Positions 1 through 64,000 of a stretch of 64,000 nucleotides of DNA are shown one piece after another. A model generated the notes under the pieces. It searched no databases, was not told where the DNA came from, and was given only the letters and a program-made list of their open reading frames with translations. The number at the start of each line of letters is the position of its first letter. Within the stretch, counting starts at the first letter, position 1. The position numbers and the translations under genes are program-made. Source of the stretch: Mobula birostris. Taxonomy: Eukaryota. The stretch is taken from positions 139,849,522-139,913,521 of the forward strand of contig NC_092370.1 in assembly GCF_030028105.1 (NCBI RefSeq), given 5' to 3'.

Positions 1-1033
1 ACGGACTGAACTCTACCTTGCTGAGGCCAGATGACATCTCTCAGACACCTCCTCTTACTTACCCCTTGAACACGAGCCGACTAAGGAGCACTAGGCCATT
101 ATCATCCGCACCATCACGGACCTTATTAACTCTGGGAATCTCCCTTCCACTGCCACCAACCTCATTGTTCCCTCACCCTGCAGCTCCCATTTCTACCTCC
201 TACCCAAGATCCACAAACCTGCCTGTCCAGGTTGACCCATTGTTTCTGCTTGTTCCTGTCCCACTTAACTTATATCTGCATACTTTGACTCTGTTTTATC
301 CCCCCTGATTCAGTCCCTTCCTACCTACATCCGTGACACTTCACGTGCTCAGGATCTTTTCAATGACTTCAAGTTCCCTGGCGCCAATCGTCATTTTCAC
401 CATGAACATCCAGCCCCAATACACCTCTGTCTCCCATTAGGAGGGCCTTAAATCTCTCTTCTTCCTTCTAGATAACAGACCTAACCTGTTCCCCTTCGCT
501 ACCACTCTCCTCCATCTGGAAGAACTGGTCCTTACTCTCAATAATTTCTCTTTTTTCTCCTCACACTTTCACCAAACAAAAGATATAGCCGTGGGCACTT
601 ACATGGGTCCCAGCTGTGCCCGCATTTCTGTTGGCTAAGTGGAACGGTCTATATTCCAAGCCTACAGTGGTATCACTCCCCAACTTCTTCTACGCTACAT
701 CGACAACTGCAATAGGGCTACTTCCTGCACCCATGCTGAGCTTGTCGACTTCATTAACTTTGCCTCTGACTTCCACCCTGCCCTCAAATTTATCTGGTCC
801 ATTTCCAAAACCTCACTCCCCTTTCTCGATCTCTCTATCTCTATCACTGGAAGCAGTTTATCTACTGATATCTTTTATAATCACACTGATTCTCACAGCT
901 ACCTGGACTAAACCTCTTCCCACCCTGTCACTGGTAAAGATGCCATCCCCTTCTTTCAGTTCCTCCATATCCATTGAATCTTTCCTTCCTCCACCATCAA
1001 TGCTGACCTCACCCATATCTCTTCTATTTCACG
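1..1033 (+). mobile_element. Penelope-like element, decayed reverse transcriptase fragment
   Basis: Frameshifted RT motifs FYLLPKIHKP..G.PIVS (~190), AVGTYMGPS (~590) and LLLRYIDNC (ORF 639-911). Runs off the window start. Confidence 0.8.
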
Positions 1034-1880
1034 TGTAATTCCCTGGCTAAGATTTCTACTGTTAATGCTGTAGCTTATTTCATTTAGTAGCTTTCTGTAG
1101 AAGCAATGTGTCCTGCTGATAGCATGTTTGGGTTTCGGCTAAAGATAAGGGGCTATGATGTTCAACTTTGGGATTTTGTGTCAGCCAATCAGGGTGGTGG
1201 AACTGAGAGAAGGTTCTAGAGAAAGCTGGATGGAAAGAGATTTGTGATGGACGCTGGTGGGGCTTGTGGTCTTTTTGGCGGGAGCTGCAGAGAGGACAGG
1301 AGGGAAGATAGCTGAGGATGTTGTGGGAAGGAGAGTCCCTATCGCACAAAGTGCTTTGTGCATATGAATGACTCCAAGGAGGAAGGGCCAAAACTCCTGA
1401 GGAAGTGCCCATTTGTTCAAAATGGATGTCGAGTGAAGCTCAGAATGTGGTGTGTGCTTTCACACAGACTGTGGGTCCAAAGCATGAGTAAAAAAGATAA
1501 CTTCAAGGTGAGTTCCAATGATGTGCACATTTAGACTGGTTTAACTGTATGAGCCCTTTTATTTTTTCCCATTTTCTTTTTCCTACTAACTATTCAGTAA
1601 AGCAGAAATTTGTAAATATACTTTCTTTATAATTTTATGTGGTGTACAATGTCATTTCTTGCTGACTGATAATTGTGTATGGGCAGCATTTACACAGTAT
1701 TCGCTGAAATCGAGGGTTCTTTAATTGGAACATCATGACATTCCTGTTTGGTTGAATCTAAATCATATCAACTGTAGTGCCTATTGTTTAAGAAAGGTGG
1801 CCTTCTCACCACTGAGTACCATGGCTGTAAGCGAGGCTAGCAACAAGCCAAGTTTCCATACAAACCCGGTGAGGGACTGT
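1034..1880. mobile_element. LTR-like insertion (possible solo LTR) interrupting the Penelope copy
   Basis: Starts TGTAA with an abrupt composition switch from CT-rich to GA-rich; Penelope sequence resumes at ~1883. The 3' end and TSD were not resolved. Confidence 0.4.
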
Positions 1881-1882
1881 AA

Positions 1883-2320
1883 GCACCCCATCCTCCCTGC
1901 ACTTCACCAGGGATAGGGTTCCTCTTGTCCTCACCTACCACCACAGAAGCCTCTGTATCCAACACATAATTCTATGTAACTTCTGTCATATCCAACGAGA
2001 TCCGACCACTTTCTGCTTCCCGCAGGGATTGCTCCCTATGTGACTCCCTTGTCCATTCGTCCCTCCCCGCTGATCGCCCTCCTGTACTTACCCTTACAAG
2101 TAGAACAAGTGCTACACCTGCCCCCATACCTCCTCAACTGTCATCGACTGTATCCGATGCTCCAGGTGTGGCCTCCGACATACCGGTGAGATATAGATTG
2201 GGAGACTACTTTGCCGAGCACCTATTTATTCCTTTCCATGGATGCTGCCTGACCTGCTGAAATACCTCAGCACTCTGTGGGTGCTGCTTGGATTTCCAGC
2301 ATCTGAAGAATTATTTATGT
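1883..2320 (+). mobile_element. Penelope-like continuation (GIY-YIG remnant and 3' terminus)
   Basis: Similar to the reverse complement of the GIY-YIG region at 53706-54200. Ends in the GATGCTGCCTGACCTGCTGA...CCAGCATCTG terminus seen throughout the window. Confidence 0.7.
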
Positions 2321-2769
2321 TTAATACTTTATCGTTTTGGTCAGAGTCCCTTTATGTGCATAAACACTTGTGCCTAGCTTCACTTTACAGACATGCAATC
2401 AATCCCTACGTATAAACTACCTTATTTATTGTGTTTTTTGATATTATTATGTTTTTTATCTCTTTGTGCTTTATTTTGTGCTGCATCAGGTCCGGAGGAA
2501 CAATTATTTTGTTCTCCTTCACACTTTTGTATTGGAAATGTCATTAAACAATCTTGAATCTCGAATCTGAATCTGAACCCCAGATTCAGAAGCATGTGGC
2601 AAACTAGCTTGAGATTCATTTTCTTGCAGGCATTTATAATAAAGAAATGCAACAGAATTTATTAAAAATTATACATAACAAAGACTGACAAACAACCAAC
2701 ATGGAAAAGAAAAGAAATTGTGCAAGCAAGCAAACAAACAAACAAATAAATAAATTATACTGAGAACAT

Positions 2770-2897
2770 GTCTATACTACTAGACTAGACATGCCCAGGC
2801 ATCATCCCTGAAAAAGACAGCAGATTTTGTCATTGAAACATGGGTTATAATCAATGCCTGTACCCGGCTAGAAGCATGAGAAGAGTTTATTCATCAT
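2770..2897 (+). mobile_element. Penelope family-2 terminus with decayed hammerhead
   Basis: ATCC-CTGAAAA-A-GACAGCA/TGTCATT-GAAA-CATG-GGTT at 2804-2846; homologous to 6808-6918 and 32311-32430. Confidence 0.6.
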
Positions 2898-2901
2898 AAG
2901 T

Positions 2902-4615
2902 TTGTCATACTTTGCGTCAGTATTCACTACAGAGAAGGACCTTGGCGATTGTAGGAATGGCTTAGAGCGGACTGAAAAGCTTGAGCATGCAGATATTAAA
3001 ATAGAGGATGTGCTGGAGCTTTTGGTAAGCATCAAGTTTGATAAGTCACTGGGACCAGACAGGATGTACGCCAGGATACTGTGGGAGGCGAGGGAGGAAA
3101 TTGTTGAGCCTCTGGCAATGATCCTTGCATTATCAATGGGGATGGGAGAAGTTCCGGAGGATTGGGGGGTTGCGCATGTTGTTCCCCTATTCAAGAAAGG
3201 GAGTAGGGATAGCCCAGGAAATTATAGACTAGTGAGTCTTACTTCAGTGAATGGTAATTTGATAGAAAAGATCCTGAGAGGCAGGATTTATGAACATTTA
3301 GAGAGACATAATATGATTAGGAATGCTATGCATGGCTTTGTCAAAGGCAAGTCGTGCCTTACGAGCCTGATTGAATTTTTTGAGGATGTCACTAAACACA
3401 TTGATGAAGGTAGAGTAGTAGATGTAGTGTATATGGATTTTAGCAAGGCATTTGATAGGGTACCCCATGCAAGGCTTATTGAGAAAGTAAGGAGGCATGG
3501 AATCCAAGGGGATATTGTTTTGTGGATCCAGAACTGGCATGCACACAGAAGGCAAAGAATGGTTGCAGATGGGTCATATTCTGCATGGAGGTCGGTGACC
3601 AGTAGTGTGTCTCAGGGACCTGTTCTGGGACCCCTACTCTTCATGATTTTTTATAAATGACCTGGATGAGGAAGTGCAGGGATGGGTTAGTAAATTTGCT
3701 GATGACACAAAGGTTGGTGGTGTTGTGAATAGTGTGGAGGGTTGTCAGAGGTTACAGCAGGACATTGATAGGATGCAAAACTGGGCTGAGAAGTGGCAGC
3801 TGGAGTTCAACCCAGATAAGTGTGTGATGGTTCATTTTGGAGGTCAAATATGATGGCATTAATACCATATTAATGGTAAGACTCTTGGCAGGGTGGATGA
3901 TCAGAGGGTTCTTGCGGTCCGAGTCGATAGGACACTCAAAACTTATGCACAGGTTGACTCTGTGGTTAAGAAAGCATACGGTGCATTGGCCTTCATCAAC
4001 CATGGGATTGAGTTCAAGAGCAGAGAGGTAATGTTACAGCTATACAGGACCCTGGTCAGACCCCACTTGGAGTACTGTGCTCAGTTCTGTTCGCCTCACT
4101 ACAAGAAGGGTGTGGAAACTATAGAAATGGTGCAGAGGAGATTTACAAGGATGTTCTCTGGATTGACAAGCATGCCTTATGAAAATAGGTTGAGTGAACT
4201 TGGCCTTTTCTCCTTGAAGCAACGGAGGATAAGAGGTGACCTGATAAGGGCGTATAAAATGATGATAGGAATTGATCGTGTGGATAGTCAGAGGCCTTTT
4301 CCCAGGACTGAAATGGCTAACACGAGAAGACACAGTTTTAAGGTGCTTAGAAGTAGGTACAGAGGGAATGTCAGGGGTAAGTTTTTTATGCAGAGTGGTG
4401 AGTGTGCGGAATGGGTTGCCAGCAATGGTGGTGGAGGTGGATACAGTACGGTCTTTTAAGAGACTCTTGGATAGGTGCATGGAGATTGGAAAAATAAAGG
4501 GCTATGGGTAACCCGAGGTAATTTCTAAAGTAAGTACATGTTCGGCACAGCATTGCGAGCTGAAGGGCCTGTATTGTGCTGTAGGTTTTCTTTGTTTCTA
4601 AGTTCTATGTTTCTA
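2902..4615 (+). mobile_element. CR1-clade LINE, 5'-truncated, RT plus 3' UTR
   Basis: ORFs 2902-3660 and 3893-4459 contain YMDFSKAFD, QGPVLGPLLF and LVRPHLEYC; FADD at ~3695 follows a frameshift; TTCTATGT-like 8-mer tail at ~4590-4615. Confidence 0.93.
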
Positions 4616-6082
4616 TAATGTATGCTGTTTACCTGGATTTTCAGAAGGCCTTTGACAAGATGCTGCTGATGAGGCTCCCAACAAAGATAAGAGCCCATGG
4701 TATTATAAGAAAGATGCTACAATGGATAGATTACTGGCTGACTGGCAGGAGACAAAGAGTGGGCATAAACCTTTTCTGGTTGGCTGCCAGTGACTAGTGT
4801 GTTCTGTAGGGATCAGTGTTTGGACTGCTTCTTTTCATGGTATTGATGGCTTTGTGGGCAAGTTTGCAGACAATACAAAGATAGGTGGAGGGGCAGGTAG
4901 TTTTGAGGAAGAAGGGAGTCTGCAGAAGGATTTAAGAGACTGGGCAAAGAAGTGGCAGATAAAATACAGTGTAAGGAAGTGTATGGTCATGCACTATGGT
5001 AAAAGGGATAAAGGCAGAGACTATTTTCTAAACAGGGAGCAATTTCAGAAATCTGAGGTGCAAAGGAACTTGCAGGTTGAGTCGGTGGTAAGGATGGCCA
5101 GTACAGTGTTTGCTTTCATTTTGAGCAGACTAGAATATAAAAACAAAAAAGTAATACTGAGGCGTTATAAGGGATTGGTCAGACTTCACTTGAAGTACTG
5201 TATGCAGGTTTGGGCCCCTTATCTAAGAAAGGATGGACGGCAATTGTGAGGGTCCTGAGGAGATTCACAACAATGATTCCTGGAATGAAAGGGTTAATGT
5301 ATGAGGAGTGTCTGATGTCTCTGGGCCTGTACTCTCTGGAGTTTAGAAAATGAGGGGGGATCTCAATGAAATCTATCTAATATTGAAAGGTCCAGATAAA
5401 GTGCATGGAGAGGATATTTCTTTTAGTGGGGGTGTCTAGGACCAGAGGGCATAGCTCAGAATACAAGAACATCTCTTTAGATCAGAGATAAGGAAGAATG
5501 TCTTAGCCAGAGGGTGGAATTCAGTGCCACAGATGATTGTTGAGGCCAAGTCATAGGGTATATTGAAAGAAGAGGTCAATAGGTTCTTGCCTCCAAGAGA
5601 ACCACAACCTTGTTGTGGTTTGGAGGCTTGTGTGTCTCAATGACCCGGAGAGCTATGCTGGCTGGAATCAGGGATTTGCGCTTTGGCTCTTGGTAGGGTC
5701 ACCCATGCCAAAACCAGTCAAAGAGTAGAGGCCAGACTAAGAGTGGTCCACCAATCCTCCAGGTTTGGGGGTTCATCTCAGGGCTGACAACCCTAAATGG
5801 TAAAACAATCTGTTATGGAAACAGCAATGAAGAAACCCTCTACCTCTCAGTGGCCAAGGACAGGCAGAGATGGAGGACTTGCACTGCTGCCCTAAATGCC
5901 AGTGGCGTAACAGGCAGTAGGTAAGAGATAGGTTCTTGATTAATAAAGACATCAAAGATTACAGGGCGAAGGCAGGAAAGTTGGGTTGAGAGGCATAATA
6001 AATCAGCCACGATGGAATGCAGGAGGAGACTCGACTGGCTGATGGCCTAATTCTGCTCCTATGTCTTAAAGTCTTATGTTCT
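4616..6082 (+). mobile_element. CR1 LINE (second subfamily), decayed, split by an insertion at 5590-5927
   Basis: VYLDFQKAFDK, KFADNTKIGG and LVRLHLKYC motifs; tail TCTTAAAGTCTTATG. Confidence 0.85.
5590..5927 (+). mobile_element. Non-autonomous RTE-like short element with 11-bp TSD
   Basis: TSD ATAGGTTCTTG at 5579-5589 and 5928-5938; 5' hairpin; GGTAGGGTCACCCATG motif; GTAG/GTAA-type tail. Confidence 0.65.
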
Positions 6083-6594
6083 AATTTGCTGCCACATTCA
6101 TTGTAGAGAAAAACCTGCGCTGATTGCTTTGTATTCTTATTTTTATAAATAAAATTTATTGTTGGAATAAAAAAGTGATTCCTTTAAGATTTTCAAATAA
6201 TAAGTTCTGCAGCCCATTTCTCTGACACTCCCCTTGCCTTTGGACGCAGCCTCTTGCTCCTAGTTACCTGCCAAGGGAGAACATTACTGAAGCTCCCGTA
6301 AATAACAGTATTGAAGGCAAACCTAAGCTCAGCACTCATTCACCCAGTCTCTGCGCGTTAATTATTAATGTGGTCTTCCTTATATCAGGTTGAAACATCA
6401 TTATGTTTCATTAACATTTAACAGCATTGCCCTCCCCCTTTAGGAACAACTGGGCTGTACCACTGATGGGAAAACATAACCAGAAACAGGTACATAATTA
6501 AAATGGCACTCCCACTGCTCCTCCATCATTTAAAAACCTGCAGGGGAATGCAGGAACATTTCTCCAAATCTGCAAGACTCCTGAACAATGTTAT

Positions 6595-8690
6595 CAAGTC
6601 AAGTTAAATCAAGTTTCTTGTCATTTAACTATGTACATGTATACCCTCAAATGAGATGATGTTTCTCGAACCAGGGTGTAAAGCGCAGTAGTACGTACAC
6701 ATAACACACAATAATTTAGGATAGTAAAGATAAAATCTACAGATCAATTACGCATAAATAAATAAAGTGCATAAGAAAGGATCTAGTGTTTTCCTGGCAT
6801 ATATGACGAATAAACTCTTCTTGGGATAACAGCCGGGTACAGGTATACATTTTAACCTGATTCTAACCGGTTAAATTTGACACCTGTATCCGGCTGGAAG
6901 CCCAAGAAGAGTTTATTCCTAAAGTGACAGGTACAGAACAGATTAACCAGTGACACTTCAAATACGATGTGGCAGGGAGTTCAGAAGCTGAATGGCCTGG
7001 GGGAAGAAGCTGTTTCCCATCCTGACCGTTCTTGATTTTGTGCATTGGAGTCTCCTGCCTGTTGGTAGAAAGTCAAAGAGAATGCTGGATGGATGGGTGG
7101 GATCCTTAATAATACTAAGGGCCCAGCATACACAGTGCTCCTGATAAACATCCCCGACGGATGGTAGGGAGACCCCTATGATCCTCTCAGCTGTTCTTAC
7201 AGTCCTTTGTAGGGGCTTCTGATCCAATGTTCAACTGCTCCCATACCAGACGGAGATGCAACTTGTCAGGATGCTCTCAATGGCGCTCCTGGAAAATTTA
7301 GTTAAGTTGGGGAGGGCCTTGCTTGCCTCAATCTGCTAAGGAAGTGGAGACACTGCTGTTCCTTCTTGTTCAGGGAGATGATGTTCAGGGACCAGGTGAA
7401 TTCATCCATAAGGTGAACTCCCAGGGACTCGGTGCACTTAACTCTCCCTATGGAGGAGTATATATTTCCAGAGGGGGATGGTTTGTCTGCACCTTCCTGA
7501 AGCCCACAATCATTTCCTTAGCCTTTTCCATGTTCAGGCTTAGGTTGTTGTTCTCACACAGTCCACCAGCTGCTCCCCTTCGTCTCTGTACTCCGACTCG
7601 TTATCGTTGTAGATGAGGCCAACCACTGTTGTGTCATCCGCAAACTTGATGACACGGTTTGAGTTGAATCCTGCGACATTGTTATGCGTCAGCAGTGTGA
7701 ACAGCAGCAGGCTGAGCACACAGCCCTGGGGGGTGCCAGTACTCAGAGTAACAGGACTAGAGACATTGCTGGCCACACGGACTGTCCGCGGCCTATCTGT
7801 TAGGATCCCAAATCCCATTACAGAGGGAAGTGTTGAGGCCCAGCAAGAACAGTTTCCCCACCAGTTCCTGGGGCGTGATGTTTTTAAATGCCGAACTGAA
7901 GTCTATAAACAGCAGCTTAGCATACGAGACCCCATTTTCCTGTTGGGACAGAACAGAATGGAAGGCAGAGGGTATCATCAGTGGATCGATTTGAGTGCTA
8001 AGAAAACAGGAAAGGATCCAGTGTGGCTGGGAGTAAGGCTTTATGTTGAATATATCCGTCAGCACCTCAGTTAGTTGGGCTGTGCAGTCTTTCAGAACCC
8101 AACCTGGTACATGATCAGGCCCCACAGCTTTGCGTGACTCTGGCCAGGATATTCCTCACCTCAGCATCAGCCAGGAGTGTCTGCTCCTCTGGGGAGAGGG
8201 GTGCCTTTCTTGCCAGCACTTTGTTCTTTGCATCAAAACCAGGCATAAAAGACATTCAGCCTGTCAGAGAGTGAGGCGTCTTGGTCACAGATGCACAGAG
8301 TAGACTTGTAGTCTGTAATCCTCTGAATTCCCTGCCAAATGCGCCTCGTGTCTCGGGTATCACATAAGTGGTTGTATATTCTCTGAGAATGCTCCCGTCT
8401 TGCCTTGCTGATGGAGTGGGAAAACACATGCTTCCCTGAGAGCTGTCACATCCATCAATATAAGGGCAGCATCAAGATCTCTCAGCTGTGCACAGACCTC
8501 TGCAGTAAGCTATGGCTTCTGATTTGCCCTCATCCGGATATGTTTCCTGATGCTAACATCTTTAGTACACTTCTTCATGTAGCCAGTCACAGAATCCACA
8601 TATTCCTCGATGTTTCCGTGGTTGCCATGGGTAGCAGCCTCCCTGAACATTCTCCAGCTTCTATTTTCAAAGCACTTTGTTCTTGTCTCT
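6595..8690 (-). mobile_element. Rex1/Babar-like LINE fragment
   Basis: Minus-strand ORFs contain GPDHVPGWVLK, LFIDFSSAF, TGTPQGCVLS, KFADDTTVVGLI and NSFFPQAIQLLN; (CTTGA)-type tail at ~6595-6615. Confidence 0.85.
6776..6918. repeat. Fold-back of Penelope family-2 terminus
   Basis: Inverted arms 6808-6857 and 6869-6918 (GAATAAACTCTTCTTGGG...CCCAAGAAGAGTTTATTC). Confidence 0.8.
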
Positions 8691-8899
8691 GTAAGTCACT
8701 GAAGAACTTAATGCCTTACTCAGTTTGAAGCAACCTACTTCATTGACCACTCTATGAGGCACATTCACCCTGAGAAAGGACTTTATATTTGAACACCACA
8801 GACACACTAAATCTTCCCCAGAACATCAGTATCTGCTGGAGGACAGATTCCTAGTGAACCCTTGACAGCCTCGGCAACAGAAAACCTTACTTCATTCCG

Positions 8900-9232
8900 A
8901 AGTGTGCAGTACAGTAGCATAACAGTTAGTGCAATGCTTTACAGTGCCAATCAGGGTTCAATTCCTGCTGCTGTCTTTAAGGAGTTTGTACGTTCGCCCT
9001 ATGATCATGTAGGTTTCCTCTGGGTGGTCTGGTTTCCTCCCACATTCCAAACATGTATGGTTAGGATTAGTGAAACTTGGGCATTCAATTTTGGAGCCAG
9101 AGGTATGGCAACCCTTGCGGGCTGCCCCGAGCACAATCCTCAGACTGTATTGGTCATTGGCATAAACAACACATTTCACTGTATGTTTTGGTGTTTGATG
9201 TACACAGGACAAATAACTAACCTTTCTCTTTA
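8900..9232 (+). mobile_element. V-SINE (tRNA-derived, HE1-like)
   Basis: B-box GGTTCAATTCC, then V-domain GGAGTTTGTACGTT...GGTTTCCTCCCACATTCC. Confidence 0.75.
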
Positions 9233-9627
9233 AATGACGCTCATCAGGTCTGTATTATTTGATGACACCATTGTGCACACTATATCCCTATTTTTCTGTC
9301 CACACTAAAGATTAATTACATAACCACATATTAATTTCACGGATGAGCTACCAATTTGCTCCTGAAAGGGATTAACATTTCTTTTGTGTACTCTATTGCT
9401 CAACACACAAACACATCACACACATAGAAGTGGCTAACAAAAGATTGCTTCAGCATTACGAGCAGCAAACGGTACTGATCAATGTTAAACATTGACATAC
9501 AACATCAACAGTACAGTGCTTCAAAATAAATGTGCTCCATGATGGAATTCCAAGCTCCCATCTCACAAGTTGAAATGTATCACAGCACTTAGCATGGCAT
9601 AAGTCTTCAGTCCTTATCTGACTATAA

Positions 9628-9920
9628 AAGATTAAAGATTAGTTTGATTTATCACATGTACATCGAAACACACAGTGAAATGCATCGTTTGCATTAAATC
9701 AAATCGGCGAGGATGACGCTGGGCAACTTGCATGTGTTGGCACCAACATAGCATGCCCACAACTCACTAACCCTCACACTTACTGTATGCCACTTGGAAT
9801 GTGGGAGGAAATCGGAGCTGCCAGAGGAATCCCATGCAGTCAGGGGGAGAACGTACAGATTCCTTACGGACTGCGGCGAGAATCACACCCCTGCAAAGTA
9901 TTGCACTAATCGCTCCTTAC
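9628..9920 (-). mobile_element. V-SINE
   Basis: Reverse complement of the V-domain (GGAATGTGGGAGGAAATCGGAGC); same tail as 8900-9232. Confidence 0.7.
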
Positions 9921-10504
9921 CTGATCACCCTATATGCAAGAGAGGATAGAGAAATAGAGATTTGTGAATCAGAATGCTGCCAGCCAGCCAGGTTCCATTG
10001 ATACTGCAAAGTCCATTAAACCAAGTAAATGCAAATCAGCATAAAAAACTTACACGTTAAGATGGCAAATGCAGGATCAATGAATTTTTTTGCTTTGATC
10101 AAACACAATAATCCATCATGGAGGTAGAGCATGTTCATTATTTTGTATTATGCATAAGCAAATTTAAACCTTCGAAATTAAAGAATCTCTTTATAGGCAG
10201 TACTGTGCAATCACCTGTTCTCACCAGGCAGTCTTTGTGGATGTTAGAATTACATACCGTGATTATACCACTATGTGAAGAATTATTAAGCAGCTCTGAT
10301 GCACACTAACACTCGGACCACTTAAAGGAATAATATGGAATACTTTCAATAAATGGATTCTTTTGCTTCAATGAATAGATCCTGCCTTTGCATTATATAA
10401 GCAATAATGACTGTGCTGCACTTCTCTATACATTAAATCATCTTGCTTCACTAAGGCAAAATAACTTTAACTGTCCTGCATTTTTGTTCTCAGTCCAATG
10501 GAAG

Positions 10505-11615
10505 ATCAAAAGTTCGAAGTGAATTTATTATCAAAGGGCATATATGTCACCATATGCAGTCCTGAGATTCATTTTCTTGCAAGCAATCACAGTAAGTACA
10601 AGAAACACAATAGCATCAATTAAAGGTTGCACCCAATAGGATGAACAACAAATTGTGCATATACAGAAAGAAAGAGAATAAATAAAGAAAGAAACAAAGT
10701 GAGTCGATAGGTTGTGGGAAAAGTTCAGCGATAGGGCAAGTGAAGTTGAGTGAACTTATCCTCTCTGGCTCAAGAGCCTGATGGTTGAGGGGCTAATAGC
10801 TGTTCCTGAGCCTGGAGGTGTACATCTTGAGGCTTCTTGTACCTGCTTCCTGATGGCAGTAGTGAGAAGAGAGCATGGACTGAATGGGTCCTTGATGATT
10901 GATACTGCTTTCTAGCGACAGTGTTCCATGTAGATATACTCAATGATAGGGAGGGATTTACCAGTGATGGACTAGGATTTTCCATTCTAGGGCTGTGATG
11001 CAACCAGTCAAGATACTCTCCACCACACATCTATAGAAATTTATCAAAGTTTTCACAAACTTCTAAGGATATAGAGGCACTACCTTGCTTTCTTTGTAAT
11101 TGCACTTAGGTGTTGGGCACATACAGTTCCTCTGAAATGATAACACCAAGGAATTTAAAGTTGCTGACCCTCTCTACTTCTGATTCCCCAATGAGGACTG
11201 GCTCATGGACTTCGGGATGCCTTCTCCTGAAGTCAATAATCAGCTCCTTGGTCTTGCTGAGATTAAATGAGAGGTTGTTGTTGTGGCACCACTCAGCCGG
11301 ATTTTCAATCTCCCTCCTGTATGCTGATTCCTCACCAACTTTGATTTGGCCAGTGACATTGGTGCTGTCAGCAAACTTCAATGGAGCTGTGCAAAGTCTC
11401 ACAGTCATAAGTGTAAAGCAAACAGAGCAGGGGGCGAAGCACACAGCTTCGCACTTGTACTGATGGAGATTATGAAGGAGATGCTGTTGCCAAGCCAGAC
11501 TGACTGGGGGATCTGCAAGTGAGGAAATTAAGAATCCAATTGCACAAGGAGATATTGAGGCCTAGGTCTTGAAGCCTATTGATTAGTTTTGAGGCGATGA
11601 TGGTACTGAATGCTG
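10505..11615 (-). mobile_element. Rex1/Babar-like 3' fragment
   Basis: KFADSTNVTGQI...AYRREIE...KTKELIIDFRR...FKFLGV; tail GATAATAAATTCACTTCGAACTTT on the minus strand. Confidence 0.8.
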
Positions 11616-11619
11616 AGCT

Positions 11620-11830
11620 TACTACCTGCCAGTTTGTACTCCTTCCTCTCCCCCTCCAGCTTCTTAATCTGGCTTCTTTTCCTCTTCTTTTGCAGTTCTT
11701 CTGAAGGGTTTCAGCACAAAACATCAACTGTTAATTCCGCTACCCAGATGCTGCTTGACCTGCTGAGTTGCTCCAGCATTTTGTGTGTGTTGCTCAGGAT
11801 TTCCAGCATCTGCAGAACCTCTTATGTCTT
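11620..11830 (+). mobile_element. Penelope family-1 terminus (decayed hammerhead)
   Basis: CAGTTCTTCTGAAGGGTTTCAGCACAAAACATCAACTG followed by the shared terminus. Confidence 0.65.
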
Positions 11831-12864
11831 GAATCCATATGTTTGTTTGTTCAATCACAGGAGATAACCTACAACTTGGAAGGATCCATTTCAATGCCCT
11901 CATAAGAGGTTGTGTGGGGCCTGGAGATCACAATTTTTATTCTGGAGTTTGTGGCATTTCTTTACTGGGTATTCAGGACAAGCCCTTCACAGAAAGGATG
12001 CTGTTCAGTTGATAGTTGCTGCAGAAACACAGGTGCAGGCCACACAAAATGCTGCACCAGCATTAATCAGCTTGATGGCTAATTTCCGCCATAATGGAGG
12101 AGCTTCATGCATTGTAGGAAGTGCTATGCCACCAGGGGACAGCATTAAATCCTGAATGAGAAGACAAACTGCAGGTTAGACCGTAAACTTCAGATTTAAA
12201 TTGGTATAGATGGAAGTGTCTGTCATGTGATTAGTACTATCATTAAATGTGGATCTGAATCCACAAAGAAAATTGGTGTGCTGGCGGTTATTTCTCGGAA
12301 GTCCAATTTTGCCACTGGCGTGATTTCAACAGTAGATGTTGACTAGCATGTTCTGACATAGGTTAAATAATTTTTACACCAAAAATATTTATTAATATAC
12401 TAATTAATCAATATTGAGGTCCATGTAGACTACAAAAACTCTGCAGTATCTGCAACTCAGTGCTTCCTGGATTTAGAGTAGGCCCATATGAATCCAGGGT
12501 TATTTAACTGGGAACAGCTGAACACCAACTGTTCCTGCTGCTACAGTCAGTGTGATGCAGCTAATGAAGAATTTAAAGCTTGCTAATCTTAATTCCCCAT
12601 CCAAGGACCATGGGAGCTCAATAGTTGGCATGGAGTTGATAAAGTGAAATTAGGAGATGAGGGATCAGGTTGGAAGTAAGCTTGAGGTGAAGGAACAGCC
12701 AAGGTATTAAAGGAAAGGTAGGCTTGGGGATATATTTATCTTCAGGATTTTTCTTGTGCTCTTGTATTCTTAATGAATATAAGTTAACAAACTTAATGAA
12801 TATAACTTAACAAATTTCACGACACACGGCGGTGATAATAAACCTGATTCCGATTATGATTCTG

Positions 12865-25986: not shown

Positions 25987-28261
25987 ACATGCAAGAAGGG
26001 TTCGGGCAGTGTACATTAATAACCCAGTTATGGGTTTGTAAAAGCTCTGGCAGAAGCTGGACAAATGTTATGGCTCTCCAGAAGCAATTGAAGAATCTCT
26101 CTTCAGTAGACTTGATAATTTTCCAAACCTCTCACGCAAAGAACCACAGAAGTTATAGGAACTTGCAAATCTGTTGTCAGAACTGCAAGCATCAAAAGAT
26201 GAGGGCTACCTACTAGGACTGAGTTTCTTCAACACAGCAAGACCAATAGACTCTATAGTGAAGAAACTACTCAACAATATCCAAGTACAGTGGTTTCGGG
26301 TATAAAACAAAGCATCACGCCCACTATCCACATTTTCTTTATTTGTGGAATTCATCTTCCGCCATGCAGAACTGCAAAGTGGCCCTAGTTTTATGCTCTA
26401 AACTTCCAGCAGCAACTCACTCAAAGAGAAGCCTCCAGTAAATACACGAAAACCAAAATCTTTATCATGATCAGCAAAATTGAAATAGAAAATGCTAATC
26501 TGAAACTCAATAGACAATGCCCTGCCCATAAGAAACCTTAGTCGTTAAGGAAATGCAGATGGTGCAGAGGATTCAGAGAAAAAAAAAACCTTGCACACTG
26601 GAGATACATTTTAAAAGAGCACTCAATGTGTTTCAAATGTTGTGCACACCAAACAAAAGGCTGTAAAGCTATCAAAAACTGCACTGAGTGCAACAATGAC
26701 TAGCACATATCAGCACTTCAATCAGGGCCAGCATCTTTGGCTACTGGTTTCAGCACTCCCACAGCAGAGCTCGCTGGGGGGCCAGCTACATCCATCAGAT
26801 GTAGCAACATCCTCACGCACAGAGGTATGGGGGAAAGCTTCCAAGGCAAATCGTGCTCTAAAATATGTCTGGTCAGCAGCTACCTGAACGGATACCCTGA
26901 GCAAAAAATAAAGGCATATGTAATATCAGATGATCAGAGCAATGTGTCTTTGGTAAAATCAACTTTCTTTGACATATTCAGTTCAAAGTTCTCTTTCCCC
27001 ATATGCTCTAAAGACATATGTTGGAACATCAAATGTTGCCAGAAGAAGAGCCAATGGATCTGTCGTGGAGTCAACAGGAGGGGAGGTCTGCTTACCCTTG
27101 CCAACCCTCATTGAGTGCGACCATATTCCCAACAACAGGGTTGGAATCCCAACTCCTGAAGCTGCACACAGTCATTCACATCATAGGGCCATAGTTGACA
27201 AAGCTCCCCTACTTGACTCTTCTGCTGAGATTCTCCTGAGATTCACCATCCATGCACATAAGGTATGTGAACAGTGCAGTTGTCAGCACAACGCACCTTA
27301 TGGCCAATGATTGGACCTGGGCTGGGTAACTGTGGGTGAAGTCTGCCTTGATGGTGCTCATCAGCCCACTGTCAGCACATTTAAGACTAATGTCCTGGAG
27401 AACTGGAAGCCAAGTCATTTCGGACCCTGTGAGAGTAGAATCTGTATAAAAGAGTAGATTGTAGATAAACAAACCAAGCCCTTGATATGCTTACCTCTGC
27501 TCAACCAGATTTAGGCAAGCAAGTCTTCTGTCACTCAGAAGATGATTATAAGCGGGCACCTTACATCAAAGATGAGGACGTCCTTCGACTCATGAGTTTA
27601 GCAAAGATGAGACAAACAATTAGGTAGCTTCCGTTCCTTTCTGCTGTCCACAGCCACTCCAACCAAGAAACAGAGAGCCAGCCCTGAGTCAATTCTTCTC
27701 CCTCAGTTGAAGATTGAGAAGGAAACTAGAAACGAATGATAATTATGTGGAGTTCATAAAGAGACTCTCCAGGTATGAACAAGCTGAGCTACTGTACCTC
27801 CTCCACCAAATCCTAACAAAGCAAACTGGTATTTTTCCAACATAATGTGTACCATCCCAGGATGCCTGTAAAATTAAGAATGGTCTTTAATTCAAGTGCA
27901 GAGTTCAGAGGTATATCACTGAAAATGTGCTTCTGCGGGGTCCAGACCTCAATGATAGTCTGCTTGGGGTTGTGATGTGCTTCAGAAGTGAGTTTGTCAC
28001 AGTAATGGTAGATATTGAACAAATGTCCCACAGCTTCCGAGTGAGAGAGGATCATTCAAACTACCTCAGATACTTGTGGTTTTGTGACCACCAAATGGAC
28101 AACATTCTGCAGTACCACGTGAGAGTTCATGTATCTGGTAACTGTTCTTCGCCAGCTGTGGCAATCTATAGCCTTAAGAGGACAGCTACTGAGGGAGAGA
28201 TGAATTGGGGACTGCAACACAGAAAGACATTTCCATGTTGATGATGGTCTTCAACATTTCT

Positions 28262-28558
28262 CCTTCCTGATAGTAACAATGAGAAGAGGGCATGCACTGG
28301 ATGTTGGGGGTCCTTAATAATGGACGCTGCCATTCTGAGGCATCGCTCCTTGAAAATGTCTTGAGTACTAAGGAGGCTAGTACCCAAAATGGAGCTGACT
28401 AATTTTATGACTTTCTGTAGCTTCTTTCGGTCCTCTGCAGTACCACCCCCATATGAGACAGTGTTGCAGCCTGTCAGAATGCTCTCCATGGTGCATCTAT
28501 AGAAGTTTGAGTGTTTTGGTTGACAAACTAAATCTCTTTGAATTCCTAATAAAATATT
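28262..28558 (-). mobile_element. Rex1/Babar-like fragment nested in Bel/Pao RT
   Basis: ESILTGC...RKKLQKVIK...AASIIKDPQHP. Confidence 0.8.
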
Positions 28559-29679
28559 AGGAATGTTGAAATGCAGAGGTCATGCAACATCTCACATCTG
28601 AACTGCTGGCCAAAGACCTACAGAATCTTGATCTTGTGCAGGACCTCCGTCTGATACAGCATAGTCTGGGCCATGGATAGGAACTCATTACCAACACCCT
28701 TATGTTCTAGGTCTCTGATACTAAAAGACCCTTTATGTGTAGTGGAGTGCTATTGACCATTAACAGCCTGGTTGACCATTTTGGATTTGCTGCTCCAGTC
28801 AGTATCCAGGGATGCTTCATGTTAAGAGAGTTGACCTTGGACACTTGTGGGTAGGATGTCCCACTCCCTGAAGAGAAACATGAACAGTGGCCACAGTGGT
28901 GTTCTTCTCTTCAGGATCTTAAAGGCTTCAAATTACCAAGAACCCCCTCAAAATTCCACTATCTACAGCTTAAAAGAAAGATGTCTGGAACTTCTGTGAT
29001 GGATCAATGAAAGCTGCTGCTGCTGTTGCATAGCTGAAGGTCACAGTTGCTGCCGGGCATAGTTCAAGTTCAAGATCAAGCTGAAACAGCATTCATCCAG
29101 ACCACAGTGCATCCACAAAACATATAACACACACAGCACATGAACAAAAATATTACCATATATCAGTTAATAAAATATAATTCAAAATGCATTTAGCACA
29201 GAGGAACAGTAAACAGTGGAATATACAGTAAACAGCACTCTGACCTAGTGACAAGACTGGCTGCTGAGTGGTGTTGGAAATCATGCTCGTGTGTATGCAC
29301 GTTCCAGCCATTTAGTCTTTCATTGTGGTAGTATTTAACTCCTTTCCTCTGATATCAGTCTTCTTATGTTTTGACCAAAAACACAGCAATGTCAATGTTC
29401 TCTGCTCACCATTTTCCTTGTTCTGAGAAAGAAGACTATCATTTAGATTGTCACCTTTAGATTCTCCCTCTGCACTTGGGCCATAGCTGCATGTCCTTGT
29501 CTCTACCGTCTACGTTCTTACTCTTTAACTGGTCCCATTCACTCATGTAGCAGATAACCTTATTTACAGCTTATGCCCTCACTTTACCCTATTAGAGCCG
29601 TCCTATCTACCCTATCCACTGGCAACTTAACAAATTTCTTTTGTCTCCTTCCCAGTTCTGACTTCAACCTGCTCATTAA

Positions 29680-30120
29680 GGCAACTATCTAATCAGCCGA
29701 CCATGTAGCAGCAACTGAATCCATAAAAGCAGACACTCATGGTCAAGAGATTGAGTTGTTTTTCAGACCAAGCATCTGAATGAGGAAAAAATGTGATCTA
29801 CAATGGAATGATTGTTGGTGCCAGACGGGATGGTTTGAGTATCTCAGAAACTGCTGATATCATAGAATTTTCACGCACAACAGTCTCTAGACTGTATGGA
29901 GAATGGTGTGAAAAACAAAAAAAAACATTCAAGCGCAGCAGTTCTGTGGCAAAAACACCCTCTTAATAAGAGAGGTCAGGGAAGTGTGGCTAGACTGGTT
30001 CAAGCTAACAGTAACTCGAGTCACCATTTGTTACAAAGCGTGGCATGCAGAAGTTCATCTCCTGAATACACAGCAGGTCAAACCTTGAAGTGGATGGGCC
30101 ACAGCAGCAGAAGACCACAA
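29680..30120 (+). mobile_element. Tc1-like derivative
   Basis: GMIVGARRDGLSISETAD...FSRTTVSRLY, then KRGQGSVARLVQAN. Confidence 0.75.
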
Positions 30121-30732
30121 ACACCCTTTCATGGAAGGCCAGTGGGGAACTTAAGGAGGCAACTGCCTTCCCATCCCAGCTGGAAAATTAATTCATCTTT
30201 TTTTAACAGATTTCTGAGGGACAGTTAGCTAAGTGAGTGATTCTAAGCAACATCGTTTCAAACGCCTCATCCAATTGACACAAGGCTGTTTTCTGCTCTA
30301 TCCCCTCCATCCACTGATGATTTTAGTATGAAACAATACATTTCATTGAATGCCTCAATGTACATATGACAAATACAACTAATCTTAATATTAATCTAGT
30401 AAAGACTATACTCCTGCATACTGCAGGGCCATGCTGATCTCACTAAATTAGTCTAAAACACTTGCTGTGTGAAAGGAAATAAGCACTCAATGCCTCATGG
30501 GCCCTAATTTCCTGCCCATTCTTTTTCACAATTGCAGCAATCACATCTATCTCAAAGACTGAGGGTGGGGGGGAACGGTTGCTGAGTCAAAAGGCTGCTG
30601 ACATCATTCAGATGAATTGTCAGGGTAAATAGGAGTTCAGTCAGTTAAGGTGGGTGCTTGTAGAGGGTGCAATGGGATTTGAGAGCCCAAAGCAGATCTG
30701 GTAAGTACATAAACTAAAAGAGTAGCACACTC

Positions 30733-31030
30733 AATTGAATTGAATTGAATTGACTTTATCACATCTCCATTCAAATGTGTAATGTGCAATCATAGTAATT
30801 TATAATAAATATTATGTATAACATTATGTATAATATATTCAATATAACATAGAAATACAGTTGCATCAGCAAGAATTAAGCAGTCTGATGCCTGGTGGAA
30901 GAAACTGTCCCAGAGCCTGTTGGTCCTGGCTTTTATGCTGCGGTACCATTTCCCGGATGGTAGCAGCTGGAACAGTTTGTGGTTGTGGTGACTCAGGTCT
31001 CCAATGATCCTTCGGGCCCTTTTAACACAC
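30733..31030 (-). mobile_element. Rex1/Babar 3' end with (CAATT)n tail
   Basis: Reverse complement of 40140-40466. Confidence 0.85.
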
Positions 31031-31489
31031 TGTGACTAGTTCAAGTCGTGCAGATTAAAGTCTCTCCAACAATATAAAATCCTGCTTCTTCAGCCTAGGC
31101 AAAAATGATGAAGATCACTGTTTCATAACATGCCATGACCCATTCATAATGCAGATGGATACCTGACAGTTGGCAAGAGCAGGGAAGAGGATGGCAGTCA
31201 GCCCAAGGGCTGTTTATTTCCTGTAAGGCGCTATGATTCAACAGGGCAGATGCATGATGCTTATTCACTTTTTTCATTCCAACGCATCTCACACAGAAAC
31301 ACACTGTTACATGATCTCATTTCCAGGGAAGAGATTAATATTTCCAGATTTGCTGATTATAGAAAGGTGAGTTGTGAAATAGATGCAAGGTGTCTGCAGA
31401 AGAAACTGGACAGTGTTTGGTGAGTACGCAATGGAGGGAAAATGCTGAACAAAATGGGCACAAGTTGGACAGGAAGAATGCAGAAACTA

Positions 31490-32305
31490 AATAGAGTCAT
31501 TGAGAACTACATCCATTCAGCCTATCTAGTCCATGCAAACTATTACTCTGCATAATCACATCAACCTGCACCTGGATCATAGTCCTTCATGCCCCTCTCA
31601 TTACTGCAATTATCCAAATTTCTCTTAAGTGCTGAAATTGAACCCACATCCACCATGTTTGTTGGTAGCTCGTTCCACACTCTCTCCACCCTCTGAGTGA
31701 AGAAGCTCCCCCCTCATGGTCTCCCTCAACATTTCACCATTCACCCTTAACCCATGACACCTAATTCTAGTCTCATCCAAACTCACTGGAGAAAGCTTGC
31801 TTGTACTTACCCTATCTATACCACTATAATTTTGTATACCTCTATGAAATCTCCCCTCATTCTCCTACGCTCCAGCAAAAAAAAATCTTAACCTATTCAA
31901 CCTTTCTCTAGTCTACTGTCCAGCCTTGGTCAGACTGCACTTTGGTATATTGAAAGCAGGTGGGCCTCTTATCTAAGAGATGTGCTGTCTTTGGAGAATG
32001 TCCAGAGGTTCACAAGAATGATTCTGGGAATGAAAGAGTTAATGCATGAGGAGTATTTGATGGTTCTGGGCCTGCACTAATTGGAGCTTAAACGAATGAC
32101 AGGGGTTCTCAGTAAAACCTATCAAGTACTGAAAGGCCTAGATAGAGTGGATGTGGAGAGCATGTTTCCCATAGTGAGTAAGTCTAGGACCAGAGGACAC
32201 AGCCACAGAACTGAGGGATGTTTCTTTATAACAGAGATGAAGAGGAATTTCTTTAGCCAGGGGGTGATGAATCTGTGGAATTCATTGCCACAAACAACTG
32301 TGGAG
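31490..32305. mobile_element. Two CR1 3' fragments head to head (minus ~31490-31910, plus ~31920-32305)
   Basis: Both match the CR1 C-terminus and 3' UTR (FFSQGVMNLWNSLP). Confidence 0.75.
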
Positions 32306-32310
32306 AATAA

Positions 32311-32598
32311 CGAATTAACTCTTCTCGAGCTCCCACCCAGGTACCAGCATTGATTTTAACCAACATTTCCAAGGCAAACTCTGCCATCTTCATCAAGGAT
32401 GATGCCTAGAAATGTCTAGTCCGGTGGTATATATACCTCGCCCCCCCCCCCCCCCCATTGCCAGTACCTCCTGATTGGTTAGTCCTCATCCAATCCGGTT
32501 TCCACTATCCCACCTTTTTTACAATCAAATTCCAGTTCTTATTTACCGCAGGACCTATTGTGTCATTATTTTTACCAGTGACAACAATTCTTACATTA
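32311..32598 (-). mobile_element. Penelope family-2 terminal repeat with hammerhead remnant at 32358-32400
   Basis: Minus strand reads ATCC-TTGATGA-A-GATGGCA-GAGTT-TGCCTTG-GAAA-TGTT-GGTT. Confidence 0.7.
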
Positions 32599-32606
32599 CT
32601 CTAGAG

Positions 32607-32677
32607 CTGGGGTTCCCAACCTGGCATCTACGGTTAATGATAGGTGTTCATGGCTTTAAAAAGGTTGAGAACCCCTG
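32607..32677. mobile_element. hAT (Charlie/Buster-like) MITE, 71 bp
   Basis: TIRs CTGGGGTTCCCAACCT and AGGTTGAGAACCCCTG; 8-bp TSD CTCTAGAG (32599-32606) / CTCTGGAG (32678-32685). Confidence 0.85.
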
Positions 32678-33294
32678 CTCTGGAGTCTGCATATCAAATT
32701 GCTTAATTAGCTATGGAGACTTTTGGATGGCTGCTGTCGTGAATATGTCATATATGCCATAGAACTTGAAGTATTCCTTACATCTTTCTATTAGTACTTG
32801 TGCTGCTGCTTTTGGCTCCTCGTCTTCGTCTTCACTGAATGAAATAAATGATATGATATAAAATTTAGAACATAATAAAATCAGCATGTCTGTTACAATT
32901 ATAATTTAGATCAATAAAATTTCATTTTGCTTTTCATATACTTTAGAACCAAAAATAATGAATCTGCTACTGTTCAAAGAATTATTCTTTATTTAAGAAG
33001 TGAAATCAATCATATTCAGCTCGGCATTATTTTAATATTCTTTTCCTGAAGCAACACCCAAAAATGCATCCAGAATCATTTTTGTATTTACCAGTTTTCC
33101 ACAAAAAAAACCTTCATTCCAGGCCAGCTAATTTATTCTGAAAGCTGTATCTTAATATTTTAACCTTAGTGCAACAACTGTCCTTTTGTGGTTTTCGTTC
33201 AATCATTGATAATGAATGGCTATGAAGTTTTCAAAATTGTCTTATAATGAATTACATAACAATATCAGCAATTTTAGACAATAACATTTTATAC

Positions 33295-33952
33295 TTTATG
33301 CTTTATAATTTATTGTCGCCAAACAATTGATACTAGAGCGTACAGTCACCACAGCCATATTTGATTCTGTTCTTCGTGCTCCCTGGAGTACAAATCGATA
33401 GTAAATATTAAAAATTTAAATTATAAATCATAAATAGAAAATAGAAAAGGGAAAGTAAGGTAGTGCAAAAAAAACCGAGAGGCAGGTCCGGATATTTGGA
33501 GGGTATGGCCCAGATCTGGGTCAGGATCCGTTCAGCAGTCTTATCACAGTTGGAAAGAAGCTGTTCCCAAATCTGGCCGTACGAGTCTTCAAGCTCCTGA
33601 GCCTTCTCCTGGAGGGAAGAGGGATGAAAAGTGTGTTGGCTGGGTGGATCGTGTCCTTGATTATCCTGGCAGTACTGCTCCAACAGCGTGCGGTGTAAAG
33701 TGAGTCCAAGAATGGAAGATTGGTTTGTGTGATGTGCTGGGCTCTGTTCACGATCTTCTGCAGCTTCTTCCAGTCTTGGACAGGAACAACTTCCATACCA
33801 GGTTGTGATGCACCCCAGAAGAATGCTTTCTACAGTGCATCTATAAAAATTAGTGAGGGTTTTAGGGGACAGGCCAAATTTGATTAGCTTCCTCAGGAAG
33901 TAAAGGCGCTGGTGGATCTTCTTGGCAGTAGACTCTGCTTGGTTGGATCAAG
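33295..33952 (-). mobile_element. Rex1/Babar 3' fragment
   Basis: KKLQKIVNRAQHI...RTARFGNSFFPTVIRLLN. Confidence 0.85.
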
Positions 33953-34076
33953 TAGACATTTTATGAATACAACCAAAAACAAATGCAGTTTTTCCTTAAT
34001 TTCCAGTTTATACAGTTTATTCCAGAAATTCTTCAAAGCACTACTTTGAACTCAAACTGACAAGGAAGTTGAGAAG

Positions 34077-34535
34077 TACACTCTGTTGCCACTTTATTAA
34101 GTACACATGTACAGCTGCTCGTTAATGCAAATATCTAATCAGCCAATTATGAGGCAGCAACACAATGCATAAAAGCATGCAGACATGGTCAAGAGGTTCA
34201 GTTGATTTTCAGACCAAACATCAGGATGGGGAAGAAATGTAACCTAAGTGACTTTGACCATGGAATGGTGTTTGGTGCCAGACAGGGTGGTTTGAGTATC
34301 TCACTAACTGCTGATCTCCTGGGTTTTTCACGTGCTCTAGTGTTTACAGAGAATGGCATAAAAACATAAAACATCTAGTGAGCGGCAGTTCCGTGAGTAA
34401 AAATGGCTTGTTGCTGCGAGAAATCAGAGGAGAATGGCCACACAGGTTCAAGATGACAGGAAGGTGACAATAACTCAAATAAACATGCATTACAACAGTT
34501 GTGTGCATAAGAGCACCTCGGATCTAACACAATCA
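34077..34535 (+). mobile_element. Tc1-like derivative
   Basis: TA-CACTCTGTTGCCACTTTATTAAGTAC TIR; MGKKCNLSDFDHGMVFGARQGGLSIS. Confidence 0.8.
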
Positions 34536-35384
34536 AGGAACATGTGATGGCTACCTGTAAAGCAGCCTTCCCACATTGAACAAAATCATGCACAGACATT
34601 TTCCATTAGGGGAACAACCCCTGAGGAGAACATCATACTCAACATGAGTGATGCACTCAGGGAGCAGTTGTGCAATGATTTTACTCAGTGAGTTCTTATG
34701 ACCTGAAAAGCTCCAACTGACGTGATGAAAGCTGCAGCTAGGACAGTAAAATGGAATTATTTAGACATTTGAAAAGGAAACTGTTTGTAATGTTGTGGGA
34801 AAAGACAAAGGCTTTACTTTAATTTATGCCTATTTGGGAGATCTGGGGATTCTGGCAAATCCAGCACTTTTTTTGCACCTCTCTAAATACCATCCTGGAG
34901 GTCACAACTCAACAACTTCATGAACAGCTGACGTACTGATAAATGTACTCACTCTCATGGGTTTGTTGAGGAGGAAGTTGCATGGTTTAAACCCAGCAAC
35001 CTCAAAGAAACAGCATTTTACCTCCTGGTCAGGATAAGTGCAATTTGGAGGGTAGGCTGCCGGTGCTGATCTTTCCATGTACTTGTTGCTGTTGTCATTC
35101 CTGGAGGTAGAAGTTTCAGATTTGGTAGGTGCTGTAGTGGCCTAATTGAGTATGTGGTGGATAGGATACTAATAAAGCAGGAAGCTTGGCCTTAGATGAT
35201 GACGAACTTTTTGACTGTTGTTGAAGCTGCACCCAAACAGGCAAGTGGAAAGTATATCAGCTGGGCAACTCTTTCAAAAAGTCAACAGAGTCACAACTGG
35301 CTGAGAGGACTTTGCTTGTGTCCGACATTGCCGTAGTTTAGAAAATAGTTCTTGTGAATAGGTATCGCAGCAGAGCCCAGTCAA

Positions 35385-35462
35385 GGGCGGTGCCATGGCA
35401 CCATGAGTAGAGCCACTGCTTTATGGCTTCAAAAACTTGGCTTCAATCCTGTCTGATGCACA

Positions 35463-35508
<46 letters not shown>

Positions 35509-35990
35509 CACAGACAATTCTGGAGGAACTCAGCAGTTCAGGCAGTAAGTATGGAGAGGAATAAATAGTCAATGTTTCAGGCCAAGACCCGAAAGATTGA
35601 CTGCTTATTCCCAGCATTCGGTGCTGCCTGGCCTGCTGAAATCTTCCAGCATTTTGCGTGCATTACTCTGGACTCCCAGCATCTACAGAAATCTCTAGTG
35701 TTTCTGTCTTCAATCCTGACCATTGGTCTGTGTGAAGTGTGGACACTCTCACTGACAACATGGTTTCCTTCAGGTACCCCAGTTTCTTCCCACATCCTAA
35801 AAATTGGTCGGTGAATTGTCCATGGTAAGTTGCCTCTGGGGTGTGGATGAATGTTGCAACTGAGTTGGCGGGGGAGATAGGTAATGGTTCTGTAAGGAGA
35901 ATAAAGTGGGTTTGGTTTAGGGTTAGTTGGAAATGAGTGTTTGATGACTGATGCAAACTTGATGGTCCGAAGGACATGTTTCCATACTGT
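35385..35990 (+). mobile_element. V-SINE interrupted at its B-box by a fold-back Penelope insert
   Basis: Head ~35385-35451; V-domain resumes after 35718. Confidence 0.6.
35452..35707. mobile_element. Fold-back Penelope family-1 mini-element with 11-bp TSD and (CA)n expansion
   Basis: TSD CTTCAATCCTG at 35441-35451 and 35708-35718; inverted termini around 35575-35595; CA repeat 35459-35512. Confidence 0.75.
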
Positions 35991-36034
35991 ATTTCTCTTT
36001 GACTTTGTGGGGAGAACATACCCATTACCTCCTT

Positions 36035-36072
36035 CAGTCCTGATGAAGGGTCTCAGCCCAAAACATCGACTG
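36035..36072 (+). ncRNA. Minimal type I hammerhead motif in Penelope terminus (GAAA mutated to AAAA)
   Basis: CAGTC-CTGATGA-A-GGGT-CTCA-GCCC-AAAA-CATC-GACTG; stem I CAGTC/GACTG is perfect. Confidence 0.7.
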
Positions 36073-36812
36073 CTTATTTGTCTCCATTTTTGCTACCTGA
36101 TCTCCTGTGTTCCTCCAGCATTTTGTGCATTCCTTCCTCACTCTGTAGTCAAAATCAAATAAGGAGACCAACACCAATGCCATTAGGAGAATATAAGGAC
36201 AGGTTGGGAACAACGCAGACAGAGCTAACAATGAAGCTCTAGTCTGATGAAGCTGATTGAAAATATAGGTTAAAAACTAAAATCTTAATCCAGCAGGAGA
36301 CAACTAATCCCACATCTAGCAGGTCAGATCAAAGTTCAGCTGCCCTGTTGCATCATGTCAAGAATCACGGTGGAAAACTAAAGAGCTGAACAGAGGAGAA
36401 GGTTCGAGGGTCTGCCTCATTCTCAATGAAGGAGGCTCAACATATGAGTGCAAATGGCATGGCTGAAATATTTGCAGACATGTTCAGCCAGAAGTGTTAA
36501 GTGGACAATCCGTGCCAAATTCTTCCTGAAGTCCTTCCCCACAGAGAAGCCGGTTCATATCACTCCACTTGAAATATAGAAATAGCTGAGACAACTGGAC
36601 AGAACTTGAGCTGTAGGACCAAACTATATCCCAGCTGTAGTACTGAATTCTTGGACTGCCCCTCTAGCCAAGCTGTTCCAGTACAATTCAACGTTAACCT
36701 CTACCCAGCATGCTTAATCAACAAAAAAAGGGCAAATCTAAATCCACAAATTACCAACCGTTCTTCACTGAGACACCAGCAGTGTGAAAGTGTCATTGAT
36801 GGTATTATCAAG

Positions 36813-37216
36813 TGGCCTTCTCCAGCAATTGTCACCTTGTCGTGGTGCAAAGGCTTGTGACTTTCTGAGACCCCAAGAGCGAGCCGCCTGGAGCCTAGCT
36901 CCTTGTAGGGTCACCTGTTGTGGTAAGATCACCCATGGCGATAGGGTCAACCAAGACCTCTATGGTGGAGCTGAAAGCAAAGGACGACACATCACAATGA
37001 CAGTGAAGGTGAGGAAGGCTGCAGCACTGAAAGGTCCCCAGTCATCTGGCACTCCATGTTACTGGATCCTGACCCTGATCTGTCAAGAACCGTGTGGCGG
37101 CTGCCCGTGGATCAGCCTCACCACATTTAACAAAGTCATGCACGGATGTTCTCCATGAAGGAAATAATTCCATAGTCGACTTGAGTCATACTCGATTTGA
37201 GTGATCACACTACAAA
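36813..37216 (+). mobile_element. Non-autonomous RTE-like short element with 10-bp TSD
   Basis: TSD TATTATCAAG at 36803-36812 and 37217-37226; shares ACCTTGTyGTGGT and GTAGGGTCACC motifs with 5590-5927. Confidence 0.65.
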
Positions 37217-38189
37217 TATTATCAAGGAGCAAATGCCTACTTATAATCCGCTCACCCATGACCAGCCAGAGTTTTATAAAGGCTTGCTCCAGAATTATTT
37301 ATGGTCTTGGTCCAAACACAGACTAAAGAGCCCAATTCCAGAGGTGATGTGATATCAAGGTGTATATTTAAATTACATTTATTATCAAAGTAAGTATGCA
37401 GTATACAACCCTGAGATTATCTTCTCCACAGGCAGCCACAAAACAAAGAAAACCGTGGAACCTGTTCAAAGAAAAACATCAATACCACCCACAAGCAAAA
37501 AAAACACAAATCACTCAAACATCAACAGGCATATCAAGCCCCCACCCCCCATATACACAAAAAAATGCAACGGCAACATGAAAGAACAAGCAAAAACACA
37601 GAATATAAAACACAAAAGCCAAGAGTCCATATTCAATTCAGCTCAGTGTTCATTATCTACAGGCTGCTCTGGTTCAAAGTCCCAAAAATAGCAACCAAAA
37701 AAGGAGCAACCATAGACCAGAAAATACATCATGATGTCCAATCCACGAAGTACATTGATTAAACCTGGCTCCAGCACCATCCACTGACCCAACGTGGCAT
37801 TAAGGCACTTTGGTAAAACTGCAGAAAAAAGGCATCAAGGAGAAATCATTTCAATGGTGGGATCATACTTCACAAAGGAAGGCAGCATCAGTTTACCTAT
37901 GCAGCATCACACTTCACTGAACGAGTTCCTTGGGCCTATGTCCTAGAACCAGCCACTGTCAACTGCTGCTCTTCCTTCCACAACAATATCAGAAGCAGAG
38001 ACATTCACTATTGATGACACAGTGACTATTTTCATTCATAACTTGTCAGAAAATAAATATGTTTGTGTCTGCCTGCAGTTAGACAAACATGATCTGTTAA
38101 GTGGTAACTTTTTCTCCACACAACTTTTGCTGCACAAAGGTTCCAGTTAATAGCTCTCTCTAGCAAGGCATTATTCAAGAATAGAGCGT

Positions 38190-40466
38190 CACTGTCTAAA
38201 CTCTCTCCAAAGTTTTGCTGACACATCCAGGTGAGTGCACAGGGAGATAGCGTACTCGACCACTGCTACTCTCGCTTCCGCAACACTTACAAAGTGCTCC
38301 TTCACCTCCCTCCCATTTGGAAAATCAGACCACTCCTCCATTTTTCTGCTGCCAAAGTACAGGCAGAAGCTGAAACATGAGGTGGCCATAGTTAAAACCA
38401 TCCACTGTTGGTCCGACCAATCAGCCCCCTCCATGCTATTGGATTGCTTTGATGATGTCGACTGGAATGTCTTCCATGATGAGGATATCTCCGAGTTCAC
38501 GGATGGGGTCATGAGTTTCATCCAGAAGTGCATCGAGGATGTTGTCCCCCAGAAATTGGTCAGGGTCTACCCAAACCAGAAACCTTGGATCAACAGATCC
38601 ATGCAAGCAGCACTCACTGCGCAACACAGAGTTTACATTGCCGGTAACCAACAAGAAGACAATAAATGCAGCTATGATCTGCGTAGTCATCAAGGCAGGG
38701 AAACAACAACGCAGGGACAAGATCCAGACTCAACTCTCCACGAACAACACATGCAGTTTATGGCAAGGTCTGTACACCATCGCAGACTTCAAAGCTAAAC
38801 ACAGTAGTGTTTCCAACATCGTTGCCCCCTCCCAGATGAACTAAATCTTTTTTACGCTCGATTCAACGTTGCCCACACTGAGCCCCTGAGAAGACCTGAA
38901 GATGATGTGACTGCCAGTTTGGTCATCTCTGAGGCCAAAGTACGCAGGTGCTTCCAACGGGAGGACAGTTGCAAGGCCGTGGGACCAGACGGCAGGCGAG
39001 TACTCAGGATGTGCGCGGCACAACTGACTGGCGTGTTTACTGACATTTTTAATCTCTCCCTCTCCCAGTGTAGAGTGTCCTCCTGCTTCTAAACATCCAC
39101 CACCGTTCAGGTACCTAAAAAGACCAAGGTAACCTGCCTGAACGACTGGCGTCCTGTCGCACTCACCTCAATAATAAGCAAATGCTTTGAGTGACTGGTA
39201 AAGGACTGCATCTGCAGCTTGCTACCACCCACACTGGACCCCCTACAATTCGCCTAGTGACACAACCAATTGACAGATGATGCAATAGCCACAGCTCTAC
39301 ACACCGCCCTTACACATCCAGAGAAGAGGTATGTTTATGTGAGAATACTGTTCTTAGACTACAGTTCAGCATTCAACACCATAATTCCTTCCAGGCTCCA
39401 CAAGAAGTTCAGAAACCTCGGCCTTCACCCTGCCTTACGCAGCTGGATCCTGGACTTCCTGTCAGATCACCGGCAGGTGGTAAGAGTGGGCTCCCTCAAC
39501 TCTTCCCCTCTGACCCTCAACACAGGTGTCCCTCAGGGCTGTGTACCAAGCCCCCTCCTTTACTCTCTGTATACCCATGACTGTATCACCACCCACAGCT
39601 CCAATATGCTAATTAAATTTACTGATGACACTACACTGATTGGTCTAATATCAAATAATAATGGGGCAGATTACAGAGAGGAAGTCATCACCCTGACACA
39701 GTGGTGTCAATAAAACAACCTCTCCCTCAATGTCGCAAAAGCAAAAAACAAATGTCGCAAAGGTTGTGGCTACAGGAGGAATGGAGACAGGCTAGCCCCT
39801 ATTGACATCAATGGATCTGGGGTTGAGAGGGTGAACAGCTTTACATTCCTCGGCATAAACATTACCAAGGATCTCACGTGGGCTGCACATACCGGCTGTG
39901 TGGTGAAAAAGGCACAACAGCGCCTCTTTTACCTCAGACAGTTAAAGAAGTTTGGTGTGGGTCCCCAAATCCTAAGGACTTTCTACAGGGACACAATTGA
40001 GAGCATCCTGACCGGCTGCATCACTGCCTGGTACGGGAACTTTACCTCCCTCAATCACAGGACTCTGCAGAGAGTGGTGCGGACAGCCCAGCGCATCTGT
40101 AGTTGTGAACTTCCCACTATTCAGAACATTTGAAAAGACAGGTGTGTAAAAGGGGCCCGAAGGATCATTGGGGACCCAAGTCACCCCAACCACAAACTGT
40201 TCCAACTGCTACCATCCAGGGAACAGTACCGCAGCATAAAATCCAGGACCAACAGACTCCGGGACAGCTTCTTTCACCAGGGCATCAGACTGATTGATTC
40301 ATGTGGATACAACTATATTTCTATGTAATATTGACTGTCCTGTTGTACATACTATTTATTTATAAATTACTATTAATTGCATATTGCACATTTAGGTGGA
40401 GATGTAACGTAAAGATTTTTACTCCTCTTGTATGTGAAGGATGTAAGTAATAAAGTCAATTCAATT
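38190..40466 (+). mobile_element. Rex1/Babar-like LINE, long copy (endonuclease C-terminus, RT, 3' UTR)
   Basis: FGKSDHSSIFLLPKYRQKLK, FLDYSSAFNTI, TGVPQGCV, KFTDDTTLIGLI and KKAQQRLFYLR; AATAAA plus TCAATTCAATT tail; stops and frameshifts present. Confidence 0.92.
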
Positions 40467-42254
40467 GACATTCCAATGGTGTGAATGTCATCAGATTTCC
40501 CCACCATCAACATCCTGGGGATTCCCATTGACCAGAATCTTAACTGGAGCAGCCATACAAACACAATAGCGAAAAGAGCAGGACAGAGGCTGGATGTCCT
40601 GTAGATAATTCATCTCCTGACTAAAGCGTAACCAACAATATAAGGCACAAATCAGTAGTTTAATCAAACGCTTTCTACTTACCTGGGTAACTACACCTGG
40701 AACATTATTCAAGCAACTCCGTATCATCCAAGACTAAAACGGCCTACTTGATTGGAATGCTAGCCATCACCATAAACAGTCATTTTCCCACCAACCACCA
40801 CTCACTCATAAATAGCAACCGTGACCCTTGTGGTGCCCTGCAAATGGCAAGGAAAACACAATTTGTTTAGTTTGATTTGGGGATGGTGGAGTAGGAGTGG
40901 AGCTGTAGGATAGAAATCTTCTCTCTGGCCCCATCAAGCAATGAACCAGAACCAGGAGAGCATAGCAATTTTGTTTCATATTATGAAAATATCAGCCCCT
41001 TGTCTTAAGTAATCTCATTCCCACCAGAAATGGGCCCAATCCCTGCTTGAATATACATCCACTGCAAGCCTGCAGGCTGATCAACTCCTCCACCCATTAA
41101 GCACCTCAACACACTCTCCGCCATCACTACCTTATCATTTCCTGTCAAAGTCACCTATGTACAGATCCTCCTGTACATAACATCACTTTATGAAAATAAT
41201 CAGTCTATGTATTGTATGAAAGCTACTCTTGAGTATTTATATTTATTGTATTTTTTACTGTGTTCTTTATGCCTACTGTAACCAGGTGACTGTTGAATTT
41301 TTTATTATTAAAGTGCACTTACATATTCACCTTGATAATGATAAAATAGCTGCCTGTCTCTTTAAGAGAAAGACATTTTACGTGGGTCGATTAGAACGAA
41401 GGGTTGTAATGTTCTTTCTTCATTGTTTCATGACCGAATGTGAATGTAATGGAGGAATGTGATGTGTTACTCTCTGTTCACGTGGTGTGAGCGAAGAGAA
41501 CTGGTTTCAAGATCTAGCCTATATATGTTTGGAAGTTAAGCACGTGTGTGCAAATGTGAGTATATCATTTAGTTAAGATGAGATTAATTTATTCTTTTTT
41601 TTGATGATGTGTATAAGGTACAGGGTTGGTGGTATTCTAGTGTTGTTGGTATTGCTTTTTTTAGAATTGCCACTACTGTTTTGGTTTTGTATATTTTGTT
41701 TTAGTTATTTTCATACTACATACACAACTAGGGTGTGGTCTGAGATTGTAACAGCGGAAACTGTGTATTTTAAATACATTTCATCATTTTTATTTTCATA
41801 CCCTATTTCTGCAATGAAACATCTAATACAGATAAAGGAATTAAAGGCCTGGAACAGTATTTGTTGTCCTGCGTGTGTAGTTTTCCCCAAGCTACAAAAT
41901 TACTGGGCTTTATTGTTTATTTTTCATACCAAATTGTATCTAGAGTACCAATCGTTTTGTTCTCCATAACACTTGTGTATTAATGAATGACAATAACCAG
42001 TCTTGAGCATCATCCTTGTTCCATAACTTTGGTGTTTGCTGCAAAATACAGAGGCATTGGTATAGCATCGAACCTAGTTTTACCCTTGTATTGTCAGTAA
42101 TTGTGTAAGGTTTAGGCATAGTCTGAGCATCCGTTGTCAGTGCTGTGAACAAATGCAGTCCAGAGGGCTTCCCAAGCACTGATTAAGAAAAAATATTCAT
42201 TACCACAATACAAAATACATATTAGAAGGCAAATAATCAAATTTAACATTATCA

Positions 42255-43250
42255 AAGTTAAAAGTACATTTATTATCGAAGTATGTATAGCATCTATTAT
42301 ATCGCCTTGAGATTCATCTCCTTGCAGGTAACTACGAAACAAAGAAACTCAGTAGAACCCATAAGGAAGAAAAGACTGGCAAACAATGTTCAAAAAGAAG
42401 AAGAAATCATGAAAACAATAGAACATTTGCAAATAACATTCAGAAGTAAAGTTCACGAAATTGAGCTTACAGCCACAAAGCCAGTCAGAGCTGACCCGGG
42501 AGCCCATCCATTGTAGTCGCAGCCTTAGTTCAGTGCAGAAGTAAGTAAACCTTGCCAAGCAGCGAGCTGAACGTGGCCCATCCCTAAACTTGATAATTTC
42601 AGAAATTTAAATGAGGAACTCTGACCCTATAGCTTTATAAACCATCGACCTTGCAGACATCTAATGACAGAAGCGAAGAAGCTGTTCCTAAATCATTGAG
42701 TGTGGGTCTTCTGGATCCTGCTCCTTCTCCCTGATGGTTGTACCGTGAAAGCGTGGCCTGCATGGTGAGGTTCCTCGGTGATGGGTGCTGCCTTCTTAAG
42801 GCATTATCTTTTGATGTTCTTGATGGTGAAGGGAGTTATGCTGTGATAGAGCAGGCTGAGTCTAAACCCTGTGCACATTGGAGGATCCATATTAGGCTGT
42901 GATGCAACCACCCAGAAGGCATTCCACCATACATCTATAGAAATTTGTAAGCGTGTTCAAAGTAAATTTATTACCGAAGTACGTTTATGTCACCATACAC
43001 TACCATGAGATTCGTTTCCTTGCAGACAATAAAAAAATGGAATTTCTGAAAAACTAAAAATAACAAAGACTGACAAACAATGAAAAGAAGATAAATTGCT
43101 TAAATAATAAAAAAGTAAATATGTGATACTGAATTGTAGAGTCCTTGGAAGAATATCAATAGGTTGTAGAGTCAGTTCAAGGTTGAGGTGAGTGAAGATA
43201 TCCATGTCTTTGACATACCAAATCTACCGAAACTCCAAGCAACGTTAGAG
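42255..43250 (-). mobile_element. Cluster of Rex1-derived non-autonomous fragments
   Basis: Repeated AAAGTA(A/C)ATTTATTA(T/C)C tails at ~42262 and ~42960; similar to 10505-10900 and 55382-55890. Confidence 0.6.
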
Positions 43251-43679
43251 CCTTATACTGATGGAAGAGACAATTTCATTTTATTTTCTTTTACCAGAGA
43301 TAAGCAGATGGTGTGATTGCAAAGGTCTGCACAGATTGCAGCCATCTCCATGGCAGAGGATGCCCTTGACTGCATTCAAGCTGCTTCACTAGAACCTGCT
43401 GTGAACTCTCCTATTTTAATGAAACAAGAGGGAATCAACTTCCTCAGTGTGCGGCAGATGTTCAACCACAGGCAACACATTATCCAGGTGAATGCCCATT
43501 GTTGTGGAAAAAGAAGTATTTCCTTCCTTTTGTACCAGTGGTTTGTGCTACTTACGTTTAACTCTTAGTAAATCAAAGACTAGATATGAGCAACAATCCC
43601 ATCCCTGGTCCTCACTGGGGCTTTTCCCTCATGATGAATTTACAGTATATTACTTAGAGATGCACCACAGTAACAGGCT

Positions 43680-44165
43680 GCTCAAACTCAACTGTGAACT
43701 AATTCCACAACCTATCGATTTTATTTCAAGGACCCTATAACTTCATGTTCTCGGTGTTATTTACTTATTTGTTTGACTATTTAATTATCATTTGTCTTTT
43801 TGTGTTTGTGCAGATTGTCTTTTGCAGGTTGGGTGTTTGTCAATCTTTTTGTGTGGAGCTTTTCATTGATTCTGTTGTATTTCTTTGATTTTCTTGCAGG
43901 CATTCACAGTAAAACAATCTCAGGGTAGTATATGGTGACATATACATATGTACTTTGATAATAAATTTAATTTGAACTTTGAAATTTGAACAAGCCAATT
44001 ACACCCATGTGACTAGTTAACCTACTTACCTGTATGCCTTTGGAATAAGGGAGGAAACTGTAGCACCCAGAGAATGTTCCCAACTCCTTACACACAGCAG
44101 CAGGGATTGAACCTGGGTTACTGGTGCAGTAATGGTGTTACGCTAGCCAGTGTGCTACTGTGCCC
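43680..44165. mobile_element. Rex1-derived tail (+, ~43680-43990) followed by a V-SINE (-, ~43995-44165)
   Basis: Tail ATAATAAATTTAATTTGAACTTTGA; GGGAGGAAACTGTAGCACCCAGAG and GGGATTGAACC. Confidence 0.6.
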
Positions 44166-44409
44166 CCCTCCCCCATATACGGCAATTAGCTGACACGTTG
44201 CAGCATTTCCAAAGAAATTCCCTTGTTCTGTCATCATAACATGGACAGCCCCTCCACCTCTACCTGTCCACTCTCTGACTACATTCTAAAATGTGTAGGT
44301 GGACAACCCTCCCAATATCAATGTTTCTAAAGTGGAGCCAGTGGTGAATTCAAACAGCACCCTACTATTCGCATCTTAGATTCCTAGGAGGGTCTTGGAG
44401 ATAGGAATG

Positions 44410-45060
44410 CTATGCAGGACCATATACTGACCACAAAAAGCATTACCATTGGATTCCTGTAAAAACTCTATTTCATGTCCAATTCCTCCATCTCCATCGT
44501 AATTGCTCTGAAGACAGGGTTTTCCACTTAGATGTTTCTGGCATGTCTTCCATTTTCCTGAATCAGAGCTTTCTCTCATTTATTTCCTGCACCCGGCCCC
44601 TCTCTTCCTGGACAGGATAAGGATCAGTTTCGCCAGGGTCTCACCATCCCCTTCAGCAGACTCTGAATTGAATGTATCAGCTTCCACAATACCTGCCCGT
44701 TTCCAAATGCTTTCACCTACACAAACATCTTTGACCACCACCCCCATCCTTTCAGCATTTGATAAGGATGCTTGCCTTAATGACTCCATGATCAGCACTT
44801 CCATCCCCACCAACCTCACTGGTACGCAGCACTTATCCTCGCATCTCATTATTTCCCACCATCTAGAACCCAAGATAAATCCATATGTTCCATTCTACCA
44901 CCTATCATTTTCATTCTCCATCCTACACCCATAAGTCTGTGGCCATCTACGCTCTTATGATTAGATCTTATGGTAACCTTAAGGAAAATTTCTTCTTCTG
45001 TCTGCAGCCTTCTGTAGTCAATGCTGAATTCTGCAACCTTAAGCAATTTGGTGTCTCAAT
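44410..45060 (+). mobile_element. Old Penelope fragment
   Basis: Degenerate similarity to 880-1020 and 1900-2070. Confidence 0.5.
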
Positions 45061-45114
45061 CTGTATCAGAACTGTCTGTTTCCATTCTAAAGATTAAGGA
45101 ATAAAGGTTAAAGA

Positions 45115-45410
45115 TTGAAGAGTAAAGATTAGCTTCATTTGTCACATGCACATCAAAACACAGAGTGAAATGTGTCATCTGTGTCAGCAAGGATTGTGCT
45201 TAGTAGCTCACTGCTACATATTCAACGTCAACATAGCGTGCCCATAGCTCACTAACCCTAACCGTACGGTTTGGAATGTGGGAGGAAACTGGAGATCCGA
45301 GGCAGTCATGCGGAGAATGTACGGACTCTTTAAAGTGGCAGCAATTCAATCTCAGTGTGACAGCTGGCACTGTAAAGCATTACCCTAACCACTGCACTAC
45401 CATGTCACTC
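45115..45410 (-). mobile_element. V-SINE
   Basis: Matches 9628-9920. Confidence 0.7.
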
Positions 45411-45894
45411 TAAGACATCTGATTTGGCTCAGACTTTCTCTCTTTGGTAACACATCCCACAACCCTGTTATTCACAATACCCATTACATATTCCACATTA
45501 TCACCCACTGATTGCTCAGTTCATCCATTTGACAAGAGGACTTAAACAAATTACCCTGATGGCAAATTTGGCCTCAACGAAATACAGATGATCTTTTTAT
45601 CCTATCTATCCCCTCACTTTTTTTGAATCGGGATTAGATATTGGCAGGCAAGTACTCATGTCAGGCACAAAAGTCCATCTTTAAACTGTTGAAAATTGTG
45701 GGCATCCTTTGTTAGTGCCAGAACATGTGATACTTGTGGGCTACCTCCAGCTCATCATTAGGTTGTGTTGGTTGTTAATATAAACAACACAATTTTCACT
45801 GTATGTTTTGATGTACGTGTGATAAATAAATGATTCTGAATCTGAAAGTGCACCAGTGGCATTAAAAGCTGGAAAATATGGTATTTTCTTCTGT

Positions 45895-46210
45895 TATAGA
45901 GTCATATTAAAGTGCAGCACAGAAACAGACCCTTTGGCCCATCTAGTCCATGTTGAAACCATTTAAGTTGCCTATTCCCATCAACCTGCACAGGGACCAT
46001 AGCCCTCTATACAGCTGTAATCCATGTACCTGTATAAATTTATCTTAAAAGTTGAAATCGAGCTTGCATGCACTGCTTGTCTTGGCTGCTCCTTCCACAC
46101 TCTCACAACCTTCTGTGTGAAGAAGCTTCCCCTCATGTTCTCCTTAAATGTTTCACCTTATACCCTTAACCTGTGACCTCTAGTTGTAGTCCGACCCAAC
46201 CCCAGTGAGA
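45895..46210 (-). mobile_element. CR1 3' end
   Basis: Matches 31490-31780. Confidence 0.7.
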
Positions 46211-47229
46211 AGTACATACAATTAGATGGAAATGTCTATCAGGAAAGAACCAGACCAGCTAAACAATTTAGTCTGTCCTTACACAAGCCAGGATGCCTAT
46301 ATGGGTAAATGTATTTCTCCTTACATTGCTTATTAGCTAGTGTAACCTGTGGGGATAAGCATTCATGAATAAGGAGTCCATTACCTTCTGCCTTATTCTC
46401 AGTTTCTCCATATAACTGACCTTGTGAAGGACAAGTATATATAAATACAACACAGATTTGTGCTCTGTCCTCCTGTGCAAACACTTCCAGAAAAATTGCG
46501 CCAGAGAGTCAGTGGAATAATGGATCCATCAATCTGTTATCTCTGGATCATGTTTAAATCCATTTGCAAAAAGTGACCCCATTGGTTTTCATAAAGGACT
46601 CGTATGGAAGTGTTCAATCTGCAGTCTATTAAGCAGAACTCCTCAGTTTAAAAAACAACCAAACATAAAGACTATTTTAGCAAATCTTGTGCAAAAATCC
46701 ATAATGATGGCTGGTGTAGGAAATCTAATTATTATATCACGGTAGAAGATTGTTTTTCCAGATTGGTGTCAAAGTAAATTGTTAATGCAGCTTCGCAGAA
46801 TTTTATTTCAATTAATCAGTTCTAAACCTTGAGGTAAAAATGTTAACTGGCAAGTGGCTCAGTGCAGGAATTTGGGCCAACAGAAAACCTTACCATCTTC
46901 AGAACCAGGTTACATTTGAGATAATCACATTTTAAAGTGCAGAGAAGGGGGAAAGGGGCAGAAAAAACAGTGGGACCATCTGTGTTAAGGAGGAAGATGG
47001 GGCAGATTTGACAATGCCCTGAAGTGGTTGTGCATCAGCCCCTGTTCCCAAGGTGTAGGTGCTGGCAAGTGTGGTGACACTTTTGAGCTAGTCACATCAC
47101 ATCCTTCAAGGAGCAGAGCAGTGTAATCAGCAGGCTCAAATGTGCACTCTTATTCCTTCCCGATCACTGCGGTTATGTTAAATCTGATTCTGAAGTAGCT
47201 GCACTTGTTGTTGGGGGATAAAGAAGGTT

Positions 47230-48130
47230 TTTTCAATGCTTGTCTTTATTAATCAAGGAAATGAGTTCATGAATCAAGAAGTTTATATTTCAGCTTTATA
47301 AAACTGGTTAGGCCGTATCCAGAGTATTACATTTATTTTTGGATCTCCCCATTACAGGAAGCACGTGGAGGCTTTGTAGATGATACAGAAGAGGATGCAG
47401 CCTAGATTAGTGGCACGTACTATATGGAGAGATTCGACAAACTTGGGTTGTCTTCTCTGGAGTGTCGGACGCTGAGAGGAGACCTGATAGAAGTTTATAA
47501 AATTTTGAGAGGCATGGATAGAGTAGGCATCTGTTAATATTTTGCCCAGAGTCAAAATGTCTATTATCAGAGAGCACAAGTTTAAGGTGAAAAGGAGGAA
47601 GTTCATGGAAGATGTGTAGGATGATGTTTTTATACAGGGAGTGGTGGATGCCTAGAATGTGCTGCCAGTGGTCATGGTGGTAATGACGTTGAAGGCACTT
47701 AAAGACACCAGACTGGCACATGTGGTAAATGGGATGTCCGGGGGGGGGGGGGGGGGGATAGCACCTCTGGTGAATGAGCTTGCAATGTCCATACAAGGGC
47801 AGCTCATTCATCCGTGGTTCCCACCGGACACTCAGCTCTCACCTGTGGCTCCAAGTAGTTGTTTGCATGAAACACTAGTCACACCCCAGTACACCCATAC
47901 TGTTTTTTTAAATCTCCATATCAAAGAAATAATATACTTGCATTGGAGACAATGCAGAAAAAAAATGTTTAGGTTGTTACCTGGGCTGGAGGGGTTGACC
48001 TTTGATGAAAATTTGAGTGATTAGTCTCCTGTTCATTGGAGTGTCAAATAATAAGAGGAAATTTTATTATGATAAACAAGACTCTAGGAGATATGAACAA
48101 AATCGATTCTGGAGATGTTTTCTCCAAATG
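47230..48130 (+). mobile_element. CR1 3' fragments with an intervening G-run-initiated insert (~47740-47900)
   Basis: LRGDLIEVYKILRGMDRV at ~47475-47525. Confidence 0.65.
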
Positions 48131-49339
48131 TGGATGAAGTGCCTCGCCTGAAATATCAACCTTTTATTCCTCACTGTAGTTGCTGCCGGACCTGTTAAGT
48201 TCCTCCAGCATTTTGTGCATGTTACTCTGGATGTCCAGCATCTTGTGTTTGTGAAATGAAATGTTTTGTGTTTTGCATGCAACTGGGTTCCACAGTAACA
48301 TCAATCCAATGATTCCTCAGTGCCCTGTTATAAATTAATTCCAAAACTGCCTGGAAAACAATGGGATGACAATTTCATAACACATTGAACACAGATGAAA
48401 TCTTCCTCCATTGTACACCAATTTAAGAGTGAAAAATTAATTAGTAGCTGAAAACATCAATGTTTTGTAAACTGCCTGAAGCATGGTACTGTTGGATTTG
48501 TATAATAAGTCCTCTCGGGAAGGTAACCACAAAAGGAAAGAATTTCAAAATTTTTGTTTGAAAGGAGAGGATCAAGCACATGAAAGCTTTATCATCAAAG
48601 AACTACTTTCATATTTAGCTGTCTCACTGAGACTAATTGATATTCTTCACTTGTAAGCATCTACGTTTTTGATCTATAGCCCTTGGATAATGGAATATCT
48701 GATTCCAGGTTTAGAATTCTACAGCGATAGCCCCATCCAAGCTCACTGCACATGTATTATTGATGGGGGAAGCTGTGAATCAGTGGGTATCATAAACCTT
48801 TGTGTTGCTTTTAAGTTACACACATCAGTGATGTCAACCCATCCAGCATGACATTCCTGCACAGGATTTGAGAAGTGCTGCTTCGTTGGAGGTGCCATAT
48901 AACAAATAACTTATTAAATCAACATCATGTGTGCCCCTCAACTATATAACGACACTAATGCACTATTTCAGGCAGGGCTTAAGATGTGCCTTATGTGTCA
49001 CATGTACTTTGAAACACATGGCTTGCATCAAATCAAATCAGCGAGGATTATGCTGGGCTGCCCACAAGTGTTACCATGTTTCCGATGCCAACATGACATG
49101 CTAGAAACTCACGAACCCTAACTACTCCTTTGGAATGTGGGAGGAAACTGGAACACTTGGAGGAAACACACGTGGTCATGGGAAAATGTATTTATGTTCT
49201 CCTTACAGGCAGAAACAGGATCCCGATCGGTGAAAGCTGGCATTGTAAAGTAGTCCATATGAAGGGTCTTGGCCTAAAATGTCATCTGTTTATTCCTTTT
49301 CATTAATGCTGCCTGACCTGCTGACTTGCTCTCGCATTT

Positions 49340-49822
49340 TAGCATGATTCCGGGAATGAGAGGGTTAACATATGAGAAACATTTGTCCGCTCTTGTACTG
49401 TATTCCTTGGAGTTTAGAAGAATGAGGGAAGACCTCACAGAAACATTTCGAATGTTGAAAGGCATAGACAGAGTGGATGTGGCAAAGTTGTTTCCCATGA
49501 TGGGGGAGTCTAGTACAAGAGGGCATGACTTAAGGATTGAAGGGCGCCCATTCAGAACAGAAATGTGAAGAAATTTTTTTAGTCAGAGGGTGGTGAATCT
49601 ATGGAATTTGTTGCCACAGGCAGCAGTGGAGGCTAAGTCATTGGGTGTATTTAAGGCAGAGATTGATAGGTATCTGAGTAGCCAGGGCATCAAAGGTTAT
49701 GGTGAGAAGGCGAGGGAGTGGGACCAAATGGGAGAATGGATCAGCTCATGATAAAATGGCGGAGCAGACTCAATGGGCCGAATGGCCGACTTCTGCTCCT
49801 TTGTCTTATGGTCTTATGGTCT
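49340..49822 (+). mobile_element. Young CR1 3' end
   Basis: MIPGMRGLTYE...REDLTETFRMLKG; intact (TCTTATGG)n tail; CpGs retained. Confidence 0.9.
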
Positions 49823-49848
49823 TTATATGTGTTACTCGGTGAAACAAT

Positions 49849-50611
49849 TGTAATGGGCTGAGTTGGTCAGACCCAAACAATTCAGGTGTCCACGAGATGT
49901 GGTAGTAAGTGTACAAGCACAACAAAGTAACTTAAGGCTAATTTATTGTCATAAAACAGAAAGTACAAATAAACAACACAGAATGCCACAAAAATTTCCA
50001 CAGATATTTCAGGGCTCTCAATTCTTAGTCACCACTTGATTGTCGCTGTTGTCCGGGAATCTCTGATTTCTGACTCGCTCATGAAGCCACCTCTGGGTCC
50101 AAGGCACTGGTTGTGAAGTCCAACAAACCCAGGGAAGGTCCCCCAGTAAATATGAATATCATAAGCACAGAGGGACATGCAGAGACAGATAAATTCTTTG
50201 ATCTTTTGTTCTCATGCCTTTCTTTCATTCAAACAATACATGGGCTCATTAACATATTGGTCACCATACTCTTATAAATCAATTAGACACTCTAATGGGT
50301 CACTTCTTATCCATCAATCTGCCACTGGTTTGGACCTAACATTCTTACATACAAAACAACATTAATATTGCATAAGTGATAAGCCTGAACCCAAAAAGGA
50401 ATCCATCAATTTAGCTCTCAAAGGGAACAACAGATATTTAGTCATTAACAGACTTTTTCATGTTAATGATGCCTGAGACTAAGAAAGAATCCAGCTGCAG
50501 ACATTAATAGAACAACAGTATATACCTTGTACAGACACACTAAATGCTGTAAGGTTACAAAGAGTTAAATTGTCATTTTGAACAGTTCAGACATTCATTC
50601 AACGTTTTACA
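49849..50611 (-). mobile_element. Probable solo LTR
   Basis: TGTAA...TTACA termini; flanks CAAT/AAAT (3 of 4 match); AATAAA on the minus strand at ~49943. Confidence 0.45.
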
Positions 50612-52604
50612 AAATGTAATATAACACAGCAATTTATTCCCACTATGCTACTGTGCTGCCCTTAGGGAATTATGGTTAATATTTCTCCTCCTATAAGCAC
50701 CATTGAAACAAATTATCTGATCTGTATTTAATCTCGTCTTGTTGACTTATTGTGTGAAATTGCTTCCTGCATTAGAATAGTGACTAAACTTAAAAACAAA
50801 ACTGATGCAAAGCATTAAGTAACATTCAGAACTTTTGAAAGTCTCTGTAGGTGGGGTGGCATGGTAGTGTAGTGATAAGCCTTGCACTATGACAGCGCCA
50901 GCAACATGGGTTCCACATCATCACAGGGAGAACTTGCAAACTCTACAACGACAGCATCTTGGGTTCAGATGTGAAGCTGGGTCACTTCACTAGATGTGCC
51001 ACATTTTTCTGCACAATATGGCAGAGGAATTGAGAGAAGAGGATCCAGGCTAAAAATGGTTGAAGTGATTGACATCCATTTTGAGAATATGAAGAGAGGG
51101 GTACATGGAGCTCGGAGACAGAGTTTACTGTGGCCACAGAGGATTTGTACAATATGGATGAGACTCCCAAATTCATTGTGCTGGAACATCCTGGAAACAT
51201 CCCACTGTCCAGACGATGCTAATTGGCCCTGGCAACTTGGATTTCCTTTTACCAAGGACAGATGTTTTAACCATCTGCATCTGATGGGTGTCTCACGAGC
51301 AAGTAACAAGTGAGACTGCATTTAAAGGCTTTGAACAGTCTTAATGACTGGTAAAATGGAAGTGTCCTGACAAAAGCCTGTGGTGGGATCAGTGACAAGA
51401 TCAAGGATCAACTTTATTCACCATATATGTTTACATATATTAGGAATTTGGAATTTGCTGTGGTGTGTTAGCGTAACATGCAACAAAAACAACATTCAAC
51501 AATTTTAAAGAATAAAGAATTATATGGAAATAAAGAATTATGTACTATATTAAATACTAGCAGGTTATTTACAATGTAAGCAGCATTATAAAAAGTTTAA
51601 AGCTTCTGCAGTGCAGTGACAGGGGTAATAAATAGAGGGGGTTGGGGGGGAAACCGCTTCTATTTTACATGATGGTCGATTAGATTAACTGCCTTGGGGT
51701 AGAACCTTTTAAGATGGCCCTAATAGCCTTATAGCCTTTTCCAGAAGGGAGCTGCTGGGAAAGGTATTTTGCAGGTTGGGTAGTGTTCTTACCACATTCA
51801 GAATGACTACAATACTTCAGTTTAGTAGTTAATCTAAATAGTAGCAATACCGTTCTCTGTTTTAGGAGTATTTTGCATATATATGTTAATATACTTTAAG
51901 GAACTTTGATAATCCAGCATCTGCTTGCTTGGGACTTCTGGTAGTTCCATACCTGACTCACATGTTTGCCTGGAGCATGAGTTGTAATTAGCAGTGTAGG
52001 GAAGGAGTACAGTCGGAGCTGGAGCTTTCTACGAGCCTGAAGCTGGGACACTGGGATCAGAAACATGGAGTGGCTTGTAGCCAGAGTCAGGATTTAGAGT
52101 ACTTGAGTATGTCCATGGCCCTTAAACTCACCAGATTCGCTAATTATTACAACAGTGTGCAATATGTATACAGCACTAATTTATAAAATTATATGTTGAT
52201 ATGAGTGGGAGTAACATCCTATAGTCCATAAAAGCTGCTCGTCTGGCACTATCAAAGTCCCTAGGGTGTGGGTTGTCTGAGTCCTATTGTAACTTGCTTC
52301 CATCAAGATGAATCTTCAATATTTCACATACAATAAATTATTTTATATACGTTCCTTGGCTTTTGTGATGAAATTTGTGAATCCTTAAAACTATGGAACA
52401 AAGAATCCTTTACTACCCTGTTCCTATGAACCAGAAAACTGTATGCAGCCTATGTGGTTTTCTCATGGAGACATGAGATAGCAGATGTTAGATCCTGGAA
52501 GGAAAAAACAACAAGATGCTAGAGGAACTTGGTGGGTCAGGCAGAATCTCTGGAGGAAAACGGACAATCAATGATTTGGTTCAAAACTTGTAAAAGACCT
52601 TATC

Positions 52605-52997
52605 ATTTCCATCGCCGCCGGCCGACCATTCCATGCACTCACCACTCTCTGCATAAAATCTTATCCCTGACATCTCTCCCTGCACCTACTTCCAAACACC
52701 TTAAAACTGTACCCTCTCATGCTAGCCATTTCAGCACTGGGAAAGAGCACCTGGCTATCCAATGATCAATGCCTCTCATCATCTTATACACCTCTGTCAG
52801 GTCACCTCTCATCCTCCATCGCTCCAAGGAGAAAAGGCCTAGTTCACTCAACTTATTCTCAAAAAGCATGTTACACGGTGCTTAGAAAAATAGAGGGCTA
52901 TGGGTAACCCTAGGTAATTTCTAAAGTAAGTATATGTTTGGCTCAGCATTGTGGGCCGAAGGGCCTGTATTGTGCTGTAGGTTTTCTATGTTTCTAA
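52605..52997. mobile_element. CR1 copy with 5' inversion
   Basis: 52605-52870 is the reverse complement of ~4170-4435; 52875-52997 matches 4475-4615 directly. Confidence 0.8.
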
Positions 52998-53705
52998 TAT
53001 GAGAGTCATGGTTAGAATGGATAGTCATTACCTTTTTCTCAAAGTGGCAAATGCCAAAACCAAAGATAGCAATTTAAGGTGTGCAGTGGAAAGTTTGGGA
53101 AAGATATCAGAGGTGAGAATTATTTTACACAGAGATTGGAGCCTGAAAAGCACTGCCCATGGATGTGGTAGAGGTTGATATCATTGGAATATTTCAAAGA
53201 TTCTTGGAAACACATAGATGTAAGAAAATTGGGAGACTATGGCCTGTGTAGGAGAGAAGGATTAGATTGATTGTGGAACACACACAAAAAATGCTGGTGA
53301 ATGCAGCAGGCCAGGCAGCATCTATAGGAAGAGGTACGGTTGACATTTTGGGCCGAGACCCTTCGTCAGGACTAACTGAAAGAAGAGATAGTAAGAGATT
53401 TGAAAGTGGGAGGAGGAGGGGGAGATCCAAAATGATAGGAGAAAACAGGAGGGGGAGGGATGGAGCTAAGAGCTGGAAAGTTGATTGGCAAAAGGGATAC
53501 GAGGCTGGAGAAGGGAGAGGATCATGGGACGGGAGGCCTCAGGAGAAAGAAAGGGGTAGGGGAGCCCAGAGGATGGGTAAGGAGTTATTGTGAGAGGGAC
53601 AGAGGGAGAAAAGAGAGAGAAAAAAATAATAAATAAATAAACAAACAAACAAACAAACAAATAAATAAATAAATAAGGGATGTGGTAGGAAGGGGAGGTA
53701 GGGCG

Positions 53706-54032
53706 TTAAAAGAAGTTAGAGAAGTCAATGTTCATGCCATCAGGTTGGAGGCTACCCAGACGGAATATAAGGTGTTGTTCTTCCAACCTGAGTGTGGCTT
53801 CATCTTGATAGTAGAGGAGGCCATGGATAGACATAACAGAATGTGAATGGGACAGGGAATTAAAATGTGTGGCCACTGGGAGATCCTGCTTTCTCTGGCG
53901 GACCGAGCGTAGGTGTTCAGTGAAACGATCTCCCAGTCTGCGTCGGGTCTCGCCAATATATAGAAGGCCACAACGAGAGAACCGGACGCAGTATATCACC
54001 CCAGCCGAGTCACAGGTGAAGTGTCGCCTCAC
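53706..54032 (-). pseudogene. GIY-YIG endonuclease domain of a Penelope-like element (open frame, 5'-truncated)
   Basis: GVIYCVRFSRCGLLYIGETRRRLGDRFTEH...VATHFN...LEEQHLIFRLGSLQPDGMN. Confidence 0.92.
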
Positions 54033-54347
54033 CTGGAAAGACTGTCTGGGTCCCTGAATGATGGTAAGGGAGGAAGTGTAAGGGCATGTGTAGTACTTGT
54101 TCTGCTTACAAGGATAAGTGCCAGGAGGGAGATCGGTGGGAAGGGATGGGGGGGTGTGAATGGACAGGGGAGTCGGTAGGGAGCAATCCCTGCGGAAAGC
54201 AGAGAGGGGGAGGGAGGGAAAGATGTGCTTAGTGGTGGGATCCCGTTGAAAGGGGTTCCATCCCTCCCCCTCCTGTCTTCTCCTATCATTTCGGATCTCC
54301 CCCTCCCCCTCCCACTTTCAAATCTCTTACTATCTCTTCTTTCAGTT

Positions 54348-54383
54348 AGTCCTGACGAAGGGTCTCAGCCCGAAATGTCGACT
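54348..54383 (+). ncRNA. Minimal type I hammerhead ribozyme motif (best-preserved copy)
   Basis: AGTC-CTGACGA-A-GGGT-CTCA-GCCC-GAAA-TG-TC-GACT; CUGANGA and GAAA cores intact; predicted cleavage after GUC at 54379. Confidence 0.8.
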
Positions 54384-55381
54384 GTACCTCTTCCTATAGA
54401 TGCTGTCCGGCCTACTGTGTCCATCAGCATTTTTTGTGTCTGTTGCTTGAATTTCCAGCATCTGCAGATTTCCTTGTGTTTGCGAGATTGATTATGGAGT
54501 ATGTTTTTATACTGTAGGCCTGCACGACATCTGTGGTCGAAGGGCACATACTAAGCAATACTGTTCTGTCTTCTTTGTTAATTTGTAATGAATTTGGTCC
54601 ACCATGTCTCCAGCATTTCCTGTATCGACTTTGTAAGTCTCCCCTCTGAAATTCACTGCAGAACTCCAACTCTCTTCTGCATCCCTGCAGTTACCGCTCC
54701 CTTCCTAAGACCTTTCTCAATTCGACTGTTCCTTTAGCTCTTATCTTCCCATCACTCGAGACCAAAAGTCGCCTCCAGGTGAAGCCACAATTCACCAGCA
54801 CTCTTTCCATTCTAGAGCAGTGCAACTGTGCTCATTGTGTGGGATCCTTTACCTTAGAGAAAGTAAGTGTTTAACACCCCTTTCAGTCTGTGAAGATGAC
54901 CTTAAACTTCTATTTTCTCGTCATTTTCATCCATCAACAGTGGCAACTGTGTCATCCAGATTGTTTGGGTCCCTTCCCACTTAAAAATATTCTCTTTGAG
55001 CTCTCTATTCCTCCTTCTCCACAACTTATATATTTGTTCTCTCACATTTCCAATTCTGATTAAAGGCAACTGACCTGTAAGGTGAACTGTTTCTATCTCT
55101 TTGTAAGCTACCTGACCTTCTGAAAATCTTCTGTCCTCTTCTGCTTCACCTACATTGACTTTTGAAGCTGTATTCTGTTTAATTTTTCTTGTGACTTTTC
55201 ATGCTTTTAGCTTACATCTCAGCACCTGAAGATTGCTGCAAAGAATCTTTTTTTAAATTTCTGTCTATTGACATGTTGTTCAGTCCTGTTTAACTCATAG
55301 TTCTGACGGTCAGGGAGTCCTACAAGAAGCACATAGGCCCTTCTGTCTACCAAGTCTATGCTGATTATCAGGTGTCTCCTT

Positions 55382-55606
55382 AAAGTTCAAAGTAAATTTA
55401 TTTTCAAAGGTAATAATATTTATTAATAAAGTATTACTGTACGTGACTCAGGTTCATTTTCTTGTGGGCATTCACAGTAAATACAAAGAAACACAACAGA
55501 ATCAATACAGAACTGCACACAACGAAATAGAAAATCAATATGCAAAACACAACAAACTGCAATTTAAAACAAAACAAAATAATAAATAAATAAATAAATA
55601 AATAAA

Positions 55607-55637
<31 letters not shown>

Positions 55638-55890
55638 TAAATACCAAGAACATGAGATGAAGAGTCCTTAAATGTGAGTCTATAGGTTATGAGAACAGCA
55701 TAATATTGGTTTGAGTGAAGTTATCCCCTCTGGTTCAAGAGCTTGAAGGTTGAAGGGTAATAACTGTTCCTGAACCTGGTGATGTGGGTCTTGAGGCCCC
55801 TATGCCTTTTTCCTGATGGCAGCATTGAGAAGAGAGCATCTCCTGGGTGGTAAGGGGACCCTGATAATGGATTCTGCTTTTCAGCTCCAG
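55382..55890 (-). mobile_element. Rex1-derived non-autonomous element with (AAAT)n(AAGC)n microsatellite
   Basis: Matches 10505-10920; microsatellite at ~55578-55640. Confidence 0.75.
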
Positions 55891-56634
55891 CAGTCCAGGT
55901 TCAATATTGACCGCCGATGCGCTCATGTGCATTTACATTCCCATTCAGTGAAAATTTAGAAACGTGATAACTTGGTCTACTCCTCCAATTTATTGATCTA
56001 GAAGGTGAATAGTTCCCAGCAACAAAATACTGTGGCATTCCACTATTCACAGCCTACCAACTTGATGAAGACTTGTTTATATGTGCTCTTTGTAATCTTT
56101 TAATTAATTCTCAATTTGTGTAAGTATAAAATCCCAATTTCACATATTCTAACATTGTGCAGCAACCTTGTAGATGGAAAATTTCACTAGGAGTCTGGGA
56201 TTATTTTCATAACATTCCTTATCACTATCAGACGTCAATGTTGGAAGTCTCTCATGCTGGAGTAAATGCTCCCTGATCTAAAGTTTTTCATGAATTTATA
56301 CTGTTTCACAGATACCTTTTTCAGCTTTTTCTCGACCATTGTGAGTACAATAAGCAAGTAGGTGATTTGCAACATCAAGCTTCAGTGCCCACATACCTTA
56401 TCGACATGATGTATTTCCTCTTTTTCCAAAATCTCCACCTGTTGCCCTTCCTGGAGGCTATGAGATGGTTGTTAATGCAGTACCCCAGCATGGGGACATG
56501 AGCAGCCACTGACTGGCGTAGGTTTGCGCTGATTTGAGTGAACCCTATCTTACCATGGAGTCCTCTGTCTCCTGCTCACATACCTATCTAGGACTATATA
56601 GAAAGCTTCCTGAAAATCCAGATGAACCATCAAA

Positions 56635-57222
56635 AACCTTCTATAGATGTGTGGTTGGAAATGTACTGACTGGCTGCATGACAGCCTGATATGGAATACC
56701 AATTCCTTTGACCAGAAAATCCTACAAAAGGTAATGGATTTGGCCCAGTACGTTTCGGGAAAAGCCTTCCCAACCATTGAGCACGACTACATGAAACTTT
56801 GCCATAGAAAAGCAGCATCCATCATCAAAGATCCTCACCACCCTGGCTGTGCTTTTTTCTCACTGCTGCCATCAGGCAGAAGAGACAAGTGCTCAGGCCT
56901 TGTACCACTAGGTTCAAGAACAGTTGCCACCACCAACCATCAGGCTCCTGAACAAGAGAAGATAACTACACTCATTCAATTTCTGGTGTTCCCTCAGCCA
57001 ATGGTTTCACTTTAAGCTCTTTTTATCTTGTTATTTCATGCTTGTTATTTATTGCTATTTATTTATATTTGCATTTTCACTGTTTGTTGTTCATTGATCC
57101 TGTTTATGGTTACTGTTCTATAGATTTGCTAAGTATGCCTGCAGGAAAAAAAATCTCAGAGTTGTACGTGGTGACGTGTATGTACTCTTATAATAAATTT
57201 TACTTTAAAATTTGAACTTTGA
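56635..57222 (+). mobile_element. Rex1-derived 3' fragment
   Basis: KAASIIKDPHHPG...LLPSGRR; tail TAATAAATTTTACTTTAAAATTTGAACTTTGA. Confidence 0.8.
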
Positions 57223-57315
57223 ACCACATTAGTTTGCTTCCCTCATCTATCTAATTTGTATATTAGATAGATGAGAGGAGCAAATATGCATGCATGTATA
57301 TACATTAATGTGTAT

Positions 57316-58196
57316 TGTTACATGCCTCGAGATCTGTGTTTTTTTTTGAGAATGATGTAATAGTCTTTTGGAGGTCACCCGATGTTATTTTCCCACCGAT
57401 GTGAGGTCACGTGATGACATGGGCACCACAGGTATATAAGGGTAGACCCCAGATGACGCAGTGAGTTTTTTGTTTTTAGATTTCCAGGTAGAACGAGTTC
57501 TGTCTCTGTTTCTGTTACGTGTTTGTTTTTGTGATGCAGTTTCATTTTTGAAACGGTTGTGCATTCTGTTGCAAGATACAATATTACTGGACTGGAATTT
57601 TTTGGCTAGGTGTGCTGATTTATCCTATTCCAGCAGTAGAAGGGAGAGCGAAGACTTTATTGAAGTATAGGATCGAAGGATTGAGAGGGGTCAGTATCGT
57701 TCGGCAGTTTAACAAAGGATCGACCTTATTGAGTCTTCATTGAAGGAGAAGCGACCTGCCTCAAGATAACTCTTGCCAAAAGAAAAAAAGAGTTCATGCA
57801 AAGGTTTGCTCTCTCTAAAAGAATTTAAGGACAGTTGTTTTAAACTGTTTATTTACTGCATTGTGAATCCTTCAGACAGAACTAGCAGGAAAGTCGTGTC
57901 TATGAGGAAATCCTTCTCCAGGGAAGTTTCTCCCAATTGAACGTATAAATCTGTTGGACTTTTGAATTTACCATTTTAAGAACTATATCTGACTTTATCG
58001 CTTTAAGAACTGTTTTTGCATTTAACGCTTTAAGAACCAGTGTCAAGTGACGATTTGTTGAACGGCTGCATAACGGTTAACTTCTGATTAAAGATTTCGT
58101 TTGTTTTTTTTTATCGTTTATCCGTGTTTAATAAATGTTTGGTTGTTTTTAGATAACCTGTCTCGATTGATAGTCATCATTGCCGGTTACGTAACA
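57316..58196 (+). repeat. 5' LTR
   Basis: Direct repeat of 63068-63947; GTCACGTGA at 57406, TATATAA at 57433, AATAAA at 58130. Confidence 0.96.
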
Positions 58197-58203
58197 TAAT
58201 CTG

Positions 58204-58221
58204 TGGGGGCTCACAGGAGAT
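58204..58221 (+). promoter_or_regulatory. Primer-binding site, tRNA-Pro-like
   Basis: TGGGGGCTCACAGGAGAT matches the tRNA-Pro PBS TGGGGGCTCGTCCGGGAT at 13/18, with the first 9 exact. Confidence 0.75.
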
Positions 58222-58319
58222 GTTCCAATTTTGAGTTTAAGTGCTGGTAATTACCTTTTTGATTTGGAAAAGGGAAATATCCGATTTCTTTTGGTTTGAT
58301 TGTTGTGTGTGTTGTAATA

Positions 58320-59421
58320 ATGAATATTGACGGGTTTATGGAAACGCCTGACTCGGGGTCTTTAGAGAATGCGAGAAAACCTGAGGTATTGGAGATTGCG
58401 AGGAATTTGGATGTTAAAGGAATTACGAAAAATTCCACCAAGGCGTTCATACGAAGAAAAATCGCCGAGCATTATATTAATTTGAAATTGTTTGATGAGG
58501 AGGTGTTAGGTAAGTTTCCAATGAGTAAACTGGAAATGCAGTTACATCTTGAACAAATAAAGTTAAAGCAATTAGAAGCTGATTTGGAAAAGAGTCAGTT
58601 AGAAGCTGTAAATAAACAGAAGGAATTTGAGGCTATGGAGGCTAATAGAAAAGGGAATTTGAAGAAAGAGAAGCTGAAAACCAAAGGAAATTTGAGCGAG
58701 AGATGCAGTAATTAAAGTCCGAGAATCAGTCTTCTGGTTCTATGAAACGGTTTATTGCTAGTCGTGAGGTTATTTTGGCTCCTCAATTTAATGAAGCTGA
58801 AGTGGACAAATATTTCCAGCATCTTGAAACTATTGCTCTAGTTTAAAGTGGCCGAAAGACCAATGGCCAGTGATGTTACAAAGTGTAATTAAAGGCAAAG
58901 CACAACAAGTTTATACAGCTTTAAATGCTGATCAAGCACTGAATTATGATATTGTTAAGCAGCATATATTAAAGGCGTATGAGATGGATCCGGAAGCGTA
59001 TAGAGAAAGATTCAGAAATTTGAAGAAATTGGTGGAAAAAACTTATGTGGAATTTGCCTATGAGAAATCTGTGTGTTTTGAGAGATGGGTTTCCTCTAAA
59101 AATGTGAATGGGGAGTATAATAAATTAAAAGAATTGATTTTGCAGGAGGAATTTAAAAGAAACATTCCTGTTGAAGTGAGAACATACTTAAATGAACGGG
59201 ACACTGCTACATTGCAGGAGATTGCTAAATTAGTTTTAATTCACAAGAATAAATTCTCTCCGGGTAAAATTTTTAAGAGGAAAAATAGCACAGAGAGTCA
59301 AGGTAAACCAGAAATTAAACCTGAAGTTAGTGAGAAAAGTCAGGACGAAGGGAGACATACCCTTAGTATTATTTGTAATTATTGTAAGAAACCGGAACAT
59401 GTCGTAATTGCTTACAATTGA
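58320..59421 (+). pseudogene. gag: gag (coiled coil, SCAN-like capsid, CCHC knuckle remnant), frameshifted
   Basis: GKAQQVY...YDIVKQHILKAY..PEAYRERFR...LKELILQEEF; CNYCKKPEH. Confidence 0.88.
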
Positions 59422-59559
59422 AAAGGAAAGAGAAAGAAGTAGTCCCAGATGCTTGTGTGCAGCATATTGAAAAACCTGTAAATTCACAGAGTTTGATAAA
59501 TACTAATGAAGATGTGGCAGAGTCTGACCAAGTTAAGAAGGGATATGAAACTTTTATAA

Positions 59560-59865
59560 CATAAGGATTTGTATCCTTGAATGAAGGATCCAATTCAGTA
59601 CCAATAAGAATACTTAGGGATACTGGAGCATCTCAATCACTAATATTAGACAGTGTGCTAAAGTTTAGTGATGAGTCTTACTTTGGTGAGGTAAATTATG
59701 TAAGAGGAGTTGGGAGTGCTCTTATGCCAGTACATTTACATAGAGTAAATTTAAGGTCAGGATTATTTACAGGGGTTGTTAAAGTAGGACTATAATCCAG
59801 TTTACCTGTGAATGATGTTTCTCTTTTGTTAGGGAATGATTTAGCAGGTGGACAAGTTTTTTCCT
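59560..59865 (+). pseudogene. Aspartic protease remnant
   Basis: ILRDTGASQSLI and LLLGNDL. Confidence 0.85.
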
Positions 59866-60225
59866 GAAGAGCATTTGACAATAATTTCAAATTCTGAGGA
59901 AACACAGAGGGATTCTAGCACAGATTCTTCCTGTGTCATAACAAGAGCTATGGCTAAAAAGACTGATGTACAGGATGCGGTTGTTACCCATGACAATTCA
60001 AATCAAGATTCGAATTTTGAGGATGTATCAGAAACTTTCTTACCTACATTATTTGATCAGGATGTTGATGGTAAGTCTGACCAGAAAGATTTGTCTTTAT
60101 CTCGGAAGGAGATGATAGCAGAGCAGGGTTGAGATCCTGAGATAGTTAAATTAAAAGAACAAGCTCTTCCAGATAGTGAAATTGAAAAAGTACCAGTAGG
60201 ATATTATTTTGAAAAGGGGGTATTA

Positions 60226-61340
60226 ATGAGAAAGACGAGATCACCTACAATTCCTGCTAGTGAGGAATGGGAAGTTAATCATCAGGTAGTAGTTCCTAAA
60301 ATTTACCGAAATGGGATTTTAACTATGGCTCATAGTATTCCTTTGGGTGGTCATTCATGTGTAAAGAAAACTATGAACAATGTTTCTAAACATTTTTATT
60401 GGCCTAGTTTAAGACAAGATGTGGCAACATTTTGTAGAACGTGTCATATGTGTCAAATTGTGTGTAAACCTAATTAGGTTACTCCAGTGGCCCCACTGCA
60501 ACCAATTCCAGTATTTGGCGAGCCGTTCTCAAAGATCATTGTAGACTGTGTAGGTCCATTGCCAAAAAGTAAAACTGGACGTCAATATTTATTAACTATT
60601 ATGTGCACAGCATCTAGGTTTCCAGAGACAGTACCTCTTAGGAACATAACAGCCAAAACTGTCACAAAGTCTCTTATAAAATGTTTTACTTATTTTGGAT
60701 TGCCTAGGGAAATACAATCAGATCAAGGTAGTAATTTTATGTCTGGGTTGTTTCAGCAGATAGTTTATAAACTGGGAGCAAAACAGATTATTTCCTCAGT
60801 CTATCATCCAGAATCACAAGGAGCCTTGGAGAGATTTCATTCCACACTAAAAACTATGATTAGGACATATTGTGTGGAAAATGAAAACGACTGGGATGAA
60901 GGTATACATTTACTACTTTTTGCAGTAAAGGAGGCAGTACAGGAATCATTAGGTTTTAGTCCTTTTGAACTTGTGTTTGGGCATAGAGTTCGAGGACCTT
61001 TGGCCTTGTTGGAGGAACAGTGGATTAATAAATAAGTACACACTAATTTGCTAGATTATGTTTTAAAATTTAAAGAAAGGTTGTATAAAGCTTGTAGCTT
61101 GGCCAAGGAAAATTTAAAATTAGCTCAAGAGAAGATGAAGACTTGATATGATAAGGAAGCTAGGGGGAGGTTATTTAAACCTGGAGATAAGGTGTTGGTT
61201 CTTTTCCCATTGCAAGCCAAATTTCATGGTCCTTATGAGATTAAATCTAAGGTAAATGATGTAGATTACGTGGTAAAAACCCCAGATCAGAGAGATGACA
61301 CAGCTGTGTCATATAAATATGATAAAACCATATTATGAGA
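60226..61340 (+). pseudogene. Integrase (HHCC, DDE core, GPY/F-like C-terminus)
   Basis: AH...GGH...CRTCHMCQ; IVDCVGPLP, SDQGSNF and GALERFH; KFHGPY at ~61220. Confidence 0.92.
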
Positions 61341-61479
61341 GAGAAGCTGCTACTATGACTGTTGTGATCAATAATGAGTCTGATCTTGATAAAAACTTAA
61401 TGAATGATTCATCTGAAACTCATTTTAAACCAAACATTATTTCAGCCAGGTTGCTAAATTCAAAAATTCTAGAAAATAT

Positions 61480-62861
61480 TGATGAAAAATTAGCTCATTT
61501 ACAGCCAGAGCAGAGAGAGCAGATGAAACAGTTAATTTTTATATATAGAGATTTATTTCCAGACGTCCTGAGAAGAACCACCGCAGCTACGCATGATGTA
61601 GATGTTGGAGATGCAAAACCCATAAAACAACATCCATATCAAATGAACAGGGAAAAATGTGAACTTGCTGAACAAGAAATTAAGTATATGTTAGAGAATG
61701 ATATTATTAGACATTCTAATTCGAATTGGAGTTCATCCTGTGTTATGGTGCCTAAGCCAGACAATAGTATACGGTTTTGTACAGATTATAGGAAGGTGAA
61801 TGCTGTGACAAAAACTGATGCATATCCAATCCCTAGGGTAGATGATTGTGTGGCTAAAGTTGGACAAGCCAAATTCCTTACAAAAATTGATTTGTTAAAA
61901 GGTTATTGCTGTGTTCCATTGACAGATAGGGGAGGAGAGATTTTAGCATTTGTAACCCCATCTGGGTTATATGAATATAATGTTCTTCCATTTGGGATGA
62001 AGAATGCACCAGAGGAGGATTAATAAAGTGATTCAGGGATTGAAAGATACAGATGCTTATATTGATGATTTAGTTACAGGAAATAATACATAGAAAGCAC
62101 ATATTACTGCAGTGGAGAAACTATTTGAGAGACTTTCAAAAGCTAACTCAACTATTAACTTAGCTAAAAGTGAATTTGGTTATGCCACAGTGACTTACCT
62201 TGGTTATGTTGTGGGTCAGGGGAAATTATCACCTGTTCAAGCGAAAGTTCAGGCAATTTTAGAAATACCCACTCCAACTGGTAGAAAAACTCTCAGAAGA
62301 TTTTTGGGTATGGTAGGATATTATGGAAAATTTTGTCAGGATTTTGCAAGCATTGCTCTTCCATTAACTAATCTCTTGAAGAAAAATGAAAAGTTTGTTT
62401 GGATAGAGTCTCGTCAGGAGGTATTTAATAAATTGACAGCTATAATATGCAGTCAACCTGTACTTAAATCTCCCGATTTTGAAAAAAACATTTTTGTTTG
62501 CTGTAGATGCTAGTGATGAAGCTGCAGGAGCAGTGTTACTTCAAAAAGATGATGGTGATGAAGTTGATCAGTAGCTTATTTTTCTAAGAAATTTAATGCC
62601 CATCAAAGAAATCATTCAACAATAGAGAAAGATTTGTTATCTCTTGTTTTGGCTTTACAACATTTTGAAGTGTATGTTGGTACTACTCATAAACCACTCA
62701 CAGTTTATACCGATCACAATCCGTTAGTGTTTTTGAGTAAGGTGAAAAACAAAAATAGAAGATTATTAAATTGGAGTCTAATGTTACAGGAGTACAATAT
62801 TTTGATCACTCATATTAAGGATAAAGATAATGTGATCGCTGATTGTTTATCTAGATGTTAA
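61480..62861 (+). pseudogene. pol: Reverse transcriptase and RNase H, disrupted
   Basis: IRFCTDYRKVN, KIDLLKGY, LPFGMKNAP, AYIDDL (~62055), VDAS and VYTDHNPL...NVIADCLSR. Confidence 0.93.
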
Positions 62862-63058
62862 ATGTACAATGAAAATTTGTTTTTTTTATGGAGTGGTATT
62901 TTAACATTTGTAACACTCCTACTGTACATTAGTTTGTAAAGTGCTGAAAGATAAGACTGTATATATTGTGTATGTTGTAACTTTTATACCTTTGTATTTT
63001 GTTTGTATAAGTTGTTAATTGTTAAAAGTTTGTTCCTTAAGAGACCAAAATTTTTTTT

Positions 63059-63067
63059 GGAGGGAGG
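63059..63067 (+). promoter_or_regulatory. Polypurine tract
   Basis: GGAGGGAGG directly before the 3' LTR, preceded by a T run. Confidence 0.8.
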
Positions 63068-63947
63068 TGTTACATGCCTCGAGATCTGTGATTTTTTTTT
63101 GTGCGAATGATGTAATGGTCTTTTGAAGGTCACCTGATGTAATTTTCCTGCCGATGTGAGGTCACGTGATGACATGGGCACCACGGGTATATAAGGGTAG
63201 ACCCCAGATGACGCAGTTAGTTTTTAGTTTTTAGATTTCCAGGTAGAATGTGCTCTGTCTCCGTTTCTGTTGCGTGTTTGTTTTTGTGACGCAGTTTCAT
63301 TTTTGAAATGGTTGTGCATTCTGTTGCAAGATACAATATTATTGGACTGGAATTTTTTGGCTAGATATGCTGATTTACCCTATTCCAGCAGTAGAAGGGA
63401 GAGTGAAGACTTTATTGAAGTACAGGATTGAAGGATTGAGAGGGGTCAGTATCATTCAGCAGTTTAACAAAGGATCGACCTTATTGAGGTTTCATTGAAG
63501 GAAAAGCGACCTACGTCAAAGATAACTCTTGCCAAAAGAGGAAAAGAGTTCATGCAAATGTTTGCTCTCTCTAAAAGATTTTAGATCAGTTGTTTTAAAC
63601 TGTTTATTTACTGCATTGTGAATCCTTTGGACAGAACCAGCAGGAAAGTCGTGTCTATGAAGAAATCCTTCCCAAGAGAAGTCTCTCCCAATTGGATGTA
63701 TAAATCTCTTGGACTTTAGAATTTACCATTTTAAGAACTACATCTGACTTTATCGTTTTAAGAACTGTTTTCACATTTAACGCTTTAAGAACCAGTGCCA
63801 AGTGATGATTTGTTGAACGGCTGCATAAAGGTTAACTTCCGGTTAAAGTTTTTGTTTGTTTTTTTATCCTTTATCCGTGTTTAATAAATGTTTGTTTTTT
63901 TTTATAATCTGTCCCGATTGATATTCATTGTTGCCGGTTACGTAACA
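63068..63947 (+). repeat. 3' LTR
   Basis: Direct repeat of the 5' LTR; followed by TSD GTAT. Confidence 0.96.
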
Positions 63948-64000
63948 GTATACATACTTTAATGGGAGTCCTTGATAATGGATGGTGCTTTGTTGTGGCA

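What the first reader, a model, noticed from the sequence alone, without database searches (positions are those of the whole stretch)
6776..54484. Shared architecture of four fold-back Penelope inserts from two families
Seen: 6776-6918, 18345-18524, 35452-35707 and 53278-54484 are all inverted terminal copies. One arm keeps an extra ~30-40 nt tail that the other lacks. In the three short ones the inversion point lies in or beside the hammerhead. Established: Penelope copies often have an inverted terminal repeat and a short tail extension. Inference: breakpoints near the ribozyme suggest that cleavage or its structure sets RNA ends and template switching.
Basis: partly seen in the sequence, partly recalled or inferred. 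Interest (0 to 1): 0.72.

Follow-up and report, generated by a model that had tools for sequence, protein, structure and literature searches.

The report
Fold-back Penelope insertions ending at hammerhead
Four small mirror-image insertions in this ray-like genome are ordinary remnants of Penelope-type jumping genes; the three shortest are joined inside the element's predicted self-cutting RNA motif, which hints, on too few copies to prove it, that the motif limits how far the RNA is copied.

Summary
All four are head-to-head pairs of element 3' ends, with a 32-41 nt tail on one arm and target duplications (7, 14, 11, 14 bp). Three belong to one Neptune-like family (D carries a GIY-YIG endonuclease fragment). 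A is a second family, probably Poseidon-like, with no protein match. This architecture is published (PMC3846280, PMC8557442), and the tail is explained by two RT start sites (PMC11167929). All 6 short-insert arms end inside the ~37-nt minimal hammerhead; 3 end within 2 nt of the predicted cut, and A has an extra 11-nt re-copy that also ends there. D's junction is far from the motif. Over 20 arms in the window, none ends at +6..+35 and 10 end in the motif, but the rate there is no higher than upstream (p=0.24): a floor at the cut rather than a peak. Contigs from four runs showed end piles at the motif's outer edge and no listed pile at the cut (truncated tables). No genome was held, so the genome-wide test is undone. 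Verdict: known kind; a role for cleavage is open.

The parts
6763..6769 (+). Insert A, left copy of 7-bp target duplication (right copy 6920-6926); weak on its own
6770..6857 (-). Insert A tail-bearing arm (family A, Poseidon-like); 5' end exactly at +1 of predicted cut; tail 6770/6776-6807
6858..6868 (-). Insert A junction piece: 11-nt copy of element positions +1..+11, again ending at the predicted cut; forms a short palindrome with the right arm
   Evidence: 10 of 11 match to the copy at 32351-32361
6869..6918 (+). Insert A tail-less arm, starts at +1 (or -1) of predicted cut, ends at +50
18331..18344 (+). Insert B, left copy of perfect 14-bp target duplication (right copy 18525-18538)
18345..18443 (-). 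Insert B tail-bearing arm; 5' end at -2 (range -2..+1) of predicted cut; 36-nt tail 18345-18380
18443..18524 (+). Insert B tail-less arm; starts at the bulged A before stem II (-21)
35441..35451 (+). Insert C, left copy of 11-bp target duplication (right copy 35708-35718)
35452..35590 (-). Insert C tail-less arm; starts at the first G of stem II (-20); (CA)n expansion at its 3' end
35588..35707 (+). Insert C tail-bearing arm; starts at the 3' strand of stem II (-11); the three C's at 35588-35590 are shared by both arms
53264..53277 (+). Insert D, left copy of 14-bp target duplication, one mismatch (right copy 54485-54498)
53278..54256 (-). Insert D long tail-less arm: C-terminal ORF, 3' UTR, hammerhead (53338-53373), end at +64
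53706..54256 (-). C-terminal ORF fragment with decayed CX4CxxC linker and GIY-YIG endonuclease (Neptune-like)
54257..54484 (+). Insert D tail-bearing inverted arm; 5' end at -123; tail 54445-54484
54348..54383 (+). Best-preserved minimal type I hammerhead in the window (core 54352-54358 and 54372-54379; predicted cut 54379|54380)
2771..2895 (+). Solo family-A copy spanning a decayed hammerhead (used to place the cut in insert A)
32300..32590 (-). Solo family-A copy spanning the hammerhead; ATG at 32387, predicted cut 32362|32361

Best explanation
These are four target-duplication-flanked, head-to-head pairs of Penelope-like element 3' ends, likely made in one insertion step when both strands of a staggered cut primed reverse transcription at the element's two start sites 30-40 nt apart and the two short cDNAs were joined, with copying likely tending to run at least to the predicted hammerhead and to stop from there upward. 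Shown: arms, one-sided tails, target duplications, junction positions, and both arms of B and of D coming from the same subfamily. From published work: two RT start sites define the tail and the protein nicks and extends both strands (PAc). Inferred: (1) priming at the upstream site gives the tail-less arm and priming at the downstream site gives the tail arm; (2) both usually copy the same RNA or same-source RNA, the downstream RT trailing, which would explain why the tail arm never reaches further 5' than its partner (B -2 vs -21, C -11 vs -20, D -123 vs about -910, A tie); (3) cDNA ends are joined with 0-3 nt of overlap, which for two antisense cDNAs can only come from self-complementary sequence, richest in the hammerhead; (4) most ends reflect stalling or joining in an uncut hairpin, with cut RNA a possible minority source (A).
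For: TSDs and arms. GIY-YIG and RT-EN relatives. PAc cleaves and extends both strands, is predicted to be a dimer, and its two RT starts match the genomic tail. Family A's tail ends +82..+88 from the predicted cut; PAc's downstream start, 111-118 nt into the ORF with the cut after ORF nt 29, is +82..+89. Arms of B and of D are each other's nearest relatives among 16 arms and share 15 departures from the majority. C's junction is the 3-nt stem II overlap. Microhomology of 3 nt or more is available at 7.1% of position pairs in the motif against 1.8-3.0% in flanking zones. 0 of 20 arms end at +6..+35 against 10 in the motif (p=0.0007 for all arms), and planted arms ending at +6, +16, +26 were found in 59, 56, 49 of 60 trials without tail.
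Against: For the 12 solo copies alone the downstream gap is not significant (p=0.077). Solo-copy 5' ends are read by eye from alignments; their TSD search did not beat the null. The detection test used a model built from the same copies, so it is optimistic. C's arms are not each other's nearest relatives (2 shared, 17 and 10 private departures), so C may come from two RNAs or is simply old. 'Tail arm shorter' is 3 of 3 (p=1/8), and the literature says the tail can be at either end. A hairpin downstream of the cut is as stable as the motif in 38-nt windows (-9.3 vs -8.9 kcal/mol) yet holds no ends, so plain stalling at structure is not sufficient. D's junction has nothing to do with the motif.
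Confidence: 0.6

Rival explanations
1. Hammerhead cleavage, helped by the bound protein, creates RNA 5' ends at +1; RT runs off there, and such cDNAs make a distinct class of arms. Compatible with the two-primer step, but makes cleavage the main cause of the floor.
For: Insert A has both arms and an 11-nt re-copy ending at +1 (random 11-mers match a family-A position that well in 74 of 5000 trials, self-matches included). B's tail arm ends at -2..+1 and the solo copy at 2209 joins ORF sequence at about +3. 3 of 6 short arms within 2 nt of the cut: p 0.02-0.04 under uniform ends in the motif. The floor sits at the cut itself. PAc hammerhead cuts only with protein. Five of the listed joints have an end at 54374-54383 (cut at 54379|80).
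Against: 6 of 10 ends in the motif lie upstream of the cut and need uncut RNA. A's junction is equally produced by 2-nt annealing at the CG spanning the cut. None of the 24 loose-end rows shown (of 980) is at 54380. Core mutants did not affect insertion in vitro and no RNA-seq reads ended at the cut in Anolis. Two earlier AI notes on other genomes report only mild or no enrichment at the cut (leads only).
Confidence: 0.3
2. Self-priming: one cDNA (or antisense template) folds back at a hammerhead stem and is copied into a palindrome, which the endonuclease then resolves, leaving the tail on one side.
For: C's junction is exactly the stem II fold-back product; A has a short palindrome centred on the cut; proposed for rotifer Penelopes from palindromic junctions and for tail formation.
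Against: In B, C and D the arm holding the loop lacks the tail, so the copied arm carries sequence absent from its supposed template unless an extra trimming step is added. B's junction is not symmetric in the monomer hairpin. PAc data explain the tail without it.
Confidence: 0.2
3. The motif's outer edge is simply where the copied RNA often begins (transcript or processed start), or where subfamilies stop resembling each other; junctions inside the motif are ordinary short-range truncation plus the reader's selection.
For: Loose ends pile at 54348/54349 in all four runs, and tandem-type joints restart at 54348 and 54350. End rate in the motif equals the upstream rate (p=0.24). Sequence upstream of the motif is least conserved among window copies (0.56 vs 0.78).
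Against: None of the six fold-back arms ends at the outer edge (-32); it does not explain the empty zone downstream of the cut or the three ends at +1 in A. The 54348 pile is largely other subfamilies (its loose consensus is their C/T-rich upstream sequence).
Confidence: 0.2

Closest known systems
Canonical endonuclease-bearing Penelope-like element insertions with inverted 5'-truncated copy and 30-40 bp tail (Arkhipova et al. 2013, PMC3846280; Craig et al. 2021, PMC8557442)
   Same: Head-to-head inverted ends inside one TSD, tail on one arm, palindromes at the junction, heavy 5' truncation, C-terminal GIY-YIG in D.
   Different: A, B and C are cut down to 140-260 bp with no ORF and with the junction inside the hammerhead; the passages I read do not map junctions relative to the cut.
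PAc, Poseidon of Anolis carolinensis (Frangieh et al. 2024, PMC11167929)
   Same: Same 3' core octamer before the cut; family A has an ATG at stem II in the same frame across the cut and the same cut-to-tail-end distance (+82..+88 vs +82..+89).
   Different: ATG-to-cut is 26 nt here, 29 nt in PAc; no protein match was found for family A; the other family is Neptune-like with ends at about +64 and +104.
Minimal type I hammerheads of metazoan PLEs (Cervera and de la Pena 2014, PMC4209133)
   Same: No helix III, palindromic 15.2-16.2, bulged base before stem II; they also note pairs 100-700 bp apart on opposite strands.
   Different: Activity untested here; all window copies are decayed; in the short inserts the motif is cut in half by the junction.
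L1 twin priming and dual priming (Meyer et al. 2010, PMC2837659)
   Same: Two cDNAs primed from both sides of a staggered cut, joined with little or no microhomology inside one TSD.
   Different: L1 twin priming gives non-overlapping arms and a poly(A) end; here both arms cover the same 3' end from two fixed start sites.
Animal non-LTR retrozymes (bioRxiv 10.64898/2026.07.22.740005)
   Same: Short, non-coding, hammerhead-related, PLE-derived.
   Different: Retrozymes are head-to-tail arrays with whole ribozymes; these are single head-to-head dead ends with no sign of self-propagation (each junction differs).

Membership tests
EN+ Penelope-like element (family of B, C, D) | C-terminal GIY-YIG endonuclease | tested here: met
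   Pfam GIY-YIG E=0.0015 in D, below the curated cut-off; relative P0014 passes it; stop codon directly before the 3' UTR
EN+ Penelope-like element (family of B, C, D) | RT upstream in the same ORF | tested here: met
   Not in the inserts; relatives P0012, P0014, P0018 carry RT-type sequence plus this domain, and matching RT fragments lie elsewhere in the window. Telomerase-like RT phylogeny not tested.
EN+ Penelope-like element (family of B, C, D) | Hammerhead in the terminal repeat | tested here: met
   Core and stems: 29 of 40 stem I and 20 of 24 stem II cells paired in 8 decayed arms; majority letters in four runs restore the palindrome
EN+ Penelope-like element (both families) | Inverted truncated partner, 30-40 nt tail, TSD | tested here: met
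Neptune clade (B, C, D) | CX2-5CxxC linker before a C-terminal GIY-YIG | tested here: met
   Complete in relatives P0001/P0002, one Cys lost in D; definition. Nematis shares the motif.
Neptune clade (B, C, D) | RT phylogeny with Neptune references | not tested
   No named reference set was fetched
Penelope/Poseidon clade (A) | RT-EN protein without the linker motif | tested here: inconclusive
   Two protein searches with the decayed peptide found nothing real
Penelope/Poseidon clade (A) | ORF start in the hammerhead and tail geometry as in PAc | tested here: met
   the motif rests on only two decayed spanning copies
Active hammerhead ribozyme | Self-cleavage at the predicted site | not testable with these tools
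   Only RNA contigs were available; they cannot show ends
Non-LTR retrozyme | Head-to-tail repeats, each with a whole hammerhead | tested here: not met
   The four inserts are head-to-head; window catalogue shows no tandem array

The most novel reading that the evidence does not exclude
Fold-back junctions are a fossil record of the insertion complex: the protein-assisted minimal hammerhead cuts the template in vivo during insertion, so a class of arms ends exactly at +1 (insert A has three such ends), and two RTs share one RNA so the tail arm can never overtake its partner. Both would be directly countable in any ray or shark assembly and would give in vivo evidence on what Penelope hammerheads do.
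Probability: 0.25. Interest if true: 0.65.

Novelty: new member of a known kind. Interest (0 to 1): 0.3.

Why it matters
Whether the minimal hammerheads of Penelope elements cut in vivo, and how the inverted arm is made, are open questions. This family is very abundant (75,647 contigs of one run were laid on a 228-nt end), so two cheap counts could address them: a one-base spike of arm ends at the cut, and which arm carries the tail. The four inserts themselves are ordinary dead copies.

Tried and rejected
No whole genome is held, so the genome-wide test could not be run. Rfam: no hammerhead among 7 weak hits. A loose core pattern gave 7 matches against 5.84 by chance. Pattern scans of viral (6 and 0 loci), metagenome (21) and prokaryote (14) contigs: none of the 41 loci holds a copy; matches stop near the 19-mer. 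No RNA holder was listed in the run search; X17 is only guessed to be RNA and is contigs, so it says nothing on RNA ends. TSD search for 12 solo copies did not exceed the null. Family-A protein searches: nothing and one spurious repeat protein. An apparent exact 26-nt ATG-to-cut match with PAc was a counting difference (29 nt there) and was dropped. Single-sequence folds of the motif are not better than shuffles (z -0.98, -1.87, +1.06, +0.45), and cofolding did not give the active dimer form. Assembly artefact was rejected: arms differ by 5-25% and sit in TSDs. Two independent insertions at one site were rejected for B and D (shared subfamily, one TSD). Frangieh Fig. S2 is a picture and gave no text; it bears on copy ends in Anolis. 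Literature searches returned no paper that I could see mapping inverted junctions to the cut; subscription papers (Arkhipova 2006, Pyatkov 2004) were not read.
Full report
Observation. All four stretches are inverted pairs of the same element end inside a target duplication. B has a perfect 14-bp TSD, C 11 bp, D 14 bp with one mismatch; none of 142 random controls scored as high. A's 7-bp TSD is matched or beaten by 10 of 142. Arm identity is 84, 95, 75 and 92% for A-D. One arm in each runs 32-41 nt further 3'. A shares nothing with B-D. The best protein hits for D's ORF are from Mobula and Hypanus (88 and 85%), so the host is probably a ray (inference).

What the elements are. D's long arm encodes the end of an ORF with a weak Pfam GIY-YIG match and a decayed CX4CxxC linker, complete in its relatives; that linker marks Neptune and Nematis. 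B and C align with D's 3' end as other subfamilies. The end holds a minimal hammerhead as defined in PMC4209133: core at 54352-58 and 54372-79, predicted cut 54379|54380. The eight letters before the cut match those of PAc, whose cut was shown in vitro, once the majority letter from the runs is used. In 8 window arms spanning the motif, 29 of 40 stem I and 20 of 24 stem II cells pair, with losses concentrated at the CpG of the first stem I pair; conservation is 0.78 in the motif and 0.56 upstream. I saw no convincing compensatory change. Family A has two spanning copies, both decayed. It has an ATG at stem II in PAc's frame and a tail ending +82..+88 from the cut, as in PAc, but no protein match. 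'Poseidon-like' is therefore a geometric inference.

Junctions, relative to the cut. A: tail arm +1, then 11 nt repeating +11..+1 (10 of 11 to the 32.3-kb copy; 7 and 8 of 11 to A's own arms), then the other arm from +1 or -1. B: tail arm -2, partner -21, one shared letter (three if one A was lost). C: tail arm -11, partner -20, sharing the three letters of stem II. D: tail arm -123, partner about -910, no clear overlap. In B, C and D the tail arm is the one reaching less far.

Is the clustering more than chance? I catalogued family copies by HMM (19 and 5 hits) and kept 20 arms: the 8 insert arms and 12 solo copies. Four weak hits (E 0.045-0.71) were dropped; two of them (12014, 61597) would be short, downstream-ending arms if real, which works against the floor. 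Solo ends were estimated by eye, and three (20416, 21750, 55024) are only lower bounds. Ends: 0 at +6..+35, 10 at -32..+5, 7 at -33..-125, 3 further up (D's long arm was entered as -880, which does not change the zones). Downstream versus motif p=0.0007, but 0.077 for solo copies alone; motif versus upstream p=0.24. So the pattern is a floor at the cut, not a peak in the motif. Four of the ten ends in the motif are within -2..+3 (p about 0.04, post hoc).

Wider data. No genome was held and collection scans found no copies. I laid 4 of 24 listed runs, all contigs, on D's tail arm: 75,647, 80,411, 23,145 and 4,099 contigs. Of 980 loose-end rows 24 are shown. They sit at the tail end (54481/2), at the two edges of the motif (54348/9 and 54385), at 54432 and 54471, plus one minor row at 54258; none at 54380. 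The edge piles mostly mark where other subfamilies diverge, although 54349 in X5 looks like mixed genomic flank. Of 45 joints 15 are shown, 3 on opposite strands (54330/54375, 54348/54447, 54383/54480); 12 of 76 rows with inserted letters are shown without orientation, including 54379/54335, 54374/54334, 54375/54337, 54396/54367 and 54458/54348. These touch both the cut region and the outer edge and decide nothing.

Mechanism. PAc nicks and extends both strands and starts reverse transcription at two internal sites that match the genomic tail. The simplest reading is that each side of a staggered cut primes one cDNA, one from each site, and the two are joined head to head, as in L1 twin or dual priming. 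Same-subfamily arms in B and D support one event with one source; C does not show this. Two antisense cDNAs can only anneal through self-complementary sequence, which the motif offers two to four times more often than its neighbours. Cleavage could add arms ending at +1, as in A, but was dispensable in vitro and unseen in Anolis RNA-seq. Simple snap-back fails to give a tail on the copied arm without an extra step (for the proposal).

Comparison and novelty. Inverted truncated partner, one-sided tail and palindromic junctions are described, as are opposite-strand hammerhead pairs. I found no paper mapping junctions to the cut. Earlier AI notes of this scan report the same theme in other genomes, with weak or no role for the cut; they are leads, only partly tested here. 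What I saw of each paper: PMC11167929 parts 1-3 of 4 and an empty figure supplement; PMC4209133 parts 1-2 of 4; PMC3846280 passages and Discussion; PMC8557442 passages; PMC2837659 passages; bioRxiv 2026.07.22.740005 part 1 of 5 and passages (supplements closed). Labels for neighbouring repeats (CR1, hAT, Tc1, SINE, Gypsy) are recalled, apart from the Pfam RT and integrase hits.

Verdict: real, ordinary in kind, with two cheap testable hints (ends at +1, tail on the shorter arm). Interest 0.3.

Noticed in passing
window 1820-2323: Neptune-like ORF fragment with internal deletions joined on the same strand to a tail-bearing 3' end at about +3 of the predicted cut; either a template jump from a cut RNA end or a later deletion.
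   Followed up: partly
window 14-1031 (+) and 19346-19653 (-): RT fragments of the same Neptune-like family (tblastn).
   Followed up: no
window 49250-49340: Solo copy starting at the outer edge of stem I (-32), next to what looks like a SINE end (label recalled).
   Followed up: partly
window 54202-54281: D's junction region can form a hairpin because a C/T-rich ORF stretch resembles the C/T-rich UTR where the inverted arm starts (weak Rfam alignments).
   Followed up: no
window 32598-32686: Small inverted-repeat element with an apparent 8-bp duplication (hAT-like MITE, label recalled) just upstream of a family-A copy.
   Followed up: no
window 15954-16020: Hairpin resembling joined Tc1/mariner terminal repeats (label recalled); weak Rfam miRNA match.
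   Followed up: no
window 57233-57284: 52-nt, 85% perfect hairpin with no link to either family.
   Followed up: no
window 58263-62513: Broken Gypsy-like LTR retroelement (integrase Pfam hit at 60478-61035).
   Followed up: no
window about 16630-17240: 613 N bases.
   Followed up: no
runs X3 and X5 on window 54257-54484: Joints from the tail back to the motif's outer edge (54483 to 54350; 54458 to 54348 at about six-fold depth, orientation not given), possibly retrozyme-like head-to-tail units; and four joints pairing -50..-43 with -6..-1.
   Followed up: no

What the first reader, a model, noticed from the sequence alone, without database searches (positions are those of the whole stretch)
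54348..54383. Hammerhead ribozyme motif in a highly repeated Penelope terminus (family 1)
Seen: stem I-CUGANGA-A-stem II-GAAA-NN-UC-stem I' at 54348-54383. Homologues occur at 36035 (+), ~53337-53373 (-) and 19130, with decayed copies near 11692, 20425, 21800, 48130 and 49252. Stem III variants ATGT and ACAT are the two CpG-decay products of palindromic ACGT. Established: Penelope-like elements carry minimal type I hammerheads whose short palindromic stem III is proposed to form in dimers. Inference: the genome holds very many self-cleaving RNA relics, and any young copies could cut host transcripts or process retro-RNAs.
Basis: partly seen in the sequence, partly recalled or inferred. Interest (0 to 1): 0.85.

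Follow-up and report, generated by a model that had tools for sequence, protein, structure and literature searches.

The report
Decayed Penelope retrotransposon hammerhead ribozyme relic
This is a real but ordinary minimal hammerhead ribozyme motif sitting in the short inverted arm of one dead, truncated Penelope-like retrotransposon insertion, a kind of element and ribozyme that has been described since 2014.

Summary
The motif is at 54348-54383 as described. A min-hammerhead descriptor (helix I, CUGANGA, bulge, helix II with G-C first pair, GAAA, 2-nt stem III, UH) finds this one site in the window and none in 300 dinucleotide shuffles.

It lies in a 1,207-bp Penelope-like insertion (53278-54484) with these parts:
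- a 14-nt target-site duplication (13 of 14);
- a long minus-strand arm carrying a GIY-YIG endonuclease C-terminus, untranslated region and a dead hammerhead;
- a 187-nt inverted short arm carrying this motif;
- a 41-nt tail at one end only.

These are published Penelope hallmarks (PMC8557442, PMC11167929, PMC4209133).

A profile search finds 16 arms of the family in 64 kb. Eleven span the whole ribozyme, and only this one keeps every core element. The core CpG sites are decayed.

Contigs of four public runs cover only the insertion, not its flanks, and their majority letters give G12 and C15.2.

Activity of this copy is unlikely. It is a lone monomer with an AUGU stem III, and the antisense arm would pair with it. 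Published min-hammerheads do not cleave as monomers.

The scan already holds 400 notes with "hammerhead" and "Penelope", and the eight listed lie on other DNA of this genome.

The parts
53264..53277 (.). left copy of the 14-nt target-site duplication
   Evidence: Direct repeat D4; 13 of 14 identical to 54485-54498. It abuts the last base of the long arm.
53278..54256 (-). long arm: 5'-truncated Penelope-like element (endonuclease C-terminus, 3' untranslated region, dead hammerhead, short-type 3' end)
   Evidence: Public contigs continue with a consistent family sequence beyond 54248-54250 (agreement 0.75-0.92). They end in diverse flanks at 53277.
53709..54257 (-). open frame of 183 codons, remnant of the GIY-YIG endonuclease and its linker; stop codon at 53706-53708
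   Evidence: Pfam GIY-YIG E 0.0013, 19.4 bits, below the 22.6 cut-off. 46 homologues at E down to 1.5e-60. 3 of 8 scanned homologues pass the GIY-YIG cut-off. P0001 shows the C-X5-C-X2-C linker and cysteines between GIY and YIG.
53338..53373 (-). dead hammerhead of the long arm (GAAA box reads AAAA, helix I 3' strand broken)
54257..54443 (+). short arm: inverted 5'-truncated copy of the element's last 187 nt
   Evidence: One search reports 188-nt arms (53277-53464 and 54257-54444), 92% complementary. They differ at 15 places: 14 transitions, 8 of them in CpG context. I end the arm at 54443, where the tail begins.
54348..54383 (+). the minimal type I hammerhead motif of the finding; predicted cut between 54379 and 54380
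   Evidence: the only arm of 11 with all core elements.
54444..54484 (+). 41-nt tail extension, present at this end of the insertion only
   Evidence: Family contigs end in diverse flanks at 54479-54483. The tail is as described in PMC8557442 and PMC11167929.
54485..54498 (.). right copy of the target-site duplication

Best explanation
The motif is the minimal type I hammerhead carried in the 3'-terminal module of a Penelope-like retrotransposon (PLE). By its endonuclease linker the element looks Neptune-type.

Shown: one integration event put a 1,207-bp unit at 53278-54484. It has a long 5'-truncated arm on the minus strand, a 187-nt inverted arm on the plus strand, a 41-nt tail at one end, and a 14-nt target-site duplication. 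The finding's motif is the hammerhead of the short arm.

Inferred from published work: in the active element the ribozyme lies just upstream of the internal sites where the element's reverse transcriptase starts. It is thought to cut multimeric element RNA as a dimer, through its 4-nt self-complementary stem III, or with help from the element's own protein.

Inferred for this copy: it is a neutral relic. It keeps every conserved core base by luck. The other arms lost theirs largely by CpG decay at core dinucleotides C11.1-G12, 15.2-16.2 and C17-G1.1. This copy most likely does not cleave to any useful extent.
For: Motif and chance control.

Insertion anatomy. Endonuclease frame and relatives.

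Boundaries: depth of public contigs is 0 in four of the five bins at 53100-53207 and 54504-54700. The fifth bin is 0 in three runs and 3.3-3.6 in X20. Depth is very large inside 53262-54503. Loose ends with diverse flanks lie at 53277 and at 54479-54483.

Two further head-to-head inserts in the window share the design: TSD and a tail at one end only. They are 18345-18524 (TSD 14 of 14) and 35452-35707 (11-nt TSD).

The family has 16 arms in the window. Of the 11 arms that span the ribozyme, 4 keep CUGANGA, 2 keep GAAA and 1 keeps everything.

CpG sites in those 11 arms:
- C11.1-G12: CG 1, CA 5, TG 4, TA 1.
- C17-G1.1: CG 3, CA 5, TG 1, other 1, gap 1.

The window's CpG observed/expected ratio is 0.28.

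Literature:
- PMC4209133 (main text read): min-HHRs in PLE terminal repeats, the bulged base, G10.1-C11.1, palindromic 15.2-16.2, dual motifs on opposite strands 100-700 bp apart, no monomer cleavage.
- PMC8557442 (passages): an inverted 5'-truncated copy, and a 30-40 bp tail at one end.
- PMC11167929 (main text read): internal reverse-transcription starts, both strands cleaved and extended, protein-assisted hammerhead.
Against: - No Rfam hammerhead model matches.
- Pfam GIY-YIG on the window's own frame is below the cut-off.
- The reverse transcriptase part could not be confirmed by Pfam. Four pieces of the second copy at 95-908 gave no RVT_1 hit, and ORF 616-1035 gave none.
- The one relative with RVT_1 next to GIY-YIG (P0030) may be a chimeric gene model. 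Its RT part matches other RT relics in the window, not this element.
- Within the window the helices pair in register: 72% of cells, against 20-44% when slid. They show no covariation beyond shuffles: 205 of 500 and 144 of 500 shuffles reach the observed values.
- No cleavage data exist for this sequence. All 24 runs found are contigs and none is on record as RNA.
Confidence: 0.9

Rival explanations
1. The copy is a functional ribozyme today. Transcribed within a host RNA, it cuts after 54379 and so processes or destabilises that transcript.
For: All conserved core positions, helix I (4 Watson-Crick pairs plus a U-G pair) and helix II are intact. AUGU can still pair with itself through two G-U wobbles.
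Against: - Published min-HHRs show no cleavage as single motifs and low cleavage as dimers (PMC4209133). The Anolis PLE hammerhead needs the element's protein (PMC11167929).
- No second sense copy lies in tandem. The nearest plus-strand arm (55057) has lost both boxes.
- A transcript across the whole insertion pairs 35 of the 36 motif bases with the antisense arm in the minimum-energy fold.
- The double-hammerhead fold of two copies scores -10.4 kcal/mol, against -15.8 for two monomers.
- The arms differ at 15 of 188 places, mostly transitions, as for neutral decay.
Confidence: 0.06
2. The repeat is a non-LTR retrozyme: a small non-autonomous tandem repeat with type I hammerheads that makes circular RNA. 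It is not the terminus of a Penelope-like element.
For: Retrozymes carry the same kind of hammerhead and are reported to derive from PLE terminal repeats, also in a cartilaginous fish (bioRxiv 10.64898/2026.07.22.740005, abstract and Results part 1 read). Seven arms show no family homology upstream of helix I.
Against: - No tandem array of the family exists in the window. Tandem Repeats Finder gives 4 rows, none of this family.
- The sister arm of this very insertion is continuous with an endonuclease frame.
- The insertion has PLE-type ends: an inverted arm, a one-sided tail and a TSD.
Confidence: 0.03
3. The hammerhead-like layout is a chance feature of a conserved repeat core whose real role is different, for example a protein-binding or priming hairpin for the element's reverse transcriptase.
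For: The hammerhead is not needed for insertion in vitro, and PLE clades without hammerheads proliferate well (PMC11167929, PMC8557442). There is no covariation signal inside the window.
Against: 0 of 300 shuffles give the full descriptor. The layout matches, feature by feature, a ribozyme class found in the PLE sequences surveyed in PMC4209133. Core mutants and a compensatory double mutant behave as expected for a hammerhead in PMC11167929.
Confidence: 0.02

Closest known systems
Minimal hammerheads (min-HHR) of metazoan Penelope-like elements (Cervera and De la Pena 2014, PMC4209133)
   Same: Shared features:
- CUGANGA and GAAA boxes.
- An unpaired base between positions 9 and 10.1.
- A G10.1-C11.1 pair.
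- No helix III hairpin, only a 4-nt self-complementary A-N-N-U.
- A short helix I (4-5 bp).
- Location in the element's terminal repeat.
- Mostly solitary, variable copies, and pairs on opposite strands a few hundred bp apart. Here the pair is 53338-53373 and 54348-54383.
   Different: Helix II here is only 4 pairs with a tetraloop, not the 7-8 pairs described for Schistosoma families. Stem III reads AUGU (two wobbles in a dimer) instead of a strict palindrome. This family's sequence was not found in the searched papers.
Hammerhead and 3' end of the Anolis Poseidon element PAc (Frangieh et al. 2024, PMC11167929)
   Same: The hammerhead lies a short distance upstream of two alternative 3' ends separated by a tail. 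Here the ends are 64 and 105 nt after the cut site and the tail is 41 nt. Inverted arms fit cleavage and extension of both target strands.
   Different: In PAc the reverse-transcription starts lie 85-92 nt after the cut (111-118 nt into the frame; cut at 26 nt). Relatives of this element have the C-X5-C-X2-C linker, which Penelope/Poseidon lack (PMC8557442). Whether the frame starts inside the hammerhead here was not testable.
Non-LTR retrozymes of animals (PMC7229834, listing and abstract start only; bioRxiv 10.64898/2026.07.22.740005)
   Same: A type I hammerhead with a very short helix III, related to PLE terminal repeats.
   Different: No tandem arrays in this window, and the copy is attached to PLE coding sequence.
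Rfam Hammerhead families (type I, type III, HH9, HH10, type II; family list recalled, not printed by any search)
   Same: Same catalytic core boxes.
   Different: No match at any threshold tried. The motif has no helix III hairpin.

Membership tests
Hammerhead ribozyme, minimal type I (PLE min-HHR) | Conserved core: C3-U-G-A-N-G-A and G12-A-A-A, then U16.1 and H17 before the cut | tested here: met
   CTGACGA, GAAA, TC at 54352-54379.
Hammerhead ribozyme, minimal type I (PLE min-HHR) | Helix I open (formed by the flanks) and helix II closed by a loop, with a G10.1-C11.1 first pair and one unpaired base before it | tested here: met
   descriptor hit: bulge 1, stem 4, loop 4. Across 11 arms, pairs are in register in 72% of cells against 20-44% when slid.
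Hammerhead ribozyme, minimal type I (PLE min-HHR) | Positions 15.2-16.2 palindromic, so that two copies can build helix III | tested here: inconclusive
   This copy reads TG, giving AUGU: self-pairing only through two G-U wobbles. The family majority in four public runs is C at 15.2. No window copy keeps CG.
Hammerhead ribozyme, minimal type I (PLE min-HHR) | Self-cleavage after position 17 | not testable with these tools
   Only assembled contigs were available, with no raw RNA reads.
Hammerhead ribozyme, minimal type I (PLE min-HHR) | Compensatory changes in the helices among relatives | tested here: not met
   Within this window's family the covariation score does not exceed shuffles (144 of 500 reach it). 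These are decaying copies of one source, so the test has little power.
Penelope-like element (endonuclease-positive, C-terminal EN) | [quoted passage not shown] | tested here: met
   - Window frame: Pfam GIY-YIG E 0.0013, below cut-off.
- Relatives P0001, P0014 and P0046 pass the cut-off.
- The alignment shows Y-C-x-x-C-x-x-C...YIGET in P0001. The window copy has lost the middle cysteine.
- Definition taken from PMC8557442 passages.
Penelope-like element (endonuclease-positive, C-terminal EN) | Reverse transcriptase of the PLE type in the same frame, upstream of the endonuclease | tested here: inconclusive
   - A second decayed copy at about 95-2322 (plus strand) is colinear with relative P0040 across 594-1037 and 1885-2136, and ends in the family's tailed 3' end.
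- Its piece 639-908 resembles HTH_animal/RVT_1 clusters in the ESM Atlas (score 0.94-0.95, a lead only).
- Pfam found no RVT_1 in four pieces or in ORF 616-1035.
- RT motifs seen by eye are recalled, not tested.
Penelope-like element (endonuclease-positive, C-terminal EN) | Insertion architecture: 5' truncation, adjacent inverted 5'-truncated copy, 30-40 bp tail at one end only, target-site duplication | tested here: met
   for 53278-54484. The same design is seen at 18345-18524 and 35452-35707.
Neptune clade of PLEs | CX2-5CxxC motif in the linker before the endonuclease | tested here: inconclusive
   Relative P0001 has C-X5-C-X2-C at the aligned place. The window copy has Y for the middle cysteine. 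The motif is shared with Nematis (PMC8557442). No phylogeny was made.
Non-LTR retrozyme | Head-to-tail tandem units, each with a hammerhead | tested here: not met
   No such array in the window.

The most novel reading that the evidence does not exclude
The hammerhead region is the preferred 5' end and head-to-head junction of this family's insertions. The genome's very many copies would then record, base by base, one of two things:
- element RNA was self-cleaved in vivo before reverse transcription, giving a spike at the first base after the cut; or
- the ribozyme's own palindromes let the two like-stranded cDNAs made on both target strands anneal, or stall the polymerase. The palindromes are the helix II hairpin and the 6-nt palindrome across the cut site.

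In this window 12 of 16 arms end at or inside the hammerhead by my criteria. Two of three head-to-head inserts have their junction inside it.
Probability: 0.3. Interest if true: 0.55.

Novelty: new member of a known kind. Interest (0 to 1): 0.2.

Why it matters
As a single locus it matters little. It is one more decayed copy of a ribozyme class already described in PLE sequences from many animal groups and counted in the thousands in several vertebrate genomes.

Two points may be useful beyond annotation:
- In this family several catalytic or structural core positions sit in CpG dinucleotides: C11.1-G12, 15.2-16.2 and C17-G1.1. A methylated vertebrate genome therefore inactivates copies quickly and predictably. 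Counts of 'hammerheads' in such genomes overstate active ribozymes.
- The clean anatomy here makes genomes this dense in copies a good place to ask an open question. The anatomy is a TSD, an inverted arm, a one-sided tail, and ends 64 and 105 nt after the cut. The question is whether PLE hammerheads cut in vivo, and it could be read from the positions of 5' ends.

Tried and rejected
Rfam: no hammerhead hit at gathering score, at E up to 10 on the window, or on 101 bases. I took this as a limit of models that expect a helix III hairpin, not as evidence against the motif.

Core boxes alone: not above chance, so I dropped them as a detector.

Thermodynamic folding:
- The monomer minimum-energy fold pairs core bases (-10.2 kcal/mol, against -7.9 for the helix I plus II fold; z -1.3 against mononucleotide shuffles).
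- The double-hammerhead fold is not favoured.
- Nearest-neighbour energies do not model the hammerhead core, so I use only the result that the antisense arm would sequester the motif.

Covariation within the window: no signal. I did not count it against the ribozyme class.

P0030 as proof of an RT-endonuclease fusion: rejected as possibly chimeric.

Pfam on RT pieces and on ORF 616-1035, and PDB sequence searches: nothing useful.

Search for RNA evidence: 24 runs, all contigs, none on record as RNA. No starts or ends could be seen (table 6: none).

Upstream homology among arms: only 2 pairs share sequence upstream of helix I. The 5'-end clustering therefore rests on absence of detectable homology in old copies and stays an idea.

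The second hammerhead family at 32358-32400 (another finding) was read but not analysed.

Supplementary files of the papers were not opened. The alignments and accession tables of PMC4209133 and the family tables of the 2026 preprint may already hold this family.

Full report
OBSERVATION

The 36 bases at 54348-54383 read, in order: a 4-nt helix I strand, CTGACGA, one unpaired A, a helix II hairpin (three G-C pairs and a U-G pair, 4-nt loop), GAAA, TG, TC, and the helix I partner.

I wrote a descriptor for the published minimal hammerhead. It requires helix I of 4 pairs, CUGANGA, 0-1 bulged base, helix II of 4-8 pairs whose first pair is G-C, a loop of 3-8, GAAA, 0-6 nt, U plus a non-G base, and the helix I partner. 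On both strands of the window it finds this one site and nothing else. 0 of 300 dinucleotide-preserving shuffles give any hit.

A looser pattern gives 1 hit against 0.06 expected. The two boxes alone are not above chance: 12 hits against 7.8 expected.

No Rfam family matches at any threshold. The motif has no helix III hairpin, which those models expect.

THE FAMILY IN THE WINDOW

An iterated nhmmer profile of the segment from the hammerhead to the 3' end finds 16 arms, and none in the reversed window.

Eleven arms span the whole ribozyme region. Of these, 4 keep CUGANGA and 2 keep GAAA. Only the arm at 54352 keeps both boxes, the U-H and both helices.

The alignment shows two kinds of 3' end: a short one, and one about 40 nt longer.

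The window is CpG-depleted (observed/expected 0.28, G+C 41%). The hammerhead carries CpG at several core places. Counts in the 11 arms:

| site | CG | CA | TG | TA | other | gap |
|---|---|---|---|---|---|---|
| C11.1-G12 | 1 | 5 | 4 | 1 | 0 | 0 |
| 15.2-16.2 | 0 | 3 | 4 | 1 | 3 | 0 |
| C17-G1.1 | 3 | 5 | 1 | 0 | 1 | 1 |

The helices pair in register: 72% of cells, against 20-44% when the partner is slid. There is no covariation beyond shuffles. That fits copies decaying from one structured source.

WHAT THE LOCUS IS

- The motif lies in the right arm of a 188-nt, 92% inverted repeat: 53277-53464 and 54257-54444.
- Outside the arms there is a 14-nt direct repeat at 53264-53277 and 54485-54498, 13 of 14 identical. 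It brackets a unit at 53278-54484 (1,207 bp).
- The right arm runs 41 nt further than the left before it meets the repeat. This is the tail, 54444-54484.
- Between the arms, the minus strand holds an open frame of 183 codons that ends at a stop at 53706-53708.
- Pfam gives GIY-YIG at E 0.0013, below the cut-off.
- A database search gives 46 relatives down to E 1.5e-60. The named ones come from a skate and a stingray. Of 8 relatives scanned, 3 pass the GIY-YIG cut-off.
[quoted passage not shown] In each place the window copy has lost one cysteine.
- According to passages of PMC8557442, the first feature marks PLE endonucleases. The second marks the Neptune and Nematis clades.

The long arm is therefore a 5'-truncated PLE. 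It holds an endonuclease C-terminus, about 335 nt of untranslated sequence with a microsatellite, a dead hammerhead at 53338-53373, and an end 64 nt after the cut site. The short arm is an inverted copy of the last 187 nt plus the tail.

PMC8557442 describes exactly this. It names strong 5' truncation, an inverted 5'-truncated copy at the 5' end, and a 30-40 bp tail often at one end only. PMC4209133 reports min-hammerheads in PLE terminal repeats, and pairs of motifs on opposite strands 100-700 bp apart.

INDEPENDENT SUPPORT FROM PUBLIC RUNS

None of the 24 runs found is on record as RNA, and all are kept as contigs.

I laid four of them at 90% likeness on 53100-54700:
- 8,518, 7,740, 55,429 and 81,871 pieces were laid.
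- Of the five flank bins, 53100-53207 and 54504-54700, four are 0 or next to 0 in all four runs: at most 3.68 in one run of the four.
- The fifth bin is 0 in three runs and 3.3-3.6 in X20.
- Depth is very large in 53262-54503.
- Loose ends with poorly agreeing (diverse) continuations lie at 53277 and at 54479-54483, which are the two termini.
- At 54248-54250 the continuations agree (0.75-0.92). That is expected where a truncated arm stops but the family goes on.
- Majority letters at two places of the long arm restore G12 (place 53349) and give C at 15.2 (place 53345; 64-90% of depth).

Both arms of this insertion share the T. So does a young hairpin insert at 18345-18524 (CpG observed/expected 0.81). 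The T was therefore already in the source RNA.

HOW IT WORKS

Shown here: the anatomy above.

From the literature:
- The Anolis element starts reverse transcription at two internal sites that bracket the tail.
- It cleaves and extends both target strands.
- Its hammerhead cuts only with the element's protein and is not needed for insertion in vitro.
- No RNA-seq reads end at the cut (PMC11167929).
- Schistosoma min-hammerheads do not cut as monomers and cut weakly as dimers (PMC4209133).

Inferred: in active masters of this family the motif processes multimeric element RNA as a dimer or with protein help.

This copy is a relic:
- It has no sense partner nearby.
- Its stem III would pair only through two wobbles.
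- In a transcript across the insertion, 35 of its 36 bases pair with the antisense arm.
- The two arms differ at 15 of 188 places. 14 are transitions and 8 are in CpG context, as for neutral decay.

LIMITS

- The RT part is not confirmed by a curated model.
- A second decayed copy at about 95-2322 is colinear with relative P0040 and ends in the family's tailed 3' end.
- Pfam sees no RVT_1 in its pieces. The Atlas match to HTH_animal/RVT_1 clusters is only a lead.
- P0030, which has RVT_1 next to GIY-YIG, may be a chimeric model.
- No cleavage evidence of any kind exists for this sequence.

COMPARISON AND NOVELTY

The motif meets the sequence and structure features of the published PLE min-hammerhead. 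Its helix II is shorter than in the Schistosoma families.

It is not a retrozyme array.

The exact sequence was not found in the searched paper library. Supplements and repeat databases could not be checked.

The scan's own notes hold 400 findings with the words hammerhead and Penelope. The eight listed lie on other DNA of this genome. One unchecked note raises the clustering of 5' ends in the hammerhead.

I rate it a new member of a known kind, of low interest as a locus.

MOST NOVEL READING NOT EXCLUDED

The hammerhead may be the preferred truncation and junction point of these insertions.
- 12 of 16 arms end at or inside it by my criteria.
- Two of three head-to-head inserts have their junction inside it.

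This would turn the genome into a record of either in vivo cleavage or palindrome-guided joining.

Noticed in passing
window 18345-18524: A 180-bp head-to-head pair of family arms with a perfect 14-nt TSD (18331-18344 and 18525-18538), a tail on the left end only, and CpG observed/expected 0.81, so it is a young insert. One arm starts at helix II. The other starts within 2 nt of the predicted cut site. This is already a separate finding of the scan (s1-894773).
   Followed up: partly
window 35452-35707: A second head-to-head pair whose symmetry centre lies in the helix II loop of the hammerhead. It has an 11-nt direct repeat at 35441-35451 and 35708-35718, a (CA)n run at the untailed end, and a tail at the other end.
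   Followed up: partly
window about 95-2322 (+): A longer decayed copy of the same kind of element. It has RT-like pieces broken by stops and frame changes, an unrelated stretch at about 1040-1880, the endonuclease linker and core with deletions, and then the family's tailed 3' end. Its hammerhead is deleted. The junction lies close to the cut site but cannot be placed to the base.
   Followed up: partly
window 54204-54272: The first 17 nt of the short arm are 94% complementary to 54204-54220 inside the long arm, 35 nt away. This local hairpin drew weak microRNA-model matches in Rfam (E 0.7-9). The same C/T-rich word occurs at two places of the element and may have guided the arm junction.
   Followed up: no
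window 54420-54484 and other tailed arms: Both alternative 3' ends are preceded by the same short word followed by a T/G-rich run. The two reverse-transcription start sites therefore look like a duplicated signal about 40 nt apart.
   Followed up: no
window 32358-32400 (-): The scan's 'second hammerhead family' was read but not analysed. On the minus strand the first box reads with T at position 3.
   Followed up: no
window 15954-16020: A palindromic 67-nt hairpin matches Rfam mir-9256 on both strands at 29-32 bits, far below the gathering score of 80. It is probably a small inverted-repeat element.
   Followed up: no
window 3460-3823, 24112-24366, 39438-39746: Other reverse-transcriptase relics, 31-36% identical to the RT part of P0030, not of the Penelope kind.
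   Followed up: no
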